DNA of 64,000 bases, from positions 55,121 to 119,120 of the IMG/VR virus record IMGVR_UViG_3300017911_002159; one strand, 5' to 3'. Position 1 is the stretch's first letter, and the number at the start of each line of letters is the position of its first letter. This DNA is from a virus (lineage: Duplodnaviria > Caudoviricetes). This document shows positions 1 through 64,000 of this stretch, piece after piece. Under the pieces are notes generated by a model, which searched no databases, had not been told where the DNA came from, and saw nothing but the letters and a program-made list of their open reading frames with translations. The position numbers were made by a program, and so were the translations under genes.

Positions 1-30
1 AGAAGAGTAACTGTTGCTAACTTGATGTAA
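1..30 (+). CDS. 23: major capsid protein gp23, 3' end (partial)
   Basis: Frame 1 reads RRVTVANLM*, the typical C-terminus of T4-like gp23; followed by a terminator and, downstream, gene 3. Confidence 0.8.
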   Translation, partial: RRVTVANLM

Positions 31-56
31 ACGAAACTGCACAAATACATTATGAT

Positions 57-83
57 AAAAGGGGGCTTCGGCCCCCTTTTTTT
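57..83 (+). terminator. intrinsic terminator
   Basis: AAAAGGGGGC-TTCG-GCCCCCTTTTTTT. Confidence 0.9.
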
Positions 84-84
84 A

Positions 85-92
85 TATAAATA
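85..92 (+). promoter_or_regulatory. T4-type late promoter
   Basis: TATAAATA 25 nt upstream of ATG 117; gp55 encoded in window. Confidence 0.85.
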
Positions 93-116
93 GTCATAGA
101 TAATGCTGGAGGTCTT

Positions 117-1502
117 ATGTCTTACTCGAAAAATTTTATTAGAGAATTTAGTATATCACTTCCCGGTGGCAGCAGCGGTTCAAAGGCCCCCGGTACTATT
201 TTTGGATTTGGTCAAAATATTGACATAGCTGGTCCTGCAGCATTTGTCTCAAAAAAAGCAACACAAGCTGCAATTGATACAGCTACCTCAAGAGAAAACT
301 TACTTAAGTTAGGTGCTGCTGCCTTAGTTGCTGGGGGAGCTTTAGGTTTAAGTGCAGGTCTTGGTGGTAGACTTGCAAACTTAGGAAGAAAGAAAGAAAT
401 TGAAGAAGATAGAGCATCTTCTCAGCAAGGTTACGAGGCACAAATAAATCAAGCTATTGCAGCGGCAGACCCAAGTGATTTGGATCCTGCACAAAATGCA
501 GCAAGAATTGCAGGGCCAGAGGGTCAGAAAGCAGTAGACGATGCTCTTAGATATGCAAATCCTGATACAACGAAGGGTGAGCAAGGTTTAAATCCTGTAT
601 CTAGGGCTGCTATTTCACAAGCCACAGGAATTAATATAGGCAAATTACCTAGAGCAGGAACTTTAGGCGGTGGAGATTCGGGAAATCCTCCTGCAGGTGT
701 TGCCGTTGCTACAAGGGCTGCTGCTAGAGCAGCCGCAGATGCTAGAGATGCATACAACGATCCCTCTACAGGCTATAAAAAAACAATTGATCAAACAATA
801 GCTAATATTAGAGGAACAAGATTCAATCCAACAGGTGGTGGTGGAACTAATCCAAGCATAGATTCTGACAGTCCTACTGTTAGAACCGTAGGTAATGCTA
901 TTTTAAATTCACCTATTGGTAAAGAGGGTGTAAGACAAGCTAAAATTGCACAAATTGGCACTCGAACAGGGGCTAAATCTCCAGATACTTTCATGGCTAC
1001 AAGACAAAATACTGGTGTCGATAGAGAAGTTTTAGACCCTTCATCATCTAATCTAAGAAATATAGCTTCTGCAGGTGCAAAAGTATTTGGGTCAAATGTT
1101 TCATTGCCTTCAGGTGATGAAGCTGCTTCAGCTATTCAATCGTTTAATCCAGCAGAATTGATGGGTCAAGGTGCAAGTGTACTCTCTGGAGTTTCGAAAT
1201 CAGCACAACCGTATATTAAGGCATATGGTGGTAATCCACTTAATTTAATTGGATTAGGAAGTAACTTTAGACCTTCTGTTGGTGATATAGCTGCTATGAG
1301 AGGCGAGTTAAGATCTAATTTAGCTCCAATTGCTAAATCTATTAACAGATCCATTGGTGATGCTGGCGGACAGTCAGGTCTTAACCCTGCTTTCGATTAT
1401 ATCAGAACTACTAAACCTGAAGATATTGCAAATGCAAGCCAACAATTCGGTGCAAATCCAACAAGATTTGCCAGAGCACAAAGAAATCTCGGAGCAAAAT
1501 AA
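117..1502 (+). CDS. Gly/Ala-rich putative head-internal protein with leader MSYSKNFIRE and glycine-zipper segment
   Basis: 461 aa, GGAGG RBS, late promoter, LGAAALVAGGALGLSAGLGG followed by RLANLGRKKE. Confidence 0.6.
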   Translation: MSYSKNFIREFSISLPGGSSGSKAPGTIFGFGQNIDIAGPAAFVSKKATQAAIDTATSRENLLKLGAAALVAGGALGLSAGLGGRLANLGRKKEIEEDRASSQQGYEAQINQAIAAADPSDLDPAQNAARIAGPEGQKAVDDALRYANPDTTKGEQGLNPVSRAAISQATGINIGKLPRAGTLGGGDSGNPPAGVAVATRAAARAAADARDAYNDPSTGYKKTIDQTIANIRGTRFNPTGGGGTNPSIDSDSPTVRTVGNAILNSPIGKEGVRQAKIAQIGTRTGAKSPDTFMATRQNTGVDREVLDPSSSNLRNIASAGAKVFGSNVSLPSGDEAASAIQSFNPAELMGQGASVLSGVSKSAQPYIKAYGGNPLNLIGLGSNFRPSVGDIAAMRGELRSNLAPIAKSINRSIGDAGGQSGLNPAFDYIRTTKPEDIANASQQFGANPTRFARAQRNLGAK

Positions 1503-1840
1503 TGAGTTATTCTAGAAGTTTAATTAGAGAAGTTACGGTTACAGCCACAAAAACCCAAGGCCCAACAATTGGACAAACTGGAACCACAGATGTTCCAGCT
1601 AGTCCTCTAGATGCTGATAAATTTAATGTAAGTGGTTTAGGTGCTGCTGGAGCAGATGCTCTAACAAAGACAGTAAGAAACATCGGTTCCGATTTGTTTG
1701 GTACAGGTGGCATTTTTACAAAACCAAAAAATATTGCAATTGCTGCTGCTGTCCCGTTGTCAATTGGAGCATTGAGTTCGGTTGGTAGAAGAATTGGTAA
1801 TATTGGTCGTAGAAGAGAAGAAGACAGAAGGTTCAGATAA
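1502..1840 (+). CDS. putative head-internal protein with leader MSYSRSLIRE and C-terminal hydrophobic/basic segment
   Basis: Coupled TAATG start; C-terminus resembles a segment of the 117 protein. Confidence 0.6.
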   Translation: MSYSRSLIREVTVTATKTQGPTIGQTGTTDVPASPLDADKFNVSGLGAAGADALTKTVRNIGSDLFGTGGIFTKPKNIAIAAAVPLSIGALSSVGRRIGNIGRRREEDRRFR

Positions 1841-2166
1841 TGTATAGCCGTAAACTTCTCAAAGAATTACAAGAAGCTGGTAAAGATGATCTTTACTACA
1901 GACAAGTAGATTTTGACCCCTATGCACCAAGATACACTGTTCCACAGTTAGCAACAACCGCAGGTGGTATAGCAGGAACAACCCTTGGTTCTCAGCTAGG
2001 TATGAGATTGGGCCAGTCTACAGGTATTCCCGGTGCTGGACTTGCAGGGTTAGGTATTGGTGGTGCTCTTGGCGGTGCCTTAGGTTCTATTGGTGCTTAC
2101 CAACTAGCAAAGGCTGCAAGACCTAAAAAGAAGAAGCAAAAGAAACTGATACAGTATTATAGATAA
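1840..2166 (+). CDS. glycine-zipper protein with leader MYSRKLLKE
   Basis: GxxxG repeats (GAGLAGLGIGGALGGALGSIG) then RPKKKKQKK. Confidence 0.65.
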   Translation: MYSRKLLKELQEAGKDDLYYRQVDFDPYAPRYTVPQLATTAGGIAGTTLGSQLGMRLGQSTGIPGAGLAGLGIGGALGGALGSIGAYQLAKAARPKKKKQKKLIQYYR

Positions 2167-2702
2167 TGTCAATTTCAGAATCACAACCAGCATCTTTAAA
2201 CTATATTCAACCGAATAATTTTACTTTTCGGATTAAAAGACTTCCTGACTTAAATTTCACAATTCAGTCCTGTAATGTTCCCGGCATTTCTGTTGGTAGA
2301 GTTGATCAGCCTAACCCTGTTCAGGGTGCACCTTTACAGGGCGACAGAATGTTTTTTGCAGATCTTTCGGTTGCTTTTCTTGTAGATGAAAACTTAAAAA
2401 ACTACCGTGAGATTTTTACTTGGATGAGCAGAATCACAAACCAAAGTTGGCATCCCGGTTCTTATCATTACAAAACTTTAAGAGATGCACAGCCGGGTGA
2501 TGATGTTGGTTTATTCTCTGATATCACAATGAATATCTTGACTTCTGCAAAAAATCCTAATATAAGATTAAAGTTTACTGATGCTTTTCCTATTCAGTTG
2601 TCTGATTTAATCTTTGACTCTCAATCAGATCCTTCTGCATTTGCAAAAGCACAAGTAGTATTTACTTATAAGGATTATGATTTTGAAGTCGTTGGTGGTT
2701 AA
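2166..2702 (+). CDS. 3: tail completion / tube terminator protein gp3
   Basis: NYIQPNNFTF..R.P..F..Q..VPGI..G, GD..F.DL.V.FLVDENL.NY.EI..W; synteny before uvsY. Confidence 0.85.
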   Translation: MSISESQPASLNYIQPNNFTFRIKRLPDLNFTIQSCNVPGISVGRVDQPNPVQGAPLQGDRMFFADLSVAFLVDENLKNYREIFTWMSRITNQSWHPGSYHYKTLRDAQPGDDVGLFSDITMNILTSAKNPNIRLKFTDAFPIQLSDLIFDSQSDPSAFAKAQVVFTYKDYDFEVVGG

Positions 2703-3136
2703 TGAAGATAGATGACATTTATGATTTGTGGAGAGAAGACAGTTATTTTGAACGTGATGAACTGACAGAAGAAACTCTTAAAATCCCACAACTACATTCT
2801 AAGTATCTCAGAATTTTATCTGGTGAAAGAATCAGACTTAAAATGTTAGAGTCTGAAAGCAAAAAACTCTACAAAAATAAGCATGAGTACTATCGGGGTG
2901 ATCTTGACGAAGATACTCTGAAGGAAAAGGGTTGGGAACAAAACCCCCTTAAAATCCTTAGACAAGATTTGGATATGTATATCCAACAGGACCAAGACAT
3001 GTCAGAAATTTCATCGAAGATTGAAATGCAAAAAGAGAAAGTGTCTATTTTGGAGTCTATTTTACAACAAATAAATAATAGAGGGTATCAGATCAAATCT
3101 ATTATTGATTGGGAAAAATTTAAAGCTGGTGTATGA
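2702..3136 (+). CDS. uvsY: recombination mediator UvsY
   Basis: KIPQLHSKYL, INNRGYQIKSIIDWEKFKAG. Confidence 0.92.
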   Translation: MKIDDIYDLWREDSYFERDELTEETLKIPQLHSKYLRILSGERIRLKMLESESKKLYKNKHEYYRGDLDEDTLKEKGWEQNPLKILRQDLDMYIQQDQDMSEISSKIEMQKEKVSILESILQQINNRGYQIKSIIDWEKFKAGV

Positions 3137-4557
3137 TTAATATTGAAAAGATAAACGATGTATATATTAGAATAGATTGTGAAGAAGACGTTGCTTACGA
3201 GCTAAGTGACAAGTTTACCTTTGATGTTCCCGGTGCAAAATTTTCTCCAGCTTACAAGAAAAAGCTTTGGGACGGTAAAATACGTTTATTCAACATAAGA
3301 AAAAGAACTATTTACGCTGGATTAGTAGAAACAGTAAAAAGTTTTTTTGACGAGAAAGAATATGAATATAACGTAGGTTTTGATTACGATTCTTCAAAAA
3401 TTGATTTTGAATCTCTTATCAAAGAAATAAATCTACCAGATAATATTCAACCCAGAGACTACCAAAGAAAAGCTGTAGAACATGCAGTGTCAAAGTCCAG
3501 AGGACTTTTGCTGTCTCCGACAGCATCTGGTAAGTCACTTATCATCTATATTCTTACTAGATTTTATGAGAGTAAAACTCTTATAATTGTTCCTACTACT
3601 TCTCTCGTTTATCAGATGAGAGATGATTTTGTTTCTTATGGATATGACATAGATAAGATTCACTGTATCATGGCAGGACAAGATAAGGTTACTGATAAGC
3701 CTATCGTTATATCAACTTGGCAATCTATCCATAAGTCTAATAAAGATTTCTATGATCCTTACAAAGTCATTATAGGCGATGAAGCTCACTTGTTCAAGGC
3801 AAAATCTTTAACAACGATCATGGAAAAAACTGTTTCGGTCCCTTACAAGTTTGGGTTTACCGGAACACTGGATGGATCTCAGACCAACAAGCTTGTTTTA
3901 GAAGGACTTTTTGGGTCTGTCTTTAGGGTGACAACGACAAAGGAGTTGATGGATTCAAACTACCTAGCCAATGTTGGTGTCAAGTGTATAACACTCAACC
4001 ACCCCAAAGAAGCTAGAAACCTTGTCAAAGGTTCTACGTATCAACAAGAGATCGATTATCTTTGCATCAACCCACAAAGAAATAATTTTATAAAAAATCT
4101 TGCATTATCTTGTAATGGTAATACACTGGTTCTGTTTCAGATGGTCGAGAAGCAAGGGAAGCTGCTTTACGATCTTATTAAAGAAAATGGTAGGGATGTT
4201 TTTTATGTTGATGGCAACACAAAGGCTGAAGACCGTGAGAGTGTTAGGAAGTATGCAGAGGAGAATCAAAATGTGATTATTATCGCCTCCTATGGCGTTT
4301 TTAGTACGGGAGTAAACATCAAAAATTTGCATAACGTGATTTTTGCCTCTCCCTCAAAATCAAGAATCAGAAACCTACAATCTATCGGTAGGGGTCTGAG
4401 ACGGTCTTCGGAAAAGGATAAGGCGGTTGTCTACGATATTTCAGATGATTTAAGACAGAGAAACAAAGACAACTACACACTTCAACATTTCAAAGAGAGA
4501 TTGAGAATTTATTCTGAAGAAAAATTTAAATTTAAAGTGTATGAGTATAAATTATGA
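3133..4557 (+). CDS. uvsW: SF2 helicase UvsW
   Basis: WDGKIRLF, PRDYQ, SPTASGKS, DEAH, LQSIGRGLR. Confidence 0.95.
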   Translation: MINIEKINDVYIRIDCEEDVAYELSDKFTFDVPGAKFSPAYKKKLWDGKIRLFNIRKRTIYAGLVETVKSFFDEKEYEYNVGFDYDSSKIDFESLIKEINLPDNIQPRDYQRKAVEHAVSKSRGLLLSPTASGKSLIIYILTRFYESKTLIIVPTTSLVYQMRDDFVSYGYDIDKIHCIMAGQDKVTDKPIVISTWQSIHKSNKDFYDPYKVIIGDEAHLFKAKSLTTIMEKTVSVPYKFGFTGTLDGSQTNKLVLEGLFGSVFRVTTTKELMDSNYLANVGVKCITLNHPKEARNLVKGSTYQQEIDYLCINPQRNNFIKNLALSCNGNTLVLFQMVEKQGKLLYDLIKENGRDVFYVDGNTKAEDRESVRKYAEENQNVIIIASYGVFSTGVNIKNLHNVIFASPSKSRIRNLQSIGRGLRRSSEKDKAVVYDISDDLRQRNKDNYTLQHFKERLRIYSEEKFKFKVYEYKL

Positions 4558-5045
4558 CAAAAAAGAAAAAGTCGGTAAATTATATCGACAACAAAACATT
4601 TTACAGAAGATTGGTCGAATATCAGGAAGAGTGTAGAAACGCAGAGGACATGCCTATAATTCCTAATGACATTGCTATTTGTATTAGTGACATTGCAAAT
4701 CGTCTTGCCACCAAACCAAATTTTTCTGGATACATTTTTAAAGAGGATATGATTGGTGACGGCATTGAAAATGCATTGGATGCTGTGTTAAAGTTCAATC
4801 CTGAAAAATCTGAAAATCCATTTGCTTATTTCACACAAATAATCTGGTATGCTTTTCTCAGAAAAATCGAGAAGGAAAAAAAGCTTCTTCTAATCAAGAA
4901 AAAATACTATGATCATAAGTACATCAATCAGGAGCTTGTGGACTACTCACTCTCGGACAAGACCAAGATTCCTTACTCAGACACTTATGTTCAAAACGAC
5001 TACATGGATGATCTAGAAAAAAGGCACGACGAAAAGAATGGCTAA
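4554..5045 (+). CDS. 55: late transcription sigma factor gp55
   Basis: YIDNK.F, PNFSGY.FKEDMIGDGIEN, NPFAYFTQIIWYAFLRKI.KEK. Confidence 0.95.
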   Translation: MTKKKKSVNYIDNKTFYRRLVEYQEECRNAEDMPIIPNDIAICISDIANRLATKPNFSGYIFKEDMIGDGIENALDAVLKFNPEKSENPFAYFTQIIWYAFLRKIEKEKKLLLIKKKYYDHKYINQELVDYSLSDKTKIPYSDTYVQNDYMDDLEKRHDEKNG

Positions 5046-6087
5046 AATTGCCTTGATAGCTGATACACACTATGGTGTCAGAAATGATAACGTGAATTAT
5101 TATGAACACTTTTCTAAGTTTTTTGATAACATTTTTTTCCCGTACCTCAAAGAACACAAGATTCAAAAGGTTGTTCATTTAGGTGATGTTGTAGATAGAA
5201 GAAAGTACATCAACTTTCTCACAGCACATCATCTTAGAAAATCTTTTCTAGAGCCGTTGGAAGATCTAGGTATCGAGACTGACATCATCGTTGGTAACCA
5301 CGATACCTACTATAAAAATACAAACGAAATAAATGCAATTGATGAGGTTGTTAGAAGATACTCAAACGTAAACTTCTACAAAGATCCTATTGAAGTTGAT
5401 TTGCTGGGTATCCCGACACTTTATCTTCCTTGGATCTGTAACCAGAATCGTAAAAGTAGTATCGACCTTATCAAGACCACTGATGCCAAACTCTGCATAG
5501 GTCATCTAGAAATCGAAGGCTTTTTGATGCAGCCGGGGCAGGTCAATAAGGAAGGCATAAATCCTTCGATGTTCGACAAATTCAACAAAACACTGTCTGG
5601 TCATTTTCACTTAAGATCTTCAAATAAAAACATTTACTATCTTGGTTGTCCCTACCAGATGAACTGGTCAGACTATGGCTTGGTAAAAGGATTTCATATC
5701 CTAGACTCAGAGACACAAGATCTAGAGTTCGTAAAAAATCCTTATGATATGTACACAAGGATAACTATCGACTCACCATTCAAAGCTGAAAAGTATCTTA
5801 ACAAGCAATCTATAAAAGATCACTACGTCAAAATTGTAATTAAAGAAAATATTGACGGAATTGTTCTTGATGATTTTGTTTCTAAAGTTGAGGCTCTATC
5901 ACCGTATGAGGTTAAGATCGTTGATGAGACTATGGTTCATCAACGTGAAACCATCGATATCGAACACCTTGAGGATACGCAGCAAATTATATCTAACTAC
6001 ATAAAATCAATTGACACTTCAGTAGATGATGATAAGCTCACTGACAAAATTCTTGACTTATATCATAGAGCTATGAATGCTGAGTAA
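5038..6087 (+). CDS. 47: recombination nuclease gp47 (Mre11-like)
   Basis: DTHYG, HLGDVVDRRK, GNHD, SGHFH. Confidence 0.95.
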   Translation: MAKIALIADTHYGVRNDNVNYYEHFSKFFDNIFFPYLKEHKIQKVVHLGDVVDRRKYINFLTAHHLRKSFLEPLEDLGIETDIIVGNHDTYYKNTNEINAIDEVVRRYSNVNFYKDPIEVDLLGIPTLYLPWICNQNRKSSIDLIKTTDAKLCIGHLEIEGFLMQPGQVNKEGINPSMFDKFNKTLSGHFHLRSSNKNIYYLGCPYQMNWSDYGLVKGFHILDSETQDLEFVKNPYDMYTRITIDSPFKAEKYLNKQSIKDHYVKIVIKENIDGIVLDDFVSKVEALSPYEVKIVDETMVHQRETIDIEHLEDTQQIISNYIKSIDTSVDDDKLTDKILDLYHRAMNAE

Positions 6088-7802
6088 TGCATATTGAATT
6101 TAAAAATGTTAGATGGAAAAATTTTCTCAGTACAGGCAACGTTTACACAAATGTTGATCTGAACAAACACAAAACACGTCTGATTATTGGCAGCAATGGC
6201 TCTGGCAAATCTACAATTTTAGATGCCTTAACCTTTTGCTTATACAACAAACCTTTTAGAAAAATTAACAAGCCTCAGTTGATAAACTCTATCAACAAAA
6301 AAGATTGTTCTGTGGAAGTTGAGTTTGATACGGGCGGTCATAAATACAAAGTATCAAGAGGAATAAAGCCCAACTTCTTTAACATCGAGAGGGATGGGAA
6401 ACTTCTTGATCAAGACGCTGCCACAAAAGATTTTCAAAACATTCTAGAAAGAAACATTCTAAAGCTTAACTACAAGTCGTTTTGCCAAGTTGTTGTGGTT
6501 GGATCTGCTTCCTTTGTTCCTTTTATGCAGCTTACTGCAGCCTCTCGTAGAGAGGTTATCGAGGACATTCTAGATATTAAGATATTCTCTAGAATGAGTT
6601 CACTCGTAAAGGATGATGTTACATCTTTGAAAAATGCTATCACTGATAATGTCTCAAAAAGAAATTTTCAGGAAGAAAAGATTAACATGTTCAAAGAGTC
6701 TCAGAAAAAATTAGAACGAAACACTGAAGAACTTATAGAGAAACACAACAAAAAGATTGATGAAGTCGGCACAAAAATTAAAGAAATTCAAGAGCAAGTA
6801 GATATTTTAGTCGATGAAGTTTCTGGTTCTGCAGATATTGAGAAAGAGAATGCTGATCTTCAAAAAAATCATAGAGAAATCGAGAAACTTGAAACTTCTT
6901 TAAACGTAAAGATAAACAACTTAGAAAAGATTATAAACTTCTACGATAACAATGAAGACTGTCCTACCTGTCGGCAAACAATTGAGGACAGCTTTAAACT
7001 TAAAGAACAGAGCAATAGTAGAAAAAAGTCTGAAGAGTGTAAAGAAGCACTTAAATCTTTGTCACAGAAGAATGAAAAGGTTCAGGAAAGAATATCTTCT
7101 ATTGCTAGTCGTTTAAAAGAAATCTCACGTAAAAATTCTGAGATATCTGAAAAGAATAATCAAATTTCTTTTTACAACAACAATATCAAAGAAATTGTTA
7201 GTGAGGTTCAAAGACTTCAAGAAGATAAAAATGTCATCAGAAATGATGCAAAGCTTGCTGAGCTAGAGAAAGAATATAAAGATCTAAGATCACAATATTC
7301 TTCTTTGAAAGATGAGGCAAAGGTTCTTGAGGTAGCTGTTTCTTTATTGAAGGACTCGGGTATCAAGTCTTCAATAATAAAACAATATATTCCTGTGGTG
7401 AACAATCTTATTAATCAGTATTTGCAGTCTATGGACTTTTTTGTAAAATTTGAACTGGATGAAAATTTTGCAGAAACAATACTGTCTCGTCACAGAGATA
7501 TTTTTAGCTATGAATCTTTTTCCGAAGGTGAGAAGTTCAGAATTGATCTGGCTCTTCTGTTCACTTGGAGAAAGATAGCTAAGCTGAAAAATAGTGTATC
7601 GACCAATATCCTAATTATGGATGAAGTTTTTGATTCGTCTCTTGACTCTAGTGGGACGGACGATTTTATGAAACTGATTAACGATACCGACGAAATGTCA
7701 AACATTCTGATCATCTCACATAAGGGTGATCAGTTACATGATGCTTTTGATAATGTTATGAAATTTGAAAAGATGAAAGGATTTAGTAGGGTGGCTGCAT
7801 GA
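6087..7802 (+). CDS. 46: recombination ATPase gp46 (Rad50-like)
   Basis: GSNGSGKS, coiled coil with CPTC hook, FSEGEK signature, DEVFD. Confidence 0.95.
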   Translation: MHIEFKNVRWKNFLSTGNVYTNVDLNKHKTRLIIGSNGSGKSTILDALTFCLYNKPFRKINKPQLINSINKKDCSVEVEFDTGGHKYKVSRGIKPNFFNIERDGKLLDQDAATKDFQNILERNILKLNYKSFCQVVVVGSASFVPFMQLTAASRREVIEDILDIKIFSRMSSLVKDDVTSLKNAITDNVSKRNFQEEKINMFKESQKKLERNTEELIEKHNKKIDEVGTKIKEIQEQVDILVDEVSGSADIEKENADLQKNHREIEKLETSLNVKINNLEKIINFYDNNEDCPTCRQTIEDSFKLKEQSNSRKKSEECKEALKSLSQKNEKVQERISSIASRLKEISRKNSEISEKNNQISFYNNNIKEIVSEVQRLQEDKNVIRNDAKLAELEKEYKDLRSQYSSLKDEAKVLEVAVSLLKDSGIKSSIIKQYIPVVNNLINQYLQSMDFFVKFELDENFAETILSRHRDIFSYESFSEGEKFRIDLALLFTWRKIAKLKNSVSTNILIMDEVFDSSLDSSGTDDFMKLINDTDEMSNILIISHKGDQLHDAFDNVMKFEKMKGFSRVAA

Positions 7803-8293
7803 AATTAGAAATTGTCGATAGAAAACATCCTTTGTTGACTACAAAGCTTGATCCGTTTGATTTTAACAACCCGATTCATGATCCTAAAGAATTAGCTATT
7901 GAGATGGTTAATGTTATCAGAAAATATAAACTGGTGGCATTATCTGCTAATGAAGTTGGCATAAACACAAGATTGATAGTTTTGGATACAGATCCAATCT
8001 ACGCCATGTTCAATCCGATGATTACAAACACTTTTGGCGAAGAGGTCTATCTGGAAGAAACAGATATCTCTAGGTCTGATATTGTTTGTAAAGTCAAAAG
8101 ACCTTCTTCGGTTAGGGTAAGATTTCAAGATATTGAATCTGCATTTAATGCACAAAAGTTTGCTGGGCTTACAGCAAGAAATCTTTTACATCATTTAGAC
8201 AATATCGACGGAGTAGTTTTTTACAACAAGGCCACAGCCTTCCATCGACAAAAAGCTCTTAAGAACATGAAAAAACTATCAGGTGTAAAATGA
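7799..8293 (+). CDS. def: peptide deformylase-like protein, catalytic motifs degenerate
   Basis: PDF layout (LSANEVG, MFNP.I, KVKRP..V.V.F, AR..LH.LD...G) but EGCLS->ETDIS and HExDH->HHLDN. Confidence 0.75.
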   Translation: MKLEIVDRKHPLLTTKLDPFDFNNPIHDPKELAIEMVNVIRKYKLVALSANEVGINTRLIVLDTDPIYAMFNPMITNTFGEEVYLEETDISRSDIVCKVKRPSSVRVRFQDIESAFNAQKFAGLTARNLLHHLDNIDGVVFYNKATAFHRQKALKNMKKLSGVK

Positions 8294-8586
8294 CAGAGTT
8301 TAAGTTTGATGAAGATAAGATTCTTGATGAAGTTTATCATTATCTTTCTTCGACCTATAGCCAACACTATACGTCTAATAAGTCGAACATTCAGGCAGTC
8401 GATATCTGGAATTCGTTAGGAACTCTAGAAAGCACAGCACGTGATAATGCCTTAAAATATTTGCTTAGATACGGAAAAAAAGATGGTAAGAACAGAAAAG
8501 ATTTGCTAAAAGCAATTCATTATATTGTGCTTATGATTTACACTTTGAATGAGGAAGAACAAGATGTTACTACACCCCAAATCTGA
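8290..8586 (+). CDS. DUF3310-like phage protein
   Basis: TYSQHY, NALKYLLRYGKKDGKNRKDLLKAIHY. Confidence 0.75.
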   Translation: MTEFKFDEDKILDEVYHYLSSTYSQHYTSNKSNIQAVDIWNSLGTLESTARDNALKYLLRYGKKDGKNRKDLLKAIHYIVLMIYTLNEEEQDVTTPQI

Positions 8587-9070
8587 ATTTACTAATTCTA
8601 AAATTACAGAGATTCAGGAAGAAGATTCACAACCTAATGCCGTAGATATTCGTCTCGATGAGGTAAAACGAATTGATTCTTCGGTTTTCAGCTTAGACGA
8701 AGATGGTGGAAAGACACACCGTATTCTGACTGATATGCCTGTTCAGGATGATGGTTACTTTGTTCTTCCGCCCGGTTCATATCAAGTACAAATGAAGAAT
8801 CAAATCACTGTTGGTGAAAATGAATCTGGCGTTGTGATCAGTAGATCAACTTTGATTCGAAATGGTATATATTTGGTTTCTGGCCTGTATGATACAGGAT
8901 ACGAAGGTCCAATGGTTGCTCTTTTGGTTGTCACTGCTGGGGCAGCTAAAATTCAGAAAGGGGCCAGAGTTGGACAGTATCTGATTTTAGAGTCTGAAGG
9001 TATTGGAACTTACATGGGTTCATATGGAAATGTAAAAATTAATATTAGTGAGGAAAAAAATGAAGACTGA
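8564..9070 (+). CDS. dCTP deaminase / trimeric dUTPase family
   Basis: QPNAVDIRL, SRSTLIRNG, GLYDTGYEG, RVGQ; start moved to ATG 8564 behind GAGGA. Confidence 0.8.
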   Translation: MLLHPKSEFTNSKITEIQEEDSQPNAVDIRLDEVKRIDSSVFSLDEDGGKTHRILTDMPVQDDGYFVLPPGSYQVQMKNQITVGENESGVVISRSTLIRNGIYLVSGLYDTGYEGPMVALLVVTAGAAKIQKGARVGQYLILESEGIGTYMGSYGNVKINISEEKNED

Positions 9071-9908
9071 AATTGCAATTGAAGAATTACAAAAGAGAAA
9101 ACTGTTTGTAGCTTGTCCCATGTATGGTGGCTCTTGCCACGGTATGTTTGCCAGATCGACTGCTGATCTGGCTGCGGTTTGTGCCAAATATAATATTGAA
9201 GTAAGATTTTACTATCTTTTTAACGAATCTTTGATCACCCGTGCACGAAATTATTGTGTTGACGAATTCCTTAGATCAGGGTTTACTCATCTAATGTTCA
9301 TAGATTCTGATATTGGGTTTGATCCTAAAGACGTATTGGCACTCATGGCTCTTCAGGATGAAGAATCGCCATACGACATTATTGCGGGACCGTATCCGAA
9401 GAAGAACATCTCTTGGGAAAAGATCAAGATGGCTGTTGATCAGGGTGTAGCAGACGATAATCCAAATGCACTTGAGGCATTTGTTGGTGATTACGTCTTC
9501 AATCCTGTTGCAGGTCAGAAGTCCGTACCAGTTAATGAGCCTGTAGAAGTTGGTGAAGCCGGTACTGGCTTTATGATGATTCGTCGGGAAACTCTGGAAA
9601 AGTACGAAGAGACTTACCCCGAGTATCGTTATAAGCCTGACCATGTTCGGACTGCCCACTTTGATGGCTCCCGTGAAATCATGGCGTTCTTTGACTGTAT
9701 CATTGATCCAGAATCAAAACGTTATCTCTCCGAAGACTACATGTTTTGCTACAATGTAAGAAAGGCTGGCATGAAGGTTTGGTTGTGTCCTTGGATGGAA
9801 CTCAAACACTGCGGCACTTACATTTTTGGTGGTTCTTTGGGTGCCTTAGCTCAAATCGGTGCCGTAGCTACCGCCGATATGGGACAACTCAAAAATATGA
9901 AACGCTGA
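9060..9908 (+). CDS. GT-A fold glycosyltransferase-like protein
   Basis: ACPMYGG, ESLITRARN, LMFIDSD (DxD), GTGFMMI, LSEDY. Confidence 0.7.
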   Translation: MKTEIAIEELQKRKLFVACPMYGGSCHGMFARSTADLAAVCAKYNIEVRFYYLFNESLITRARNYCVDEFLRSGFTHLMFIDSDIGFDPKDVLALMALQDEESPYDIIAGPYPKKNISWEKIKMAVDQGVADDNPNALEAFVGDYVFNPVAGQKSVPVNEPVEVGEAGTGFMMIRRETLEKYEETYPEYRYKPDHVRTAHFDGSREIMAFFDCIIDPESKRYLSEDYMFCYNVRKAGMKVWLCPWMELKHCGTYIFGGSLGALAQIGAVATADMGQLKNMKR

Positions 9909-10576
9909 TGAAAATATCAAAAAATACAATTGATCTGTTGAAGAATTTTTCGACAATCAATCCTTCGTTATACGTGGAGTCTGGATCAACAATCCAGACT
10001 TCATCTCCTTACAAAAACATTTTTGCTTCTGCAGAGGTTGAAGAGGAGTTTGATCAACCTTTTGGTATCTATGAGTTAAGTAGATTTCTAAACATCATCT
10101 CTGTGATGCCAGACCCAAGTTTTGAGTTTCATGAGAAGTATGTACGGATTGTTTCCGGAAGACAAAGTGTCAAGTACCAGTATGCTTCTAAGGAAATGAT
10201 TTTAAATCAATCCGTAGATACCTCTGTAATCGATAGCTATGAGGGTGATGTTACCTTTAGCATGGCAAGTGCTGATCTAGTCTCTTTGAGAAAAGGTGCC
10301 TCTATCCTTGCAAAGCCAGAACTGCAGTTCGAATTTGCTAACAATGAAATCATAGCAAGGTCTATCGATTTAGAGAACAAGACCGTAGATGACTTCTCTA
10401 TTGTCATTTGTGAAACTTCTCAACACGTGTCCCTAGACCCTATTCCGTTCTCTATGGAGACCCTGAAGTTAATCGATGGAGACTACACAGTTTCCTTGGG
10501 TGACAACTCCTTCGGCGTTTTTAAGAACGTAGACATCCCTGTATATTATGCAATTACCACGAAAGCTTCGGTATGA
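9908..10576 (+). CDS. 45: sliding clamp gp45
   Basis: MKISKNTIDLLKNFSTINPS, FGIYELSRFL; start at coupled TGATG. Confidence 0.9.
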   Translation: MKISKNTIDLLKNFSTINPSLYVESGSTIQTSSPYKNIFASAEVEEEFDQPFGIYELSRFLNIISVMPDPSFEFHEKYVRIVSGRQSVKYQYASKEMILNQSVDTSVIDSYEGDVTFSMASADLVSLRKGASILAKPELQFEFANNEIIARSIDLENKTVDDFSIVICETSQHVSLDPIPFSMETLKLIDGDYTVSLGDNSFGVFKNVDIPVYYAITTKASV

Positions 10577-11508
10577 TTGATCAGTTCGTTTGGGTTGAAA
10601 AGTATCGACCCAAAAGATTGTCAGATGTGATTTTGCCTGAAAAAATCAAAGAGAAACTTCAAAAGCTACTTGATAGCAATGATATTCCGAATCTGATTTT
10701 TTCAGGTAGTTCTGGTTGTGGCAAAACAACAGTTGCCAAGGCGATGCTTGAAGAGCTTGGCTGTGACTACATGATGATCAATGGATCTATGGAAAGAAAC
10801 ATTGATACACTTCGGGTGAAGATCAAGGAATTTGCCTCCTCTGTGTCACTTTCCGGTGGCAGGAAGTACGTGATTATTGATGAGGCAGACTATCTGAATC
10901 TTCACTCGACTCAACCCGCCCTAAGAAACTTTATGGAAGAGTATTCTAGGAACTGTGGGTTTATCCTTACGTGTAACTACGTAAACCGAATCCTCGAACC
11001 ACTACGGTCTCGATGTTCTTCAATTGATTTTGCAATTCCTAAAGATGAAAAACAGGATATCATTGTTCAGTTTTTCAAGAGTGCTAAGTCAATTCTTGAT
11101 CAGGAAAATGTTAAGTACGAACAGAAAACACTGGCGATGGTTCTGGAAAAACATTTTCCAGATTTTAGAAAGACCCTTAACGAACTTCAGTATCATTCCT
11201 CAACAGGTGAGCTTAAAGCTGACTCTGTTAGATCTTACACAGAAAACTACAAAAAGCTTTTTGGTTTACTAAAAACTAAAAACTTTACAGAGATGAGGCA
11301 ATGGGTCACAGAGAATAATGACATTCACGCTGAGACCCTTTTTGACACCATCTTTTCTTTGTCAGATGAGTATATCGAAAGTTCGTCTGTGCCTCAGTTG
11401 GTTCTTATTCTTGCTGATTATCAGTACAAACAGGCGTTTGTATCTAACGTAGAAATCAACATAGTAGCATGTTTAACGGAAATCATGGCGGGTGTGGTGT
11501 TTAAATGA
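10573..11508 (+). CDS. 44: clamp loader large subunit gp44
   Basis: WVEKYRP, GSSGCGKT, DEAD, LRSRC. Confidence 0.95.
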   Translation: MIDQFVWVEKYRPKRLSDVILPEKIKEKLQKLLDSNDIPNLIFSGSSGCGKTTVAKAMLEELGCDYMMINGSMERNIDTLRVKIKEFASSVSLSGGRKYVIIDEADYLNLHSTQPALRNFMEEYSRNCGFILTCNYVNRILEPLRSRCSSIDFAIPKDEKQDIIVQFFKSAKSILDQENVKYEQKTLAMVLEKHFPDFRKTLNELQYHSSTGELKADSVRSYTENYKKLFGLLKTKNFTEMRQWVTENNDIHAETLFDTIFSLSDEYIESSSVPQLVLILADYQYKQAFVSNVEINIVACLTEIMAGVVFK

Positions 11509-11870
11509 CCATATTTGACGTGATTAAAAACATATCTGCAAGCAAAGATACCGTAAATTTTGAGGAAGATGACTACAACACACACGTAGTCAATAAGTCT
11601 TTCTCACTTTTTGTAGATACTATTCTTTATGCCAATGAAATGAATATGAGGCCTGACCTGTCAGCTAACAAAAATTACGCCTTCATGTTCAATTCTGTAC
11701 GGAAAAGAAAGAGGTTCAGTAAATGGCCTAAAAATAAGGCAACTAAAGACGAGGAGTTGGTTTCCAAAATATATAAATATAATCAGCACAAAACAAAACA
11801 GGTGATGAAATTGCTAAAAGAAGATGATCTACAAGTGCTGAGAGATCTTTATGAAGAGGGTGGAGAATGA
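11505..11870 (+). CDS. 62: clamp loader small subunit gp62
   Basis: DTILYANEMN, VRKRKRFSKW; synteny. Confidence 0.9.
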   Translation: MTIFDVIKNISASKDTVNFEEDDYNTHVVNKSFSLFVDTILYANEMNMRPDLSANKNYAFMFNSVRKRKRFSKWPKNKATKDEELVSKIYKYNQHKTKQVMKLLKEDDLQVLRDLYEEGGE

Positions 11871-12274
11871 AACCAGAGATTACTGATACATTTATCGAAG
11901 TTGAATTGAGCAGTGAAGACGATTTCCGGAAAATTCGGGAAACACTTACACGGATCGGGGTTTCATCTAGAAAAGAAAAGAAGCTATTTCAAAGCTGTCA
12001 TATTCTCCATAAGCAGGGTAAATACTACATCGTTCATTTCAAGCAGATGTTTGCTTTAGATGGCAAACCGTCTCACATGGATGACAACGATCAGGGTAGA
12101 CTCAATACCATTGCTAACCTGTTAGAAGAATGGAAACTTCTTAAAGTCAAATCTCCTGAAAAAACAAAAGAACCTGTCTCATCGATGAGCCAAATTAAAG
12201 TTGTGCCTTATCGAGAAAAAGAAGAATGGGAGTTAGTTCCCAAATATAATATAGGTTCAAAAAAGATGCCTTGA
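11867..12274 (+). CDS. regA: translational repressor RegA
   Basis: DDFRKIRETLTRIGV, QSCHILHKQGKYYIVHFK, WELVPKYNIG. Confidence 0.95.
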   Translation: MKPEITDTFIEVELSSEDDFRKIRETLTRIGVSSRKEKKLFQSCHILHKQGKYYIVHFKQMFALDGKPSHMDDNDQGRLNTIANLLEEWKLLKVKSPEKTKEPVSSMSQIKVVPYREKEEWELVPKYNIGSKKMP

Positions 12275-12292
12275 TCTCTAATTACATTTATG

Positions 12293-12300
12293 TATAAATA
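12293..12300 (+). promoter_or_regulatory. T4-type late promoter
   Basis: TATAAATA upstream of the hsp20 leader. Confidence 0.75.
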
Positions 12301-12359
12301 GAACCGTTGGATGCCGAAAGGGTTCAGCGGTTCTTTTTTGCTGTATAAGGAGAAAGCAC
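12301..12359 (+). promoter_or_regulatory. ROSE-like RNA thermometer 5'UTR
   Basis: Hairpin 12301-12333, then CUUUUUU(G)CU-GUAUA-AGGAGAAAG with UUGCU opposite the SD. Confidence 0.65.
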
Positions 12360-12785
12360 ATGAACAAAATTTATTTTGATTCGCCGTTTTTTATTGGGTT
12401 GGACCAAACACTCCAGACCTTAGAAAATTTAGCCTCACAACAACAAAATTATCCACCTTATAACATTATTGAAATGGAATCTGAGAGTTTTATCCTTCAG
12501 TTTGCTGTTTCAGGATTTGATCTAGAAGAGTTGGAAGTTGTTCATGACGGCACGGCTGCTAATAGAATCTTGACTGTAAAAGGTGAGAAAAAGAGAGAAG
12601 GCAGTGAAATCGACTACAACTACCTGCATCGTGGCATTTCGATGAAAAACTTCGAAAAGAAGTTTACCTTAGGTGAGTTTGTAGAAGTGGAAACGGTGAA
12701 GTTAAGACAAGGAATTCTAGAGATCAAGCTTGTCAAAAATATACCTGAAGAACAGAGACCTAAAGTGTTTAAGATAGAGTCTTAG
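12360..12785 (+). CDS. small heat shock protein (IbpA/Hsp20)
   Basis: NYPPYNI, AVSGF, YLHRGIS..F.K.FTL, GILEI.L..IPEE.RP. Confidence 0.93.
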   Translation: MNKIYFDSPFFIGLDQTLQTLENLASQQQNYPPYNIIEMESESFILQFAVSGFDLEELEVVHDGTAANRILTVKGEKKREGSEIDYNYLHRGISMKNFEKKFTLGEFVEVETVKLRQGILEIKLVKNIPEEQRPKVFKIES

Positions 12786-12790
12786 TCTTC

Positions 12791-12814
12791 AAGCCCCCGA
12801 AAGGGGGCTTTTTT
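12791..12814 (+). terminator. intrinsic terminator
   Basis: AAGCCCCC-GAAA-GGGGGCTTTTTT. Confidence 0.9.
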
Positions 12815-12858
12815 GTTTCCACCCATCGTGGTATACTTCATTGAAACTAGGAGATTTT

Positions 12859-15384
12859 ATGAAGTTTTACACTCGTTGTGACATGAAGAATGGCTTCTTC
12901 CACGTAAGAGGTTACAAAGACGGAAAACAATTCACAGAAAATCATAGAGCACACCCGTATCTGTTTGAGATAGACAGAAAAGACTCCGACACACCGTACA
13001 GAACTTTAGACGGCAGAAAAGTCTTCAAAAGAAGTTTTAACTCATACAATGAAATTTTCGCCACTAGAGAAGAGATCATCAACACAGCCAACCGTGAATG
13101 CTTCGGCATGGAACTTTCCATGTATCCGTTTCTTTACGACAACTACCGTGGCGAAATTGAGTATGATCCGGACGTTATACGAGTAGCAAACATCGATATC
13201 GAAGTTGCTGCCGATGACGGATTTCCAGATGTAAATGAAGCTCTAAAGCCTATTACAGCCATCACAATGCACTGTCAGGGTACGTACCATGTTTATGGTA
13301 TTGGTGATTACAAGCCCCACAGAGATGATGTCGTCTACCAAAATTTTGAATCTGAATATGATTTGATTGATAAATTTATTGACGACTGGAGAGAAATTAA
13401 TCCAGACGTGATAACAGGCTGGAACGTAGAAGGCTTTGACGTACCTTACATTATTAACCGGTTTGAAAGAATTGTAGGCTCCGTAAAAACCCAGCTTCTT
13501 TCTCCTTGGGGAATAATATCAACAAAACATGTAACAGTGAAGGGGAAGTTTGGCCAAGAATATGAGCAAAATGTTAAGTTTATTCTTGGAGTATCTGTTT
13601 TAGATTATCTGGCACTTTACAAAAAATTTACTTATAAAGCTCAAGAAAATTACCGACTGGATACCATTGCTTTTGTAGAGCTTGGTGATCGAAAGCTTGA
13701 TTACTCAGATCATGGATCTTTGTTAGAACTTTACCGAAACGACTATCAAAAATTCATAGAATACAACATCAAAGATGTTGAGATTGTGCAAAGGCTTGAA
13801 GAGAAACTTGGTATGCTTGAGCTAATATATGCTCTTGCCTTTGATGCCAAAGTGAACTTCCAAGATGCTTTGACTTCGGTAAAAATGTGGGACGTTATCA
13901 TCCACAATTATCTTATGGATAAGAAAATTGTAGTTCCAGCAAAACCTTTAGCTGTCTCTAAATCAGAAAAGATCAAAGGGGGATATGTCAAGGAACCTAT
14001 TCCGGGCATGTACAATTGGGTCTGTTCCTTCGATCTGAACTCACTGTATCCACACCTGATTATGCAGTACAATATTTCACCAGACACTTATAAGGGACAT
14101 TTGGGTGTAAATGTAACTGTTGACTCTATTCTTGGTGGTCAGCTCAACAAAGACGACATACAAGAAAGTTTAGATAAGAGCAATTGTTCTTTGACTGCTT
14201 CTGGATTTATGTTCACCAAAAATAAGAGAGGGTTTCTTCCTGAACTTATGGACAAAATGTACAAAGATAGAAAAATGTACAAGTCCAAGATGATTGAGGT
14301 GAAGAAAGAATTCGAGAAGACTGGAGACCTGAAGCTCAAAAAAGAGATATCCCGCCTCGATAATATGCAAATGGCCAAAAAGATTCAGCTTAATTCAGCA
14401 TATGGAGCTTTGGCCAATGAGTGGTTTCGGTGGTTTAACAACAACTATGCAGAATCGATTACTCTCTCTGGACAACTGTCAATTCGGTGGATTGAAAATA
14501 AGTTAAATACATACTTGAACAACATACTTGGAACTGAGGGAGAAGACTTCATTGTTGCGGCTGATACTGACTCTGTTTATGTTGTTCTTGATAAATTGGT
14601 TGAATTTTCTTTCTCGAATTTATCTGAGACACCAAAGGAAAAAATCGTTACCTTCTTGGATAAAGTCTGCTCTCAAAAGATCGAGCCTTTTATCGAAAAC
14701 TCTTATGAAGAGTTGGCTGAATACGTTAGAGCATATGATCAAAAAATGTTCATGAAGCGGGAATGCATTGCCGACAAAGGAATATGGACCGCTAAGAAAA
14801 GATATATCCTTAACGTTTATGATAACGAAGGTGTGAGATACAAAGAGCCAGAACTCAAGATAATGGGCATCGAAGCTATCAAGTCTTCTACGCCGACAAT
14901 CTGCCGAGACTACATCAAAGAAACTTTGAAGCTAATCATGACTTCTGATGAAGAAACTGTGATCCGACACATCACACATCTTAAAAGAAAGTTCAAAGAA
15001 AATAGTTTTGATGATGTTGCATTCCCAAGAAGTGCCAATAATATCAAAAAATATAATGACTCTGCATCCGTCTACAAAAAAGGGACGCCTATCCAAGTCA
15101 GGGGTTCTCTTCTTTATAATAAAATAATTAAAGACATGGGTCTCGATAAGAAATATCAGTATATCAAAGACGGAGACAAGATTAAGTTTTGTTATCTGAA
15201 AATGCCTAACCCCCTGAAAGATAACGTAATTTCTTGTGCATCGGGCATGCCAAGAGAAGTTGATTTAGACCAGTATATCGACTATAACAAACAATTCGAG
15301 AAGGGTTATCTTGAACCAGTTAAAACAATTCTCAACTCTATCGGTTGGGAGCATGAAAAGAGAAACACACTTCCGTTTTTATAG
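12859..15384 (+). CDS. 43: family B DNA polymerase gp43
   Basis: DIEV exo I, GWNVEGFD, FDLNSLYP, KIQLNSAYG, DTDS, KKRY; start at ATG 12859 behind AGGAG. Confidence 0.97.
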   Translation: MKFYTRCDMKNGFFHVRGYKDGKQFTENHRAHPYLFEIDRKDSDTPYRTLDGRKVFKRSFNSYNEIFATREEIINTANRECFGMELSMYPFLYDNYRGEIEYDPDVIRVANIDIEVAADDGFPDVNEALKPITAITMHCQGTYHVYGIGDYKPHRDDVVYQNFESEYDLIDKFIDDWREINPDVITGWNVEGFDVPYIINRFERIVGSVKTQLLSPWGIISTKHVTVKGKFGQEYEQNVKFILGVSVLDYLALYKKFTYKAQENYRLDTIAFVELGDRKLDYSDHGSLLELYRNDYQKFIEYNIKDVEIVQRLEEKLGMLELIYALAFDAKVNFQDALTSVKMWDVIIHNYLMDKKIVVPAKPLAVSKSEKIKGGYVKEPIPGMYNWVCSFDLNSLYPHLIMQYNISPDTYKGHLGVNVTVDSILGGQLNKDDIQESLDKSNCSLTASGFMFTKNKRGFLPELMDKMYKDRKMYKSKMIEVKKEFEKTGDLKLKKEISRLDNMQMAKKIQLNSAYGALANEWFRWFNNNYAESITLSGQLSIRWIENKLNTYLNNILGTEGEDFIVAADTDSVYVVLDKLVEFSFSNLSETPKEKIVTFLDKVCSQKIEPFIENSYEELAEYVRAYDQKMFMKRECIADKGIWTAKKRYILNVYDNEGVRYKEPELKIMGIEAIKSSTPTICRDYIKETLKLIMTSDEETVIRHITHLKRKFKENSFDDVAFPRSANNIKKYNDSASVYKKGTPIQVRGSLLYNKIIKDMGLDKKYQYIKDGDKIKFCYLKMPNPLKDNVISCASGMPREVDLDQYIDYNKQFEKGYLEPVKTILNSIGWEHEKRNTLPFL

Positions 15385-15393
15385 GAGTTTCAA

Positions 15394-16419
15394 ATGAGTG
15401 ATTTTTTTAGAAACCTTGCTGAAGAAGTTAAGGATATCGATACCAACATTTTGGCAGATGGTGAGAACGCTGCTGAGTTTTCGGGTTACATCGATACAGG
15501 CTGTTACATGCTTAATGCTGTCTTATCAGGTAGCATTTATGGGGGTGTTCCAAACAACAAGGTGACTGCCTTTGCTGGCGATCCTGCCACCGGCAAAACC
15601 TTCTTTGTGTTGTCTGCGGTAAGACAGTTCTTGGATTCAAACCCTAAATCTGGTGTCGTTTACTATGACACAGAGGCTGCGGTTACCAAGCAGATGATGG
15701 AAGACAGAGGCATTGACGTAAACCGAGTCATCTTAGCAGAGCCAGAGACTATCGAGTCTTTCCGTACCCACTCCCTTAAGTTTCTGGACAAGTACATGGC
15801 TTCTGGAAGCAAAGAAGATGAAATGCCACCAATGATGATGGTGCTTGATTCTTTGGGAATGATGTCTACCAACAAAGAGATGCAAGATTCTCATGATGGC
15901 AAAGATGTCCGAGACATGACGAAGGCACAAGTCATCAAAGGAACTTTCAGAACTCTGACCCTAAAGCTTGCCCGTGCTAAAGTTCCCCTTCTTATCACAA
16001 ACCATGTATATCAGGTTGTAGGTTCTTATGTTCCTACAAAAGATATGGGTGGCGGTAGTGGTCTTAAGTTTGCTGCGTCAACCATTGCTTATCTTTCGAA
16101 GAAGAAAGTTAAGGAAGGCACAGACGTTACAGGCAACATCATCAAGGTCACGATGAACAAGTCAAGACTCAGTAAAGAAAACTCTGTAGCCGAGGTTCTG
16201 CTGGACTACAAAAAGGGTCTGAGCAAGTGGTACGGTATGTTAGAGTTTGCTGAGAAGCACGGGATTGTTGAGAAGTCTGGTGCAAGATATAAGTTCCCTC
16301 AGGAAATTGCATCTGTGTTTGCTAAACATGTGTATGAAAGTCCAGAGCAGTATTTTACAGATGAAATCATGGAACAAATCGAAGAAAAAGTTAAACTAGA
16401 GTATAGCTACGGACAATGA
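15394..16419 (+). CDS. uvsX: RecA-like recombinase UvsX
   Basis: GDPATGKT, YYDTE, LDSLG, DMTKAQ, GGGSGLKFAAS. Confidence 0.95.
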   Translation: MSDFFRNLAEEVKDIDTNILADGENAAEFSGYIDTGCYMLNAVLSGSIYGGVPNNKVTAFAGDPATGKTFFVLSAVRQFLDSNPKSGVVYYDTEAAVTKQMMEDRGIDVNRVILAEPETIESFRTHSLKFLDKYMASGSKEDEMPPMMMVLDSLGMMSTNKEMQDSHDGKDVRDMTKAQVIKGTFRTLTLKLARAKVPLLITNHVYQVVGSYVPTKDMGGGSGLKFAASTIAYLSKKKVKEGTDVTGNIIKVTMNKSRLSKENSVAEVLLDYKKGLSKWYGMLEFAEKHGIVEKSGARYKFPQEIASVFAKHVYESPEQYFTDEIMEQIEEKVKLEYSYGQ

Positions 16420-17783
16420 TCGAAGATCTGATCCTATCAAACCTTGCCTTGAATGAAAAATATTCACGTAAGGTGTTGCCGTTTATTGACACTGCTTATT
16501 TTCATTCAAAGCATCACAAGATTGCCTTTGATCTTATAAGCAAACATATCGACAAGTATAATGAGCTTCCTTCCAGAAGCTCATTGCTTGTGGACTTAGA
16601 GTCAGTCGATAAACTCTCACATCAAGACTACAAAGAAGCAGAAAGTTTTGTCAAAACACTTTCTGTTAATGAAGCAGACCTCGACTGGCTTACCGATACA
16701 ACAGAAAAGTTTTGTCAGGACAAGGCTATCTACAATGCATTGATGAAATCAATCGAGATTGTGGATGATACGGAAGGAAAGTTATCAAAAGGATCTATCC
16801 CAAAGATTCTTACAGATGCTTTGTCTGTGTCTTTTGATACATCTATCGGTCACGATTTTTTCGATGACTATGCAGATCGGTATGATTTTTACCATAAAAA
16901 GGAAGAAAGAATTCCTTTTGATTTGGAATACATGAACCTGATCACGTCAGGCGGTCTTCCTAAAAAATCACTGAACATTGCAATTGCAGGAACAGGTGTC
17001 GGTAAGTCATTGTTCATGTGTCATTGTGCTGCTTCAAACCTGATCAATGGCCACAATGTCTTATATGTTACTTTGGAGATGGCTGAAGAAAAGATTGCAG
17101 AAAGAATAGATGCAAACCTCCTAGACATTCCTTTGGAGACTTTAACTGAGGTTTCTAAAGACAAATACGTGTCAAGGATGGAGAGGATAAAAACTAAAAC
17201 AGTAGGTAAGCTTATTGTTAAGGAGTATCCAACAGCTTCTGCAAATGCCAATCACTTTAGAAACTTGCTAAATGAACTAAAGATCAAAAAGAACTTTGTT
17301 CCAGACATCATCTACATTGACTATCTGAACATATGCTCTTCATCAAGAATCAAACATGGCTCTAATGTAAACTCTTATTCTTATATCAAGAGTATTGCTG
17401 AAGAACTTCGTGGTCTGGCTGTAGAGCATAATTTACCGATATTGAGCGCTACTCAAACAACAAGATCAGGATTTACCAGTTCTGATATTGGGCTTGAAGA
17501 CACGTCTGAATCTTTTGGTCTTCCAGCAACAGCAGACTTCATGTTTGCATTGATCAAAACTGATGAATTAGAAGAATTAGATCAGATTGTAGTCAAGCAG
17601 CTTAAGAACAGATACAATGATCCATCTAAATATAAAAGATTTGTTGTCGGAATAGACAGATCTAAGATGAGACTTTACGATGTGAACAATGAAGCACAAG
17701 AAGACGTTATCGATGGTCCAGTTTTCGATAAGACAAATGTAGCTGAAAAGTTTAACATGGATAAATTTAAGGACTTTATGTAG
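16416..17783 (+). CDS. 41: replicative helicase gp41
   Basis: AGTGVGKS, TLEMAEE, IDYLNI, SESFGLPATAD, QLKNRY. Confidence 0.95.
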   Translation: MIEDLILSNLALNEKYSRKVLPFIDTAYFHSKHHKIAFDLISKHIDKYNELPSRSSLLVDLESVDKLSHQDYKEAESFVKTLSVNEADLDWLTDTTEKFCQDKAIYNALMKSIEIVDDTEGKLSKGSIPKILTDALSVSFDTSIGHDFFDDYADRYDFYHKKEERIPFDLEYMNLITSGGLPKKSLNIAIAGTGVGKSLFMCHCAASNLINGHNVLYVTLEMAEEKIAERIDANLLDIPLETLTEVSKDKYVSRMERIKTKTVGKLIVKEYPTASANANHFRNLLNELKIKKNFVPDIIYIDYLNICSSSRIKHGSNVNSYSYIKSIAEELRGLAVEHNLPILSATQTTRSGFTSSDIGLEDTSESFGLPATADFMFALIKTDELEELDQIVVKQLKNRYNDPSKYKRFVVGIDRSKMRLYDVNNEAQEDVIDGPVFDKTNVAEKFNMDKFKDFM

Positions 17784-18457
17784 TGAGCCATTCGGTAAAT
17801 ATTATAGGAATCACAAATCCAACTATGATGGATGGGAGCGGAAAAAGAATAACAGCTTCCGACTACCTTTCATACGTTGCTAGAATTTCTAATCCTCAAA
17901 ATGAAAAAAATTTTGAAACAGCTACAGGTTTAATTAAGTATTTGATCAAACATGAGCACTGGTCTCCTTTTGAGATGATCAATATTGTCATGGAGATCAA
18001 GACTACAAGAGATATTGCTCGTCAGATCCTTAGACACAGATCTTTTTCTTTTCAAGAATTCTCACAACGATATGCAGACGCTTCTCAGTTAGGAATGGTG
18101 GAGCGTGAAACACGAATGCAAGATCCTAAGAATAGACAAAGTTCTATTACAACTACTGATAATGACTTGTCCAGAACTTGGACTATGAAACAACAACAAC
18201 TTATGCATGAGACTCAGCTTGCTTATAAGTGGGCTTTAGAAAACGGGATTGCCAAAGAACAGGCTAGAGTAGTCCTTCCAGAAGGTCTTCAGATGTCTCG
18301 AATGCATATGAACGGAACATTACGATCTTGGATGCATTACGTAAAACTTCGTTGTGGGAACGGTACACAAAGTGAACATCAGCAAGTAGCTCGACTCTGC
18401 AAAGATGTACTTGCTAGACATGTTCCCGCAGTTAAAGAATGGTTGGATGAAATTTAG
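17783..18457 (+). CDS. thyX: flavin-dependent thymidylate synthase
   Basis: HWSPFE, RHRSFSFQEFSQRY, EQAR.VLP. Confidence 0.95.
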   Translation: MSHSVNIIGITNPTMMDGSGKRITASDYLSYVARISNPQNEKNFETATGLIKYLIKHEHWSPFEMINIVMEIKTTRDIARQILRHRSFSFQEFSQRYADASQLGMVERETRMQDPKNRQSSITTTDNDLSRTWTMKQQQLMHETQLAYKWALENGIAKEQARVVLPEGLQMSRMHMNGTLRSWMHYVKLRCGNGTQSEHQQVARLCKDVLARHVPAVKEWLDEI

Positions 18458-18668
18458 AACAGAAAGATCAGAACAACATAATGCTTGGTTAGTGGTTCAA
18501 AATTCAAATGGTTTGATTGTCGTTGGGTTTGATAAGGCTAAATATGCTAACAGGACCAAGAACTTCCTAAATAGTGGAGGGGCTTTCGATGGTGATTGTC
18601 CATCCTTCTTTTGTAGGGAAGTTGAAATATTCGACGGGGATCTAAATGTCGGTAAACAAGAATCTTAG
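18447..18668 (+). CDS. hypothetical protein
   Basis: Overlapping ATG; LNSGGAFDG..PSFF motif. Confidence 0.55.
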   Translation: MKFRTERSEQHNAWLVVQNSNGLIVVGFDKAKYANRTKNFLNSGGAFDGDCPSFFCREVEIFDGDLNVGKQES

Positions 18669-19404
18669 TAAGTTAGCATTAAACGTTGATACAAACGGAG
18701 ACGTGACTAATGACGGTCTTGCCGTTGCATATTCCTCTAATGGTTATACCACTTCTACGTTTGTCTCGAACACATACTTTCAGAACAACAACAATCCCAA
18801 TGCCGTAACAAATGGTTACTTCCAAGCAACCTACACGGCTTCAGATGTTCTTACAAAAATTAAAACTGTCGATGGAGCCGGATCTGGTTTAGACGCTGAT
18901 CTTTTAGATGGTTCCAACTCATCTTTCTTCTTAGATGCTTCAAACATTAATGCTGGTACTTTAGCTTCAGGTAGATTGTCCGGTACATACGCTATTAATA
19001 TTTCTGGTGACGCTGACACTGTAGATGGTATTGAGGCAACTTCTTTAGTTTCTAACAACTCTCTGAATACCAGACTTGGTGGGTTTGTATCTAATAACTA
19101 CATTGACAATCAGCTTAGTACTAGAATCGGCATTAGGGCTACCAATACCTACGTCCAAGCTACGTTCACTTCAAACAACTATATTGATACTTTAAATGTT
19201 GTATCGAACAACTATTTTCAGGACAATGCTGGTGGTGGAGCTACTGGTGGAGGTTCTGACGAAATATTTTTCGAAAACGAACAAACTGTTACAACAAACT
19301 ATTCAATTACTTCGGGGAAGAATGCAATGTCGGCTGGACCCATATCTATTAACAGTGGTGTTACTGTAACAGTACCATCCGGATCAGAATGGACTATTGT
19401 ATAA
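18646..19404 (+). CDS. tail fibre-related protein
   Basis: DGAGSGLDADLLDG motif, SNNYFQ-type repeats, C-terminal FFENEQTV..NAMSAGPI..VPSGSEWTIV. Confidence 0.75.
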   Translation: MSVNKNLSKLALNVDTNGDVTNDGLAVAYSSNGYTTSTFVSNTYFQNNNNPNAVTNGYFQATYTASDVLTKIKTVDGAGSGLDADLLDGSNSSFFLDASNINAGTLASGRLSGTYAINISGDADTVDGIEATSLVSNNSLNTRLGGFVSNNYIDNQLSTRIGIRATNTYVQATFTSNNYIDTLNVVSNNYFQDNAGGGATGGGSDEIFFENEQTVTTNYSITSGKNAMSAGPISINSGVTVTVPSGSEWTIV

Positions 19405-19916
19405 TGAGCAAATTGAGACTTTACGGAACAACATCCGGTTACAAAGATTTAGTAGTACCTGCAGTATCTGATAACGCTGAAGTAAACATTGGCAACTTTG
19501 CTGCTAACTCATACCTACAAGATGCTTTAGGAAGCGCTGGGGTTCCTTCCGGAACAAAACAAATTTTTGTACAATCAGCAGCACCTACAGGATGGACTAA
19601 AGACACAACACATAATGACAAAGCTATGAGAGTGGTATCAGGATCTGTAAGCTCCGGAGGTTCCGATGCCTTCACAACTACGTTTGGCTCTGGCAAAACA
19701 ACAGCAGCACATACGCTTACTACTGATGAAATGCCTGCCCACACACACTCTTATAGTGCAGGGGTATCTACTACTAGAGGTAGTGGAGGTACATTTACCA
19801 GCTCTCAGCCCTCTGGTCAAACGACAGGTTCTACCGGCGGCGGAGGATCACACTCTCATAACCTTTCTGGTTTTGATCTACAATATGTAGATGTAATTAT
19901 AGCAACTAAGGATTAA
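19404..19916 (+). CDS. short tail fibre / collar-like protein
   Basis: FVQSAAPTGWTK, HTLTTDEMPAHTH, HSH triplets; coupled start. Confidence 0.75.
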   Translation: MSKLRLYGTTSGYKDLVVPAVSDNAEVNIGNFAANSYLQDALGSAGVPSGTKQIFVQSAAPTGWTKDTTHNDKAMRVVSGSVSSGGSDAFTTTFGSGKTTAAHTLTTDEMPAHTHSYSAGVSTTRGSGGTFTSSQPSGQTTGSTGGGGSHSHNLSGFDLQYVDVIIATKD

Positions 19917-19918
19917 TT

Positions 19919-20164
19919 ATGAAACTTTCTATCATTCCTGAAGACAACTCTATTGTAAAAAATGGAAATGGTTTGCTCTTCTCTAACAATCTAAACGATT
20001 ACCTTTCTACCAACATTCCTTCCGATGTTCATGCATTACAATGGAATGAAAACTCTGGAGAAATTGAATATGTAGAACAAGGAAGAGAAAATGAAACAAT
20101 TTCAGCTCTGCCTGATTGGGCAACAGAGTGCTCCGACCTGCATACAACCACCATTGCCTCCTAA
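19919..20164 (+). CDS. tail-fibre-associated small protein
   Basis: VHALQW...GEIEY; position in fibre cassette. Confidence 0.55.
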   Translation: MKLSIIPEDNSIVKNGNGLLFSNNLNDYLSTNIPSDVHALQWNENSGEIEYVEQGRENETISALPDWATECSDLHTTTIAS

Positions 20165-20190
20165 GATAACGCTTAATAAAAATATATATT

Positions 20191-20520
20191 ATGAAATTTG
20201 AATCTAAACAAAATTGTCCGTTAAATAATTTTGAACCTTGTAAGCAGTTAGAATGTGCTTGGTTTATTCAGCTAAGAGGGAACAATCCAAACACTGGTGA
20301 GGAAGTTGATGAGTGGGGTTGTGCTATTGCTTGGCAACCTATACTTGCCATTGAGGGAGCACAACAAATGAGACAAACTGGTGCTGCGGTAGAAAGCTTG
20401 AGAAATGAGTCGGTAAAAGCTAATCAACAGAACTTAATGGCTTTATATGACATAGCATCAGTCAATCCTCCTGCAAAAATATTAATTAATGATGATAGTG
20501 AAAATTTAAATGAAGATTGA
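20191..20520 (+). CDS. Cys-rich tail-fibre-associated protein
   Basis: CP..C..CAW..G.NPNTGE.VDEWGCAI.W. Confidence 0.6.
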   Translation: MKFESKQNCPLNNFEPCKQLECAWFIQLRGNNPNTGEEVDEWGCAIAWQPILAIEGAQQMRQTGAAVESLRNESVKANQQNLMALYDIASVNPPAKILINDDSENLNED

Positions 20521-20611
20521 ATTTAGAATAGAAAAAGCATTATTAGATGTTGCTCCTTTTCTGGGTGGTATAGAAGATTCGCCCACAGTAAAAAAAGATA
20601 TGATTAACTAA
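20510..20611 (+). pseudogene. 33-aa ORF, possible remnant of a 21531-like gene
   Basis: MKIEFRIEKALLDVAP resembles MNIIEFSIDERLFGVMP. Confidence 0.3.
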
Positions 20612-20612
20612 G

Positions 20613-20620
20613 TATAAATA
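20613..20620 (+). promoter_or_regulatory. T4-type late promoter
   Basis: TATAAATA. Confidence 0.8.
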
Positions 20621-20652
20621 GCTAAAAGGTATCTACGTAAAAGAGGAACAAC

Positions 20653-21516
20653 ATGAGTGTTTTAAAAGTTTCAGCTATTAAGAACAATAGCGCTTCATCA
20701 AACAACTTGGTGCTGAACACTGATGGTTCTCTTACTTTGGGGACCGGCGGTGACTTGGTTGCTAACAACTCCTTAAACACAAGACTTGGTGGATTTACTT
20801 CTAACAACTCCTTAAACACAAGACTTGGTGGATTTGTTTCTAACAACTTCTTCCAAGACAATCAGCCATCCTCTTTTGGTGTTGTTAGTGCTACTGTTGT
20901 AAATGGCAGTGCATCTGGAACTTATACAGTTCCAGCAGGTATCAATTATATAGCCGGTGTTGTTGTAGGTGGAGGTGGTGGAGGCGGTGCAAACATAGAT
21001 AACTCTAATGCTCCCGGCGGCGGCGACGGTGGCGGAGGAGGTATTTGTGGATTTGGGTTTGGAGTAACACCCGGAGCAACATACAATTATTCTATTGGCG
21101 CTGGAGGCAACAGGGCTACTTATGGAAACAATTTTACTAACGCAGGCTCAGGTGGCACATCTAATTTTAGTGGAAACACGTTTAGAGGCAATGGCGGGTC
21201 AGCAGGAGGGAATAGTACTTCTAACGTCCAGACTAACGCTGCAGCACTAGGTGGCAATGGTTCAGGTGGTACAATAAACGTTACTGGCACAACTGGTACT
21301 GCTTTACATGGGGGACGAATTCATAAAGGAATAGTTCATGGTGTATTGGGTGCCTTGGGAGGCACTACAGTTGACAAAAATGGAACTATATTATCTAATG
21401 CATCGAATATCGGCAGTGCTGGAGTGGGTCAGGGCGGTAGTGGAAGTTCTGGTGGGTTCTCTGAAGATGGTAGCGCAGGTAGCGCAGGGTCATTAATAGT
21501 ATATGAATTTAGTTAA
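20653..21516 (+). CDS. glycine-rich tail fibre / adhesin-like protein
   Basis: GGGGGGG/GGxGG runs, YTVPAGI..VGGGG, GSLIVYEF C-terminus. Confidence 0.75.
   Translation: MSVLKVSAIKNNSASSNNLVLNTDGSLTLGTGGDLVANNSLNTRLGGFTSNNSLNTRLGGFVSNNFFQDNQPSSFGVVSATVVNGSASGTYTVPAGINYIAGVVVGGGGGGGANIDNSNAPGGGDGGGGGICGFGFGVTPGATYNYSIGAGGNRATYGNNFTNAGSGGTSNFSGNTFRGNGGSAGGNSTSNVQTNAAALGGNGSGGTINVTGTTGTALHGGRIHKGIVHGVLGALGGTTVDKNGTILSNASNIGSAGVGQGGSGSSGGFSEDGSAGSAGSLIVYEFS
20762..20848 (+). repeat. 39-nt tandem repeat (about 2.2 copies)
   Basis: CTAACAACTCCTTAAACACAAGACTTGGTGGATTT(AC/GT)TT encoding NNSLNTRLGGF(T/V)S. Confidence 0.9.
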
Positions 21517-21530
21517 ATATTAAAAGGTAC

Positions 21531-22289
21531 ATGATGAACATTATTGAATTTAGTATTGATGAGAGATTGTTTGGCGTAATGCCAGAGCCTGTACCATCAA
21601 AAAAGATGGTTCCGTCTTGGTATAAAAAAATGAGTCCTTTTATAGACCAAGAAAAAAAGTTTGCTCGTGTCCTGTCTTTAGAAGATCAACAATTGCAAAA
21701 CAATTCCACTATGAAGGCCTGTATTCCAATTAGAGATTCTATAGTTTCTGGTTACACATTAACACTTCCAGTTGATGTTATGGTAAATCGTGTAAAAAAA
21801 GAAACGCCTTCCGGTCTTCAAGATGAATTATTATTCAGTTGGGGGCTTGGCGGTGATTCAGGATTTGATAATGCTGTTGAAGGACATTCAATTAATCAAA
21901 TAAAAAACTCTCCGTTGGAGCAAGCTGCTGTTGGAGAAGGTTTATATAAATTTAATAACCCTTGGCGAATAAAGACGCCTCCCGGATATTCATGCTATTT
22001 TTACTCACCACCGTATCATAATCTTCCATATGAAGTCTTACCGGCCATAGTAGACACTGATGGAATCCACGAAGTAAATTTTCCATTTATTTGGAAAACT
22101 AAGGATGAGGCTGTAAAGTTAAAAAAAGGCCTACCAATGATTCAACTTTACCCCTTCAAGAGAGAAGAGTGGAAATCAGAAATAAAATCTCATTCTTCAT
22201 TAGAAACATTAAAAGACAAATCCAATTTTCTTTCATACTTAGGTAATTGGTATAGAGATTTTGTTCATAAAAAGAAAAGATTTGATTGA
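21531..22289 (+). CDS. conserved phage hypothetical protein
   Basis: P.WYK, TMKACIP.RD...GY, KF.NPW.IKTPPGYS, IVDTD, QL.PFKRE.W. Confidence 0.7.
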   Translation: MMNIIEFSIDERLFGVMPEPVPSKKMVPSWYKKMSPFIDQEKKFARVLSLEDQQLQNNSTMKACIPIRDSIVSGYTLTLPVDVMVNRVKKETPSGLQDELLFSWGLGGDSGFDNAVEGHSINQIKNSPLEQAAVGEGLYKFNNPWRIKTPPGYSCYFYSPPYHNLPYEVLPAIVDTDGIHEVNFPFIWKTKDEAVKLKKGLPMIQLYPFKREEWKSEIKSHSSLETLKDKSNFLSYLGNWYRDFVHKKKRFD

Positions 22290-22322
22290 TAAATATGGTA
22301 AAGAATTTTTACAGGAAAAGTC

Positions 22323-22724
22323 ATGCCTTACTTATTAATTAGAACTGATTTAAATACCATTGATGAAAAATCAGAAACATCTCAGACGCCTAGGGTAGAT
22401 CAAACAGAATTAGAAGTAAGTAATGATATTTACAATTCAGTAAATATAAATGATTGGTTTTTTGCCAACAATTATCACGTAGAGGCTCGTCACTTACAAT
22501 TTGAGGATGGAGTGTTCCGTCAAAAAACTGCTGATGAAGTAATGTTTGATATTAGAGTATCAAGAAGAGAATTGTTAAGTGGTAGCGATTGGACTATCTT
22601 ACCTGATTCTCCTTTAACTACTTCTAAAAAAACAGAATGGCAAACTTACAGACAGCAACTTAGGGATCTTCCTACAAGCAACACAAATCCATTTGATATT
22701 GATTTCCCTGCTGAACCAAGTTAA
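22323..22724 (+). CDS. tail fibre assembly chaperone
   Basis: R..LL..SDWT.LPDSPL...W..YRQ.LRDLP...P.EP. Confidence 0.8.
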   Translation: MPYLLIRTDLNTIDEKSETSQTPRVDQTELEVSNDIYNSVNINDWFFANNYHVEARHLQFEDGVFRQKTADEVMFDIRVSRRELLSGSDWTILPDSPLTTSKKTEWQTYRQQLRDLPTSNTNPFDIDFPAEPS

Positions 22725-22761
22725 TAAATAATAAACAGTATAAAATTAAGTTGGGGTACAA

Positions 22762-23559
22762 ATGGCTACTACAATATCTGGATCTACTGGAATAAACACG
22801 CAGGACATTGTATCCGATGATGCTATTACTGCCAATGGTACTATTACGGCTAACAACTTAGTTGTTGATGATGGCGGCGGTGTTGGTCCTACGGTAGACA
22901 TTAAAGGCGGCGGAACGTCTACAGATGCTCCAGCAGATAATGAGCAAACATTATACTTAAGAACAAGAAACGGTACAGTAGGTCTTTCTACTGGTATTGG
23001 TTTCTGGGGTACTTTTGAAACTGGTTCTGATACAAACGCCAGAAGAGCCGCCGATATGAGAGCTGGGTTCAACAATGGAGACGGTGCTTGGGGCAATGAG
23101 TACATGACCTTCAACGTTGGTATCAACGATGGAGCTAATACCAACGATTCTGCAGCAATGACGACAGAACGTCTTAGAATTACTAAGACGGCTATAACAG
23201 CAAACGTTGATATTGAAGATACAGTAGGTAATGTAAGAACACCTCGGTATACACAACTAACTGGAGCCTCAAACACCAATCTTACCAATGAAGGTGTTTA
23301 CGTGGTAGATGGTTCCTCGACATTTTCTCAAATAATTATCGGTACAGGTGCAACCCTAACTGCTGGCACCATTATGACAATTTATAATAACAGATCAACA
23401 TCAGTAACTATCTCTAGAGGATCAATCCCTAACATGAGAAAAGCTGCAGATGGTGACTACACTAACTATGCTACACTCACATTAGGTAGAAACTCTGTTA
23501 CGACAGTTACGATGTTTTTTAATGGCTTGATTGTCCTTACTGGTACGGATATTACATAA
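22762..23559 (+). CDS. tail fibre-like protein
   Basis: Thr/Gly-rich, TERLRIT, GNVRTP, AGTIMTIYN; AATAAATA upstream. Confidence 0.65.
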   Translation: MATTISGSTGINTQDIVSDDAITANGTITANNLVVDDGGGVGPTVDIKGGGTSTDAPADNEQTLYLRTRNGTVGLSTGIGFWGTFETGSDTNARRAADMRAGFNNGDGAWGNEYMTFNVGINDGANTNDSAAMTTERLRITKTAITANVDIEDTVGNVRTPRYTQLTGASNTNLTNEGVYVVDGSSTFSQIIIGTGATLTAGTIMTIYNNRSTSVTISRGSIPNMRKAADGDYTNYATLTLGRNSVTTVTMFFNGLIVLTGTDIT

Positions 23560-24263
23560 TGAGTTCTATTCTTCTTGCTGCTACTAATGTATTCGGCGGT
23601 GGTGCAGTGACATCTTTCACTCACGTTGCTGCTTCATACGAGAGAACTACAGGCTCTACAACAACAAAAACATTTACACCTCCTGCAGGTGCACAGTCTG
23701 GCGATCTTCTGATATTGGCATCCTTTGTAGATGACGGAGCTCGTACAATATCAACACCGCCTTCTGGTTGGACTGAGATTGGCAATAATACTTCTGGGAG
23801 CGAGTACCCAGAGGGATATTCTTATTATCAGATTTACAATGGTACAGATTCGTCGTGGACAGCAACATGGTCTGGGGCCGAACACAGTGCGGGTGTCGTA
23901 GTAGCCTTTAGGCCAGACAATGCAATCACGACAGTAACAACAGAACAATTCCAAGAGTCTGATGGCCCATCATCTCTATCTGATACGATTAGCTCTGTGA
24001 CTGATACAAATGCTCCGGGTGGTAGAATCTATATGTATTTCCTTCTTGGAAGACCATTGAGTTCTTCAATTCAAAATCCTACACCTTCATTCTCTCCAAG
24101 CTCTGGTTGGACACACGTAGACGGTGATCCTCTGTTTGCAGACGACTATATGGACTATGCTTATAAGTTAGATTCTGCTGGTGATTCATTTGTATCCACG
24201 ACCATCAGTACTAATGATACGGGCCGACAGGCACAACACTTTTTCATTGTAAATGCAGTATAA
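23559..24263 (+). CDS. Ser/Thr-rich virion-associated protein
   Basis: P.G.QSGDLLI, PSGWT motifs; coupled to fibre gene. Confidence 0.55.
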   Translation: MSSILLAATNVFGGGAVTSFTHVAASYERTTGSTTTKTFTPPAGAQSGDLLILASFVDDGARTISTPPSGWTEIGNNTSGSEYPEGYSYYQIYNGTDSSWTATWSGAEHSAGVVVAFRPDNAITTVTTEQFQESDGPSSLSDTISSVTDTNAPGGRIYMYFLLGRPLSSSIQNPTPSFSPSSGWTHVDGDPLFADDYMDYAYKLDSAGDSFVSTTISTNDTGRQAQHFFIVNAV

Positions 24264-24283
24264 CTTTATCCTAAGGAAATTAA

Positions 24284-24694
24284 ATGTTTGGCTTGATACA
24301 GAGGATAGGATTCCTCGCTTTTTTATTAGTCCCTTCTTTTGCTCAGGCCGAAGAGATTCAGCCTGAGTTTTTTATTCATGACTTAACAAATGCTACAGCA
24401 TTGTTTAAAGCAGCAGACATGGGATGTGGAACCGTAGATGAAGATGTTTACAAATTTTTAATCAGAGGTTCTGCTGACTATCTGATGGAGACTGGTGCCT
24501 CAAGAATTCTTGCTGCACAGATGTTAAATGCTTTGGCAATTGAAATTGTTCAAAGTACAGAAAGATACATTAATTATCACGGTTGTGATAAATTTAACTC
24601 AGTTATGTTTGAGTTCAAAGACGATTACAAGATACTTAATGACGTTTTTGAAATATATAACATTTCGTTTGACAGTGAAGAAATACAGTTGTAA
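24284..24694 (+). CDS. exported hypothetical protein
   Basis: Signal peptide ending AQA. Confidence 0.6.
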   Translation: MFGLIQRIGFLAFLLVPSFAQAEEIQPEFFIHDLTNATALFKAADMGCGTVDEDVYKFLIRGSADYLMETGASRILAAQMLNALAIEIVQSTERYINYHGCDKFNSVMFEFKDDYKILNDVFEIYNISFDSEEIQL

Positions 24695-24704
24695 ATAAAT
24701 AGTT

Positions 24705-24954
24705 GTGTTCTTGTTGAGGATTCGACAAAAGCTATGCAGGACAGGAGTGCAAATCTCCTCACCTCCACCACAAGCATATTAAGGTATGTTTCTGATGGGG
24801 GTGACTTAGGATCGACTGGTAGTAAGTAGCTTATCTGAGAGAGCAAAAAAAATAGTTGCTAATAACTATGACAAACCTTCCGTAGCTCTTGCAGCATAAC
24901 GGGTTGGGCTTGATTCGGGGAGCCTAGAAACAGAAGGGGGATAACTTATCCCCC
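24705..24954 (+). ncRNA. ssrA: circularly permuted (two-piece) tmRNA, tag ANNYDKPSVALAA
   Basis: T-arm and CACCTCC-A-CCA (24760-24770) precede GGGGGTG (24797-24803) with G3:U70; tag ORF 24858-24899; ends approximate. Confidence 0.9.
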
Positions 24955-24970
24955 ACTCGATCTTCTCTTC

Positions 24971-24978
24971 CATAAATA
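24971..24978 (+). promoter_or_regulatory. late promoter variant
   Basis: CATAAATA upstream of AGGAGG RBS. Confidence 0.65.
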
Positions 24979-25006
24979 GTAAGATAATTTTTTTTAGGAG
25001 GTAATA

Positions 25007-25654
25007 ATGAAAAAACTTCTTTTAGGGATGACTGCTTTGGTTGCAGTTTCCTCTACTGCTATGGCTCAAGAGGCGGCTGCTCCTGCACCTTCTCTGACCA
25101 ATGCTTATGTCGGTGTTTCGACAAGCCTTGAAGGTACTGCTGACTGGACTCTGGGTTCGGAAATCAACCTTTCTGGTCTGAATGGTTACGGTGAACTCAA
25201 GTACAAGGACCGTGTTGATGCTGCTGGTGACCCTGCAGACGACTATGTTGTTACTCTGGGTTCCAAGCTTTCTGTAGCTGGTCTGGGTCTGAAGACTGGT
25301 GTTAGCTACGAATGGGGTTCCACTTCCGGTGCTGATCTTATCGGTCGTGGTGACGGTAACACTTGGGGTGACCTGACTTCTAACACAGAATTCTCTGTTT
25401 CTCCCGGTGTCATCGGTGGCGAGTTTGTCTGGCTTGGTGCTACGATGAATCTTGCTTCTGATGGTGAGATCGATCTTGGCTGGGGCGGTGCAAACTACGG
25501 CTTTGGCTACAAGCATGACCTCAACGAAAGAGCTTCAATTTCTGCAAGCTACGGTTGGAATGTATCTGTTGTTGACGATGGTGACGATGCTACTGTAAAT
25601 GATTGGGTAACTGAATCTACTGGTCTGAAACTTGGTGTAGGGTTCAAGTTCTAA
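25007..25654 (+). CDS. outer-membrane beta-barrel protein (porin-like)
   Basis: Sec signal MKKLLLG..AMA, alternating amphipathic strands, C-terminal GVGFKF. Confidence 0.8.
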   Translation: MKKLLLGMTALVAVSSTAMAQEAAAPAPSLTNAYVGVSTSLEGTADWTLGSEINLSGLNGYGELKYKDRVDAAGDPADDYVVTLGSKLSVAGLGLKTGVSYEWGSTSGADLIGRGDGNTWGDLTSNTEFSVSPGVIGGEFVWLGATMNLASDGEIDLGWGGANYGFGYKHDLNERASISASYGWNVSVVDDGDDATVNDWVTESTGLKLGVGFKF

Positions 25655-25656
25655 AA

Positions 25657-26001
25657 ATGAAATATGCTTTGTTTGGCCTGTTGGCCGTGACTTTATCCGG
25701 TTGTGTAGTCACTTCTCGTAATTCTGAGGGTGACTACACTTCTCTCTCTATCCTCTCTGATAACCTTATTAGAGGTGATATCTGTAACACCTTCTCTTTG
25801 ACTGAAGAGCATGCTCTTTTGCATGAGTTGGATAATGAGGATGGTGAAATTCAAATCAAAGAAAGTCTTATAGAAAAATACGGTCGATTAGCAGTCATTG
25901 ATTGCTATGGTAAGATCGTTGACTTCCATAACTCTAGATCGATGCATGTGATTCAAGAGATGAAGGAAGTGCAAGACTTATCGGAAGTCACTCCACTTTA
26001 A
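25657..26001 (+). CDS. lipoprotein
   Basis: Lipobox LSGC. Confidence 0.7.
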   Translation: MKYALFGLLAVTLSGCVVTSRNSEGDYTSLSILSDNLIRGDICNTFSLTEEHALLHELDNEDGEIQIKESLIEKYGRLAVIDCYGKIVDFHNSRSMHVIQEMKEVQDLSEVTPL

Positions 26002-26006
26002 TTCCT

Positions 26007-26044
26007 AAATAGTAGCAGAAGAAATTTTGCTACTATTTTTTTTT
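26007..26044 (+). terminator. intrinsic terminator overlapping a CCTAAATA late-promoter variant
   Basis: AAATAGTAGCAGAA-GAAA-TTTTGCTACTATTT plus T run. Confidence 0.65.
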
Positions 26045-26054
26045 GGAGTTTTAA

Positions 26055-27146
26055 ATGGCACAGAAAGGTGTTTTAGGCGGTCTTAGACTCGTAAAAATGG
26101 GAAGTCAGTGGGCGCAGCCTACTGGTATGTATGACGCCGGTGTTAGAAACAACGGTATTTTCCCAGCAGACCCAGATCCTGCAGCAAATGCAGGTAAATC
26201 TATCGATTGGTTAGACTACGAATCTTTCCTAGACCCAATCACAGGTAAAAGAATTTCTAGAAAAGAGGCATACGAGCAAGAACTTCTTGCTTTTGGTGAT
26301 GGTCTTTATGTAGATCAGAAAACCAAAACAGCATTAGATCTTTTTTCCAAGTCAGATGTTTTTAAGAAAAGATTTACTTTCACCACAAGATGGGGTGTAA
26401 GACCAACAATCACGAACATCTTGGCTGGCGGTATCGATGATTCGTATCATGCAACTGGCGAAGCCGTTGATATTCAGCATAACTTCGGAACAAATCTTTC
26501 TGGAGAAGCAACCAAAGATCTTCAGGATGTTATTATTCAAGCTCTTGCTTCTGGTTTCAGAGGTATCGGCTTCGGCCCTACCCAATTCCATTTTGACACC
26601 AGACCCGGAAGAGGTGGTTTTTTAGGTTACGTATATCAAAACTGGCCAAAGAAGATCACTCCTATGTTCGTGATGCAGTCTATTTTAAGAGATAGAATTG
26701 CAGACGTAGAACTTTCTGAAGATGAAATTAAACGAATTGCTAGAGATACACCTTTAACAGATACTGATTCTGGCCGTTCTGGTAAGAGTAAAGCACAGAT
26801 GTCAGAGGCAGACATCGAAAAATACATTAAACCGCTTTATGGTAAAGAAACAGAAGTTGTTAGAGTAAACACTGTAGGCAGAGATGTGGCTGTGATCTCT
26901 GTTGTTTTAGGTGTTCTTTTTGCCGGTATCTACGGTGCTCAAAGATTTTTTAGATCGAGAGCAAAAAAGAAAGAGACACAAAGACTCTTGCAAGATAGAA
27001 AAAGAAGAGTTATTATTTCTAAATTCAGAAATGAAAACAAAAGGGCAATTGCTAAAGCAAAGAATGATCCTGAACTTGCTGCACAGTTAGAGGATCAGCT
27101 TAAGTCTCAGTTTGCCCTTTATGACGTACCTTTTGAAGAACAATAA
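26055..27146 (+). CDS. peptidase M15-family Zn peptidase with C-terminal membrane anchor
   Basis: SYHATGEAVDI, GFRGIG....FHFDTR; TM VAVISVVLGVLFAGIYGA then basic tail. Confidence 0.75.
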   Translation: MAQKGVLGGLRLVKMGSQWAQPTGMYDAGVRNNGIFPADPDPAANAGKSIDWLDYESFLDPITGKRISRKEAYEQELLAFGDGLYVDQKTKTALDLFSKSDVFKKRFTFTTRWGVRPTITNILAGGIDDSYHATGEAVDIQHNFGTNLSGEATKDLQDVIIQALASGFRGIGFGPTQFHFDTRPGRGGFLGYVYQNWPKKITPMFVMQSILRDRIADVELSEDEIKRIARDTPLTDTDSGRSGKSKAQMSEADIEKYIKPLYGKETEVVRVNTVGRDVAVISVVLGVLFAGIYGAQRFFRSRAKKKETQRLLQDRKRRVIISKFRNENKRAIAKAKNDPELAAQLEDQLKSQFALYDVPFEEQ

Positions 27147-27159
27147 TTAGGGAATTATA

Positions 27160-27294
27160 ATGGCTAAAGTGGATTTGACGAAGAGTACAAGCAAACAGCA
27201 TGTAAGAACTTCTATTGGTAAATCAGCAAACTCTAGACCTAACAACAAACAAAAACGTAGAGCTTGGAAAGCTTACAGAGGACAAGGAAAATAA
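27160..27294 (+). CDS. small basic protein (not in ORF track)
   Basis: MAKVDLTKSTSKQHVRTSIGKSANSRPNNKQKRRAWKAYRGQGK*, AGGGA RBS. Confidence 0.7.
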   Translation: MAKVDLTKSTSKQHVRTSIGKSANSRPNNKQKRRAWKAYRGQGK

Positions 27295-27295
27295 A

Positions 27296-27532
27296 ATGGC
27301 TAAAAAAGAAAAAGTATTATCGTCGGCATCAAGAACCTCTTCGGCACCTATTCAGGCAGCAAAGCCTGCAGCACCAGCATCAAAGCCAGTTGCACAAGAT
27401 ACTTCTAACAAGTATAAAGAAGCTCTGGAAGCCATTGTTAAGGCTTCTGAGAAGGTTGCAAGTGCTACAGGTAACAGAAACTTCAGAATCGAACTCAATC
27501 AGGCAATTTCGGCAGCTAAGGCTCTTCTGTGA
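27296..27532 (+). CDS. Ala/Lys-rich hypothetical protein
   Basis: ATG 27296 behind AAGGA, after the 27160 ORF. Confidence 0.6.
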   Translation: MAKKEKVLSSASRTSSAPIQAAKPAAPASKPVAQDTSNKYKEALEAIVKASEKVASATGNRNFRIELNQAISAAKALL

Positions 27533-27909
27533 ATGATGAACAAGCAATAAAGTCAATCAAACTCACTTCTGGTGAGGAGATTGTCGGTGTTGTGCATGAG
27601 ATTTCTGAGTCTTATGTAGAAGTCCAAAGTCCTTTTGTTGTTAGTAAGACAATGGGATCTTCCTTTATGTTGTTGCCTTGGATGATTACGTCTGAAATCA
27701 ATCAGATTCACTCCATCAACATATTAAATGTATCTTCTGTAGCTGAATCATCTTCCGATTTTCTTAGAGCTTACATAAAAGTTATTAAAGAAAATGCAGA
27801 AGACGAAGACCAAGAATTCGAGGTCAAGTCTTTAGATGAGTTTGATGAAGAAATGGAAGAAGAAGAGGAGGAGTTAGATATGACTCCTCCTGATACTACC
27901 GTCCACTAG
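27529..27909 (+). CDS. Sm-like-fold T4-like hypothetical with acidic tail
   Basis: IKLTSGEEIVG, L.PW, ends DTTVH. Confidence 0.65.
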   Translation: MNDEQAIKSIKLTSGEEIVGVVHEISESYVEVQSPFVVSKTMGSSFMLLPWMITSEINQIHSINILNVSSVAESSSDFLRAYIKVIKENAEDEDQEFEVKSLDEFDEEMEEEEEELDMTPPDTTVH

Positions 27910-28253
27910 TATCTAACACGGCCTAGTGCATCGAATCCTAAACGTGGCAGACTATAAGAAAATTTCGGTGCAGGAATATCTGCTCTAGTAAGTGGTTTGC
28001 CCATATTAGAGAATGCTCTCACACCCGGAGAAATTTCAGGATACTGTCTTGCTGGCTGTGCAGGTTTGAAGGCAGCATTTCTTGGAGGATTTGGACCAGA
28101 CAGCCCACTTCCGATTTTAGGATGACTTGCACCAGTAATATCATCAGGAGTGAATCCCGGAGGCAGTTCTTCTTCTGCCATAACTGCTGGTCTTAAAGCA
28201 GCAAGACCAAATTCCATCAAAGTCTCTTTTCCTAAAAGAAGTTTTTTACTCAT
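27906..28253 (-). CDS. Pro-rich putative head-internal protein (leader ...KETLME)
   Basis: Last gene of coupled minus-strand late cluster. Confidence 0.55.
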   Translation of the reverse strand: MSKKLLLGKETLMEFGLAALRPAVMAEEELPPGFTPDDITGASHPKIGSGLSGPNPPRNAAFKPAQPARQYPEISPGVRAFSNMGKPLTRADIPAPKFSYSLPRLGFDALGRVRY

Positions 28254-28714
28254 GCTTCGCCAATCCTTGTTTTTGCTACACTAACTCCGGAAAGTGGTTT
28301 ATTGCTTGCTACAGCTAAACCTAATCCTCGTCCCTTATTTATTCCGATTTGAAGTCTGTTAAGAATATTTGATTGCAGACTTCTTCTTTCGTTGTTTCTC
28401 ATTTGCCGACCAACGGTATCCACAAGACTTTTTTCGGGATCTAACGTAGTATTTCTAGATCTGTTCAAAACAGAAGCAACAGGACCAACCAGAGCTAAAG
28501 ATGCTAAACCTGCTGCACCAGTTGCTAAAAGACCCTTGTTGCTTTTAGCTAAACCCAAAAGACCGCCTTGTCTTGTGTTAGGTCCGTAGTTGTAACCAGA
28601 AGCTTGTCTTGCCACGTCAACCGGAGGAGTGTTGATGACAGGCTTACCCATAATCATGTTTGTTACAGGGTTTTCGTTTAGAACTTCTTCTTTAAGCTGC
28701 TGGTATGTTTTCAT
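28250..28714 (-). CDS. putative head-internal protein, leader MKTYQQLKEEVLNE, TM segment
   Basis: Close match to T4 CTS MKTYQEFIAE; GLLATGAAGLASLALVGPVASVLNRSR. Confidence 0.65.
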   Translation of the reverse strand: MKTYQQLKEEVLNENPVTNMIMGKPVINTPPVDVARQASGYNYGPNTRQGGLLGLAKSNKGLLATGAAGLASLALVGPVASVLNRSRNTTLDPEKSLVDTVGRQMRNNERRSLQSNILNRLQIGINKGRGLGLAVASNKPLSGVSVAKTRIGEA

Positions 28715-29436
28715 TAGAGAACATCCTTATACAATCTCTCAAACTCTTCATCGGTGAGTCTGTTACGAATAGCTGAAATATTTACATTTTCATCTTCGAT
28801 AGCATCTAACAGAATAGTACGAGCCATCGTTTCATCACCAGCATCTAAGGCATCACCAATCTCATCAGCAATCCTTCTATTTCTAAGAACTTTCATAATT
28901 CTTGGTGTTGCTCTTCTCATAGCTTCGACAGAACCAGCAAAAACAGCTATAAGAATTAATACAATAGTTACATTTACTTTCAGCCAAGCCTGTTGTCCTT
29001 CCGGTAAAGGCAAACTTTCAATTGCTTTATCATATGCACCTTTTAATGCACTTAATGCACCTAAGACAGCAGAAAATGCTAAAGAAAAAGCAGTTGCTGC
29101 TGCAGTAGCCCTAGCTCTAGCAAACTTCCAAACCTCAGCAACAAGTGATACTAATCCTCCCCCTGCTAAGGCTAATAATCCTTTTTGAGTAAGGTCTATG
29201 CCAATTCTACCCTGTAGACGTGAGCCACGGGGTGTTAACGAACCGGGTTTGTCTGCTTTGTAAGGCTCATTTCTTGTATAAGATAGTTTTCTTTTATCAA
29301 GAGCACTTAAAACATTACCTCTAGGAGGTCTTCCTTTAAATCCTGTTATATATGCACGGGGAGATTGGAAGGCAAGATTTCTTGGAGGTCTTCTTTGCTC
29401 CATCATTTCTCTTAACACATCTTTTGAGTATGACAT
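28714..29436 (-). CDS. multi-TM protein with leader MSYSKDVLRE
   Basis: Three hydrophobic segments separated by basic patches. Confidence 0.6.
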   Translation of the reverse strand: MSYSKDVLREMMEQRRPPRNLAFQSPRAYITGFKGRPPRGNVLSALDKRKLSYTRNEPYKADKPGSLTPRGSRLQGRIGIDLTQKGLLALAGGGLVSLVAEVWKFARARATAAATAFSLAFSAVLGALSALKGAYDKAIESLPLPEGQQAWLKVNVTIVLILIAVFAGSVEAMRRATPRIMKVLRNRRIADEIGDALDAGDETMARTILLDAIEDENVNISAIRNRLTDEEFERLYKDVL

Positions 29437-30191
29437 CAGTACTGCCCTCTGTTTAATCTATTGGCATTTCTTCTTTTAATAGCTTGATAATAGTCATAGT
29501 TATATGGTCTTAGGGGGCCAGCTTTATCAAGTATACTTTTTAATCCTTTTAATCCAGTCATAACTAGATTTACAGGACTCTCTGTTATAGGTCTTGGCTT
29601 TGGAATAGGGAAACTGACTGGTACAGTTCTGGTAGGCTTTAGTCTGTCTAATGGGTTCTTATCTGGTCTATTTGATGGAGCATATACACCAATAGATGGG
29701 TCGGGATTGTTTGGATCTGGGCCATCACCGACACCAAAATAGTTTATACCTTGTATAGTTCTAGTAATTGGTTTGGTAGCAGGAGGATCCATATAGATTT
29801 TATCACCGCTTCTATAATACGTTATTGGTCGTGGCTTTACTTTACTAGCAAGATAAGCACCACTAATGCTTGTGCCATCACCAATGTCTACTAGATTATC
29901 ATCATTAAACTGTTGTTCCGAAAGAGTCATTGCACCTAATTTCATTATCTGTTCGTTAAATCTTACAGAGTCCACAAAATCATCTGGAGATGCTGTAAAT
30001 TCAAAATCATTTTTTACGTAGTCGTTAAAGAATCTACCAGCAGAGTCTGCATTAATAAAATCATTGTAAACATCTTCAGGCACGTTGATGTAAGTGTAGT
30101 TTTTGCCAGAACCAGCAAATCTTACATTCATCTTTTTAGTCTTTTTGTTGTACGTGACCTTAGTGATGGCCGAAGAATCGAGTCTAGGCAT
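29436..30191 (-). CDS. KTSC-domain protein with Pro-rich extension
   Basis: SSAI..V.Y......V.F..G..Y.Y..VP..VY..F..A.S.G.FFN..VK. Confidence 0.8.
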   Translation of the reverse strand: MPRLDSSAITKVTYNKKTKKMNVRFAGSGKNYTYINVPEDVYNDFINADSAGRFFNDYVKNDFEFTASPDDFVDSVRFNEQIMKLGAMTLSEQQFNDDNLVDIGDGTSISGAYLASKVKPRPITYYRSGDKIYMDPPATKPITRTIQGINYFGVGDGPDPNNPDPSIGVYAPSNRPDKNPLDRLKPTRTVPVSFPIPKPRPITESPVNLVMTGLKGLKSILDKAGPLRPYNYDYYQAIKRRNANRLNRGQY

Positions 30192-30670
30192 TAGATAAAT
30201 CTATTTTTCTTTTTTCTTTTGCCGCCCTCAGAAGGAAGCTTTGTTGTACCAGTGGCAAAATATCTTGCTGTACGACCACCAAGACCGACACCTTTTCTAA
30301 TACCGTAACCAGTGCCTTTGATTAGACCATAGGTTAGACCTGCAGTACCGCCAGCAAGACCACCCATCGTGACATAATTTGGATTTCCTGTTAAAGCTTG
30401 AGCACCAAGACCCATTAAACTACCAAGTGCAGCACCGCCAAGAGTACCGGCAGCGGCTCCACCAAATGCACCTAAAGGAGCTGCTGTAGCACCACCATAG
30501 TATCGACCAACATTAAGGCCAATTCGACCAGTTGTTGTTTCTGGTGTGTCCATTTGTTCTGGCGAAACCATTACGTCAGATCCAAGTCTTGTAGAAAATG
30601 GATTGATAGTGCTGCCCTTTTTCTTTTTCTTTCCTCTAGCTTCTTGAATGGCCATTCTTGAGTAAGACAT
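30191..30670 (-). CDS. glycine-zipper protein with leader MSYSRMAIQE
   Basis: GAFGGAAAGTLGGAALGSLMGLG and GGLAGGTAGLTYG; poly-Lys at both ends. Confidence 0.65.
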   Translation of the reverse strand: MSYSRMAIQEARGKKKKKGSTINPFSTRLGSDVMVSPEQMDTPETTTGRIGLNVGRYYGGATAAPLGAFGGAAAGTLGGAALGSLMGLGAQALTGNPNYVTMGGLAGGTAGLTYGLIKGTGYGIRKGVGLGGRTARYFATGTTKLPSEGGKRKKKNRFI

Positions 30671-30671
30671 T

Positions 30672-31094
30672 TTAATATCTCCCGTCTCTTTCTAACTCCG
30701 CTGCAATAGCATTAGCATAATCGATATCTGCTGCTCTAGAACCAGCTATAGCAGAGCCAAGTCTTGATCCTGCCGCTGCACCAAGCACGCCAAGACCTAC
30801 CTGTGCCAGACCTGTAACTTTTCCTTTAGTAAAGGCATCTTGACCACCAACACTTGCACCGTATTTGCCGCCAGCCATTATACCTAAAGCAGTTCCAGCT
30901 AAGGCACCGATACCACGACCAACAAGTCTTCTTCTATCAGACTTTCTTTTTTGGTCTGTTACTTGTGGATCGATATCAACAAACTTTCTTTTAAAAGCTA
31001 CCTGTGGAGCAGAAGATTCATAGACACGATGATGTCTTTGTTGTTTTGTGGGCGAAAAAGCTTCTTTGATAGCTTCATTACATGCTTGACACAT
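30672..31094 (-). CDS. glycine-zipper protein with leader MCQACNEAIKE
   Basis: RRRLVGRGIGALAGTALGIMAGG, GLGVLGAAAGSRLG; AAGGAG RBS. Confidence 0.65.
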   Translation of the reverse strand: MCQACNEAIKEAFSPTKQQRHHRVYESSAPQVAFKRKFVDIDPQVTDQKRKSDRRRLVGRGIGALAGTALGIMAGGKYGASVGGQDAFTKGKVTGLAQVGLGVLGAAAGSRLGSAIAGSRAADIDYANAIAAELERDGRY

Positions 31095-31115
31095 ATATAT
31101 CTCCTTGAATTTCTA

Positions 31116-31583
31116 CTATTTAGGTGGATTGGCAGTATTCTGAACGTTTCTTATGGCTTGAGCAGGTGTGCTGATTTTAAAACGATTCAAACCAGCTTGA
31201 ATTAAAGCACTTGCATCAGAAGGAGAGAAAGAAGCTCCTTCAACACCTTGCCTAGATGCAGCAAAGTTAGCCAAACCTCTTGCTTGTTCAGCCCCTGTAT
31301 AAACCTTAGCAGCACCTAATCTTGCAGGAGAAGACGTTTGGTAAGGCGGCTCTTGAGGTTTCTTACCAAAAAGACCAAACAGTTCGTAAAGTCCTTGTTC
31401 GATGAGTTGTTCTTTTTTCATTGGAAGTCCTTTATGTTTTGTTGAAGCATATTTTTCGATATCTTTTAGAGTCATAGAATCAGCAGCTTTTTTTACGTCT
31501 GCTGATACGTCTTTCACTTCACCTCTTTTGTAGGCGAGTACAAGACCAAAAAACTTTTGTTGTTGTTTTGATACTGCTGGCAT
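31116..31583 (-). CDS. DUF3008-like N-domain plus extension
   Basis: MPAVSKQQQKF.G...AYKRGE...SMT.K...YASTKHKGLP.K; LIE/LYE sites at the junction. Confidence 0.65.
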   Translation of the reverse strand: MPAVSKQQQKFFGLVLAYKRGEVKDVSADVKKAADSMTLKDIEKYASTKHKGLPMKKEQLIEQGLYELFGLFGKKPQEPPYQTSSPARLGAAKVYTGAEQARGLANFAASRQGVEGASFSPSDASALIQAGLNRFKISTPAQAIRNVQNTANPPK

Positions 31584-32144
31584 TTAAATTACCTCGAATA
31601 AGTTTCTACCGAATGATCTAACAACATCACCGTCTTGAGAGATCATAATTCTTTGCATGTCTCTAAGCTTGGTGTCTGTAAGGTGTCTTCTTCTCATACC
31701 TTGTGCTAAGAAGATATGAACTTCTATTGGATCGTCACCTTCAACTTCTTGAACGGCAACCATTCTGTTTCTGCCTTCATGGTTCATGACTTCTGCAGGT
31801 TGATCACCCTCTTCATCAACCCTTACGATTAAGAAAGGAGCACCGATAGCTTCTCCGTCCCTTAGTTCGTTAGCAATAGAGGAAGCAGATCTAGCAAAGA
31901 AGTTTCTTCTTTCGGCAAGTTCTAAGAAAACAGATGGTTTCATAAGAGTTCTGACGCCAAGATAATCGACTTCTTGGTTATCAGGTACAGCACCCATTCC
32001 TCTGACATTATCGATAACGACTTCTTTAAGAGCTTTAAGACCTTCATTCATGATGGCAGCTTTTTTGATGTAAGGAACACTTCTTGTTCTAAAGTCTGTG
32101 CTACGTCTGCCGTATGGATTGATAGGGTTTCTTTTAAATCTCAT
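31584..32144 (-). CDS. ParB/Srx-like domain protein
   Basis: IGAPFLIV....V..HEGRNRM. Confidence 0.5.
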   Translation of the reverse strand: MRFKRNPINPYGRRSTDFRTRSVPYIKKAAIMNEGLKALKEVVIDNVRGMGAVPDNQEVDYLGVRTLMKPSVFLELAERRNFFARSASSIANELRDGEAIGAPFLIVRVDEEGDQPAEVMNHEGRNRMVAVQEVEGDDPIEVHIFLAQGMRRRHLTDTKLRDMQRIMISQDGDVVRSFGRNLFEVI

Positions 32145-32146
32145 GC

Positions 32147-32293
32147 TTATCTCTTTCTCATGGTTATGAGTCCGAGTCCTCTGTTAGGATTACGTGACTT
32201 AATAGGAATTCTGAGAGGATTAGGATTAGCAAGAGGATTGGTGACTGCTTCTCTCAGAGCTTTGTAGCCTATTTCCATAAGTCTTCTGGACAT
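32147..32293 (-). CDS. 48-aa basic peptide with leader MSRRLMEIGYKALRE (not in ORF track)
   Basis: Coupled TAATG start; leader nearly identical to upstream gene. Confidence 0.7.
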   Translation of the reverse strand: MSRRLMEIGYKALREAVTNPLANPNPLRIPIKSRNPNRGLGLITMRKR

Positions 32294-32697
32294 TATCTTG
32301 GTCCTTTTTTTGCATTAGATTTAAAGATGCCTTGAGCAATAAATGGATCTTGTCTCCTTGGGATGTCACCCTCAATATCTAATTCTCTTCTTGCAGAATC
32401 AAACTCATCTTTGTAAACACCCCGCTGACCTTGAAGTTCACTATATGCATTTTGCCTCATTCTTTCATATGCTTGATTTTCTAATTTGGGGGGAAAATTG
32501 TAGTCAGGATACTTTTTAGTCAGGTCTGCAGCGGGTTTAGTAACACTTTTAACCACTTCATCCCCCGGATTACCTGTCATAAAAGTATTCATATTACGGG
32601 CAAATCCATCTTTTGACACAGCAGTAGGAGATCTCATGTGCATTTGCTCTCTTTCTCTCAGAGCTTTGTATCCCATTTCCATCAATTCTCTAGACAT
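32293..32697 (-). CDS. putative head-internal protein, leader MSRELMEMGYKALRE
   Basis: First gene after minus-strand late promoter. Confidence 0.6.
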   Translation of the reverse strand: MSRELMEMGYKALREREQMHMRSPTAVSKDGFARNMNTFMTGNPGDEVVKSVTKPAADLTKKYPDYNFPPKLENQAYERMRQNAYSELQGQRGVYKDEFDSARRELDIEGDIPRRQDPFIAQGIFKSNAKKGPR

Positions 32698-32727
32698 GTC
32701 CCATTCCTTTGTGTTATAAGTTACCCC

Positions 32728-32735
32728 TATTTATT
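32728..32735 (-). promoter_or_regulatory. late promoter variant
   Basis: AATAAATA on minus strand ~30 nt before ATG 32697; second variant CCTAAATA at 31117-31124. Confidence 0.6.
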
Positions 32736-32755
32736 TTAAAAAGGATTAGAAGAGA

Positions 32756-33241
32756 ATGGTTTTAAGTCCGTTAAAGGAAGACAAAGATGTAAGATGGATT
32801 GATCCTGATACAGGAGCAGCGGCATGCACTTACAACACTTGTCGTCAAAAGTTTGAGCAAGTGACCCTGACCCATACTTACACCTTTAATACACATAAAG
32901 ATGACATCGATGGTCCTACAAAAGATCTAGAGTTTTACTTTCATGTTTGTCAAAGCTGTAATAGAAAGCTTATTTCACAAACAGACACAATCAAGACTAA
33001 AGAAAACTATAGAGACTTCAAACATCCTAAGACCAGAGAAGAGCTACCGTCTTTTGATAAGGATAGAACAGCTATCCAAAAGATTCAGAAGAAGATGTTT
33101 GATGAGTATGACCCTAAAGAAGTAGAAGATGATGGATTCATCACAGTTCATCCTAATCAACACTATGTTGATAGAGATATTGAATCCCCTCTATTGACCA
33201 ATGAACAATATGATAAGATCAAGAGACTAGAGAATGGTTGA
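32756..33241 (+). CDS. hypothetical protein, possible Zn finger
   Basis: CTYNTC and CQSC pairs. Confidence 0.6.
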   Translation: MVLSPLKEDKDVRWIDPDTGAAACTYNTCRQKFEQVTLTHTYTFNTHKDDIDGPTKDLEFYFHVCQSCNRKLISQTDTIKTKENYRDFKHPKTREELPSFDKDRTAIQKIQKKMFDEYDPKEVEDDGFITVHPNQHYVDRDIESPLLTNEQYDKIKRLENG

Positions 33242-33374
33242 AGCCTTAATTGCTATCCCAACTATCATATTCTTTATCTTCACGATTATACTAGCATGGA
33301 CAGTCATAGGTTTACTCATATGGTATGTCTTAGATAGACTGATTAATCTTTATAAAAAAAGGGGGCAAGATTAG
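33234..33374 (+). CDS. small membrane protein
   Basis: MVEALIAIPTIIFFIFTIILAWTVIGLLIWYVLDRLINLYKKRGQD*. Confidence 0.45.
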   Translation: MVEALIAIPTIIFFIFTIILAWTVIGLLIWYVLDRLINLYKKRGQD

Positions 33375-33381
33375 CCCCCTT
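33354..33381. terminator. terminator between convergent genes
   Basis: AAAAAAAGGGGGC-AAGATTA-GCCCCCTT. Confidence 0.65.
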
Positions 33382-33589
33382 ATCCATGTAGTGTAACAAA
33401 ACCACGAAACTTGTCTTTAGACGTATCCCATTCTTGTATCATACTGCGTGTTTTATCTTCACCAGCAAAGTCTACAGACTCTCTAGTGTTTTCATCTATC
33501 CATGCTTGAGCAGCTTTTCTAGACGTAAAGCCTACTACCTGTTCTTCACAACCAGAATAGTCAGTCCAGTTAGCAATGTAGATCTTCAT
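33380..33589 (-). CDS. hypothetical protein
   Basis: MKIYIANW.. with AGGAG RBS. Confidence 0.6.
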   Translation of the reverse strand: MKIYIANWTDYSGCEEQVVGFTSRKAAQAWIDENTRESVDFAGEDKTRSMIQEWDTSKDKFRGFVTLHG

Positions 33590-33600
33590 AACAACAACTC

Positions 33601-33717
33601 CTATTGTAACCAAGCAGGTCCGAAGGCAACAGAGATAAAGGAAAACACTAGAGCCATAAACATAACACCAACAGGTAACACCATAAACTGTAGAAAGTAA
33701 CTCCACCAACTTCTCAT
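33601..33717 (-). CDS. small membrane peptide
   Basis: MRSWWSYFLQFMVLPVGVMFMALVFSF.., AAGGA RBS. Confidence 0.5.
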   Translation of the reverse strand: MRSWWSYFLQFMVLPVGVMFMALVFSFISVAFGPAWLQ

Positions 33718-33751
33718 CTCAAAACATCCTTTCTTTAACCTCATAGAGAAT

Positions 33752-33780
33752 AGTATACAAGCTCCTACAAGACATGTCAA
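33752..33780 (-). promoter_or_regulatory. sigma70-type early promoter
   Basis: TTGACA-N17-TATACT. Confidence 0.8.
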
Positions 33781-34190
33781 GAATAAAACAATAAACACCT
33801 CGACAGTCCCTTAAACCCCCGTCAGCAAGGCTTAGAAGGCGTTTAAACAGGGTACAGTGTCAGGTAGTGTTACAATTAAAAAAACGTTTCTTTTTAAAAC
33901 AAGAAAACGAAAGGATGTACTATCTTTGAATTAGAATGGTACACCTGTACTATAGAATGATAACATCTATAGTCAGTGCTTAAGAGAAATGTCTTTGTAA
34001 GTTCAGCCCGCAAAATATTTCAAATTTTATTTAATATTTACGTTGAGCTATGCACTCAGTGCATGTCAATAGTTATTTTTGCATAGCATGCTAAGTTTGC
34101 ATAGCTGCCATAACAATAAAGTGGCTTATCAAATGATTCCATATATGAGAGACTATAAGAGTAAGTTAACCGATGATATTGGAGTTCATC

Positions 34191-34490
34191 ATGTCTTATA
34201 CGTTTAGCATTCTCAAATCTGACGATTCTTTTTGCAGCGTCACGATTCCCTCAAATTCGAGACAATATGCAGAAGAAATTTTTGCTGAGACTGTCTCAAA
34301 TCCGAAATTTAAATCGGAACAATTTGATACAAAGTTTACGAGACTTGCTGGTGAAAATCTAAAATCCGAAGAATACCGAGACGCCATTGGTAAAGCTTGG
34401 GTCATGACTCGGAAGCAGCAGGACGAAATCGATCAAATTTTAGATGAAGATTGGGATGTGGATCCTATGTGTCCAAGCAATTTTTACTAA
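34191..34490 (+). CDS. hypothetical protein isolated in non-coding region
   Basis: GGAG RBS; hairpin GGGGAGC-TTCG-GCTCCCC at 34501-34518. Confidence 0.6.
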   Translation: MSYTFSILKSDDSFCSVTIPSNSRQYAEEIFAETVSNPKFKSEQFDTKFTRLAGENLKSEEYRDAIGKAWVMTRKQQDEIDQILDEDWDVDPMCPSNFY

Positions 34491-34898
34491 AATTTTAGCC
34501 GGGGAGCTTCGGCTCCCCACTATTTAAAATTTGATCTACCCGGACGATGGGGGCAGCACTCGGATTTTTTTCCGCAGTGTTAGAGTCAGAAACCAAACCT
34601 GCCATATTTTTAAGTACCCCAAATTTTAGACAAATATATTCAGTATTGTATGGATAGGGTATGATAGATAAAGTTTAAAACAAGTCTTATGGTACAAGTG
34701 TACTATACATAAAATTTTAGACAATGTTTAGAGTACAATTGTACCATGTACAACTATGTCTGTATTGCATACCAGTCATGCATAAGGGGGGGATGCAAAT
34801 TAGATTTTGTGGCATGGGGTTTGCATGCTAGAATTATGCCCCAAATAAAAATTTCGATTTTTACCTTAATTGAAAACTCCGCCCAAAAAAACAAAAAT

Positions 34899-35036
34899 AA
34901 ATTTTAGAGAAATACCTTTTTGATTTAGTTTAACTTCCCTAGGCAAAAAATGCGGCAGTATAAAATTTTAGAAAAAACCCTTTTTAAATTATCTTAACTT
35001 CCCTAGACCCAAAAAATCGGGCCGCTAAAATTTTAG
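34899..35036. repeat. ~64-bp imperfect tandem repeat with AAATTTTAG and TTAACTTCCCTAG
   Basis: AAATTTTAG at 34899, 34963, 35028 (also 34490, 34621, 34712); TTAACTTCCCTAG at 34930, 34994. Confidence 0.8.
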
Positions 35037-35250
35037 GTTTTACCCTCGACATTCCAAAAATGCATGGCAGATATGCAGGGGCAAAAATGTTCTTGCAACA
35101 TGTCTTATCTTGTGGCACTATAGGACCATGAAAAGCGAGAACAGCAACGGAAACGGAAGCGCTTTCTTTCTTGTTCTTATGCGTGGCAAGCAGTCACCAT
35201 ATAGAGAAAGACAAGCAAACGGATTTTCTAAAATTGTTTTCGATTTTCTA

Positions 35251-35279
35251 TTGACTTCAAAAATGCTTTGGTTTAATAT
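35251..35279 (+). promoter_or_regulatory. sigma70-type early promoter
   Basis: TTGACT-N17-TAATAT. Confidence 0.7.
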
Positions 35280-35338
35280 CAGGGCAAGCTTAGGAAAGCG
35301 GCAACGTTTCGGCCTAGGCAAGCGGAAGAAAAAAAGAC

Positions 35339-35367
35339 TTGACTTCAAATATGGTTTAGTTTAGTAT
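35339..35367 (+). promoter_or_regulatory. sigma70-type early promoter, near-copy of 35251
   Basis: TTGACT-N17-TAGTAT. Confidence 0.7.
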
Positions 35368-35376
35368 CTTCCTACA

Positions 35377-35655
35377 GTAAGCGGCAGGTGCACACCTGTT
35401 TTACAAAAGCGTGTTTTGCAACGTAATGGATTTTGTGTAGTGTGCAAATAGATTCCTTAGGGATGCACAAAATCGGGCTTCTAGTAGTGGGATGGCAACC
35501 ATGAAAGAATGCTCAAACCGCCGTGGCCGGGTAAATTGTCAGAGGGCTGAAGAACGTGAAGGTGGGCAGTCAGAATCCCTAAGGATCGGTAAAAAATCTT
35601 CAAGCTTTGCTTGAACCGGTTTGTTGCGGGGCTTCTCACTACTGTCCCGCAACCA
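35377..35655 (+). ncRNA. putative structured ncRNA with two long-range pairings
   Basis: No credible ORF, GC-elevated, multiple stems; 35454-64/35575-85 and 35483-92/35634-43 complementary. Confidence 0.6.
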
Positions 35656-35794
35656 TGACCCCTTGTGTTGTTTTTGGCGATAGCGAAAACTTTGTATCAA
35701 ATTTGATCTTCTCCTCCCATATAATGTAATTTGGTACGACTCCAAACTGTTTTCGTTATCACCTAAACCAACACTAGATAAAGGTTTAGAAAAA

Positions 35795-36076
35795 ATGACT
35801 GAGTTGAACGAATACGGTTACCCGCTGCATGACTTGTCTGTCAGCCTTGAAATGCAACGATGCATCAACAGATTGTTTGCTGCACTGAATGACGTGAATT
35901 CAGGGGATCGACTCGAATATGCTGTTGCACTGAAGCTTGACCGATATGGTGACGCACTTCGTGAAATTCGACGTGCTGAAGATAATGTAAAATACTTTCG
36001 GCAGATTGTTGAGGCCAAAATCAAAAACACTGAACAACTGCAACTTGACCGTGAACGTGAAAAAGTTGTTGACTAA
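35795..36076 (+). CDS. early hypothetical protein
   Basis: ORF with AAGG RBS. Confidence 0.6.
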   Translation: MTELNEYGYPLHDLSVSLEMQRCINRLFAALNDVNSGDRLEYAVALKLDRYGDALREIRRAEDNVKYFRQIVEAKIKNTEQLQLDREREKVVD

Positions 36077-36097
36077 CGAAATATGGTTTGGTAAGAT
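36069..36097 (+). promoter_or_regulatory. sigma70-type early promoter
   Basis: TTGACT-N17-TAAGAT; spacer shares AAATATGGTTT with 35339. Confidence 0.7.
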
Positions 36098-36120
36098 AAG
36101 TTATCAAATGAGGTGATGAA

Positions 36121-36303
36121 ATGACTGATCAAATCGACAACACTTCCCGACTCAAGCATATCGACGAATTGCTTGATCACCTTGACGAACAAATTCTAAA
36201 TCTGGACTTGCCCAAATACATGAAGCGCCGTCTTAGCGGTCAAGTCTATGCACTCTATAACAAGCTTGAACAAGCTGTTGATGACTTCACTCCAATGCAC
36301 TGA
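36121..36303 (+). CDS. early hypothetical protein
   Basis: GAGGTG RBS. Confidence 0.6.
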   Translation: MTDQIDNTSRLKHIDELLDHLDEQILNLDLPKYMKRRLSGQVYALYNKLEQAVDDFTPMH

Positions 36304-36309
36304 GGTGAA

Positions 36310-36594
36310 ATGATGTACTCTTTACAAAAAGGTTCTGAAGGATACGTAGCCGCCTACGCTATCAATGTAAAACGTCTTAAGAATTCATGGCACGGCAATC
36401 CACAGTTTGAGATTGGTTTTGCATTCAAGAAAGATGCAACACTTTCAAAATTTACTGCAAAGACAGAAGCAAATTCAATGCTTGCTTACAAAATCTGTCC
36501 CCATTGGACTGAGGGCAAGCAATATGCCTTAACACTGACTAAGCCACGCAAAAACCTTTACATCAAAGAAATGACTGAGGTGCAAAATGTTTAA
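36310..36594 (+). CDS. early hypothetical protein
   Basis: GAGGTG RBS; RLKNS..GNP.F motif. Confidence 0.6.
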   Translation: MMYSLQKGSEGYVAAYAINVKRLKNSWHGNPQFEIGFAFKKDATLSKFTAKTEANSMLAYKICPHWTEGKQYALTLTKPRKNLYIKEMTEVQNV

Positions 36595-37207
36595 CAAGCA
36601 TCAACCCCATATCGGCAAATTTGCCGCTGAGTCACCCGAAAACACTGTCAGAGTGTTTCTCTTTGTAGTTGCCACTATCCAGCAACAATTCCACACTGTT
36701 GCTGCAATTGTCAAAGACGCTGAAGAATATGGTTTAGAATCAAAACACCTTTGGGGTCACAAGGCCAAGTCGATGGAGTACGTAATCGAAAACAAACAAT
36801 CTCTTTACGATGCAATCTTTGATCCAAATATGGATTTAGAAGATAAGCTTCTTTCGGTTGCAGAGGTTCCGGGTATCGGACTTGTAAAGGCCGGGTTTGT
36901 TCTGCAACTCTGTATCGGTGAAGTCGGTTGTCTGGATGTTCACAATCTACGCCGCTTTGGTCTGGATGCTCAGACTTTCAAACTTGGTAAAGTCAAATAT
37001 CTTACTGCAAGGAAAAAAGCAACACTCTATCTTGAAACATGTATTGACTGCGGTAATTGTGAAACACTGTGGAATGAATGGTGCCAACTTATTGCGGACA
37101 AGTATCCTAAACGCTGGAATGATGCAAATCACGTATCTGCAACTCATGCAGAAATTATCACTGGATCAATCCCGTTTATTATGGGGGAAGTAATCTATGC
37201 AGCCTGA
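36587..37207 (+). CDS. helix-hairpin-helix DNA glycosylase-like protein
   Basis: VPGIGLVKAGF followed by VGCLDVH. Confidence 0.6.
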   Translation: MFNKHQPHIGKFAAESPENTVRVFLFVVATIQQQFHTVAAIVKDAEEYGLESKHLWGHKAKSMEYVIENKQSLYDAIFDPNMDLEDKLLSVAEVPGIGLVKAGFVLQLCIGEVGCLDVHNLRRFGLDAQTFKLGKVKYLTARKKATLYLETCIDCGNCETLWNEWCQLIADKYPKRWNDANHVSATHAEIITGSIPFIMGEVIYAA

Positions 37208-37421
37208 TATTGATAAACGACATGGCGGACCGTGGGACCGGGGCAAAGCTGACTCTTACTATAGCCGTTCACCAAAACCACATTATTACAATGTAAATCG
37301 TGACGCTGAAAAGATTTACGAAAAAGTAGAAATGTCAGATATGTCAGACAATGAAATATCTGAATACTATGCAGGTTATGAATACAACGAAATGACTGGT
37401 GACCGAAAAGACTGGGGCTGA
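37197..37421 (+). CDS. conserved phage hypothetical protein
   Basis: RHGGPWDRGKADSYY.R...PHYY, Y.AGY, KDWG. Confidence 0.7.
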   Translation: MQPDIDKRHGGPWDRGKADSYYSRSPKPHYYNVNRDAEKIYEKVEMSDMSDNEISEYYAGYEYNEMTGDRKDWG

Positions 37422-37423
37422 AA

Positions 37424-37834
37424 ATGAATTATGAATATATGACTGATGATCAAATCGATGCACAAGTTGTTATGCTTCATAAAATGACAGATGAGCACCG
37501 TGAACAAAAACACACACAAGCACAAATCCCGATGAGTGTAGTGCAAGACGTTGTAAGGATTGTAAAGGCTGACTTTCCACAAGAACCTTATGACGATATG
37601 GAAGATAGACGCCTTGCAATGGCCTTGTGGGACTTTCAATGCATGAAATACGGTGACCATATCGGAGAAGGTGCTTACCGGGTTGTGTTGCCATACATCG
37701 AGAACAAACTGGATTCACTCGAAATTGCTAGAGAACATGAAGACTTGTTCGACAAAGACCGTCGATTGAAAGCATTCATTCAATCATATCATATTGCAAT
37801 GTTTCTGCGTGCAATGGATTACTTGGTGGAGTAA
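37424..37834 (+). CDS. early hypothetical protein
   Basis: ORF in co-directional run. Confidence 0.6.
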   Translation: MNYEYMTDDQIDAQVVMLHKMTDEHREQKHTQAQIPMSVVQDVVRIVKADFPQEPYDDMEDRRLAMALWDFQCMKYGDHIGEGAYRVVLPYIENKLDSLEIAREHEDLFDKDRRLKAFIQSYHIAMFLRAMDYLVE

Positions 37835-37839
37835 AGAAA

Positions 37840-38235
37840 ATGGGTACTCGTTCTTTTATCGGAATTGAAAACGAAGACAACTCAGTAAAATACGTTTACT
37901 GCCATTGGGATGGCTATCCTTCCCACAACGGCAAAATTCTAAATGAACACTATACTGACCGAAAGTCAGTCAATAAGCTTCTTGAAGGCGGCGATATGTC
38001 TGTACTAAAAGAAGATATTACTAATGTTGAATACTATAACCAAATGAGGGGACAGGATCCAGACAATGATGCCGCAATTGTGGATAACATGGAAGTTTTT
38101 CTGGAAGACATAAAAAATTCTTGGTGTGAATGGGTTTACATCCTGAATAAAGATAATAAGTGGATGGTCTCATCTGATTCAGACTGGTCAGACATGAAAC
38201 CACTGAATGAAGTTTTGAGTGAAGATGACTCTTGA
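37840..38235 (+). CDS. conserved phage hypothetical protein
   Basis: MGTRS.IG....VYCHWDGYP...G..L..HY. Confidence 0.7.
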   Translation: MGTRSFIGIENEDNSVKYVYCHWDGYPSHNGKILNEHYTDRKSVNKLLEGGDMSVLKEDITNVEYYNQMRGQDPDNDAAIVDNMEVFLEDIKNSWCEWVYILNKDNKWMVSSDSDWSDMKPLNEVLSEDDS

Positions 38236-38259
38236 CTTTTGGAATCGAAAGAATATAAT
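38232..38259 (+). promoter_or_regulatory. sigma70-type promoter
   Basis: TTGACT-N16-TATAAT. Confidence 0.7.
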
Positions 38260-38279
38260 TGACTGTGAAGGAAATGAAT

Positions 38280-38498
38280 ATGAATGAAAGTGAATATCCA
38301 ATATCCTTTGGACAGAAGATGGATGCAGTCTTAGCAACCATGATTCTTGAAGGTTCCTATGATGAAGCTACTGAAGATGATCACGTGACTTCTCTTCAAT
38401 ATCTTATTGATACTGGAGTTGTTTGGCATCTTCAGGGTTCTTATCAACGAATGGCGCAGCATGCCATTGAAAATGGCATTTGCTCTAAATCTAACTAA
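38280..38498 (+). CDS. conserved phage hypothetical protein
   Basis: QYLIDTG.VW.LQGSY.R.A..IE.G; start uncertain. Confidence 0.6.
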   Translation: MNESEYPISFGQKMDAVLATMILEGSYDEATEDDHVTSLQYLIDTGVVWHLQGSYQRMAQHAIENGICSKSN

Positions 38499-38572
38499 AA
38501 CACCTTGACTAAGACAAACATGTTGTGATATTGTTTGTCTATTGAATAGCCAATCTACATCATGAAGGAAAT

Positions 38573-39565
38573 ATGAAAATGGCTCACGAAATCGAAATCA
38601 TCGACGGCAAAGCACAGATGGCATATGCTGGTGAAGTGCCTTGGCATGGTCTAGGTACTCAGGTATCACCTGATTCCTCACCACAAGATATGCTGGAAGC
38701 AGCAGGTCTTAATTGGGATGTTGTCAAACAGCCCTTGTGGTACGGTAAAGGTAACAACCGTCAAGTTATCGACAACAAAGCAGCATTGGTGCGGGAAACC
38801 GATAATCAACTAATGTCTATTGTCGGTAACAACTGGCATCCTATCCAAAACTCAGAAGCTTTCGAGCTATTCACTGAGATGTGTACTAACGGTGACATGG
38901 AAATGAATACCGCTGGCTCTCTCAAGAATGGTCAGATTGTTTGGGGTCTGGCTAAGGTCAAAAAGTCTTTTGCTCTTAAGACCCAAAAAGGTGAAGATGT
39001 AGTAGATTCATATCTGCTGTTTTCTAATCCACATGAGTTTGGCAAGTCTGCAGACGTAAAGTTCAGCCCTATCCGGGTCGTCTGCAACAATACTCTGACT
39101 GCAGCCTTGTCAAATGGCAAGTCTTCTGTTAGGGTTACTCATCGGACTGCTTTTGACCCTGAACACGTCAAGAACCTGCTTGGGATCGCTGACATGAAGC
39201 TTGATACTTATCAAGAAGCTGCAGAGTTCCTTGTATCAAAGCGGTTCAAGCCTGACGATCTGGTCCAATACTTCAACCAAGTCTTTCCTGTATCAAATCA
39301 GGCTAAGGCTATGAAGGTAGCGGATTCAGTTATTGAGAGCCTTTCCTACACTGCAAGGAAAGCTGTCAACGTCATGGATGAGCAGCCCGGTGCCGAGCTA
39401 GGTGAAGGAACGTGGTGGCAAGCTTTCAATGCCGTTACCTTCCTTACCGACCATGAACTTGGCCGTTCTGCAGATGCTCGACTGCAGTCTGCTTGGTACG
39501 GACCTAACAACGCTGTTAAGTCCAATGCTCTCAAGCTGGCGACCGAGTTTGCAAATGCCTCCTGA
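38573..39565 (+). CDS. DUF932 family protein
   Basis: MAYAGEVPWHGLG, TAGSL..G, PIRVVCNNTL, WQAFNAVT..DH. Confidence 0.85.
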   Translation: MKMAHEIEIIDGKAQMAYAGEVPWHGLGTQVSPDSSPQDMLEAAGLNWDVVKQPLWYGKGNNRQVIDNKAALVRETDNQLMSIVGNNWHPIQNSEAFELFTEMCTNGDMEMNTAGSLKNGQIVWGLAKVKKSFALKTQKGEDVVDSYLLFSNPHEFGKSADVKFSPIRVVCNNTLTAALSNGKSSVRVTHRTAFDPEHVKNLLGIADMKLDTYQEAAEFLVSKRFKPDDLVQYFNQVFPVSNQAKAMKVADSVIESLSYTARKAVNVMDEQPGAELGEGTWWQAFNAVTFLTDHELGRSADARLQSAWYGPNNAVKSNALKLATEFANAS

Positions 39566-39583
39566 GGTATTCCTCCCGAAACT

Positions 39584-39609
39584 TGGGGTGCTTCGGCACC
39601 CCATTTTTT
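39584..39609 (+). terminator. intrinsic terminator
   Basis: TGGGGTGC-TTCG-GCACCCCATTTTTT. Confidence 0.9.
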
Positions 39610-39625
39610 CCCTCTTAGAAATTGA

Positions 39626-39654
39626 TTGACAACTTAAGTTCCTTATGGTACTAT
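39626..39654 (+). promoter_or_regulatory. sigma70-type promoter
   Basis: TTGACA-N17-TACTAT. Confidence 0.7.
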
Positions 39655-39679
39655 ACCATATGTTGAAAGGTGTTATATT

Positions 39680-39949
39680 ATGATTATGCTTAACAAAGAT
39701 GTTTACGACTACATCAAAAGTGCTGACAACGAAACTCTCAATGCAATCATTACACAAATCAATCGACGGCGTAGTGCTCTTCAAGAAGAGGCCACGGATA
39801 ACTTTGTCGTAGGTCAGGCTGTAGAGTTCACTCGTAAAGATGGTGATATTGTTCGGGGTTCTATCCAGAAGATCAACCGTAAGACAATCCATGTAAAGAC
39901 TGACTTTGTGACGTGGAAAGTATCGCCTAGCCTTCTTCGTGCAGCATGA
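39680..39949 (+). CDS. hypothetical protein (SH3-like C-half)
   Basis: VGQ.V.F....G.I.KINRKT..V....W.VSPSLL. Confidence 0.65.
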   Translation: MIMLNKDVYDYIKSADNETLNAIITQINRRRSALQEEATDNFVVGQAVEFTRKDGDIVRGSIQKINRKTIHVKTDFVTWKVSPSLLRAA

Positions 39950-40176
39950 TGAAATCAATTAATCTTGATACATCATTTGACGATGGTTTTTGTATCAAAG
40001 AAGAAATAGCTGTACTTGCCAGAATTTACATTCACGCAGCCTTAGACAAGGCTGATGGCAACAAGACAAAAGCTGCAAAGCTTTTGGGTCTTCCGTCATA
40101 TCAAACACTGAACAACTGGATGGAAAAATACAATGTACTATGCCCAAATTCATATGAAGTCAGATCATCAAAGTAA
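39946..40176 (+). CDS. Fis/NtrC-type helix-turn-helix protein
   Basis: ALDKADGNKTKAAKLLGL.S..TL..WM.KY. Confidence 0.75.
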   Translation: MMKSINLDTSFDDGFCIKEEIAVLARIYIHAALDKADGNKTKAAKLLGLPSYQTLNNWMEKYNVLCPNSYEVRSSK

Positions 40177-40378
40177 GTATTACCTAACCCCTATCTATAA
40201 GACGGTTAAGGAAACGATGAACTACTACTATAACAGACTTCGGCCAACTTTCTATGAAGATGTTTCTAAAATATATTTGTTCAAAATGAAACGTAGCCGT
40301 GGTCGGTACGGTCAGGTCATAGGTAAAGCACACAGTACACGGGATGCAGACTTTAAAATCTTGGAGAAATGGATGTGA
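40133..40378 (+). CDS. hypothetical protein
   Basis: ORF in run. Confidence 0.45.
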   Translation: MYYAQIHMKSDHQSKYYLTPIYKTVKETMNYYYNRLRPTFYEDVSKIYLFKMKRSRGRYGQVIGKAHSTRDADFKILEKWM

Positions 40379-40510
40379 ACTGTTCGTCATGTATGTGGTG
40401 CACAAAGCATGTGATCTTTGGCCTTCAATGTCAGAGATACCCAGCACCCGCCTCAACTACACTTGACTACTTTTGTGGTGAATATGTTGCTAGACAGAAA
40501 GTTAGATCAA

Positions 40511-40678
40511 ATGAAAGTAAATCAAAAAATGCTCGACTTCAACGCTGAAGAAATTCGGCGTGTAGAAACAGCTATCAAAGAGACACCAGAGAACAGCAAA
40601 TCAACTCTTGGGTATGCTATGCTTCAGGCACGTCTAAAGGCTTTGAAAGAAATTGAGGAAGAAGCTGATGTCACATAA
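40511..40678 (+). CDS. hypothetical protein
   Basis: ORF; start uncertain. Confidence 0.45.
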   Translation: MKVNQKMLDFNAEEIRRVETAIKETPENSKSTLGYAMLQARLKALKEIEEEADVT

Positions 40679-40850
40679 AGGAAACGACGAGACTTTTTCT
40701 CAAGCTAAGTATTACATCGAAAAGTTACGTAGAGAAGTTGATCAATGGTACGGACCTAAGAATGATGCTTACAAAATGAAACAGATTGACCTCGCAACCG
40801 CTGAAAAACTTTTACGGCAAGCTGAAAAAATGGAGAATAAATATGCTTAG
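40668..40850 (+). CDS. hypothetical protein
   Basis: GAGGA RBS, overlapping start. Confidence 0.5.
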   Translation: MSHKGNDETFSQAKYYIEKLRREVDQWYGPKNDAYKMKQIDLATAEKLLRQAEKMENKYA

Positions 40851-41052
40851 GTATTATGTACGTTGGACAGCGCCAGACCTTTCTACCACTGTTAGACGGT
40901 TTAATAAAGAATCTGATGCTGTAGAATTTGCTGAAGGCAAAGCCTTTGAGTTTCGAAGATACAGCCAGCAAGTAGACGTTTGGGATAGCCAGACTGGTAC
41001 ACTGACAGCAATCGCTGTTGATTCGCCTGATAATATGATTGAAGGAGCTTAA
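40843..41052 (+). CDS. hypothetical protein
   Basis: GGAG RBS, overlapping start. Confidence 0.55.
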   Translation: MLRYYVRWTAPDLSTTVRRFNKESDAVEFAEGKAFEFRRYSQQVDVWDSQTGTLTAIAVDSPDNMIEGA

Positions 41053-41054
41053 CA

Positions 41055-41369
41055 ATGGAACGGATGACAAGAACCCGTCGAGAGCAATTGATTGAAACTT
41101 ATGTAGAAACGGTAGTAGAACATATGGACTTGGGTGAGCTTATGCTCTATGCTCAAGAACAGATGGCAATGGGAATGGATCATTTAACTGACGAAGAGGT
41201 GTTAGAAGATATTACATCACTTCTTGCATGTGAGTATGATGATGATGAAATCCAAAAGCTGTACCGTTTCACCAAAGAAGAAAATGCAATCATTGATGAG
41301 ATCAATGCAAAAAAAATTGATAAACAGGTGATGGCTACAATTCGAGAAAACGGAGCAATGCCTCTATGA
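41055..41369 (+). CDS. acidic hypothetical protein
   Basis: AAGGAG RBS. Confidence 0.6.
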   Translation: MERMTRTRREQLIETYVETVVEHMDLGELMLYAQEQMAMGMDHLTDEEVLEDITSLLACEYDDDEIQKLYRFTKEENAIIDEINAKKIDKQVMATIRENGAMPL

Positions 41370-41587
41370 AGACCAAAGAAGTAAACCTGAAAGTTCGTCC
41401 CCTTGAACTGGATATGCTGATCGACGTGATCCGCTTCACCACAAACCTCAAGAACACTCTACCAGAGGGTTCTATGAAGGAGATGGATGACGAACCTATC
41501 TTCAACAGACCCGGTGAAGCACTTCTGGCTTATCTAGAAGAGATGAAACAGAAGGTCGAGACACAGCCTTCTTACACTATTCAATAA
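41366..41587 (+). CDS. hypothetical protein
   Basis: ATGA overlap. Confidence 0.55.
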   Translation: MKTKEVNLKVRPLELDMLIDVIRFTTNLKNTLPEGSMKEMDDEPIFNRPGEALLAYLEEMKQKVETQPSYTIQ

Positions 41588-41797
41588 TAAAAAAACTCAT
41601 GCTGCTACGAGGAACGCTAATGAAAATATGTTATAAGAAAACAAAGGAAGACAAGACAATGTTTGCTTTTGGCATGATCTGCGTTTTGATTATTGCTCTT
41701 TCAGTCCTCGTACTTTTATGGAGAGCATAGTTGACTTTCCCTGATCTTCTTTGTATACCATTTGTTATGGTATTAAGGAGAAGGAGATCAGGGAAAA

Positions 41798-41944
41798 ATG
41801 ATCAAACAAGAACTATCAGACTTTGAAGAGATGGTTCTAGAAGATATTCTAGAGGAGTTAGGACTTACTTCGATAGCATTTAGAGAAGATAGTAGAAACT
41901 ATCTTTATGCTGTTAGAAAATTCTGGGAAAGGAGACTAGAATGA
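41798..41944 (+). CDS. 48-aa hypothetical protein with hairpin-sequestered RBS
   Basis: MIKQELSDFEEMVLEDILEELG..FWERRLE*. Confidence 0.5.
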   Translation: MIKQELSDFEEMVLEDILEELGLTSIAFREDSRNYLYAVRKFWERRLE

Positions 41945-42187
41945 ATGTGTTTAACAACATTATTGTGTTTGTTATGTGGGTCGTTTCTGCCTACTTCATA
42001 GTAAATGTGTTAGACCTTGTTTTTTTCGGAAGGATGTAGTATCACTTAGTTGAAAGAGACGTAAATGTCTGTGAAAGGATAAATACTATGGATATGATCC
42101 GTCAAATCTATGGTTTCCTCATTTTTGTTGTGTTGGTTTACGGAGCTTGTCAGATACTGAAGTTTATCATATTCTAGTGGACAAGAA

Positions 42188-43291
42188 ATGACTCCAAAAC
42201 AAAGAGAAGTTTTTGAAAAATATCAAGAACTGGAATCTTTTGCTAAAGTTGCAGATGCTTTAAATATAAATAAATCAACTGCAAGAGAGCATTATCAGAA
42301 AGCCCTTAAGTATCAACAGACCGATCAGGGCATTAAAGATGCAATGTATGATACTGGCATTGCAGATATTGGCAAAGTACATTCGGGATGGCTCAAGACT
42401 GATGCTGCGAGTCTGTACTTTGTCAATCCAAGGGAAGAAGGTGGTGTTGATAACCTTATCGACACCTTCAAAGAGGCTCTTAAGGATTGTCCTACTTCTT
42501 TACCGACTGCCAAACCTGAAGGCACAGATGGAGATCTTCTGACTCGGTACATCCTGACCGATCTCCATTTTGGCATGAGAGCATGGGCAAAGGAAGCTGG
42601 AGAGGATTATGACCTCGATATTGCTAAGTCTAGGCTCAATTATGCCCTTTCTAACCTTGTTCAGAGCACTCCAGACAGTAAATATTGTGTAGTATTGAAT
42701 TTGGGTGATATGTTTCACTCAAATGATTACAAAAATATGACTCCACAAAGTGGACATATCCTTGATGCTGATGGCAGATTCAGTAAAGTCATTTATGAAA
42801 CGATACAATCTGTTGTTGCTGCTATCGAAACCTTAAAAAATAAACATGAAAATGTTCAATATGTTGGAATTTCGGGCAATCATGACCCTGATGCCAACCA
42901 ATTCCTGACAGTTGCCTTGATGATGAGGTATGCAGACGATCCAAGAGTGGAAGTTATCTGGAATCCAGCTAAAATGTGGTGCATGAATTTCGGAAGAAAC
43001 CTTTTAGCAGCACATCATGGCGATAAAGTTAAGCCTGAAAGACTTGCTATGCAGGTTGCAGATGATTTTTCCACAAAATGGGGTACTACGTACTGGAGAT
43101 ACTTGGATACAGGACATATTCACTCCGATTCAGCCAAAGATATTGGTGGAATTTTTTGGGAATCTCACAGAACTTTAGCAAGCAGAGATGCTTATGCTAC
43201 TGGTTCAGCCTATACGACTCGAAAAACACTAAAAGCTATCACGGTTCACCGTGAAAAAGGTGAAATTGTTAGAAATACAGTAGGTGTCTGA
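42188..43291 (+). CDS. HTH-fused calcineurin-like metallophosphoesterase
   Basis: N-terminal HTH (KVADALNINKSTAREH); DLHFG, GDMFH, GNHD, HHGD, GHIH. Confidence 0.8.
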   Translation: MTPKQREVFEKYQELESFAKVADALNINKSTAREHYQKALKYQQTDQGIKDAMYDTGIADIGKVHSGWLKTDAASLYFVNPREEGGVDNLIDTFKEALKDCPTSLPTAKPEGTDGDLLTRYILTDLHFGMRAWAKEAGEDYDLDIAKSRLNYALSNLVQSTPDSKYCVVLNLGDMFHSNDYKNMTPQSGHILDADGRFSKVIYETIQSVVAAIETLKNKHENVQYVGISGNHDPDANQFLTVALMMRYADDPRVEVIWNPAKMWCMNFGRNLLAAHHGDKVKPERLAMQVADDFSTKWGTTYWRYLDTGHIHSDSAKDIGGIFWESHRTLASRDAYATGSAYTTRKTLKAITVHREKGEIVRNTVGV

Positions 43292-43758
43292 TGAAATACT
43301 ACATTATCTGGGAAGAATCCGGTGTTAAGAAGAAGAAAACGTACTCTTCGAAACCGGGTGTTTCCTACTGGAAAAAGAAGATTGTTGGTCTTCTGGGTGA
43401 AAATGCAATTATTGAAGAAGGCGAAGAGAAAAATGAAGTGGAAACAGTAGAAAAGCCGAAAAAAGAGGCAAAAAAATCTACTGGCTTCAATAAAGTTGCT
43501 TCCGTTTCATCAGAAACCAAAAAATCCACAGAAAATCCAAAAAAGAACAAAGATTTCAATCAATCAAATTGGAATCCAGAAAAAAACAAGTACACAAGCC
43601 GAATGTATAACAGTTTTAATGACACTGTACGTGTTATTGAGCCTGATGATACCATTTCCCTGCAGGGAAATGATATTATTAAGAAACATGACAAAGAAAG
43701 GGGGATTTACACACTTACAGACGGAAGAAAGTTCACAGTTTCAGGATGGCCAGCATAG
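43291..43758 (+). CDS. hypothetical protein
   Basis: Coupled start. Confidence 0.6.
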   Translation: MKYYIIWEESGVKKKKTYSSKPGVSYWKKKIVGLLGENAIIEEGEEKNEVETVEKPKKEAKKSTGFNKVASVSSETKKSTENPKKNKDFNQSNWNPEKNKYTSRMYNSFNDTVRVIEPDDTISLQGNDIIKKHDKERGIYTLTDGRKFTVSGWPA

Positions 43759-43767
43759 GAGAAAGAC

Positions 43768-43953
43768 ATGGATTTCAAAAAATTAAGTATTACTCAGTTA
43801 AGAAGGATGAAAGAAGACTGCAAATACAATTTGATGAATGAAGAATTTAAAAACAAACGTCCTGTAGGTTTTTCTGCTTTATATGTTGACACACTTAAAA
43901 ATAATATGTTATCTATTGACCAAGAACTTAAATTACGAGGTGAAGATATTTGA
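43768..43953 (+). CDS. hypothetical protein
   Basis: AGGAG RBS. Confidence 0.55.
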   Translation: MDFKKLSITQLRRMKEDCKYNLMNEEFKNKRPVGFSALYVDTLKNNMLSIDQELKLRGEDI

Positions 43954-44297
43954 TCCAGAGTCGGCCTTGGGGTGGCTGGGAACTGCTCCACAAATCGGAC
44001 ACGTATGCAGTCAAAAGACTAGTCGTTAAGCCCCTTTGCAGACTCTCACTGCAGTATCATGAGCATAGGAAAGAGCACTGGTACTGCGTAGCGGGAAGGG
44101 GGATAGTTACTTTAGATAATGTTGAGCAAAATATTAGTGCTGGTGATTCAGTAACTGTCCCCCTCGGGTCAGTTCACCGTTTAGAAAATATTTCTTCTTC
44201 AGAACATTTGGTTGTAGTTGAAGTTCAAGAAGGTGTTTACCTAGAAGAAGATGACATCATTAGAGTTGAAGATGATTATGAAAGAATTTCATCATAA
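43950..44297 (+). CDS. cupin, mannose-6-phosphate isomerase type II domain
   Basis: RPWG, LSLQYH.HR.EHW, HRLEN, EVQ.G..L.EDDI.R.EDDY. Confidence 0.9.
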   Translation: MIQSRPWGGWELLHKSDTYAVKRLVVKPLCRLSLQYHEHRKEHWYCVAGRGIVTLDNVEQNISAGDSVTVPLGSVHRLENISSSEHLVVVEVQEGVYLEEDDIIRVEDDYERISS

Positions 44298-44742
44298 AAA
44301 GATTGCTGTTGTCTCTGGTGGCTTTGATCCACTGCATCCGGGGCATGTTTTCATGTTCCAAGAGGCAAAAAGGCATGGTGAACTTCTGATAGCTGGTGTA
44401 AACTCTGATGACTGGCTGAAAAGAAAGAAGGGTAAACCCTTCATGGAGTTTGGTGATAGACTTCAAATGGTTCAAACAAATCAGTTTGTTGATTTAGCTG
44501 TAGGTTTTGAGGATGATGATGACACGGCGATTGATCTCATTTATAAAGTCTCGAAAATATTCAGTTCTTCTTATATTGTTTTTTGCAATGGCGGAGACCG
44601 TGCTTTGGATAACACTCCCGAGTTTAACCATTTTGACGGTGATTCGAGGTTTCTTTTCGAATTCGGAGTAGGTGGCTCTTACAAGTATGCATCTTCTTCT
44701 GAACTTTTAGAAAATTGGAAATTAGCTCCCTTGGCGGAATAG
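44278..44742 (+). CDS. cytidylyltransferase-like (TagD/RfaE family)
   Basis: SGGFDPLHPGH, NSD.WL.RKKG, NGGDR, SSS. Confidence 0.88.
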   Translation: MKEFHHKKIAVVSGGFDPLHPGHVFMFQEAKRHGELLIAGVNSDDWLKRKKGKPFMEFGDRLQMVQTNQFVDLAVGFEDDDDTAIDLIYKVSKIFSSSYIVFCNGGDRALDNTPEFNHFDGDSRFLFEFGVGGSYKYASSSELLENWKLAPLAE

Positions 44743-44810
44743 GTAGACGCTGCAGACTTAAAATCTGTTTTCCTTTGGAAGTGCCGGTTCGAGTCCGGCA
44801 GGGAGTACCA
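44725..44810 (+). tRNA. tRNA-Leu(UAA)
   Basis: Cloverleaf GCTCCCT/AGGGAGT, anticodon loop CT-TAA-AA, long variable arm, TTCGAGT, encoded CCA. Confidence 0.95.
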
Positions 44811-44888
44811 TTTGGTTGTTTACGTCTTAGATCAAAATGAAATCGTTTTTCTGAAAAGGGCATTGAGGAAGAACAAAGGAGAGATAAA

Positions 44889-45110
44889 ATGAAGAGATAT
44901 TCTGTTAAAGAGTTTATCAAAGTAGTAGAGGAATCTGACATTGTTTATGGAATGTGTAGCCTAAACGCTGCTATGAATATAGAGAGCAGAATCCGAAAAA
45001 AGAGCTTGCTTAAGCAACTGGAGTCTGCTAGTGTAAATGTCGATGAGTTAGGGATTTTTGCTTCCTTTTCTACTGATGCAAAAGGCCGTAAAATTCTAAA
45101 ACTCGTTTAG
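44889..45110 (+). CDS. hypothetical protein
   Basis: AAGGAG RBS. Confidence 0.6.
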   Translation: MKRYSVKEFIKVVEESDIVYGMCSLNAAMNIESRIRKKSLLKQLESASVNVDELGIFASFSTDAKGRKILKLV

Positions 45111-45111
45111 T

Positions 45112-45220
45112 CAACTATGAGCCACGGTTTCCTTTCGATTCCTTTCGGTTAGCGTCGTCGTAGTTGTCTTAGGGGAGAAAGAGGGAAGTTGATGGTTGCG
45201 CAGCTTCCCTCTTTTCTTTT
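45112..45220 (+). ncRNA. putative sRNA with tandem UUCCUUUCG loop and terminator
   Basis: Stem 45112-20/45158-66; hairpin 45176-45217. Confidence 0.4.
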
Positions 45221-45256
45221 GTGGGTAATCCTTAATCCCACCTATACACTTTCTTA

Positions 45257-45333
45257 GGGCTTGTAGTTCAATTGGTCAGAACCCTCGGCTCATAACCGAG
45301 TTGTTACAGGTTCGAGTCCTGTCAGGCCCACCA
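45257..45333 (+). tRNA. tRNA with CAU anticodon, likely Ile2 (lysidine), possibly Met
   Basis: GGGCTTG/CAGGCCC stem, CT-CAT-AA, A73, CCA; G1:C72 argues against fMet. Confidence 0.9.
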
Positions 45334-45341
45334 TTTCTCTG

Positions 45342-45349
45342 CATAAATA
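45342..45349 (+). promoter_or_regulatory. late promoter variant
   Basis: CATAAATA. Confidence 0.65.
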
Positions 45350-45378
45350 GAATAGATAATTTTTTTGCAGAGGCCAAA

Positions 45379-47763
45379 ATGAAAAATTTTTCCAGTTTAA
45401 AAGAAGAAATTTGTTTAGAATGTAGTCTTACAGAAGCTACACAGGTTCCTACACCACCAATAGAGGGAGGTGTAGACGTAGAATCTTGGTTTAGATCATG
45501 CAAAATGCCTGAGTTTGGCACTCCTTTATTTTTAATTCTTTATTGGTATATGGCTTATGCTGGTGTTTATCTTGATCATGGAGAAGATTCTGAAAAAAGT
45601 TTTCCTGAGCAAAAAGAAGAGAGATTGAAATTTTTTTATGACATGGAAAGATTGGGCTGGTTAGATGAATATCCTCAAAGAAACCCTAATATTCAATGTA
45701 TTTCCAATGCTCTTGTAAAGGTTGTCAATACACCAATTAGTGCTTTTGACACTAATGAAGATCCTTTAAATAGGAGAACATATTCTTACGGTTCTTCTGT
45801 TGATTCTCCTATAGGAATTGATGTCAGTGCTCCAGCAGACTTTCAGGAGATATGGAAGGAACTTCCCGGTAATACCTTATTGATGAGAGAAGTTGAAAAA
45901 CAGGCTCGTCTTGATTCTAAAAGACATGAATCTATGACTCAACTTCCAAGACCTATGGTACAACGTATACGAGAAACTGATCCTTACAATCACCAAATAA
46001 CTTATGATAAACATTTTTTTAATCATATTCTTCAATCTATGGCAGATTCGGATGAAGTTTATGAAACAAATACTTTAAGAGATCCTGTCTTACAGTTAGC
46101 TATGATGGGTGATCCTAAGGGACCACAATATGCTAATATGCCAAAAATTAAATTTTCAAAAACAAGCTATGGCTCTGTTCATCTCCCGATTAGAGGTCAA
46201 TATGAACAAGGAGAACCAGATCGAATAACGTTAAATTATATCAGATATCTTTTTAATGATGGTCCAAATGGTGTACAAGGTTTAGCAAGAACATTAGCAC
46301 ACGAATTTAGACATAGAGCATTTAATATAATTTTTGATAATGATGAAATTTATAAAGAGATGCCACCAGAGCTTAAGCAAGGTGGTAAATGGTATGGTTC
46401 TTGGGGTGGAAACTATAATGGTGGTCCAGATATCAAGGGTGAAAATGGCGAAACTGTAGAACATGCTATGATTTATTGTCAAGATCAAGAAGATGTTTTA
46501 AATTCAAGAGCTGCTAGCTTTGTCACTTTCTTTAATCAAGACTTATATCCTCCTGCATATTGGAGAGATTTATATGCAAAGGTAAGTCAGGGTGTTGGTC
46601 GGTACTTAGCACAATTTGCTAAGGTGCCTACACGAAGACCTACTACTGGAATTCCACCGCATATTAAACTTCCCGATGCATCGCCAGAAGAAGTTAAAAG
46701 AAGAGCAGAAAAAAATGCAAAGGATATGGAAAAAAGACATCTTTTGCCAAAATTGCAATCAGATGCTGTTGTAAGAGAAATGTACAATAGATTGAATCTG
46801 TACGAATTTGGGTCGATCGATTATAACCCCAATAGAGCACAAACTATAGCAAGTATTATCAATAGACTTGATTCAGAAAGGGGTGCTATTGAAATATTCT
46901 TAATGTTTAGGTTTATTGCGTTAAAATTTTCTGGCGACAAGAAAGAAAAACAGTTAGTTCCTGCTCTCAAAAGATTATTGGGTGAGTGGGAACTTGAAGT
47001 CTCGATGAAAGGTAATTGGTACAAAGCAAAAATATACCCACAAAGAATGTTGAGAATTTCTAAAGCTGCTGGTGCTGATTTAGGTGATAACGAAGGTAGA
47101 CTTGAAGATTGTATTAAAAAATTTGATGAGTTGGAGAGAGAAATTAAGAAAAAGCATCCTGAGGGTTGGAAATATTTCTCTTACGATTATATCGAAAAAT
47201 ATTTAAGAAGAAATCCTGATTATGATCCCTTCAACCCTACTGGTGAGCCGACTCCTCCTGTAAATGCTCCTAAACCGGTAGCTCCGACACCGACAACACC
47301 GGTAACTCCTGCTACACCAGCCACACCAATTTCTTCTGGCAGAGGGACACCTGCTACTGCTCCGCCAGAAGAAAAGAAGAACCCTTGGGAAAATATTTTT
47401 ATTTCCAGTAGAAAAAGAAGAACAGGACCAAGACAACCATCTTCACCGACTACAATTGAAAGACCAGTAGACAAAAAGTTGATTGAAAAAATTCGTGACA
47501 TTATTGATAATATCAGAAAGGAAAAGCCTTATCTTGGCGATAGAGCACTTATAGCTGGTGCTGTTGTTGCTGTTGTTGCTGGCGGTTTCTTTGCTTTCAG
47601 AAAATATCTTTTTGATAGAAAGACACAAAGAGTTGCTTCTACGGTTCTACGTGACCCTAAGTCTAGAGATATGATACAAGATCTTAGAAAGCGTGAAAGA
47701 AGAAGAGTGCTTGAACTTTTAAAAGATAAAAACTTTAGAGAAAGAGTTTTAGCTGAAGTCTAA
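45379..47763 (+). CDS. zincin-like (HExxH) protein with CTS-like leader, Pro/Thr linker and C-terminal membrane anchor
   Basis: MKNFSSLKEE..SLTEA; TLAHEFRH; PTPTTPVTPATP; ALIAGAVVAVVAGGFFAF-RK; start moved out of the tRNA. Confidence 0.7.
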   Translation: MKNFSSLKEEICLECSLTEATQVPTPPIEGGVDVESWFRSCKMPEFGTPLFLILYWYMAYAGVYLDHGEDSEKSFPEQKEERLKFFYDMERLGWLDEYPQRNPNIQCISNALVKVVNTPISAFDTNEDPLNRRTYSYGSSVDSPIGIDVSAPADFQEIWKELPGNTLLMREVEKQARLDSKRHESMTQLPRPMVQRIRETDPYNHQITYDKHFFNHILQSMADSDEVYETNTLRDPVLQLAMMGDPKGPQYANMPKIKFSKTSYGSVHLPIRGQYEQGEPDRITLNYIRYLFNDGPNGVQGLARTLAHEFRHRAFNIIFDNDEIYKEMPPELKQGGKWYGSWGGNYNGGPDIKGENGETVEHAMIYCQDQEDVLNSRAASFVTFFNQDLYPPAYWRDLYAKVSQGVGRYLAQFAKVPTRRPTTGIPPHIKLPDASPEEVKRRAEKNAKDMEKRHLLPKLQSDAVVREMYNRLNLYEFGSIDYNPNRAQTIASIINRLDSERGAIEIFLMFRFIALKFSGDKKEKQLVPALKRLLGEWELEVSMKGNWYKAKIYPQRMLRISKAAGADLGDNEGRLEDCIKKFDELEREIKKKHPEGWKYFSYDYIEKYLRRNPDYDPFNPTGEPTPPVNAPKPVAPTPTTPVTPATPATPISSGRGTPATAPPEEKKNPWENIFISSRKRRTGPRQPSSPTTIERPVDKKLIEKIRDIIDNIRKEKPYLGDRALIAGAVVAVVAGGFFAFRKYLFDRKTQRVASTVLRDPKSRDMIQDLRKRERRRVLELLKDKNFRERVLAEV

Positions 47764-47766
47764 TAT

Positions 47767-48183
47767 ATGAATATGAAAATAGGGTTTACGTGTTCAACGT
47801 TTGATCTGCTACATGCTGGTCATATTATGATGTTGAGAGAAGCAAAGTCGGTCTGTGATCATTTGATAGTGGGATTGCAAGTAGATCCCACTATCGACAG
47901 ACCTAAAGAAAAGAATTTTCCCGTACAAAGTCTTGTTGAAAGATATGTGCAATTGTCATCGGTCGAGTATGTCGATGAAATCATACCATATCAGACAGAA
48001 AGAGACTTAGAAGATATTCTGCAGATGTATCCAATTGAAGTTAGAATATTAGGAGAAGAGTACCGGGAACAAGAGTTCACGGGCAAAGACATCTGCAGAG
48101 CCAGAGGTATAGAATTATATTTTAATAAGAGAGATCACAGATTTTCTACAACAGATTTGAGAAAAAGAGTCTGTGAGGTTTAA
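47767..48183 (+). CDS. glycerol-3-phosphate cytidylyltransferase-like
   Basis: STFDLLHAGH, ER..QL, VDEIIPY, R.H.FST. Confidence 0.9.
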   Translation: MNMKIGFTCSTFDLLHAGHIMMLREAKSVCDHLIVGLQVDPTIDRPKEKNFPVQSLVERYVQLSSVEYVDEIIPYQTERDLEDILQMYPIEVRILGEEYREQEFTGKDICRARGIELYFNKRDHRFSTTDLRKRVCEV

Positions 48184-48186
48184 AAG

Positions 48187-48212
48187 AAAAGGGAGCCGAA
48201 GCTCCCTTTTTT
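48187..48212. terminator. bidirectional terminator
   Basis: AAAAGGGAGC-CGAA-GCTCCCTTTTTT between convergent genes. Confidence 0.85.
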
Positions 48213-48216
48213 AATA

Positions 48217-48738
48217 CTATTCAGGTCTCTTCCTAAAAGGATTAAGGCCACCAAGACCAGAAATATCAAGGTTTGTAACTCTTTCCCTACCAGCAGCATA
48301 TGCATCGCCAGCAGCTTGACCCATAGCACCAACACCAGCACCGTATCTTGTTGCAAGGTTTTGAGCACCACGGAAAGTACGACCCATCATTCTTTCGCCT
48401 TCAGGTGCAGCAGCATATTCTGTGCCTTTAGGTGCAAATGCCAGAGGAGCAGCGGCAGCAGCCAGACCAGCACCGATGAGAAGTGCTTGTCTCAGACGAC
48501 GACGACGACGAGCCTTACGGCGGCCACCATCAGCTTCGTTCAGGTTGTCTTCATCGTCTTCCATGTCCATCTCATAAAGAGCTTCGTCCATCATCTGGGC
48601 TACAGCTTCTTCTTCTTCATCGGACATTTCATCCATCATTTCCTCTTCTTCACTTTCGTAAAGATGGCCGTAACGGATTTGCTGCATAGCTTCAGTAATT
48701 GCTTGGTAACCACGGTCACCACTTGTGTATCTTCTCAT
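48217..48738 (-). CDS. late protein: acidic pro-region, poly-Arg, hydrophobic segment
   Basis: AGGAG RBS; AITE/HLYE/ALYE/NLNE sites; RRKARRRRRLRQALLIGAGLAAAAAPLAFA. Confidence 0.7.
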   Translation of the reverse strand: MRRYTSGDRGYQAITEAMQQIRYGHLYESEEEEMMDEMSDEEEEAVAQMMDEALYEMDMEDDEDNLNEADGGRRKARRRRRLRQALLIGAGLAAAAAPLAFAPKGTEYAAAPEGERMMGRTFRGAQNLATRYGAGVGAMGQAAGDAYAAGRERVTNLDISGLGGLNPFRKRPE

Positions 48739-48783
48739 TTTTTTATTCTCCTATTGAAAAGTTAATTGCGCAATTAACAAGAG

Positions 48784-48791
48784 TATTTATA
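48784..48791 (-). promoter_or_regulatory. T4-type late promoter
   Basis: TATAAATA on minus strand. Confidence 0.8.
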
Positions 48792-48868
48792 CATATTGAT
48801 TCTAGAAAAATATCTTTACAAAAACATCTGTCTGTGCTTATTTAACAAAAAACAATATGGAGATATTT

Positions 48869-49315
48869 ATGATTTATATTTCTCACAGAGGTAATTTAGA
48901 CGGCAAAAACGTTTCTTTAGAGAACAAACCAGACTACGTAGAAGGTGCTTTAAGGGAAGGTTATGATGTTGAAGTTGATGTTTGGTTTCAGGATAACAAA
49001 TGGTATCTTGGACATGATGAAGCTACCTATAGAGTAGACTTCTCTTGGATCGATAAGCATCCACATCTTTGGCTTCATTGTAAAAACTTAGAAGCCTTGG
49101 CAAAACTTGCCGAAGAAGATGTTATCCATAACTATTTTTGGCACGAAACAGATAAAGTAACTTTGACATCTAACGCCTACATTTGGGCTTATCCAAACGT
49201 CAAAATAAATAGTGAATATGCAATCACTGTTTTGCCTGAACTCGATAATACTTTAGTTTCAGGTTTTGGTGGTATTTGTTCTGACGTTATAGAAAGCTAC
49301 AAAATTGGAAGTTAA
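48869..49315 (+). CDS. glycerophosphodiester phosphodiesterase-like protein
   Basis: ISHRGN, EN.P, DVEVDVW, LGHD, HCKN, GICSD. Confidence 0.8.
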   Translation: MIYISHRGNLDGKNVSLENKPDYVEGALREGYDVEVDVWFQDNKWYLGHDEATYRVDFSWIDKHPHLWLHCKNLEALAKLAEEDVIHNYFWHETDKVTLTSNAYIWAYPNVKINSEYAITVLPELDNTLVSGFGGICSDVIESYKIGS

Positions 49316-50657
49316 ATTAGTATTATTTGATCTTGATGGTGTTTTGATTGATGCAAAGGAAATTCATTTTGAGGCTCTTAATAAAGCTTTAGGGCCAGAG
49401 TTTGCTATTTCAAAACAAGTTCATCTAAATGTTTTTGATGGACTACCAACTTTGGCTAAACTTAAGTTATTAGCAAGAAAACACGGTTGGGACGAAAAAG
49501 AACAGAAAAAAATCTCAGAAGATAAACAAAAATACACTATCGAAATGATAGAGGATCTTGAGCCAAAAACTCATATTGTTGATCTTTTCAGATATCTCAA
49601 GAAAGAAAACTACAAAATTGGTGTGTGTACAAACTCAGTTAGAAAGACTGTTTTGACAGCACTTGCTAAAACTGGTTTGACACAATATGTCGATCTTGTT
49701 CTTTCTAACGAAGATGTACAAAATGCTAAACCACACCCCGAAATGTATTGGACAGCAATGTCTATGATGGGGGTTCTTCCTGAAAACACTTTAATCATTG
49801 AGGATTCGCCAAAAGGCATTTTGGCAGCTATCAGATCTAATGCAAAATATCTTAGAGTCACTGATCCTCATGAAGTAAATCTGTACAACATTCTTCCAGA
49901 GCTTAAAGGCAAACCAATGAAAAAAGTTTGGACCTCTAAAAAACTTAATGTCGTCATTCCTATGGCCGGTGCTGGGTCAAGGTTTGCAAATGCAGGCTAC
50001 ACTTTCCCAAAGCCTCTTATCGACGTTAATAATAAGCCGATGATCCACCACGTGGTGGATAACTTAGCCATCGATGCAAACTATATTTTTATTGTTCAAA
50101 AATCTCACCGACAAGAATATAATCTTGATACATTATTGAACATGATTGCTCCAAACTGCAAGATTATCGATGTAGATGGTCTAACAGAAGGGTCTGCATG
50201 CACAACTCTTCTTGCAAAAGAGTTTATTGATAATGATGATCCACTTTTCTTTGCAAACTCAGACCAACACGTTGTCTGGGATTCCATGAACTTCATGTAC
50301 GAAATGCAGGAAAAGAACTATGATGGCGGCATTGTGACTTTCAAAGCTACACATCCAAAGTGGTCGTTTGCAAAAGTAGATGAAAACAATATTGTGACAG
50401 AAGTAGCGGAAAAAAATCCTATTTCTGATAATGCAACAGTTGGTTTTTACTATTGGAAACATGGTTCTGATTATGTAAAATATGCTGAACAGATGATTGA
50501 TAAGGATATTAGAACTAATAATGAGTTTTATATCTGTCCTGTCTTCAATGAGGCTGTCGGTGATGGCAAGCTGATTAAGTCTTACAAAGCAGATGAAATG
50601 TGGGGCTTAGGCACACCAGAAGATCTTCAAAACTTTTTAATGAACTATAAGGGATAA
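49305..50657 (+). CDS. HAD phosphatase fused to sugar nucleotidyltransferase
   Basis: FDLDGVL, KPHP, IEDS; PMAGAGSRF..GY..PKPLI, LGTPEDL. Confidence 0.88.
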   Translation: MEVKLVLFDLDGVLIDAKEIHFEALNKALGPEFAISKQVHLNVFDGLPTLAKLKLLARKHGWDEKEQKKISEDKQKYTIEMIEDLEPKTHIVDLFRYLKKENYKIGVCTNSVRKTVLTALAKTGLTQYVDLVLSNEDVQNAKPHPEMYWTAMSMMGVLPENTLIIEDSPKGILAAIRSNAKYLRVTDPHEVNLYNILPELKGKPMKKVWTSKKLNVVIPMAGAGSRFANAGYTFPKPLIDVNNKPMIHHVVDNLAIDANYIFIVQKSHRQEYNLDTLLNMIAPNCKIIDVDGLTEGSACTTLLAKEFIDNDDPLFFANSDQHVVWDSMNFMYEMQEKNYDGGIVTFKATHPKWSFAKVDENNIVTEVAEKNPISDNATVGFYYWKHGSDYVKYAEQMIDKDIRTNNEFYICPVFNEAVGDGKLIKSYKADEMWGLGTPEDLQNFLMNYKG

Positions 50658-50659
50658 AA

Positions 50660-51337
50660 ATGGCTTTTATTCACGATGACCAACCACAATCGGTCTATGA
50701 CGCCTTCAATCATTTTATTTTTTCTTCTGATAGAAAGCTTTTTGGTAAACTAGCCTCAAAACTTGAGTTTATTGAAATGACGAAAGACATTCCGGGCGAT
50801 GTTGTAGAGTTAGGAGTGTTTAAAGGCTCTGGAATGATGGCATGGCTGAAAGCCTTGGCTACTATTTCTCTAAACCATAAAAATGTTGTTGGGTTTGACT
50901 TCTTTGATGCTGATAGCACCATTGAGTCTGTTCAAACATCTGATCAACAAGTCATGGAAAGTTTGTTTAAAGACAGAAACTTTGATCCTAAAGAAGGTTA
51001 TGATTTGGTTTTAGACGATATTCTTACTAATGCTGGTTTTGGCAACTATGAATTAGTAAAAGGAGACGTAACTGAGTCACTTGTTGACTATCTTGATGCA
51101 AATCCCGGCTTTAGAACTTCTATTGTAAACTTTGATTTGGACGTTGAAGAACCTACTGAAGCATGTTTGGAAGTAATTTGGGATAGAGTATGTCGGGGAG
51201 GCGTTCTAATCTTTGATGAATATGCAATCAAGCAGTGGACAGAAAGCAATGCAGTAGATCGGTTTATTGCAAAACACAATTTAACACTTAGACCAACAAA
51301 ATATTTTGCTCCATCTGCATTTGTGGTGAAAAATTAA
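50660..51337 (+). CDS. TylF/MycF-like O-methyltransferase fold protein
   Basis: PGDVVELGVFKG, GFDFF, VKGDV, D.D..EPT, GG.LIFDEY. Confidence 0.8.
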   Translation: MAFIHDDQPQSVYDAFNHFIFSSDRKLFGKLASKLEFIEMTKDIPGDVVELGVFKGSGMMAWLKALATISLNHKNVVGFDFFDADSTIESVQTSDQQVMESLFKDRNFDPKEGYDLVLDDILTNAGFGNYELVKGDVTESLVDYLDANPGFRTSIVNFDLDVEEPTEACLEVIWDRVCRGGVLIFDEYAIKQWTESNAVDRFIAKHNLTLRPTKYFAPSAFVVKN

Positions 51338-52200
51338 TGAAAATTGCTATTTGTATCAGTGGACAGCCAAGATTTGCTAATTTTGGGAACTATCATCAAA
51401 AGAAATTTGCAGATCTTCTTCCTTATGAAGTTGATTTCTACGTTCAATCTTGGTCCCAAGAGGGTGTTGAAGAGAATAGAGACAAACTTTTTGAGATTTG
51501 TGACCCAAAGGCGGTAAGAATCGATAATGGTTATGTTGCTTTAGAATATCCCGATCATTTTCATAAAAATAGGGGTTTATCTCAGCATTATGCTCACTAT
51601 CTGTGTATGCAGCAAATTAAAAACATTGATGATTATGATCTTATTCTAAGAACTCGTCATGATATTATGTTTAATACTGAATTTATGGATTATTGGGTAG
51701 ATTTGCTTCAATATGTAAACAAACATAAAGGAGTGTCTGGTGCTGGATACTACCCAGATTATTCTGATCACCCTCAGCTTTCTACTTTTACGAGTGGACC
51801 TTCTCATCGTGGTTATAGCAAATATCCTTCTTTTGACGATTGGACGATTGTTGCACATCGTGATCACTGGTCTAAGTTTAGGACTGACGAGACAAGATTT
51901 TTGGAGATTTTAGATGAAATGTTTCACAATGAGAGAACATTTCACACTTCAAGCACTTACGAAGTAGATGGTAAAAAGCATCCAGTCGTTATTCCGGAAC
52001 TTGTCTGGTACAACCTTACAAACTTAAATCTTGGAGACCCCTTTACAGTCGGTAAAGGGTTTGTTTACGCCGCTAGGCCAAGTCTAAAGAGTATTATCGA
52101 CAAACATTACACCCTATACACTCCAACTGACCTTAGAAATGCTTTGAAACGGGGTTGGCAGAATGGTTCAGCCGTTCTTCAATATAGCATCTTCTTGTGA
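51337..52200 (+). CDS. putative glycosyltransferase
   Basis: KIAICISGQPR, YDLILRTR.D. Confidence 0.6.
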   Translation: MKIAICISGQPRFANFGNYHQKKFADLLPYEVDFYVQSWSQEGVEENRDKLFEICDPKAVRIDNGYVALEYPDHFHKNRGLSQHYAHYLCMQQIKNIDDYDLILRTRHDIMFNTEFMDYWVDLLQYVNKHKGVSGAGYYPDYSDHPQLSTFTSGPSHRGYSKYPSFDDWTIVAHRDHWSKFRTDETRFLEILDEMFHNERTFHTSSTYEVDGKKHPVVIPELVWYNLTNLNLGDPFTVGKGFVYAARPSLKSIIDKHYTLYTPTDLRNALKRGWQNGSAVLQYSIFL

Positions 52201-52208
52201 TATAAATA
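52201..52208 (+). promoter_or_regulatory. T4-type late promoter
   Basis: TATAAATA. Confidence 0.85.
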
Positions 52209-52236
52209 GTCATGAATTCTTTTAAAAGAGGTAATC

Positions 52237-53223
52237 ATGATTTCCTACTCACAACTTACAGAAGAGTCTTACGTTAAGACGGCACTCGATTTTGAGTATC
52301 TTGCCGAAGAAACACAGCCGGTCAGAAAGGCAAAACGTAGTGAAGCTGAATTGACCAAAAGAAACGTGGCAAACAATAAAGCTAGAGAAGAAATTTCTAA
52401 GAATGAAGTTAAGATTGCTACAATTAAAAAGAACCAAGAGCAATACGTTGCTAGAATGGAAAGAGAGCGGGAAGAAATTTCTTCAGACAGATCCTTAGAA
52501 GCGGATCAAAGAAGAGCAAAAATTTTAAGACTCGAACAAATTATTGCTAGAGAAAAACAAAAGTCTGATTTGCAAATTAAAGAGCTTGAGCAGAGAAATC
52601 TGACACAAAGAGAAGAAATTAGACTCAGAACTGAACAGCAAAAACAAATTAATTTAGAGACTACAAAAAGACTTGAAGCAGAGCAGCAAAGAGAAATTAG
52701 AAAGGCTGAGCAATCCTTTGATGATCTGTTTCTAGATGCTGCAAAAGGGACTGTCAGAGGTGTCGGTCAAGCATCAGCTTATACAATCAAATCAATGTTT
52801 TCGTGGATTGCACAAAACCCTAGAGCAGCAGGTGGTGTGGGTGCTGCAATTGTTCTTGATCAAATAATCTTTAATAATGCTCTCATGAAAGCTATTCCTT
52901 TCATGCCCAAGAGTGGACTAATTCCGGGCTTCTTCAATTTCATTATTGGTAAAATTACCGGAGCTTTTAGTGCAATTACTACTGGTGGAATTTTAACAAT
53001 TCTTAGCGGTTTGATTACTCCAATTGCTATTTTAGCTGCATCTGGTGTTGGACTTTATGTGTCTTACCGACTTATTCGAATCTTTTTAGATCTTGGTGAA
53101 GCAAAGGCTATGCAAATTGCTAGAAAGCTTGAAACAGCTTCAGAGGAAGAAACAGAGGAAATTCTTCGTAAAGATCTTAAGTTAAATACACGTAATCTTA
53201 AAAAGCAAAGGGCGGCAGCATGA
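52237..53223 (+). CDS. coiled-coil plus multi-TM protein, leader MISYSQLTEE
   Basis: ~130-aa charged coiled coil, then long Gly-rich hydrophobic region. Confidence 0.65.
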   Translation: MISYSQLTEESYVKTALDFEYLAEETQPVRKAKRSEAELTKRNVANNKAREEISKNEVKIATIKKNQEQYVARMEREREEISSDRSLEADQRRAKILRLEQIIAREKQKSDLQIKELEQRNLTQREEIRLRTEQQKQINLETTKRLEAEQQREIRKAEQSFDDLFLDAAKGTVRGVGQASAYTIKSMFSWIAQNPRAAGGVGAAIVLDQIIFNNALMKAIPFMPKSGLIPGFFNFIIGKITGAFSAITTGGILTILSGLITPIAILAASGVGLYVSYRLIRIFLDLGEAKAMQIARKLETASEEETEEILRKDLKLNTRNLKKQRAAA

Positions 53224-53600
53224 AGACGTACAACAATATGCTCAACGAGATTGCACCTTTAGCTATCTCTCCAATGACTGCTTTTTTGGGTGTTGGTGCA
53301 TTAGCTGGTGCTTTTGTGGCTGTCAAAGAGCTTATTACAAGCACCATTAGAGGCGGCGTTAAGTTTATCATCAGAAACCCTATCCCTGTGGCTGTGGCAG
53401 CTTTAGCTTATGATCAGTATTTTCATCAGGGTAAGGGAAGAACAGCACTGTTTAAATATTTTCAGAAATCCTTCCCCGGCCAAGCTAAGATCTTTTATGA
53501 TGGTTTGGTAGATATTGTAGTGACAAAAGAAATTACTCCTGATAAGGTTGCTGACATGGTTACCAAAATTGCAGCCGAATTTGACAAAATGAAGGACTAA
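53220..53600 (+). CDS. membrane protein with leader MKTYNNMLNE
   Basis: CTS-like leader then AFLGVGALAGAFVAV. Confidence 0.65.
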   Translation: MKTYNNMLNEIAPLAISPMTAFLGVGALAGAFVAVKELITSTIRGGVKFIIRNPIPVAVAALAYDQYFHQGKGRTALFKYFQKSFPGQAKIFYDGLVDIVVTKEITPDKVADMVTKIAAEFDKMKD

Positions 53601-53601
53601 A

Positions 53602-54261
53602 ATGTTTGCGGTAAAAAACAAGTCTAACGAGACCTTAGTTTTTTACGATGTTCCAAAAAATGCAAGCACCACAATCAAGAAGCTTTTTATTGATCACCTT
53701 AATCTGAGTGATGAATACAGCTTCTTTGGTGAGGAATACATCGATCAAGAAACGGGTCAGAGAATAGACAATTCTGAAAAGTCTCAAGACTACAAGCAAA
53801 ATAAAGAAAATAAAAAAGATTTTCATGATTTTGCACAAAACACGTCCTTTCAGCAGTTTTCAGTTGAAGGTCCGTGTTACCGAATCTGTGTAGTAAGACA
53901 GCCTCTAGATCGTTTCATCTCCTGTTACAACCACTTAGTTCTAGTGAATAAGGAGATGGATTTTACTCCACATGAAATTCTAGATCACGTTGTATCAGGC
54001 AAACAGAGAAGCAACCACTTTTTGCCTCAAACTGTTTTTCTGGGCGAAAACAAAAGATACTACGATAAAATCTATAACGTTAAGCAGTTGGATATTCTTG
54101 AGAAAGAGCTTAATTCTTTCTTTGGGAATAAAAAGCCAATCGAAAAATACCAGACATCTGGTAGTTCTGTTGAGTTTCCTATCGATCTCGACAAAGATTT
54201 TATCGATAAGGTTCATGAGGTTTACGCCTCAGATTACAAGGCTTACGGAGAGTTTTTCTGA
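53602..54261 (+). CDS. sulfotransferase family protein
   Basis: VPKNASTT, VR.PLDRFISCY, HFLPQ, Y..DY. Confidence 0.8.
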   Translation: MFAVKNKSNETLVFYDVPKNASTTIKKLFIDHLNLSDEYSFFGEEYIDQETGQRIDNSEKSQDYKQNKENKKDFHDFAQNTSFQQFSVEGPCYRICVVRQPLDRFISCYNHLVLVNKEMDFTPHEILDHVVSGKQRSNHFLPQTVFLGENKRYYDKIYNVKQLDILEKELNSFFGNKKPIEKYQTSGSSVEFPIDLDKDFIDKVHEVYASDYKAYGEFF

Positions 54262-55184
54262 TGAACATTTGTTATGTAGCACACCGGTATTATCCTTATC
54301 CCGGTGGTACTGAATACTACGTGAAAAATCTTGCAGAGGAGACATTAGCTCAAGGTCATGATGTTACTGTTCTTGCTGCTCAAAATTATGGAGATCAGAA
54401 CGGAGTCCGAGTAACTGGTGATCTCAATATCTTGATCAATGAAAAATTTGATCTTGTTGTCGTTCATGGTTCCGGCGTTGCCATGCAGGATTCTGTCTTG
54501 TTAAATGCCAGACAAATTCCTTCTCCTATCATGTTTATGATTATTCGTCCGGAAGAATCTAAGCAAATTTTCCCTGCTATGGAAAACTCTGACTATATTG
54601 CTTGTTCTACACCTACGGATTGGCGGTTTGTTCAAAAGTATCGCCAAGATCACAAATCGGTTCAGGTCAATCATAGTATTAGTAGATTCGACAAGCCTCT
54701 TAATTCTGAGAAGCATAATCCCTACGGAGAGCCTTATGCTGTCTCTGTCGGCGGTTTTTGGTCCCACAAGGGCCATAAAGAGCTTTCTGAGGGCTGGACT
54801 AGCAAAAAGAAGCTTGTGATGACTGGTTATCATAAAGATCCACAATGGGTTCCTAAGTTGAAAGTGAACCAGCATGTCGAGTTTTTAGAGCACAAAGATC
54901 AGGTCTTAGAAAAAATTTCTGCAGCAGAAATTTTGATTCTTAACAGCATTTACGAGGGATTCGGACTGGTTCTGCTGGAAGCCATGTGGAATGGTGTTCC
55001 TTGGGCGTCCACACCGATTGCAGGTGCTGAGGTTCTTAAAGATCATGGGTTTGTCTATAACAACCTAGATGAACTCATGGACTACATTGATGCGGGTGAA
55101 TACATCAAAGGCGATAAAGAATTTATCGAGAATAATCATCTTACAGACACTACAGTCAAACAGATCGTAGGAGCAGTTCAGTGA
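54261..55184 (+). CDS. GT4 (GT-B) glycosyltransferase
   Basis: YYPYPGGTE, KG, EGFGLVLLEAM. Confidence 0.85.
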   Translation: MNICYVAHRYYPYPGGTEYYVKNLAEETLAQGHDVTVLAAQNYGDQNGVRVTGDLNILINEKFDLVVVHGSGVAMQDSVLLNARQIPSPIMFMIIRPEESKQIFPAMENSDYIACSTPTDWRFVQKYRQDHKSVQVNHSISRFDKPLNSEKHNPYGEPYAVSVGGFWSHKGHKELSEGWTSKKKLVMTGYHKDPQWVPKLKVNQHVEFLEHKDQVLEKISAAEILILNSIYEGFGLVLLEAMWNGVPWASTPIAGAEVLKDHGFVYNNLDELMDYIDAGEYIKGDKEFIENNHLTDTTVKQIVGAVQ

Positions 55185-55900
55185 AACTGATCATTTATTC
55201 TGATGATGAAAATGCAAGAAAACCTATTGCTGTTTCTGCTAAAAAATACAATTTTGAACTCTGTGTTGCATCTGGCAAATACAGATGGTACAAAGATCTT
55301 GAAACGAGGACAAGAAAGACTCTTGAACTCTTGGAAAAACTGAAGCCTGATGAATTAGTTGTTGTAACTGACGGCCATGACGTGTTTGTAAATGACGATG
55401 CTTCAGAATTTAAAAGAAGGTATTATGAGCACTATAATGAAAAAATTGTATTCCAGTCTGAGCACCAAAATTGGCCTGATCCAAGACTTGAAAAACAATG
55501 TCTTGAGAAGCATACTGATCCTCACGGCTATAGTTTTCTTTGTTTCGGGATGCATGCTGGCACTGCTGGCCAACTCGTAGAACTATATCGAAAGGGTCTT
55601 TGGATCGGTGAAGTTGATGATGAGCTAAAGCAAATCAATCCACATCTTCACTGGTCATTTGACGACCAACTATTTGCTGTAAAACAATATCTTCAAAGAG
55701 ATGATATTGTAATTGATGCTGACTGTCATCTTTGTCAGTCTATGCAAGCACCGGCTCTTCAAAGCGGTGATATCGAACTACATCCAGATCACATTATAAA
55801 TAAGACTAAGAATACAAGACCCGTGTTCATTCATGGTCATGGCAATGTCAATATTAAACAAATTTATGATTCGATTGTAGCAAGATATGGATACATCTAA
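55181..55900 (+). CDS. PLOD-type GT-A glycosyltransferase-like
   Basis: TDGHDV, FQSE..WP, DDQ, IHGHG. Confidence 0.7.
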   Translation: MKLIIYSDDENARKPIAVSAKKYNFELCVASGKYRWYKDLETRTRKTLELLEKLKPDELVVVTDGHDVFVNDDASEFKRRYYEHYNEKIVFQSEHQNWPDPRLEKQCLEKHTDPHGYSFLCFGMHAGTAGQLVELYRKGLWIGEVDDELKQINPHLHWSFDDQLFAVKQYLQRDDIVIDADCHLCQSMQAPALQSGDIELHPDHIINKTKNTRPVFIHGHGNVNIKQIYDSIVARYGYI

Positions 55901-56483
55901 AAAATTTTTTGTTTTCGGCCTTCAAAAATCAGGCACAAAATACTTAAAAAGGCTTGTTGAAGTTAACACAAATTTAAAATTTAAGACAAAGTATGTTTGG
56001 AAGCATACTATGAATCCTGTTGATTTTTTCGAGGATGATGTCCAAAAATTTTGGATTACTAAATCGCCATATAATTGGGCAAACTCTGTAATCAAAAGAC
56101 ACAGAGTAGATATTCTTACAAAATACAAAAAATATAATCTTAAAGAAGAAGATGGATTGGTTGTTCGTGGCATTAACGTAAAGAATCTAATTACGTTGTA
56201 CAACCATTACCACACTATGCTAATTAATACTGGTTTAGAAAACATTCGTTATGAAGAACTTCTTAAGAACAATTTAAGATTTTTCAAAGATTTGTACAAA
56301 AAAGATGTTTGTGAGGTTAAAATGCCTCCAATACAAGATGTTAGTAATTCTAAATTTTACATAGAAGAAGCAACAAGACTTGAATATTTGTCTGAACCCA
56401 GAAAAAACGATCCATTAGTTTTAGAAATCAATAAATACATAAACAAGGATCTTATCACTAGCTTGGGTTATAAAATAGCATAA
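55887..56483 (+). CDS. sulfotransferase-like protein
   Basis: GLQKSGT, WKH, K.PY.W..S, IRYEELL. Confidence 0.65.
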   Translation: MDTSKKFFVFGLQKSGTKYLKRLVEVNTNLKFKTKYVWKHTMNPVDFFEDDVQKFWITKSPYNWANSVIKRHRVDILTKYKKYNLKEEDGLVVRGINVKNLITLYNHYHTMLINTGLENIRYEELLKNNLRFFKDLYKKDVCEVKMPPIQDVSNSKFYIEEATRLEYLSEPRKNDPLVLEINKYINKDLITSLGYKIA

Positions 56484-57763
56484 TGGCTGAAAAAAAGAAA
56501 AGAAAGATCAATCCAAAGGTTAAGAAGGCTATTGAGGCAAGAACACTTCTTGGCGGTATTCCAGATGTGGTGAATCCTCACCCCGAATATAAAGTTAGGA
56601 TGGAAGCAGTATATCGTTCATCTATTGGTTCAGGAAACCAGAGAAGAGTTATTGCTTCTAGAAATGCCAGCAAAAACACTGCGGCCCTTAAGAGAGCTTC
56701 ACAGTTGGCTAAAATTGCTAACCCCACATCTAAAGAGAATAGTGAAGAAGCTGAAGGCAGAGCTATGGGCTTAGTAATGATGGACGTAGCAAAAGAGGTT
56801 GGTGTTAAAGACCCTCAGGCCATGACTGACTCAGAATATGAATATGTAATGAATGTTTCGATACAAAAGCAAGACTCTTTTAGAAACTACTATGATAAGA
56901 TGTTACGTGACATTTTAGATAGGCAGAACAACCGTGGCGATATCAAAGAATCTAAAAAAGAAGTTGAACAAGACCCTGACGTTGAGGACATGCCCGGTAC
57001 GCAGCCGAAGAAGTACTACAAAGACGTTGACAAAGAAGACAAAGAGGCAAGGGCAGAGAAGTTCAGGACAGGCTCTAAGTCTAAAGATGATGATGAAACC
57101 GCTTACGAACCAGCACCCGGCGATGAGGATGCTGAGACGAAACCAAGCAAGTATACAAAAGCTTATGACAAAAAGTTTAAAAAAGAATCCTTAGACATTA
57201 CGGAAGCATTTAACAAAGGTGTGAGAAAGAAGGCTAAGGAAACTGGCATTCCTTACTCCATTCTTATTCAGGTTTTCAAGAGGGGTAAAGCTGCTTGGAA
57301 GACTGGCCACAGACCCGGCACAACACCTGATCAATGGGCATTTGCTCGAATCAACTCTTTTGCAACTGGCGGTAAAACCAGAAGAACTGCTGATAAGGAT
57401 CTTTGGAAAAAGTATCAGGAATACAAAAAGAAGAAGAAAAAGAAAAAGACAAAGAGTGAAGAATATTTGGAAGAGGCCAAGTATCAGGGAAAAACTGTCA
57501 AGTTAGGAGACCCAACAAGAAATCCTTCAGGCAGTAAAAAGAAATTCAGAGTCTACGTTACTCATCCCCAAACAGGAAATGTTGTTAAAGTAGAATTTGG
57601 CGATCCAAATATGGAAATTCGCCGTGATAATCCCAAAAGACTTAAATCATTTAGAGCAAGACACGGTTGTGATGTCCTTACATATGAAGACGACCGACAC
57701 ACAGCTAAATACTGGTCATGTAAGATGTGGGAAAAAGGCAAGAAGGTATCGGATCTGGACTGA
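56483..57763 (+). CDS. multidomain late/virion protein with internal (I/L)xE junctions
   Basis: AAWKTGHRPG..PDQWAFARINSF; EAKYQGK..KKKF.VYV..V.FGDPNM..SFRARH.C..YWSC. Confidence 0.75.
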   Translation: MAEKKKRKINPKVKKAIEARTLLGGIPDVVNPHPEYKVRMEAVYRSSIGSGNQRRVIASRNASKNTAALKRASQLAKIANPTSKENSEEAEGRAMGLVMMDVAKEVGVKDPQAMTDSEYEYVMNVSIQKQDSFRNYYDKMLRDILDRQNNRGDIKESKKEVEQDPDVEDMPGTQPKKYYKDVDKEDKEARAEKFRTGSKSKDDDETAYEPAPGDEDAETKPSKYTKAYDKKFKKESLDITEAFNKGVRKKAKETGIPYSILIQVFKRGKAAWKTGHRPGTTPDQWAFARINSFATGGKTRRTADKDLWKKYQEYKKKKKKKKTKSEEYLEEAKYQGKTVKLGDPTRNPSGSKKKFRVYVTHPQTGNVVKVEFGDPNMEIRRDNPKRLKSFRARHGCDVLTYEDDRHTAKYWSCKMWEKGKKVSDLD

Positions 57764-57969
57764 TGAGAAAAAGAATCTACGAAGAGCCATTAACTGGTGG
57801 TCCTAGTGCACTTAAGACAGCAACAGATCTGGTTGCAACCGGTGATCCTGTCAAAAGGAGTGCCGGTCTTTTAGCCATTGGAGCTATGGCTTTGACACCT
57901 TTTGCTATTGAGTATGGAATTAGAAGAGCAAGAGAAGAAGCAGGCAGAGTTAAACGTAGCCTTGTCTAA
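57763..57969 (+). CDS. small membrane protein with leader MRKRIYEE
   Basis: Coupled TGATG; AGLLAIGAMALTPFAI then RRAR. Confidence 0.55.
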   Translation: MRKRIYEEPLTGGPSALKTATDLVATGDPVKRSAGLLAIGAMALTPFAIEYGIRRAREEAGRVKRSLV

Positions 57970-58009
57970 AATAATAAATAACAATAAGAATTCTTAATAG
58001 GAGAACAAA

Positions 58010-58516
58010 ATGGCTTTATGGGGCAACAAAGACGATAAAACGTCTACCGGTACAATCCAAGTATTTGCTAATGGACTTGTTACAGGTACCGGTACTAAGT
58101 TTGATACAGAGGCTAAAGTAGGGGACATTCTTAGACCTGATGCCGGTGCTGCAGCAAACGATCATATTATTATTTCTTATACATCTAACACTCACGTCAA
58201 CGTGATTGCAGCTAAGCCCGGAGATTCTGTTACGGCTATTGCTGCTGGTGCAGATTACTTCTTGAGCGAGCGACCAATCTTTCCTTCTCAAGCAGAGTCT
58301 GGTTCCTCTTCTGGTGTTCACGGTGACACAGAAAAGGTTTTTGGTGTTGATACAACTGAGATGGGTGTAACTGACACAAATGGACATGCTGGTTGGGTAA
58401 GACGAATTGCTAAGACAGACATGCACGGCAACAGCAGAGTAATTTACGAAACTTTAGTTGCTTCCTCATCCATCTCCGGCGATGCTGCCGATGATACGGA
58501 ATTCCCTGACTCCTAA
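58010..58516 (+). CDS. putative virion structural protein
   Basis: MALWG.KD, FGVD..E, HAGWV, ETLVA, D.ADD..FPD; AATAAATA upstream. Confidence 0.65.
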   Translation: MALWGNKDDKTSTGTIQVFANGLVTGTGTKFDTEAKVGDILRPDAGAAANDHIIISYTSNTHVNVIAAKPGDSVTAIAAGADYFLSERPIFPSQAESGSSSGVHGDTEKVFGVDTTEMGVTDTNGHAGWVRRIAKTDMHGNSRVIYETLVASSSISGDAADDTEFPDS

Positions 58517-58518
58517 GT

Positions 58519-58914
58519 ATGGATCTTAAAATTGATGAATCAAACGTGCTGCTTTATGCAGCACGTTTTTATGACAATCCAAGTTGTTTTGATACCGTTG
58601 AATTTTATGATGATCTCAAAAGAATTTCATACATAAAGAGACTCTTCAACAAGTATAAAGAAACTGGTGATATGAAGGATAGACTTGTCCTAAATCACCT
58701 TATAGTTCTCTACAACGTGTTTGGGAACTTTACCAACAAACTTCTTTTCTTAAAATTAGAAAAATATCTGGATATTTTGATGCCCTTTTTGTTGGTATTA
58801 CATAAGTGTCCAGAAGAAGTTAAAAACATTGGCGTGACCAACAAAACCTTTTTTACTTCCGACATAAATATGGATGAAACGGTCGTAGAAATATTGAGAA
58901 AAAAACATGGTTAA
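58519..58914 (+). CDS. conserved T4-like hypothetical protein
   Basis: YDNP.C...EF.DDLKR..YIKRL, RL.LNHLIVLYNVFG. Confidence 0.75.
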   Translation: MDLKIDESNVLLYAARFYDNPSCFDTVEFYDDLKRISYIKRLFNKYKETGDMKDRLVLNHLIVLYNVFGNFTNKLLFLKLEKYLDILMPFLLVLHKCPEEVKNIGVTNKTFFTSDINMDETVVEILRKKHG

Positions 58915-59191
58915 TGCTAAGGCAAATATCCGAAAATACTTTTTAAAAGAAGAAGCTCCAGCAAACGTTGCTGGTGGTGGACATGTTGCTGGAATCGGTG
59001 TCGGGCCTCAAGGAGAACCCGGCATTTCTGTTTCTCAACAATTTAGATATGCAAACAACGTAATGGATTTTCTAATTTCTAAGGATGAAGAAGAACAGGA
59101 AGATCCAATTCAGCTTAAAAGAAGTGACAAGTTTCATAATTCTACACTTCTTGATTCACAAAGAATTGCAATGAAACTCTTAAGAAGGTGA
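58907..59191 (+). CDS. T4-like hypothetical protein (..FLKEEAPAN..G)
   Basis: EEAPANVAGGGHVAG.G....EPG. Confidence 0.65.
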   Translation: MVNAKANIRKYFLKEEAPANVAGGGHVAGIGVGPQGEPGISVSQQFRYANNVMDFLISKDEEEQEDPIQLKRSDKFHNSTLLDSQRIAMKLLRR

Positions 59192-59195
59192 CGCC

Positions 59196-59690
59196 ATGAT
59201 TATGACATTGGTCGGAACACTTGGAGGTTCCCTAGTTAATTCTATTCCTACACTGATTGGGTTGGCAAAAAATTCACAAGATAATAAGGCTAAAGAACAA
59301 GAGCAAAAGTTAGAGCTAGAAAAACTTCGGATGCAACAGCAGATGCAATTCGAAGCTATGAAGATTGGAAAGCAAATTGACGCTACTATTGAGGATACTA
59401 GAGCAACTATTTCAGAGGGACAATCTCTTCGTGATCATGATCTTAAGCTTAACACTGGTGGCTTTCTCGGAGCATTCAAATCTGCTGTTAGACCTTTTAT
59501 CACCTATGTTTTCTTTCTTACCTTCATCGGGATAAAGGTGGTTGCCTTTTGGCATGCTCTAAATAGTGGAATGGATTTGACAATAGCTTTGCAGTTTATC
59601 TGGGATGAACAAACACAGGCTATATTTGGAGCCATAATGGGCTTCTGGTTTGGTGCAAGAACAATCGAAAAATTCTCTAAGAAGGCCTAA
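59196..59690 (+). CDS. holin-like membrane protein (3TM type)
   Basis: VRPFITY, IMGFWFGAR. Confidence 0.65.
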   Translation: MIMTLVGTLGGSLVNSIPTLIGLAKNSQDNKAKEQEQKLELEKLRMQQQMQFEAMKIGKQIDATIEDTRATISEGQSLRDHDLKLNTGGFLGAFKSAVRPFITYVFFLTFIGIKVVAFWHALNSGMDLTIALQFIWDEQTQAIFGAIMGFWFGARTIEKFSKKA

Positions 59691-59691
59691 G

Positions 59692-60057
59692 ATGGACGAT
59701 AATACCAAACTGGCAGTAATGGAAGGCCAGATCTCAAACTTCGACAAATATCTAGAAAAGATAGATACAACTTTAGAAAAGTTGACGGAAGTATCGACCT
59801 CTATGGAAAAGATGCTGGCTGTACATGAGCAAAGAATCATTGCTGGAGAGGCTGCTGATAAAGATCTCTCCAAAGCACAGCAAATGATTCATGATAGAGT
59901 AGACAGACTGAAAGCAGACACAAACACTAAATTAGACAAGATTGAAGACAAGCTTAATGAGATTGAAAAGTGGAGATGGCTTGCTGTAGGTGGAATTGCA
60001 CTGTTCATGTTTGTGGTATCTAACTCAGGTAACTTAATGTCATTCTTTATGAGTTGA
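59692..60057 (+). CDS. coiled-coil protein with C-terminal TM
   Basis: LAVHEQRI, IEKWRW..GG. Confidence 0.65.
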   Translation: MDDNTKLAVMEGQISNFDKYLEKIDTTLEKLTEVSTSMEKMLAVHEQRIIAGEAADKDLSKAQQMIHDRVDRLKADTNTKLDKIEDKLNEIEKWRWLAVGGIALFMFVVSNSGNLMSFFMS

Positions 60058-60097
60058 CTCTAATTCTATAGCCTGTATACTCCCCTGTGGAGGTTCC

Positions 60098-61117
60098 ATG
60101 AAAACAAATTTCCTTATTGAGTCTAAGTACATTAGTCTCTTATCCAACAGTCTTCTTCTCTTCAAAAACAAAGGTGAGAACACCTATAACTTTAGGTGTC
60201 CTATCTGTGGAGATTCCAAAAAAGATCCTTATAAAGCTAGAGGATACATTATACACAATGAAGGAACACATTTCTTCAAGTGTCATAATTGTTCTGCTTC
60301 TATGCATTTTGGATCTTTTCTAAAAGAGATTAATCCGGGTCTTTATGGTGAATTCAAACTAGAGTGTTTGTCTGACCAAGAACCAGAAGAGAAGCAAAGA
60401 TTCAAAACTGACATAACTAAGTTTGCAAAGAGACGTAGTGATAAATTTGCTCCTCTAAAGGAACTGAAAAAGATATCACAACTTCGTTATGATCATCCTG
60501 CAAAAGAATATGTTGTTAAACGTAAGATAGACAACAAACATCATCACCGATTGTACTACGTGTCAAAGTTCAAGGAGTGGATAAATAAACATGTTCCTGA
60601 AAAATTTGAAAATACAACCCATGATGAAGGTCGTCTCGTCATTCCTTTTTTCGATGAGAACGGCTATGTCTTTGCAGTACAGGGCAGAAGTCTCAAAAAG
60701 GACTCGAAAGTACGGTATATTTCGATAATGTTCCAAAACCTAGATAAAATCTATGGTTTAGAACGGCTGAATCCTAATAGGACTTTTTACATATGTGAGG
60801 GGCCGATTGACTCACTTTTTGTCCCCAATTGCATTGCAATGGCTGGAGCAGATACCTCGTCTAAATACTCCACCAACTCAAATGCTGTCTTCATTTACGA
60901 CAATGAACCAAGGAATCCTGAGATCGTCAGGAGGATGGAGAATTGTATTTCTGAAGACAAAAAACTTGTAATTTGGCCTGACTATATTCAGGAAAAAGAT
61001 ATGAATGATATGATTATAAACGGAATTGACGCCGTAGATTTAAAGTTTATAATCAAGAACTCAACTTATTCTGGACTGAAGGCAAAACTGGAGATGTCTA
61101 AATGGAAGAAAATTTAA
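60098..61117 (+). CDS. 61: DNA primase gp61
   Basis: CPICGDS..CHNC Zn finger, QGR, EGPIDS, DNEPRN, KD.ND. Confidence 0.95.
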   Translation: MKTNFLIESKYISLLSNSLLLFKNKGENTYNFRCPICGDSKKDPYKARGYIIHNEGTHFFKCHNCSASMHFGSFLKEINPGLYGEFKLECLSDQEPEEKQRFKTDITKFAKRRSDKFAPLKELKKISQLRYDHPAKEYVVKRKIDNKHHHRLYYVSKFKEWINKHVPEKFENTTHDEGRLVIPFFDENGYVFAVQGRSLKKDSKVRYISIMFQNLDKIYGLERLNPNRTFYICEGPIDSLFVPNCIAMAGADTSSKYSTNSNAVFIYDNEPRNPEIVRRMENCISEDKKLVIWPDYIQEKDMNDMIINGIDAVDLKFIIKNSTYSGLKAKLEMSKWKKI

Positions 61118-61296
61118 AACAGCATTTGGGGATGGTAGTCGAAGAAGACGGACAAATCCTTATTGCTTTCAGACCCGAAACAATTCAATTCATTTCGGAT
61201 ACGTTGAAGATCAAAGACGGCGATGTTGTTGTTATTGATGATGCATCTGATGCAGATAATGATAGTCCAATTATCATAATCAATAAGTTACAATAG
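61102..61296 (+). CDS. hypothetical protein
   Basis: GGAG RBS. Confidence 0.5.
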   Translation: MEENLKQHLGMVVEEDGQILIAFRPETIQFISDTLKIKDGDVVVIDDASDADNDSPIIIINKLQ

Positions 61297-61305
61297 GAGC
61301 CTTTG

Positions 61306-63219
61306 ATGAGCAATCAGTTGCCTACACTGTACCAGCAGTACATCCACCTTTCCCGTTATTCCCGTTGGTTGAACGACAAAGGCCGTCGAGAAACATGGGG
61401 CGAAACAGTTTCCAGATTTTTTGATTTCTTTGAAGATCATTTGTTTAAGAATAACGAATATACCTTAGAAAAAAAGCTTCGGGATGAACTTGAGACAGCA
61501 GTTCTGAATCTTGAAATCATGCCTTCTATGAGGGCTTTGATGACTGCTGGTGATGCTTTAAGAAAAGATAACATTGCTGGTTACAACTGCTCCTTTGTAA
61601 GCATCGACAAGACCTCTGCCTTTGATGAGATCATGTACATTCTGATGAATGGTACAGGTGTAGGTTTTTCTGTCGAACAAGAGTATGTCGAAAAGCTTCC
61701 TGTGATTGCAGAAGAGTTTCATCCAACAGAAACTACAATCGTAGTTCCAGACTCCAAGCAGGGTTGGGCTAAGTCTCTCAAAGAACTGTTAGGCATGCTT
61801 TACATCGGTCAGATTCCTTCTTGGGATATGTCTAAGGTAAGACCTGCAGGTGCTCCTCTGAAAACTTTTGGTGGTAGAGCATCTGGACCAGAGCCTTTAG
61901 ATGAGCTTTTCAGATTCTGTAGCCATGTTTTCCAAAATGCTGCAGGTAGAAAACTTACTTCTTTGGAATGTCATGATATTGTTTGTAAGATTGCTGAGAT
62001 CGTCGTTGTAGGTGGGGTTAGACGTTCTGCACTGATTTCTCTGTCTGATCTTTCTGATGACCGTATGAGGGCTGCTAAGTCTGGTCAGTGGTGGGTTGAT
62101 GAAGGTCAGAGAGCTTTGGCTAACAATTCTGCTGTCTACAAGCAGAAGCCTGACATCGGCATCTTTATGGATGAGTGGAAGTCTCTTTATGATTCCAAGT
62201 CTGGTGAAAGAGGAATCTTCAACCGTCAGTCTGCACAAAAAGTTGTAGAAAAAAATGGCAGAAGAGATCCAAGTTATGATTTTGGTACAAACCCATGTTC
62301 GGAGATTATTTTACGATCAAGAGAATTTTGTAACTTATCTGAAGTTGTAGTTCGTCCTACAGACACAGAAGAATCTCTTTCCCGTAAAGTTCGTCTTGCA
62401 ACCATTCTTGGCACTTTCCAGTCCACTCTTACAAACTTTAAATACATTACAAAGAACTGGAAAGATAACTGCGAGGAGGAAAGATTACTTGGTGTATCAC
62501 TCACAGGAATTATGGACTCAACTCTCACGAATGGTAAAGGTGAAGACTTGGAAGCCCGTCTTGACAAACTTCGTTTTGTTGCTGTCAACACTAATAAAAA
62601 GTTTGCCGAGAGTCTTGGAATTAATCAGTCTACTGCTATTACTTGTGTTAAGCCTTCTGGTACTGTGTCTCAGTTGGTTGATAGTGCATCTGGTATTCAT
62701 GCCCGTCATAATCCTTACTACATTCGTGCAGTACGTGGTGACAAGAAAGACCCGTTAACCAAGATGATGGTTGAAGCTGGCTTCCCGGTGGAAGATGATG
62801 TTATGAAACCAGATTCTACAGTTGTGTTCTCTTTCCCGATTAAGTGTTCTGATGATGCTGTTTTTAGAACTGATATGTCTGCTATCGAGCAGTTAGAGCT
62901 TTGGAAGACTTACCAGATTCATTGGTGTGAACACAAACCTTCTGTGACTATCTCTGTTAAAGAACATGAGTGGATGGAAGTCGGTGCTTGGGTATACGAA
63001 AACTTTGAACATATGTCTGGAGTTTCGTTCCTTCCATTCTCAGACCATGTTTATAAACAAGCACCATATCAAGATACAGATGAGGCAGGTTACAAAGAAT
63101 TGTTAGCCAAGATGCCAAAAGATGTAGATTGGGCTAAACTGTCTGACTATGAAAAGATTGACCACACTATTGCATCTCAGGAATTGGCATGTTCCGCTGG
63201 TGGTTGTGAAATAATCTGA
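61306..63219 (+). CDS. nrdJ: class II (B12-dependent) ribonucleotide reductase
   Basis: MPSMR, GYNCS, VGGVRRSALI, TNPCSEI, VKPSGT, C-terminal ACSAGGCE; no nrdB next to it. Confidence 0.9.
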   Translation: MSNQLPTLYQQYIHLSRYSRWLNDKGRRETWGETVSRFFDFFEDHLFKNNEYTLEKKLRDELETAVLNLEIMPSMRALMTAGDALRKDNIAGYNCSFVSIDKTSAFDEIMYILMNGTGVGFSVEQEYVEKLPVIAEEFHPTETTIVVPDSKQGWAKSLKELLGMLYIGQIPSWDMSKVRPAGAPLKTFGGRASGPEPLDELFRFCSHVFQNAAGRKLTSLECHDIVCKIAEIVVVGGVRRSALISLSDLSDDRMRAAKSGQWWVDEGQRALANNSAVYKQKPDIGIFMDEWKSLYDSKSGERGIFNRQSAQKVVEKNGRRDPSYDFGTNPCSEIILRSREFCNLSEVVVRPTDTEESLSRKVRLATILGTFQSTLTNFKYITKNWKDNCEEERLLGVSLTGIMDSTLTNGKGEDLEARLDKLRFVAVNTNKKFAESLGINQSTAITCVKPSGTVSQLVDSASGIHARHNPYYIRAVRGDKKDPLTKMMVEAGFPVEDDVMKPDSTVVFSFPIKCSDDAVFRTDMSAIEQLELWKTYQIHWCEHKPSVTISVKEHEWMEVGAWVYENFEHMSGVSFLPFSDHVYKQAPYQDTDEAGYKELLAKMPKDVDWAKLSDYEKIDHTIASQELACSAGGCEII

Positions 63220-63226
63220 GGATAAT

Positions 63227-63988
63227 ATGGCTGTTGTAGATAAGTGTCTTATCATTAGACGTGAAAAAAATGAGCGTAGCAAAGAGTATGCTAAAGTTTG
63301 TGCAGATTCTGTTGAGAGAAATAACATGCAATATGAGTATGTTAAAGCTATCGAGAATCTTGATGTGAATGAAGCTGCTGCTTCTGTCGGCATGAAAGTT
63401 GATTGGGAGATGGCAGAGATTTTACAGAACACCATAACTGATCACAAAGAGTGTCAGGAAATGGGGAATGCTTGTTGTACAGCCAGCCATATTAAGGCCT
63501 TTAGAAGAGTTGTAGAGATTGGTACCCCGTGTGCCATTCTCGAACATGATGCCTTTGTTATTAGGAACTTTAGAAATTTTGATGTTCCTGATGATTATGT
63601 TGTTCATCTTGGTCCTAGAATGAGGGACACTAAAACCTACGTTCCAAAATCTAGAGTGAGAAGACTTGTTGGTCTTGAACAAGCAATTGGAACACATGCT
63701 TATGCTCTAACACCAGAAACAGCATCAAACATGTTAAAGCATCTTGAAGACGTAGGTCTTGTCTACGGTATTGATCATTATCTGTTTTTGCATAATGAAT
63801 CTAGAGTTCCTATTTTAGCGGCAGATCCATATCCTGCTATCTGCTGGTCTAGAGAAAGTACAATGGATGACGTGGATGAAGAATCATCTGTGAGAAGAGG
63901 CGTTTGGGCAAATCATAATGATAAAAATGTAATCAGTATGACAACGCCCGGTCTTCTAGAGGGTCTGGGCTGTCCGATATATGTCTAG
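63227..63988 (+). CDS. GT25-like glycosyltransferase
   Basis: C..SH, ILEHDA, GTHAYALTP..A, ID. Confidence 0.75.
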   Translation: MAVVDKCLIIRREKNERSKEYAKVCADSVERNNMQYEYVKAIENLDVNEAAASVGMKVDWEMAEILQNTITDHKECQEMGNACCTASHIKAFRRVVEIGTPCAILEHDAFVIRNFRNFDVPDDYVVHLGPRMRDTKTYVPKSRVRRLVGLEQAIGTHAYALTPETASNMLKHLEDVGLVYGIDHYLFLHNESRVPILAADPYPAICWSRESTMDDVDEESSVRRGVWANHNDKNVISMTTPGLLEGLGCPIYV

Positions 63989-64000
63989 TGGTGGATCTGC

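Follow-up and report, generated by a model that had tools for sequence, protein, structure and literature searches.

The DNA analysed here, a window of 64,000 nt, is part of the 119 kb genome of an uncultured marine T4-type myovirus of the Melnitz-like or pelagimyophage kind, relatives of which infect hosts such as OM43 and SAR11. Its gp23 is 65% identical to that of Melnitz, which indicates a related lineage. The head genes, coding for the portal, a gp67-like protein, a Peptidase_S77 protease, the scaffold and gp23, lie directly upstream of the window. The genome also contains a tmRNA that was found by Rfam and missed by ARAGORN. [quoted passage not shown] All 16 quoted N-termini are present where the note had placed them and on the same strands, each preceded by a plausible ribosome-binding site (Table 1).

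Table 1. Candidate genes, their neighbours and associated signals (positions within the window, except for the head protease)
Feature	Position	Strand	Remarks
gp21-family head protease	genome 52032-52688		PHROG 207, E 6e-81; PDB 5JBL, E 8e-22
Late-promoter-like box TATAAATA	85..92	+	heads operon 117-2166; preceded by a hairpin and T-run after gp23
461-aa protein, class A leader MSYSKNFIRE	117..1502	+	basic, largely disordered
112-aa protein, class A leader MSYSRSLIRE	1502..1840	+	module A: Gly zipper and basic tail
108-aa protein, leader MYSRKLLKE	1840..2166	+	module B: matches the second half of the gene that is fused in relatives
Terminator-like hairpin	27891-27866	-	minus-strand cluster
115-aa protein, leader MSKKLLLGKETLME	27906..28253	-	leader kept in L100 and L101
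154-aa protein, class B T4-like leader MKTYQQLKEEVLNE	28250..28714	-	orphan
240-aa protein, class A leader MSYSKDVLRE	28714..29436	-	disordered linker, conserved helical/TM C-terminal domain
251-aa KTSC-domain protein	29436..30191	-	without N-terminal leader
159-aa basic Gly-zipper protein, class A leader MSYSRMAIQE	30191..30670	-	minus-strand cluster
140-aa Gly-zipper protein, class D leader MCQACNEAIKE	30672..31094	-	leader kept in L101 and L102
155-aa DUF3008 protein	31116..31583	-	without N-terminal leader
186-aa protein	31584..32144	-	residues 32-41 are MNEGLKALKE, then conserved VVIDN
48-aa protein, class C leader MSRRLMEIGYKALRE	32147..32293	-	minus-strand cluster
134-aa protein, class C leader MSRELMEMGYKALRE	32293..32697	-	identical leader tops the cluster in relative L101
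ATAAATA late-promoter-like box	32728..32734	-	heads ten-gene minus-strand cluster
ATAAATA box	45343..45349	+	directly after tRNA gene (45257-45330)
794-aa protein, 19-aa leader ending SLTE	45379..47763	+	C-terminal hydrophobic anchor
173-aa protein, ITE at residue 16	48217..48738	-	acidic pro-region, then Arg cluster and TM; moderate candidate
ATAAATA box	52202..52208	+	heads genes 52237 and 53220
328-aa protein, leader MISYSQLTEE	52237..53223	+	charged Glu/Lys/Arg-rich repeats and TM
126-aa hydrophobic protein, class B leader MKTYNNMLNE	53220..53600	+	DLP6 look-alike
68-aa protein starting MRKRIYEE	57763..57969	+	weak candidate
94-aa protein, LKE at residue 15, then EAPAN..	58907..59191	+	like gp23 cut site; moderate candidate

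An (I/L)-x-E site is found within 7-19 residues of the start in all 16 candidates. Of the 170 genes, 38 have a bare [IL]xE whose last residue falls at positions 6-16, where 19 would be expected (p 3e-5), and since this motif also matches UvsX-like, gp41-like and other replication genes it is not diagnostic alone. Being frequent in replication genes too, the generic L-x-E motif falls to the check that the earlier note had set for itself, which only the stricter leader classes survive. With a strict T4-type geometry (Y or F at residues 2-4 and [IL]xE ending at 9-11) there are 10 matches among the 170 genes where 1.39 are expected (p 1.7e-6); nine are listed candidates and the other, a UvsX-like gene at 15394, was counted as an expected false positive. 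The tripeptide SYS occupies residues 2-4 in five genes, versus nine occurrences in 37,700 interior residues. Class A leaders read MSYS[KR]xx[IL]xE, class B MKTY/MKxF...[IL]xE as in T4, class C MS[KR]xL..G.KAL[KR]E and class D MCxACNEAIKE. As claimed, the candidates are otherwise dissimilar, their leaderless mature parts having only low-complexity Gly-zipper similarity in common. The earlier list needs some correction: about 13 of the 16 members are well supported and three less so (57763 weak, 48738 and 58907 moderate), the genes at 1502 and 1840 are two halves of one gene in relatives, and those at 32293 and 32697 have a paralogous leader in common.

Copies of the leader differ by synonymous codons (e.g. 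Ser AGT versus TCT/TCA), so it is conserved at the protein level. Selection on the peptide speaks against a translation-initiation feature, one of several ways in which the leaders might be explained without any head targeting; they could also be the recognition sequence of a modifying enzyme, as in RiPP-like systems, or reflect chance or paralogy. The CxxC present in two leaders would fit a modifying enzyme, but the radical-SAM family PF04055 is absent from the 119-kb genome (14 controls were positive), the enrichment of leaders far exceeds chance and the mature parts are not mutually homologous. We regard this whole group of explanations as highly improbable, and a head-targeting signal accounts better for the leaders.

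The ATAAATA-type boxes described earlier are found with proper spacing, 24-45 nt before the ATG of the genes at 117, 32697 (minus strand), 45379, 48738 (minus strand) and 52237, but the one quoted at 31117 (minus strand) reads merely CTAAATAG. ATAAATA boxes likewise precede the sheath, gp67 and scaffold genes of this phage, and the strong candidates are first or near-first after late-promoter-like boxes. The position of one box just past the tRNA gene fixes the ATG at 45379 as the start of the 794-aa protein. The contrast between late and non-late operons is only weakly significant for the candidates (p 0.035) owing to tight gene packing and a permissive operon walk.

The operon following gp23 illustrates how the leaders behave in evolution. 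Homologues of the 461-aa protein (81-88% identity) keep M1, S2, Y3, S4, K5, I8 and E10 invariant; the protein has a Gly-zipper insertion spanning aa 12-92 and its ESM Atlas model is disordered (pLDDT 0.41), the Atlas yielding no usable neighbours. The 112-aa protein matches the first half of what is one undivided 207-aa gene in relatives. The 108-aa protein has its own leader placed over a conserved internal L-K-E, at a module junction which in the unsplit gene of relatives reads KKLKE only. The gene is also split in relative L070, the second gene there beginning MYSKNLINE. We know of no description in T-even phages of such fission and fusion of a two-module gene in which both products come to have a leader of their own. 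Relatives keep the leader while swapping the cargo, as at L100 535-852 and in the hypervariable gp23-gp3 slot.

A similar picture emerges from the ten-gene minus-strand cluster (27906-32697), in which the cargo changes, splits and fuses among close relatives while the leaders stay. Among 20 metagenomic homologues of the 240-aa protein, residues 1-10 (mean pairwise identity 0.77) and the C-terminal domain (~0.8) are far better conserved than residues 11-30 (0.17). The leader positions M1, S4, K5, L8 and E10 of this protein are invariant in 27 sequences, which include forms with an internal leader behind an internal Shine-Dalgarno sequence. AlphaFold2 (27-row alignment, mean pLDDT 62) predicts a leader helix, disorder at residues 16-96 and, with confidence, a C-terminal helical bundle. 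Foldseek searches of the PDB with this model returned generic or designed helical bundles only (best E 0.28), and no fold was therefore assigned. The KTSC-domain gene just upstream is fused to the following gene in some relatives. The MCQACNEAIKE leader is kept in L101 and L102 with diverging sequence downstream, and L100 and L101 keep that of the 115-aa protein ahead of the called start. In one relative the copy of the 186-aa protein starts with MSKKLILGGIKALKE at the point corresponding to MNEGLKALKE.

The leader of the 794-aa protein ends in LTE before AT, the same layout as in the 19-residue leader of T4 IPI, which ends in ITE before AT. Almost all distant homologues of the 794-aa protein (27-50% identity) start with leaders of this type, including MKKFS..LTE, MRYREIINE, MRYKDFKIVE and MKTFSELTE. 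The leader at 53220 resembles the ..KTYNDLINE-VAP.. of a phage DLP6 gene situated between portal and protease.

The protease that would process these proteins is encoded in the head module. It is 41% identical to T4 gp21, with the catalytic His (GELGHP) and Ser (GVSTRG) aligned and kept. Its substrate preference, as judged from T4 and from the conservation of sites, would be [IL]xE, and accepted substrates have fitting sites: in gp23 of this phage LLE precedes AAPAN where LTE precedes AEIG in the T4 counterpart, an IAE is present at residue 13 of gp67, and the protease itself begins with MKLITELNE, resembling MELITELFDE of T4 Alt. Within the mature parts of the candidates such sites are rare: 16 internal [IL]xE were counted versus 24.9 in composition-matched shuffles, a modest depletion (P 0.014), with none at all in 10 of the 16 and a density of 0.52 per 100 aa versus 1.20 genome-wide. 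Conversely, the motif is enriched in the scaffold (12 vs 6.2 expected), the protease (9 vs 3.9) and gp67 (4 vs 2.1). The scarcity of internal protease sites rules against classing the candidates with prohead core or scaffold proteins of the gp22, gp67 and gp68 type.

The same numbers bear on the question whether the proteins, once targeted to the prohead and cut, merely have a structural or assembly role (core filling, charge neutralisation, control of head size or pressure) and are not host effectors at all. Their high pI, Lys/Arg clusters, disorder and Gly/Ala-rich low complexity would suit such a role, as would the position of one group directly after gp23 and the likeness of 53220 to the DLP6 head-module gene. 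Neither enzyme nor anti-defence domains were detected in the candidates. On the other hand, depletion of cut sites in the candidates and their enrichment in scaffold and gp67 are what one expects if the former survive maturation, and loci this variable between close relatives are better suited to genes for host interaction than to structural genes. A purely structural role is in our opinion rather unlikely, and delivery into the host is the reading to which we return below.

The mature parts are mostly basic and partly disordered, with glycine-zipper or TM-like segments. Scans of PHROGs, Pfam and NCBIfam assigned no function to the candidates, and neither did a PDB sequence search with the 794-aa protein. 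The candidates matched no PHROG or Pfam family and, in BLASTP, nothing in a six-frame gene call of T4; by these searches their mature parts have no homology to the T4 IPs. A tblastn search with the 461-aa and 794-aa proteins and a distant homologue found 0 matches in 50,697 cultured phage records, and no relatives turned up when IMG/VR was scanned with the proteins encoded at 117, 52237 and 48738.

Strongly hydrophobic segments occur in the mature parts of the proteins encoded at 28714-29436, 52237, 53220 and 45379. Such segments normally route a protein to the membrane and not to a soluble core. The candidates could accordingly be late membrane proteins involved in lysis, superinfection exclusion or head anchoring, their N-terminus being a cytoplasmic tag unrelated to packaging and cleavage serving at most to free proheads from the membrane. 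Most members indeed have basic clusters behind hydrophobic or glycine-zipper segments, the DLP6 gene with a leader like that of 53220 bears the annotation 'holin', and the inner membrane is where T4 proheads are assembled (PMC9026906). However, the 'holin' label is unsupported and that gene sits inside the head module; the leaders are common to members without a strong TM segment (117, 32697, 28253 and 58907), their final residues are precisely the protease motif, spaced as in T4, and those of two classes closely copy T4 IP leaders. The depletion of internal cut sites also speaks against a membrane role, and for gp47 of SPN3US, an ejection protein, both a TM segment and removal of a propeptide have been reported (PMC5694885). 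We consider this explanation improbable.

Since the leaders resemble the T4 signal and end in a head-protease site, packing of the proteins into the head and trimming there are probable, and their delivery along with the DNA is possible. Targeting and trimming are supported, if indirectly, by several independent lines: the gp21 homologue with its catalytic residues, the T4 CTS geometry, the conservation of leaders only, their re-creation after gene fission, the depletion of internal cut sites and the late-promoter-like boxes. Leader-only conservation, the leaders acquired upon fission and those of distant homologues, together with cut-site depletion, argue for a working signal. This putative signal is modular: the same leader is observed on non-homologous proteins, and with new cargo in relatives. 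According to the mechanism that we propose, the first 9-19 residues would dock a new protein onto the scaffolding core during prohead assembly, the gp21-type serine protease would cleave behind the Glu of the leader, and the freed mature protein would stay in the head alongside the DNA and exit with it at infection. Docking, cleavage, virion retention, ejection and any host activity of the cargo are all predicted by analogy. Taken together, packaging, trimming and delivery with the DNA of about a dozen leader-bearing, presumably late proteins is likely to be the best explanation of the data.

A bolder version, which we consider doubtful, is that this clade of abundant marine T4-like phages fills its heads with protease-released basic glycine-zipper proteins instead of soluble anti-restriction proteins, and that these, once ejected, perturb or insert into the host envelope or membrane. 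The short leader classes would then be a 'postcode' from which the injected proteome of uncultured phages could be predicted straight from their sequence. Provided that the leaders act like their T4 counterpart, the proteins that an uncultured ocean phage injects could be read from its genome alone. Gene fission or fusion and cut-site depletion are sequence-only tests that can be used for any phage with a gp21-type protease.

The geometry of the leaders matches the CTS of T4 IPII and IPIII (MKTYQEFIAE, with I at 8 and E at 10), in which targeting is reported to depend on residues 4 and 7 and processing on residues 8 and 10 (PMC9026906). As with the propeptides of IPI, IPII, IPIII, Alt and gp24, a stretch of 9-19 residues with an aromatic residue at 3-4 ends in (I/L)-x-E, the carriers are unrelated, mostly basic, presumably late proteins and a gp21 homologue is encoded. 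The class B leaders are near-identical to those of T4, whereas T4 lacks the dominant class A as well as classes C and D, and the same scan gives ~9-13 carriers here versus 3-4 in T4. A conserved leader with variable cargo also recalls the hyperplastic loci for internal proteins in T-even phages (for reviews see PMC3012670 and PMC9026906), from which the present loci differ in genome position, leader sequences and cargo type. While T4 internal proteins are compact soluble folds, much of the cargo here is basic, disordered and glycine-zipper or TM-like and is encoded in hypervariable loci, which points to an unstudied step of early infection. The ejection proteins of phiKZ and SPN3US offer another parallel, with a gp21-like protease and many head proteins cut after Glu at a short motif; in at least one ejection protein, SPN3US gp47, the mature part includes a TM segment (PMC5694885). 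Propeptides of the giant phages are mostly >100 residues in length, in contrast to the T4-sized ones found here.

The earlier note regarded the cargo as unusually large, which is true with respect to T4, Mosig, Syn9 and DLP6 but not to Melnitz. No significant excess of CTS-like starts was seen in Mosig, Syn9 and DLP6, while the Methylophilales phage Melnitz (MZ577097) has 9 vs 1.2 expected, in a late cluster at ~12.2-19.8 kb and at 21.3 kb and 65.9 kb, in genes annotated as hypothetical. This similar excess makes it a trait shared with at least one other marine T4-like phage. The Melnitz leaders (MQGFKTFLSE, MINFSKYITE, MKKFSEIIE, MTRYNKTMSE, MKNFKNHIAE and MKTFAELQE) go unmentioned in the paper describing the phage (PMC9004378). 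They differ from those analysed here in being of the MK(K/N/T)F type, on larger and partly enzyme-like proteins, and in lacking the MSYS class. As a cultured relative, Melnitz provides a direct experimental route.

All sixteen N-termini listed in the earlier note, which had proposed that otherwise dissimilar proteins share capsid-targeting leaders ending in (I/L)-x-E, were found with exactly the quoted sequence (16/16). Their specificity was tested on 170 genes, predicted from coding potential and RBS with a simple model. Of these, 38 have the bare motif, [IL]xE with its Glu at residues 6-16, where interior windows predict 19 (p 3e-5). Because UvsX-like, gp41-like and other replication genes carry it too, this generic motif fails the refutation test that the earlier note had set. 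A stricter motif with the geometry of the T4 capsid targeting sequence (CTS), i.e. Tyr/Phe at residues 2-4 and [IL]xE with Glu at 9-11, occurs in 10 genes of the same set where 1.39 are expected (p 1.7e-6); nine belong to the sixteen, and the tenth, a UvsX-like gene, is an expected false positive. 'SYS' stands at residues 2-4 of five genes, compared with 9 occurrences in 37,700 interior residues. Since synonymous codons vary among leader copies, conservation acts on the peptide. Once stripped of their leaders, the candidates resemble one another only in low-complexity glycine-zipper sequence, and PHROG, Pfam and NCBIfam hold no family for any of them. Our grading is tabulated below; the four genes graded good owe this to the conservation of their leaders in relatives. 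Leader-type sites absent from the original list are found in gp67 and the protease, both outside the window, and internally (MNEGLKALKE) in a further gene.

Candidate genes, with grading, and associated features (window positions unless stated; single positions are those of the ATG; 'box', ATAAATA-type box 5′ of the ATG)
Feature	Position	Strand	Remark
461-aa protein	117-1502	+	strong; box
Candidate	1502	+	strong
Candidate	1840	+	strong
Minus-strand cluster	27906-32697	-	ten genes
Candidate	27906-28253	-	good
Candidate	28714	-	strong
240-aa protein	28714-29436	-	strong
KTSC-domain gene	29436-30191	-	
Candidate	30670	-	strong
Candidate	31094	-	good; leader 31062-31094
Gene with MNEGLKALKE	31584-32144		
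Candidate	32293	-	good
Candidate	32697	-	good; box
794-aa protein	45379-47763	+	strong; box; leader 45379-45435
Candidate	48738	-	moderate; box
Candidate	52237	+	strong; box
Candidate	53220	+	strong
Region homologous to a Melnitz gene	56483-57763		
Candidate	57763	+	weak
Candidate	58907-59191	+	moderate; box
tmRNA	24665-24946	+	permuted (two-piece, alpha-type); Rfam, 92 bits
tRNA	45257-45330		
Terminal repeat	genome 1-305, 118816-119120		305 bp, 6 mismatches
460-aa orphan	genome 50653-52035		between gp67 and protease
T4 gene 61.1	NC_000866 18966-19130	-	54 aa, hypothetical
Melnitz late operon	MZ577097 12203-19789		
Melnitz gene	MZ577097 14914-16866		
Melnitz small protein	MZ577097 22687-23205		

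The window (55121-119120) is the latter half of one 119,120-bp viral contig. Because of the near-identical terminal repeat, the genome is probably complete and circularly assembled at ~118.8 kb, in contrast with its IMG/VR label (linear) and its CheckV estimate (66% complete). The phage is a T4-type myovirus: shortly before the window come genes for sheath, tube and portal, a gp67-like gene, the 460-aa orphan, a Peptidase_S77 prohead protease, scaffold and gp23. Its gp23 shares 71% identity with that of DLP6 (a Stenotrophomonas phage), and 63-66% with the homologues in Melnitz (a Methylophilales phage), Mosig (a Pelagibacter phage) and cyanomyoviruses. Marine samples under ENA ERZ23498568 and ERZ23486851 contain close relatives. 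A permuted alpha-type tmRNA is known from Melnitz-like phages (PMC9004378); ARAGORN found no tmRNA in 24000-36000, the Rfam match there notwithstanding.

The prohead protease (genome 52032-52688) shares 41% identity with T4 gp21. Its His (GELGHP) and Ser (GVSTRG) correspond in the alignment to those of T4 GELNHP and GVSSRG, two positions which we take to be the gp21 catalytic pair and at which chain 5JBL, as crystallised, has Ala. Its N-terminus, MKLITELNE, resembles the T4 Alt propeptide MELITELFDE. Accepted substrates carry matching sites: gp23 has LLE before AAPAN where T4 has LTE before AEIG, and gp67 has IAE at residue 13. In T4 (NC_000866), IPII and IPIII begin with MKTYQEFIAE, IPI has 19 residues ending ITE|AT, and gp24 starts MAKINELLRE. 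IPIII needs just its first 10 residues, CTS residues 4 and 7 matter in targeting and 8 and 10 in processing, and gp21 cleaves after L/I-x-E (PMC9026906). T4 gene 61.1, which adjoins the primase gene, starts MKTFKEFIKE, a near-copy of the IP leaders. We also observed that the candidate at 58907 and a small Melnitz protein have an L/I-K-x-E site followed by (E/D)APAN..G..VAG, closely like their own gp23 mature N-termini (LLE|AAPAN.. here, LSE|AAPTN.. in Melnitz), and could be mimics of the gp23 N-arm or cleavage region.

The leaders are retained while what follows them is not. For the 240-aa protein, 20 metagenomic homologues with the leader were compared: pairwise identity averages 0.77 over residues 1-10, 0.17 over 11-30, 0.22-0.26 to residue 130 and ~0.8 in the C-terminal domain, the fall occurring exactly past Glu10. 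M1, S4, K5, L8 and E10 are invariant in 27/27 sequences of this family, including longer homologues in which the leader is internal, with an in-frame GGAG upstream and an invariant Met. In several metagenomic relatives the KTSC-domain gene and the next leader gene form one ORF that retains leader, Met and Shine-Dalgarno-like GGAG inside, which may reflect either a polyprotein or an internal start of translation. In homologues of the 461-aa protein, M1 S2 Y3 S4 K5 I8 E10 are conserved, with positions 6, 7 and 9 variable. Related copies of the minus-strand cluster have the genes in the same order and with the same leader classes, and the cargo has diverged or been swapped; one related locus (L100) has an additional MSYSRIAIKE gene, and the 27906-28253 leader is conserved 5′ of the start assigned by the source's gene calls. 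Exhaustive HMMER searching from the 794-aa protein gave 22 cluster representatives (lowest identity 27%), most of which start with a short [ILV]xE-ended leader, e.g. MKKFS...LTE, MRYREIINE, MRYKDFKIVE or MKTFSELTE.

Two leader types have a CxxC pair just before the cut site (MCQACNEAIKE at 31094, ..ICLECSLTE in the 794-aa protein), as do distant homologues (..CAVCNHLFE, ..CTCCYPHLSE; proteins P0047-P0050, P0058, P0059); such a propeptide CxxC might serve metal binding or a disulfide. The 460-aa orphan and the 794-aa protein have a common C-terminal hydrophobic module (45% identity over 56 aa). In relatives the orphan's slot is occupied by another protein of 512 aa, starting MSKVKKLLLGRGMKTE.

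Genes 1502 and 1840 are a single gene in two related loci (L006, L009) and six IMG/VR contigs, comprising leader, variable part, module A, KKLKE and module B. Our genome and locus L070 have it divided in two, with a second gene that starts MYSRKLLKE here and MYSKNLINE in L070; therefore every separately translated piece has its own leader. The predicted mature parts, i.e. the proteins after the leader Glu, contain 16 internal [IL]xE sites where composition-matched shuffles give 24.9 (P 0.014); the density is 0.52 per 100 residues versus 1.20 genome-wide, and 10/16 contain none. Enrichment of about two-fold is seen in scaffold, protease and gp67. Such depletion would be expected of proteins exposed to the protease yet meant to survive. 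ATAAATA-type boxes, putative late promoters, precede the start codons of sheath, gp67 and scaffold by 21-36 nt, and those of the candidates so marked in the table by 24-45 nt. The minus-strand cluster ends in a terminator-like hairpin, and the tRNA upstream of 45379 rules out a longer TTG start for that gene.

One strict-motif scan was run on six genomes.

Genes with the strict leader motif in six phage genomes
Genome	Found	Expected	Remark
This phage	10	1.4	
Melnitz	9	1.2	p 5e-6
T4	8	2.05	includes IPII, IPIII, gp61.1
Syn9	4	1.6	
Mosig	2	1.4	
DLP6	2	1.6	

The excess is thus common to Melnitz and our genome and not universal among marine T4-likes; MSYS[KR]xx[IL]xE leaders are, as far as seen, confined to our genome and its close relatives. 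In Melnitz, whose host is OM43 strain H5P1, the CTS-like genes lie at record positions 12203, 13281, 14525, 14914, 17131, 21306 and 65855. The large products of its late operon, all hypothetical, begin in this CTS-like manner; that of 14914-16866 has a nucleotidyltransferase-type GRFNPPTTGH motif and a C-terminal part homologous to window 56483-57763. The Melnitz paper (PMC9004378) says nothing of internal proteins, and in the open literature we found no paper tying the CTS to cyanophages or pelagimyophages.

The earlier interpretation, a diverse cargo packed into the head, matured by proteolysis and injected with the DNA, is supported in part. Leader conservation, gene fission and site depletion make it likely that the candidates are targeted to the head and trimmed; they may also be injected and act in the host. 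The main uncertainty lies in the cargo, which differs from the compact, soluble internal proteins of T4. The mature parts are mostly basic (pI 9.3-10.9) and Gly/Ala-rich, and most pair a Lys/Arg cluster with a hydrophobic or glycine-zipper segment. Disorder is predicted for the 461-aa protein; in the predicted structure of the 240-aa protein, residues 16-96 are disordered and precede a C-terminal domain that is confidently helical but matches no recognisable fold. Such cargo is compatible with two roles, as filling proteins associated with the DNA or as ejection proteins that act on membranes, the latter with a precedent in SPN3US gp47; less probably, some candidates may simply be late membrane proteins. 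If the leaders act as predicted, the set would represent a variant of the T4 CTS/internal-protein system.

Follow-up and report, generated by a model that had tools for sequence, protein, structure and literature searches.

A two-piece tmRNA was reportedly described in Caulobacter by Keiler, Shapiro, and Williams in 2000. In phages, tmRNAs have been known since those of the Bxz1-type mycobacteriophages (PMC4131195), and the current tmRNA database holds 79 distinct phage sequences (PMC11915505). The RNAs of the Bxz1 group, Bacillus phage G, and DS6A are phage encoded and depend on host SmpB (PMC4131195), as would the RNA described here. In contrast to it, the Bxz1-group and phage G RNAs are one-piece and nonpermuted, the DS6A RNA lacks a tag open reading frame (ORF), and these phages belong to unrelated groups with unrelated hosts. 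The closest described systems are the two-piece ssrA genes of the OM43 phage Melnitz and the Pelagibacter phage Mosig EXVC030M (Buchholz et al. 2022, PMC9004378). Permuted tmRNAs were also reported in 17 of 47 related pelagimyophage contigs, and 53 two-piece sequences were counted in phage genome databases, 50 of them marine or aquatic (PMC9004378). The novelty implied by the initial annotation of our locus therefore does not hold, since two-piece tmRNAs of marine T4-like phages were already published (PMC9004378).

We analyzed a stretch of 64,000 nucleotides (the window), which is the final 64 kb of a 119,120-bp IMG/VR record with a CheckV completeness estimate of ~66%. The record represents an uncultured marine T4-like myovirus with a GC content of 38 to 40%. 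Its gp43 DNA polymerase (12841-15384) has its closest cultured relatives in Synechococcus myophages, at only 49.5% amino acid identity. The phage also encodes a gp41 helicase, gp46/47, a clamp loader, UvsX, a tail tube protein, and a gp55-like late sigma factor (4554-5045; phrog_234, E = 2.8e-46). We sought SmpB, integrase, and psbA in this ~66%-complete record and found none of them.

Like Melnitz and Mosig, this is a lytic marine T4-like (Kyanoviridae-type) phage whose ssrA has the alpha-type permuted order, and in none of these phages has a phage SmpB been reported or found. The Mosig gene (MT647606, annotated SsrA) shares a UGC-type T-loop with ours, UGCAACU in Mosig, and scores 67.6 bits in the alpha model versus 62 bits for the window gene. 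Useful nucleotide similarity between the two is limited to the tRNA-like domain (E = 0.2). A nucleotide search of 50,697 phage records returned nothing at E = 1e-5 and, at E = 1, only short tRNA-like-domain matches that included Mosig SsrA. The window ssrA lies between genes for secreted and outer-membrane proteins, whereas that of Mosig lies upstream of a gp33-like coactivator gene. The Melnitz gene is likewise upstream of a gp33-like gene, and both of those phages carry a glutamine riboswitch (PMC9004378). An Rfam scan of the window, unlike Melnitz and Mosig, found no riboswitch. The window gene also differs from theirs in having no pseudoknot 1 (PK1) and in lying behind a late-promoter box. 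The tags belong to different families, ANNY..PSVALAA in the window and GEDNFALAA in Mosig as read by ARAGORN. The GEDNFALAA reading of the Mosig locus (L342:1450-1788) implies a Gly (GGC) rather than an Ala resume codon.

With the alphaproteobacterial two-piece tmRNA (RF01849), the window gene shares the order of acceptor piece, intervening segment, and coding piece, as well as G3:U70, an encoded CCA, a P2 that joins the pieces, and a tag of the AAN...A-x-AA type. It differs from the bacterial form in its UGC T-loop, phage-type promoter, and viral location and in having neither PK1 nor the middle P2.

Gene identity and anatomy

The initial annotation had described the locus as a phage-encoded, circularly permuted two-piece tmRNA and had proposed covariance models and ARAGORN as checks. 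We found that the Rfam model RF04321 (tmRNA_permuted) matched positions 24718-24899 across the full model (1-213) with 92.1 bits against a cutoff of 47 (E = 1.8e-16). RF01849 (alpha_tmRNA) matched 24665-24946 with 62 bits against a cutoff of 50 (E = 1.2e-14). The match to tmRNA models is far beyond chance, and clade relatives of the gene scored 85 to 101 bits in RF04321. On the window gene, the cyanobacterial and betaproteobacterial subtype models stayed below their cutoffs (36.3 versus 70 bits and 50.2 versus 84 bits). The 3' part of the RNA is encoded upstream of the 5' part, and the positions first given for the CCA, the GGGGG start, the spacer, the tag, the hairpin, and the late box all agree with the sequence. 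We concluded that the window ssrA is a phage-borne, circularly permuted, alpha-type two-piece tmRNA gene.

At default settings, ARAGORN missed the gene, and at a lowered threshold (-ps80) it reported the same tag. The homologue in L199 was called at default settings, in the same frame as in the window. We also ran ARAGORN 1.2.41 at default settings on 13 loci, 11 with Rfam-confirmed permuted tmRNAs and 2 bacterial loci found through the junction pattern. Only 6 of the 13 were called; the window, L198, L178, L098, L121, L091, and one bacterial locus were missed. Because default ARAGORN misses such genes, ARAGORN-based surveys and published phage tmRNA counts are probably too low for them.

All features of the gene lie on the + strand, and its two pieces were delimited with the Rfam alignments. 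The acceptor piece (24707-24770), whose 5' end we placed from the promoter position, contains the 5' strands of P2b (24718-24721) and P2a (24732-24739, with G24736 bulged). It continues with the T arm (24743-24759; T-loop UGCAAAU), the acceptor 3' strand (24760-24766), the discriminator A24767, and the encoded CCA (24768-24770). A 26-nt intervening segment without an ORF follows (24771-24796); it folds into an 8-bp hairpin (24772-24791) and is presumably removed in maturation. The coding piece (24797-24957) starts with GGGGGTGACTTAGGATCGAC. Its acceptor 5' strand, GGGGGUG (24797-24803), forms a 7-bp stem with 24766-24760. The alanine identity pair G3:U70 (24799:24764), which the initial annotation had called intact, is indeed present and is kept in all 10 clade members. 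After the D-loop analogue ACUUAGGAUCGA (GGAUCGA; 24804-24815) come the 3' strands of the 7-bp P2a (24816-24822) and the 4-bp P2b (24833-24836) and then a 21-nt A-rich linker that ends in AUAGUU and has no PK1 (24837-24857). The AUAG box of this linker (24852-24855) lies 5' of the resume codon, which is a known tmRNA preference (PMC4236655). The tag ORF has 13 codons, starting at the resume codon GCU, and a UAA stop (24858-24899), as read from the translation, the Rfam alignment, and ARAGORN. It is followed by a 7-bp hairpin, 3' hairpin 1 (24905-24926), and an 8-bp terminal hairpin (24936-24954). In alignment with relatives, the conserved block of the locus stops near 24957-24960.

Several other candidate elements were considered. 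We rejected a pseudoknot between the hairpin-1 loop GGGG and the downstream CCCCC, because in L199 and L351 a G has become A, which lengthens the hairpin (U-G to U-A), and because the terminal hairpin covaries. A linker-to-tag helix, GAGAG/CUCUU, was also rejected, as the clade alignment, checked by eye, gave it no compensatory support. A possible hairpin around the resume codon, AUAGUU/AACUAU, is invariant in the 10-sequence alignment and hence gives no covariation signal. With no U run behind it, the terminal hairpin lacks the form of a canonical intrinsic terminator on the + strand. On the - strand, where it is followed by TTCTGTTTCT, the same hairpin (24936-24954) does score as an intrinsic terminator; there is no nearby minus-strand gene.

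The tag frame, GCT..GCA TAA, reads ANNYDKPSVALAA* and, with the charging alanine, gives the 14-residue tag AANNYDKPSVALAA. The Caulobacter tag, AANDNFAEEFAVAA, also has 14 residues. The initial annotation had described a divergent tag that keeps the LAA signal. The LAA end is retained, but the tag is only mildly divergent, and closely similar tags are frequent both in viral contigs (ANDNYKPSGLALAA) and in bacteria (ANDNYAPVALAA and ANNNYAPVAQAA). By this comparison of sequences, it is a mild variant of the alpha-type family.

The gene sits between two ORFs on the same strand. Upstream is a 136-amino-acid protein with a signal peptide (24284-24694), syntenic in relatives, and downstream is a 215-amino-acid protein with a signal peptide and the C terminus ...GFKF (25007-25654). 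Pfam and PHROG searches with both proteins gave no match. ESM Atlas neighbors of the downstream protein are viral clusters carrying PF24653 (Phage_OMP) and PF13505, and this protein looks like a phage-encoded outer-membrane β-barrel. The record also has four tRNA genes, Arg-tct, Thr-tgt, Leu-taa, and Met-cat, located at G000:C1:1388-1464 and 3460-3535 and at window positions 44725-44810 and 45257-45333. A peptide deformylase homologue is encoded at 7799-8293 (+) of the window (phrog_2890, E = 5.9e-29). Together, the peptide deformylase, ssrA, and the four tRNAs form a small translation-support gene set in this phage.

Conservation and covariation in related phages

We collected relatives by pattern scans of IMG/VR and JGI metagenomes and recognized a clade by the tag ANNY-x-x-PSVALAA. 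It has ten distinct members, all from marine viral and metagenome contigs, in which ssrA occupies the same locus. L348 (a Tara assembly) and L350 belong to the same phage population as the window (94.5% and 96.4% nucleotide identity), whereas the remaining phages share only ~70 to 80% nucleotide identity over the alignable parts. We checked gene order in L198 and L199 and found ssrA between the same secreted-protein and β-barrel genes. The 136-amino-acid protein is 42% identical to its counterpart there, and the 215-amino-acid β-barrel-like protein, in the same position, is 34% identical. Compared with these two contigs, the RNA is 86% identical, the immediate flanks only ~50 to 56%, and the neighboring proteins 34 to 45%.

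In the ten-member alignment, 96.8% of the cells in the proposed structure form standard pairs. Nineteen pairs changed on both sides, compared with 5.1 in column shuffles (none of 500 shuffles reached 19) and no more than 3 in controls with slid partners. Three pairs of the acceptor stem and three of the T stem covary, and both-side changes occur in five pairs of P2a and P2b. In the spacer, G-U to A-U and U-G to C-G changes preserve the hairpin, as do both-side changes in more distant relatives. The terminal hairpin covaries as well, from GGGGGAUA/UAUCCCCC to GAGGAGCA/UGCUCCUC in L344, and three acceptor-stem pairs are flipped in L344 with complete compensation. The tags, ANNY[DK/KR/EK/KK]PSVALAA, vary only at positions 5 and 6, and synonymous changes occur at Ala1 (GCT/GCA) and Leu11 (CTT/CTA). 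The conservation of the RNA over its flanks, the covariation, and the synonymous tag changes indicate that this RNA is under selection, folded, and translated, and on this comparative evidence a remnant, a chimera, and a chance match are ruled out.

L344 (6466-6760, +) is a mosaic. Its P2, tag, and 3' domain are window-like, its T arm has a bacterial-type GGC loop, and its late box is degenerate (GCTAAATA). This mosaic suggests that tRNA-like domains may be exchanged among phage tmRNA genes.

Late-promoter context and reduced architecture

A T4-type late-promoter box, AATAAATA, lies at 24694-24701 (+), overlapping the upstream ORF at its stop codon. The box is 45 nt upstream of a conserved GGAC located 5' of the T arm. 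The window box is not the canonical TATAAATA, which counts against our main interpretation. The canonical form does stand in the same alignment column in L198, L199, L346, and L351. More broadly, WATAAATA precedes 87 of 189 viral permuted tmRNA genes, nearly always 41 to 46 nt 5' of GGAC, versus 2 of 93 bacterial genes. With matched fetch patterns and deduplication, we found the late box in 32 of 69 viral and 0 of 88 bacterial sequences (Fisher P = 2e-14, a value that overstates independence because the compared sequences are mutually related). The late motif occurs 17 times in the window versus 9.2 expected, and most copies are 30 to 65 nt upstream of ORF starts. From the position of the box, the transcript would start near 24707, close to where the acceptor piece begins.

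The fixed position of the late box and the presence of a gp55 homologue support late transcription. Late expression, as claimed in the initial annotation, is thus plausible for the window ssrA: most relatives have TATAAATA, and the spacing of the box is fixed in many phage ssrA genes. Its conserved placement speaks for late over early expression of many such genes. For Melnitz ssrA, an early promoter was proposed by the authors (PMC9004378), and we found no late box in the region upstream of Mosig ssrA. Because of these two cases, the timing of expression may differ among phage groups.

Viral and bacterial copies differ in the T-loop. The UGC type occurs in 85 of 190 viral copies versus 1 of 92 bacterial copies, and GGC is found in 90 of the 92. 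The window T-loop, UGCAAAU, thus departs from the bacterial-alpha type (GGCNNNN). Within the viral set, the UGC T-loop accompanies the late box (23 of 27). We searched bacterial genomes of 185,579 species for the GTGCAAATC T-loop together with this junction and found none. Among 112 alphaproteobacterial loci with the shared junction, the best match had 74% identity over 89 nt, and BLAST of the tmRNA against five representative genomes gave no match. In a 76-column tree, the window falls in an almost entirely viral set, whose sole bacterial member is L320, from a Rhodobacteraceae metagenome-assembled genome with 70% GC. The placement of L320 probably reflects T-loop convergence.

The window gene is also shorter than its bacterial counterparts. 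PK1 is typical of tmRNAs, though it is not required by the family RF04321, and the PK1 region is deleted in both model alignments (16 nt in RF04321 and ~15 nt in RF01849). The middle P2 helix of both models is deleted too, and P2a and P2b remain. The 21-nt linker between P2b and the resume codon is A-rich and poorly conserved. TCGAC and the resume codon are 41 nt apart in the window versus 61 to 67 nt in 78 bacterial copies; in some other viral copies the distance falls to as little as 26 to 29 nt. Longer forms exist in L343 (1691-1985, -) and L347 (3277-3571, -), which have ~40 extra structured nucleotides in the place of PK1, a 41-nt hairpin spacer, the tag ANNYEKPSVALAA, and the box TATAAATA. 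Because these two keep the extra structured nucleotides, PK1 and the middle P2 would have been lost inside the clade, and the long form is the likely ancestral state of the reduced form.

A reduced tmRNA of this kind has an experimental analogue. When PK1 of Escherichia coli tmRNA was exchanged for single-stranded RNA, tagging was still efficient (Wower, Zwieb, and Wower 2009, as summarized in PMC4236655). From the same summary, the engineered RNA shares with ours a single-stranded linker from P2 to the AUAG box. It is a one-piece laboratory construct, whereas the loss in the window gene is natural, in a two-piece RNA, and comes with a shortened P2. Since the PK1-replaced RNA still tags, the reduced form can plausibly work. 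The linker of P2, PK1, and upstream sequence does influence tagging efficiency in E. coli (PMC4236655). Should the phage RNAs be active, they would represent minimal tmRNAs of natural origin in which PK1 is dispensable in vivo.

We tentatively raise the possibility that phages maintain a lineage of alpha-type two-piece tmRNA that is distinct from sampled bacterial ssrA. Such a lineage would be marked by the UGC T-loop and by a T4-type late promoter with its start at the acceptor 5' end, and it would include one clade that has dispensed with PK1 and the middle P2 and has a selected tag varying only at positions 5 and 6. If this is true, the variable residues could mark a contact in host-phage conflict. 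Relative to the searchable literature, the modest additions are the missing PK1 and middle P2, a T-loop of the UGC type typical of phage copies, and the failure of default ARAGORN to call the gene; the conserved late-promoter placement likewise adds modestly to the known phage two-piece tmRNAs.

Proposed function and host

Starting from the gene identity, fold, conservation, and conserved late-promoter context, all of which our analysis shows, we propose how the RNA would be processed, charged, and used for tagging, and when. We think it very probable that the gene is a functional phage-borne alpha-type two-piece ssrA that serves as a late-phase supplement to host trans-translation. According to this model, the gp55-type late machinery would start the precursor a few bases past the AATAAATA box, near 24707. 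With that start, the 5' end of the acceptor piece would need little or no trimming. Host RNase P would cleave 5' of G24797, and the 26-nt hairpin spacer would be trimmed back as far as the encoded CCA (24770). This would leave two pieces of ~64 and ~160 nt, held together by the 7-bp acceptor stem, P2a, and P2b. Host AlaRS would charge the RNA via G3:U70, and host SmpB and EF-Tu would bring it to ribosomes that have stalled on mRNAs that are broken or lack a stop codon. Late in a T4-type infection, with host transcription shut off, such ribosomes should be numerous. Translation would restart at GCU 24858 after the AUAG box and append (A)ANNYDKPSVALAA, and the LAA end would mark the tagged protein for host proteases of the ClpXP type. 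Ribosomes and amino acids would thereby stay available for the synthesis of late proteins. Because SmpB was not found in the ~66%-complete record, function would depend on a compatible host SmpB. The gene thus adds one more well-documented case of a large lytic marine phage that carries its own ribosome-rescue RNA beside tRNAs and a peptide deformylase, and the general picture of trans-translation is unchanged by it.

The RNA could instead act mainly by competing with or reprogramming host trans-translation, either occupying host SmpB and ribosomes so that host tmRNA is displaced or inhibited, or imposing a phage tag with another adaptor or protease fate. Competition has a precedent in mycobacteriophage DS6A, whose tmRNA consists of the tRNA-like domain only and inhibits endogenous tmRNA (PMC4131195, PMC11915505). 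The absence of PK1 and part of P2 would suit a competitor, and the variation of tag positions 5 and 6 (DK, KR, EK, and KK) in an otherwise fixed tag could reflect tuning of an adaptor contact. A pure decoy, however, needs no tag ORF, AUAG box, resume codon, or stop codon, all of which are kept here with synonymous changes. The LAA degron is retained, and the efficient tagging by PK1-replaced E. coli tmRNA, as summarized in PMC4236655, also speaks against this reading, which we consider unlikely.

We regard as quite improbable that the gene is a spare that replaces a host copy destroyed by a defense RNase or by phage-induced RNA decay. Phage tRNA genes can stand in for tRNAs cleaved by anticodon nucleases, and this phage has four tRNAs and a peptide deformylase, so replacement can be argued by analogy only. 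Nevertheless, we know of no defense nuclease that targets tmRNA, and our literature searches for one turned up none. The RNA bears no sequence sign of such a role, for example, an altered cleavage-prone loop that matches a known nuclease, and the difference between its UGC T-loop and the bacterial GGC loops is not known to bear on nuclease resistance. The suggestion of the initial annotation that the gene replaces a nuclease-cut host tmRNA finds no support in our data, and in its simple-decay form this idea overlaps with late-phase supplementation. Least credible, to a degree that makes it very improbable indeed, is a nonfunctional passenger, whether a host ssrA captured recently, the remains of an integration site, or a chimera from assembly. 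Integration at tmRNA genes is common, and prophages contain fragments of such genes (PMC9004378, PMC4383910). This gene is full length and covarying, though, and it is conserved far over its flanks. It is also syntenic in at least five diverged lineages of phages that come from separate samples. An attachment-site remnant is excluded because no integrase was found in the ~66%-complete record. A recent capture is opposed by the bacterial searches described above, in which none of the 185,579 species had this T-loop with this junction and the best bacterial match reached 74% over 89 nt.

We favor late-phase supplementation of host trans-translation, and the locus gives some indication of which host this would be. 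The alpha-type RNA and the adjacent gene for a Gram-negative-type outer-membrane protein suggest that the host is diderm and probably an alphaproteobacterium. Melnitz shows that an alpha-type ssrA is possible in a phage of another host class (PMC9004378). The elongator tRNAs Arg-tct, Thr-tgt, and Leu-taa all read A/U-ending codons. These three tRNAs hint that the GC content of the host is higher than the 38 to 40% of the phage and that the host is therefore probably not SAR11-like.

What the first reader, a model, noticed from the sequence alone, without database searches (positions are those of the whole stretch)
26055..47763. Two unrelated peptidase domains ~20 kb apart share a gapless homologous C-terminal anchor module
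Seen: the M15-type peptidase (26055) ends VGRDVAVISVVLGVLFAGIYGAQRFFRSRAKKKETQRLLQDRKRRVIISKFR, and the HExxH protein (45379) ends LGDRALIAGAVVAVVAGGFFAFRKYLFDRKTQRVASTVLRDPKSRDMIQDLR. They align without gaps over ~50 aa (G..TM..G, R, L-x-D-x-K-x-R-x-x-I-x-x-[FL]-R). Neither has an N-terminal signal peptide. Inference: by the positive-inside rule the enzyme domains would face the periplasm, so this may be a phage C-terminal sorting or docking tag for envelope hydrolases delivered from the virion or used at lysis.
Basis: partly seen in the sequence, partly recalled or inferred. Interest (0 to 1): 0.8.

Follow-up and report, generated by a model that had tools for sequence, protein, structure and literature searches.

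The report
Shared membrane-anchor tail on phage proteins
A marine T4-like phage attaches the same conserved C-terminal module (a weakly hydrophobic helix plus a basic helical tail) to at least three unrelated proteins, and its relatives attach it to cell-wall enzymes of several kinds; it is most likely a portable tag that anchors capsid-delivered or lysis proteins in the host's inner membrane.

Summary
The two tails are homologous: architecture-preserving shuffles give p~0.002, a profile of A-orthologue tails hits B at 3.8e-8, and hhalign gives 97% over 76 gapless columns.

- **Third copy.** Protein C (460 aa) lies 3 kb before the window, between the portal and prohead-protease genes, in the slot of T4 gene 68.
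- **Spread.** A three-tail profile found 35 proteins among 1.84 billion, 34 with the module at the C-terminus. They carry at least 8 unrelated passengers, including M15/LAS peptidase, Amidase_2, PG_binding_1 and an HExxH protein.
- **Subtypes.** Tails form three subtypes that do not follow passenger families. This genome has one of each.
- **Conservation.** The tail is more conserved than the passenger in every family.
- **Leaders.** B and many relatives begin with leaders like the T4 capsid-targeting sequence MKTYQEFIAE.

Best reading (about 0.45): a portable latent membrane anchor on head-packaged, ejected proteins that act in the periplasm. Rivals are a C-terminal-TMD endolysin-type lysis device and a gp68-like prohead-core or assembly tail.

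No cultured phage carries the module, so nothing is experimentally tested. The scan's other notes on this genome flagged the leaders, not this module.

The parts
26055..27146 (+). Gene A: 363-aa protein made of an M15/LAS-type zinc peptidase domain, a linker and the A-type tail module
   Evidence: ORF and translation. Orthologues at 36-99% identity. AF2 model has pLDDT 76.
26367..26639 (+). Catalytic core of A (residues ~105-195), with invariant S130-Y-H132-x-x-G-x-A-x-D139 and Q177-x-H179-x-D181
   Evidence: Invariant columns in 11 sequences. Pfam Peptidase_M15_3 is below cut-off here (14.2 bits) and reaches 22.7 bits in relatives. VanX 1r44 gives Z 5.1 over model residues 8-184. Weak Foldseek rows are VanXYc and hedgehog N domain.
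26862..27143 (+). A-type tail module (residues 270-363): Gly/Ala-rich hydrophobic helix ~278-296, collar A-G-I-Y-G-A-Q-R-F-F, basic helix, D338-P339 turn, last helix
   Evidence: AF2 helices at 300-327, 329-335 and 339-355 have pLDDT 71-88.
45342..45349 (+). CATAAATA, a T4-type late-promoter-like box 30 nt before the ATG of B
   Evidence: Sequence. NATAAATA sits 24-90 nt upstream of sheath, scaffold, capsid and leader-bearing genes of this genome.
45379..47763 (+). Gene B: 794-aa protein made of a CTS-like leader, a conserved HExxH domain, Pro-rich linkers with an SSGRGTPATAPP motif, and the B-type tail module
45379..45435 (+). N-terminal leader of B, MKNFSSLKEEICLECSLTE, ending in L-x-E before Ala. 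Conserved as MKKFSDLKxDICxECxLxE|A in orthologues.
   Evidence: T4 CTS is MKTYQEFIAE (PMC8442874). Prohead protease gene is present (phrog_207 5.9e-81).
46300..46314 (+). HEFRH (H308-E309-x-x-H312) of B, at least 90% conserved in 9 full-length homologues. A second conserved E361-H362 lies downstream.
   Evidence: Alignment A2. No Pfam or PHROG family. Atlas leads M85/M91 scored only 0.88.
47521..47760 (+). B-type tail module (residues 715-794): PYLGD, hydrophobic helix 723-740, collar GGFFAFRKYLFDRK, basic helix, KD(K/P) turn, last helix
24284..26001 (+). Context of A: three late genes for exported proteins. They are a secreted 136-aa protein, a 215-aa outer-membrane-barrel-like protein ending GVGFKF, and a 114-aa lipoprotein with an LSGC lipobox. 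All three have classical signal peptides.
   Evidence: Translations. NATAAATA lies 36 nt upstream of 25007. The same neighbours occur in the A-orthologue locus L091.
26007..26038 (+). Hairpin plus T-run between the lipoprotein gene and A. No promoter-like site lies between it and the ATG of A.
45257..45333 (+). tRNA-Met (CAT) directly upstream of B. It fixes the start of B at ATG 45379.

Best explanation
SHOWN. A, B and a third protein C carry one homologous C-terminal module. C is at genome 50653-52035 = L001:10653-12032, 3 kb before the window. The module consists of:
- a marginally hydrophobic Gly/Ala-rich helix;
- an invariant interfacial collar, GG-x-(F/Y)-x-F-R-(K/R)-(Y/F)-L-x-(N/D)-R-(K/R);
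- a 55-80 aa basic helix-(K/R)DP-helix domain.

The module is portable. In uncultured marine T4-like phages it ends at least 8 unrelated passenger families, several of them directed at peptidoglycan. It exists in three subtypes, and this genome has one of each. The C-type copy always occupies the T4 gene 68 slot, between the gp67-like gene and the prohead protease gene.

INFERRED mechanism.
1. The proteins are made late.
2. They are taken into the prohead core. The route would be T4-type N-terminal capsid-targeting leaders where present, and possibly their gp68-like basic tails binding the acidic core.
3. They travel in the capsid with the hydrophobic helix uninserted.
4. They are ejected at infection.
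5. The helix then inserts into the host inner membrane from the periplasmic side, with the basic tail inside.
6. This tethers the passenger (M15 peptidase or amidase, PG-binding domain, zincin-like domain) in the periplasm at the entry site. There it would open or hold the wall and possibly build the inner-membrane passage. The three tail types may form one hetero-oligomer.
For: - **Homology.**
- **Purifying selection.** The tail is more conserved than the passenger in all five families tested: 42 vs 37, 61 vs 39, 78 vs 59, 44 vs 22 and 53 vs 33 % identity.
- **Portability.** There were 35 hits at E<=1e-3 (13 at <=1e-10) among 1.84e9 representatives, 34 of them C-terminal. They fall into at least 8 passenger clusters by BLASTP. 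The tail tree has three clades that cut across passenger families. Amidase_2 appears twice independently on A-type tails.
- **Periplasmic targets.** Amidase_2 5.9e-21 and 1.3e-17; PG_binding_1 1.3e-12, 2.6e-10 and 4.7e-17; M15_3 1e-4 to 5e-2 in four members.
- **Head link 1.** C sits between the gp67-like gene and the prohead protease gene. In 10 of 10 related IMG/VR loci that reach far enough, the order is tube, portal, gp67-like, tail-bearing gene, protease, scaffold. This matches T4 genes 19-20-67-68-21-22.
- **Head link 2.** Several leaders fit the T4 CTS at its key positions 4, 7, 8 and 10: MKTFKRYLEE, MKEFNKFLTE, MIEFKKFLHE, MKTFSELTE, MSFKEHLQSLTE, and B's MKKFSDLK...LxE|A. Only 2 of 167 genes of this genome fit the strict pattern, both MKTY....
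- **Late expression.** CATAAATA lies before B. C lies in the late head operon.
- **Latent anchor.** The summed insertion free energy is -0.2 to +5 kcal/mol and both flanks are non-exportable, so insertion in the producer cell is frustrated.
- **No hub lysozyme.** The baseplate hub has an OB-only gp5 of 158 aa and no lysozyme domain. No other wall hydrolase family was found in the 119 kb.
Against: - No virion proteome, topology or activity data exist. No cultured phage has the module.
- A and C of this genome lack a CTS-like leader.
- A lies next to, and is probably co-transcribed with, genes for exported envelope proteins. That fits a role in the producing cell.
- Experimentally characterised endolysins with a C-terminal TMD lyse cells without holin or Sec (PMC7143992).
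- Packaging a hydrophobic helix inside a capsid, and pulling a +5 to +11 tail across the membrane from outside, are both unproven steps.
- The record is only 66% complete. Therefore 'no other lysin' and 'one copy of each type' are provisional.
- AF2 gave the hydrophobic segment pLDDT below 50.
Confidence: 0.45

Rival explanations
1. Lysis device. The module is a holin-like C-terminal TMD plus charged tail. It lets wall hydrolases (A-type) reach the peptidoglycan of the producing cell without holin or Sec, as in endolysins M4Lys, Enc34 and LysAP. B and C would be accessory or unrelated users of the same membrane tag.
For: - A is the only wall hydrolase detected in the 119 kb.
- M15 and Amidase_2 swap on the same tail, as endolysin modules do.
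- PHROG endolysin hits: phrog_894 for A, and phrog_1493, phrog_2649 and others for relatives.
- A follows a conserved late cluster of a secreted protein, an outer-membrane-barrel-like protein and a lipoprotein.
- Precedent: the M4Lys TMD is indispensable, lysis is independent of Sec and holin, and the predicted topology is N-out/C-in (PMC7143992).
- The Gly/Ala-rich marginal helix resembles SAR domains.
Against: - T4 CTS-like leaders occur on A-family, amidase and B-family members. An endolysin does not need them.
- The C-type copy is fixed in the head-assembly operon.
- The tail is 55-80 aa and conserved as a domain. M4Lys has only a few charges after its TMD.
- Many passengers have no hydrolase signature.
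- No holin T or spanin pair was found beside A.
- The lipoprotein lacks the C-terminal TMD of a unimolecular spanin.
Confidence: 0.25
2. Prohead-assembly tail. The module works on the cytoplasmic side only. The basic domain, like the basic C-terminus of T4 gp68, binds the acidic scaffold core. The hydrophobic helix ties the proteins to the inner membrane, where T4-type proheads are initiated. The module serves incorporation or anchoring during assembly and may be clipped by the prohead protease. It would have no role in the next host's membrane.
For: - The C-type gene is in the gene 68 slot.
- T4 gp68 ends in a very basic ~60-aa tail.
- The neighbouring gp67-like protein has a long acidic tail.
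- T4 heads assemble on the inner membrane and are released after gp21 cleavage, and Alt and gp21 have C-terminal propeptides (PMC9026906).
- B-type tails are preceded by a conserved L-(V/I)-E site about 20 residues before the helix.
- This reading would explain packaging of A and C without an N-terminal leader.
Against: - There is no significant similarity to T4 gp68 or gp67.
- A conserved L/I-x-E site before the helix is seen only in the B-type.
- It does not explain why the passengers are peptidoglycan hydrolases and PG-binding domains, which still have to reach a periplasm.
- It is partly compatible with the best explanation rather than exclusive of it.
Confidence: 0.2
3. Convergence. Unrelated single-span anchors look alike because any hydrophobic helix followed by Arg/Lys aligns.
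For: BLASTP with composition adjustment gives E 1.2. Post-helix tail alone gives p=0.017.
Against: - Segment-preserving shuffles give p=0.002.
- Profile and profile-profile tests give 3.8e-8 and 2.9e-11.
- No other hydrophobic ORF of the genome scores.
- The collar and the DP turn are invariant across 44 sequences.
- Only 35 hits occur in 1.84e9 proteins, nearly all C-terminal.
Confidence: 0.02

Closest known systems
T4 internal proteins IPI-III and Alt (capsid-targeting-sequence cargo ejected with the DNA)
   Same: - T4-like phage with a gp21-type prohead protease.
- N-terminal leaders matching MKTYQEFIAE at the functionally mapped positions.
- Highly variable cargo behind a constant targeting element.
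- Late genes.
   Different: - The constant element studied here is C-terminal and contains a hydrophobic helix.
- The cargo is directed at the wall or periplasm, not at cytoplasmic restriction systems.
- There is no sequence homology to the IPs.
- A and C of this genome lack the leader.
Podovirus ejection proteins / ejectosome (T7 gp14-gp15-gp16, P22 gp7-gp16-gp20, PhiM1, N4)
   Same: - Capsid-stored proteins that insert into host membranes after ejection.
- One of them carries a wall hydrolase (the T7 gp16 transglycosylase).
- They come as a set of three.
   Different: - Those belong to short-tailed phages and form a stacked core on the portal.
- No shared modular tail is known there.
- No PHROG or Pfam similarity was found here.
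- The present phage is a contractile-tailed T4 relative.
Endolysins with a C-terminal transmembrane domain (BSPM4 M4Lys, Hafnia Enc34, Acidovorax AP1 LysAP)
   Same: - N-terminal wall hydrolase.
- No signal peptide.
- C-terminal TMD followed by positive charges.
- Predicted N-out/C-in topology.
   Different: - Those have a TMD at the very end with a few charges.
- They are single genes in lysis cassettes and share no module with other proteins.
- Here the tail is a conserved 55-80 aa domain shared by at least 8 passenger families, three per genome, one of them in the head operon.
T4 gp68 (prohead core protein)
   Same: - Same gene position: portal, gene 67, gene 68, gene 21.
- Very basic C-terminal tail.
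- gp21 sites (L/I-x-E) near the N-terminus.
   Different: - gp68 is 141 aa and has no hydrophobic helix.
- There is no significant sequence similarity.
- Slot proteins here are 313-783 aa with variable passengers, some with PG-binding signatures.
SAR endolysins and holins
   Same: - Gly/Ala-rich, marginally hydrophobic helix that could enter or leave the bilayer.
- Charged C-terminal tail, as in holins.
   Different: - SAR domains are N-terminal and Sec-dependent.
- Holins are small, dedicated membrane proteins.
- Neither is a portable C-terminal domain on large passengers.

Membership tests
Peptidase M15 / LAS zinc peptidases (protein A) | Zinc-ligand motifs SxHxxGxAxD and a downstream HxD/H | tested here: met
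   S130, H132, G135, A137, D139, H179 and D181 are invariant in 11 sequences.
Peptidase M15 / LAS zinc peptidases (protein A) | Score above the Pfam gathering threshold (PF08291, 23.2 bits) | tested here: not met
   A scores 14.2 bits. The best relative scores 22.7 bits, E 1.1e-4. Four members hit the same profile region.
Peptidase M15 / LAS zinc peptidases (protein A) | LAS fold | tested here: inconclusive
   AF2 core has pLDDT ~85. VanX 1r44 gives Z 5.1, rmsd 3.8, 128 residues aligned. Foldseek rows for VanXYc and hedgehog N domain are at E 2-3 only.
Zincin metallopeptidases (protein B) | Conserved HExxH plus a downstream third ligand | tested here: met
   H308, E309 and H312 are at least 90% conserved, and E361-H362 is conserved.
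Zincin metallopeptidases (protein B) | Match to a curated family or a zincin fold | tested here: inconclusive
   No Pfam, PHROG or PDB sequence hit. One relative hits DUF3810 at E 0.0018. Atlas leads M85/M91 scored 0.88, below the trusted range. No model of B was made.
T4-type capsid-targeted internal proteins | N-terminal ~10-19 aa leader like MKTYQEFIAE, ending in (L/I)-x-E | tested here: met
   Met for B (MKNFSSLKE.., LTE|A) and for A-family, amidase and H-family relatives. NOT met for A and C of this genome.
T4-type capsid-targeted internal proteins | gp21-type prohead protease and scaffold core encoded by the phage | tested here: met
   phrog_207 5.9e-81 and phrog_237 2.2e-54.
T4-type capsid-targeted internal proteins | Physical presence in the mature head and ejection into the host | not testable with these tools
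   Needs virion proteomics. No cultured member was found.
C-terminal-TMD endolysins (M4Lys type) | Wall hydrolase domain plus C-terminal TMD with positive charges after it, and no signal peptide | tested here: met
C-terminal-TMD endolysins (M4Lys type) | Gene in a lysis cassette (holin or spanin neighbours) | tested here: inconclusive
   The neighbours are a secreted protein, an outer-membrane-barrel-like protein and a lipoprotein. No holin T was found. No spanin pair was recognised.
C-terminal-TMD endolysins (M4Lys type) | TMD-dependent lysis on expression | not testable with these tools
   This is an experiment.
T4 gp68 prohead core protein (protein C) | Gene between gene 67 and gene 21 | tested here: met
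T4 gp68 prohead core protein (protein C) | Sequence similarity to gp68 | tested here: not met
   hmmsearch E>=0.056 with near-zero bits, and BLASTP E 2.6.
SAR endolysins | N-terminal signal-arrest-release helix | tested here: not met
   The only hydrophobic segment is C-terminal.

The most novel reading that the evidence does not exclude
A clade of marine T4-like myoviruses has its own 'ejectosome'. Three paralogous C-terminal tails (A-, B- and C-type) would assemble into one inner-membrane complex after ejection from the capsid. Each tail would carry an exchangeable, fast-evolving periplasmic cargo: wall hydrolase, zincin or wall-binding domain. The module would then be a general delivery-and-anchoring tag for polymorphic virion effectors. 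It could also be part of the long-sought inner-membrane passage of contractile-tailed phages.
Probability: 0.3. Interest if true: 0.85.

Novelty: new variant of a known kind. Interest (0 to 1): 0.66.

Why it matters
- **Delivery logic.** If the module is a delivery or anchor tag, it gives T4-like phages a second cargo logic besides the N-terminal capsid-targeting sequence. That logic would be C-terminal and aimed at the envelope rather than the cytoplasm.
- **DNA entry.** It would identify candidate proteins for the poorly understood step in which a myovirus crosses the wall and the inner membrane. This phage's baseplate hub lacks the lysozyme domain of T4 gp5.
- **Annotation.** The tail profile is a specific handle: 35 hits in 1.84 billion proteins. 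It can be used to mine uncultured marine phage genomes for envelope-acting cargo and to annotate the variable gene 68 slot.
- **If it is a lysis device.** It would extend the little-known class of C-terminal-TMD endolysins to oceanic T4-like phages, whose lysis genes are largely unidentified.

Tried and rejected
- **Pairwise BLASTP of A vs B** was not significant. Shuffles and profiles were needed.
- **Other hydrophobic, basic-tailed ORFs of the genome** (window 28714-29436, 52237-53223, 59196-59690 and others) are not members; E>0.05 with every tail profile.
- **Cultured phages (INPHARED).** No match for A (blastn and tblastn), B, C or P0032. Only the amidase domain of P0029 matches endolysins.
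- **IMG/VR.** No B relatives and no FAFRKYL pattern. One A orthologue locus was found.
- **JGI metagenomes.** Only four B-orthologue loci, with no second tail gene nearby.
- **GTDB genomes.** None, so there is no sign of a bacterial or prophage origin.
- **Alignment A5** was too divergent for the search for related loci.
- **PDB sequence searches** of all three families found nothing.
- **AF2 of C** failed (pLDDT 34, 3 sequences), so C's passenger is unassigned.
- **Foldseek on the A model** gave nothing at E<=0.001. The VIA wide list is dominated by the helical tail.
- **The Atlas** gave only weak leads for B and nothing for the tail.
- **The phrog_6191 lead** from P0032 did not hold up in this genome.
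- **Conserved protease site between passenger and helix.** Considered and dropped as a general feature. It is seen only before B-type tails.

Full report
**What the window is**

The window is the last 64 kb of a 119,120-bp linear IMG/VR virus record that CheckV rates 66% complete. It is a T4-like myovirus:
- The order sheath stabiliser, terminase, sheath, tube, portal, prohead protease, scaffold and major capsid protein lies just before the window.
- Baseplate genes lie further upstream.
- T4-type replication genes lie inside the window.
- The portal is only 54% identical to those of cyanomyoviruses.
- All close protein relatives come from marine metagenomes such as the Tara <0.22 µm fraction, and none has a name.

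**Check of the observation**

A (26055-27146, 363 aa) and B (794 aa) contain the quoted strings. B starts at ATG 45379, because the upstream TTG lies inside tRNA-Met 45257-45333. The proteins do not end at the quoted strings. A has 39 more residues and B has 24 more.

| Test | Result |
|---|---|
| Best gapless BLOSUM62 segment | 62 |
| Full shuffle | 28.7+/-4.8, 0 of 1000 reach 62 |
| Shuffle keeping pre-helix, helix and tail compositions | 32.0+/-6.3, p=0.002 |
| Plain BLASTP | misses it |
| phmmer, B tail vs 465 ORFs of the genome | A at 0.0019; a third protein at 9.4e-6 |
| Profile of A-orthologue tails only | B 3.8e-8, C 8.1e-5, next ORF 0.08 |
| hhalign between family tail profiles | A-B 97.2% (76 columns, no gap), B-C 96.5%, A-C 92.6% |

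The homology is therefore real and is not a by-product of helix-plus-charges composition.

**The third member**

C (genome 50653-52035 = L001:10653-12032, 460 aa) ends ...ALGIGGQFAFRKYLKNRK.... B has ...VAGGFFAFRKYLFDRK... at the same place. C lies between a 135-aa gene and the prohead protease. The 135-aa product has an N-terminal helix and an acidic tail, like T4 gp67. T4 has the order 19, 20, 67, 68, 21, 22, 23, so C occupies the gene 68 slot.

**Anatomy of the module**

Alignments of orthologues and of 44 tails give this layout:
1. An 18-20 residue Gly/Ala-rich hydrophobic helix.
2. A nearly invariant collar, GG-x-(F/Y)-(G/A)-F-R-(K/R)-(Y/F)-L-x-(N/D)-R-(K/R).
3. A basic helix of about 35 residues.
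4. A (K/R)-D-P turn.
5. A final amphipathic helix.

AF2 models the post-helix part of A as helices 300-327, 329-335 and 339-355 with pLDDT 71-88. The hydrophobic segment itself stays below 50.

A position-independent sum on the Hessa scale (values from memory) gives -0.2 to +5 kcal/mol for the best 19-mer. That is marginal hydrophobicity, as in SAR domains. Net charge is about 0 in the 15 residues before the helix and +2 to +7 in the 15 after it.

The tail is better conserved than the passenger in every family tested:

| Family | Tail identity (%) | Passenger identity (%) |
|---|---|---|
| A | 42 | 37 |
| B | 61 | 39 |
| C | 78 | 59 |
| D | 44 | 22 |
| E | 53 | 33 |

It is a functional domain, not just a stop-transfer signal.

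**Spread and portability**

A profile of the three tails (80 columns) was scored against 1.84 billion representative proteins. It found 35 proteins at E<=1e-3 and 13 at <=1e-10. In 34 the match is at the C-terminus. The remaining hit is a repeat protein with seven weak stretches and looks spurious.

BLASTP of the passenger parts splits the collection into at least 8 unrelated families:

| Family | Members | Passenger | Evidence |
|---|---|---|---|
| A | 13 | M15/LAS peptidase | repeated sub-threshold M15_3 hits |
| B | 14 | HExxH protein | conserved motif |
| C | 4 | unassigned | none |
| D | 4 | unassigned | none |
| E | 3 | PG_binding_1 | 1.3e-12, 2.6e-10, 4.7e-17 |
| F | 2 | Amidase_2 | 5.9e-21, 1.3e-17 |
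| G | 2 | weak PG_binding_1 | E 0.004 |
| H | 1 | unassigned | none |

A tree of the tails has three clades:
- **A-type:** the A family; the two F-family amidases at two separate places; and two B-like passengers.
- **B-type:** the B family plus H.
- **C-type:** C, D, E and G, plus one B-like passenger.

Tails and passengers have therefore been recombined repeatedly. This genome has exactly one tail of each type.

**The gene 68 slot**

Eighty IMG/VR loci around portal homologues were fetched. Fourteen have portals 81-84% identical to this phage's. Ten of these extend far enough, and all ten show tube, portal, gp67-like, a gene ending in a C-type tail, protease, scaffold. None of the 66 loci with portals at 50-59% identity has such a gene.

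The flanking proteins are 79-91% identical to this phage's. The slot proteins are 313, 511-542 or 783 aa and only 25-40% identical to each other or to C. Most begin with a KKLLLGK leader region that C lacks. The pattern of a constant tail and a variable body, set in a conserved operon, recalls the polymorphic internal-protein loci of T-even phages.

**Link to capsid targeting**

The T4 capsid-targeting sequence is MKTYQEFIAE (PMC8442874). Residues 4 and 7 matter for targeting, and residues 8 and 10 for cleavage by gp21. Alt and gp21 also lose C-terminal propeptides, and T4 heads are initiated on the inner membrane and released after proteolysis (PMC9026906).

This genome has its own leader family: MKTYQQLKEEVLNE, MKTYNNMLNE, MSYSKNFIRE, MSYSRSLIRE, MSYSKDVLRE and MSYSRMAIQE. 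Other first-stage notes on this genome pointed to that family. I checked it only as far as listing the leaders.

Leaders among tail-bearing proteins:
- B starts MKNFSSLKEEICLECSLTE|A. Its orthologues keep MKKFSDLKxDICxECxLxE|A.
- A-family relatives start MKTFKRYLEE, MKEFNKFLTE, MIEFKKFLHE and MSFKKHLDE.
- An amidase starts MSFKEHLQSLTE|AR.
- The H protein starts MKTFSELTE|SAR.

Only 2 of 167 genes of this genome fit the strict pattern. A and C of this genome have no such leader. That is a real gap in the argument.

B has CATAAATA 30 nt upstream of its ATG. That is the same distance range as the NATAAATA boxes of the structural genes. C lies inside the late head operon.

**What the passengers are**

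- **A.** It has the invariant SYHxxGxAxD and QxHxD motifs of M15/LAS enzymes. Pfam scores stay just under threshold. Fold matches to VanX and VanXYc are modest. I accept it as a LAS-type peptidase with moderate confidence.
- **B.** It has a conserved HExxH and a conserved EH downstream but matches no curated family. 'Peptidase' remains an inference.
- **C.** Its body is unassigned.

**Mechanism**

The passengers act on or bind peptidoglycan, so they must meet a periplasm. In the producing cell, a 270-720 aa N-terminal domain without a signal peptide is unlikely to be exported. A +5 to +11 tail is also unlikely to be translocated. A marginal helix between two non-exportable flanks is therefore expected to stay out of the membrane. 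The phage does use ordinary signal peptides when it wants export, as the three genes just upstream of A show.

Taken together with the leaders, the head-operon slot and late expression, the most economical model has these steps:
1. Packaging into the prohead core.
2. Ejection at infection.
3. Insertion from the periplasmic side with the basic tail inside, possibly drawn in by the membrane potential or along with the DNA.
4. Tethering of the cargo at the entry site.

The baseplate hub supports a need for such an enzyme. The gp5 homologue is an OB-only 158-aa frame, and no lysozyme, SLT, M23, Amidase_2, M15_4 or GH19 domain is present in the 119 kb. All of these steps are inferred, none is shown, and the record is incomplete.

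**Rivals**

- **Lysis device, as in the C-terminal-TMD endolysins.** M4Lys needs its TMD and works without holin or Sec (PMC7143992). A is the only wall hydrolase found. It sits directly after a conserved late cluster of a secreted protein, an outer-membrane-barrel-like protein and a lipoprotein, separated only by a hairpin and with no promoter of its own. The leaders, the head-operon copy and the size and conservation of the tail argue against this rival.
- **Purely assembly-side role.** T4 gp68 has a very basic tail but no helix and no detectable similarity. The basic domain could bind the acidic core, and the helix could tie the proteins to the membrane-bound prohead. This reading is partly compatible with the main model.
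- **Convergence** is excluded by the statistics.

**Novelty**

I found no description of a shared C-terminal helix-plus-tail module on T4-like head or lysis proteins in the held literature. No cultured phage carries it. Each ingredient has a precedent: CTS cargo, ejection proteins with membrane segments and hydrolase domains, and C-terminal-TMD endolysins. I therefore class it as a new variant of a known kind. There is a fair chance that it is more than that.

Noticed in passing
genome 50653-52035 (L001:10653-12032), 3 kb before the window: This is the third tail-bearing gene, in the T4 gene 68 slot. In related phages the slot holds proteins of 313 to 783 aa that are only 25-40% identical, while the flanks are 79-91% identical. 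It is a hypervariable gene inside the conserved head operon.
   Followed up: yes
window 117-2166, 27906-32697 (minus strand), 52237-53600: These genes have T4 CTS-like leaders: MSYSKNFIRE, MSYSRSLIRE, MKTYQQLKEEVLNE, MSYSKDVLRE, MSYSRMAIQE, MKTYNNMLNE and MSKKLLLGKETLME. Several also have Gly-rich hydrophobic segments. None matches the tail profile.
   Followed up: partly
genome 24306-24476 (L008): The gp5 homologue is an OB-fold-only frame of 158 aa. No lysozyme domain occurs in the hub region or anywhere in the 119 kb.
   Followed up: partly
window 24284-26001: This is a late cluster of three exported proteins with classical signal peptides. It comprises a 136-aa secreted protein, a 215-aa outer-membrane-barrel-like protein ending GVGFKF, and a 114-aa lipoprotein with an LSGC lipobox. 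The cluster is conserved next to the A orthologue in L091. Its function is unknown; lysis or envelope remodelling are possible.
   Followed up: partly
window 44251-44742 and 47767-48183: Two cytidylyltransferase-like genes (PF01467, 3e-13 and 4e-12) flank the tRNA-Leu, tRNA-Met and B region.
   Followed up: no
window 47300-47500 (B residues ~640-700) and orthologues: The motif SSGRGTPATAPP sits in Pro-rich linkers. It is conserved and repeated up to three times in B homologues. The leader also has a conserved Cys pair (ICxEC). Neither is explained.
   Followed up: no
genome 20630-21265, minus strand (L002:630-1262): A TnsA-like endonuclease N-terminal domain (PF08722, 7.7e-23) lies among the baseplate genes. 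It is probably a homing or mobile endonuclease.
   Followed up: no
L090 (T4 103023-103448): T4 gp68 ends in a ~60-aa tail very rich in Lys/Arg, and gp67 ends in a long acidic tail. The gp67-like protein of this phage is acidic in the same way. This suggests electrostatic pairing within the prohead core.
   Followed up: partly
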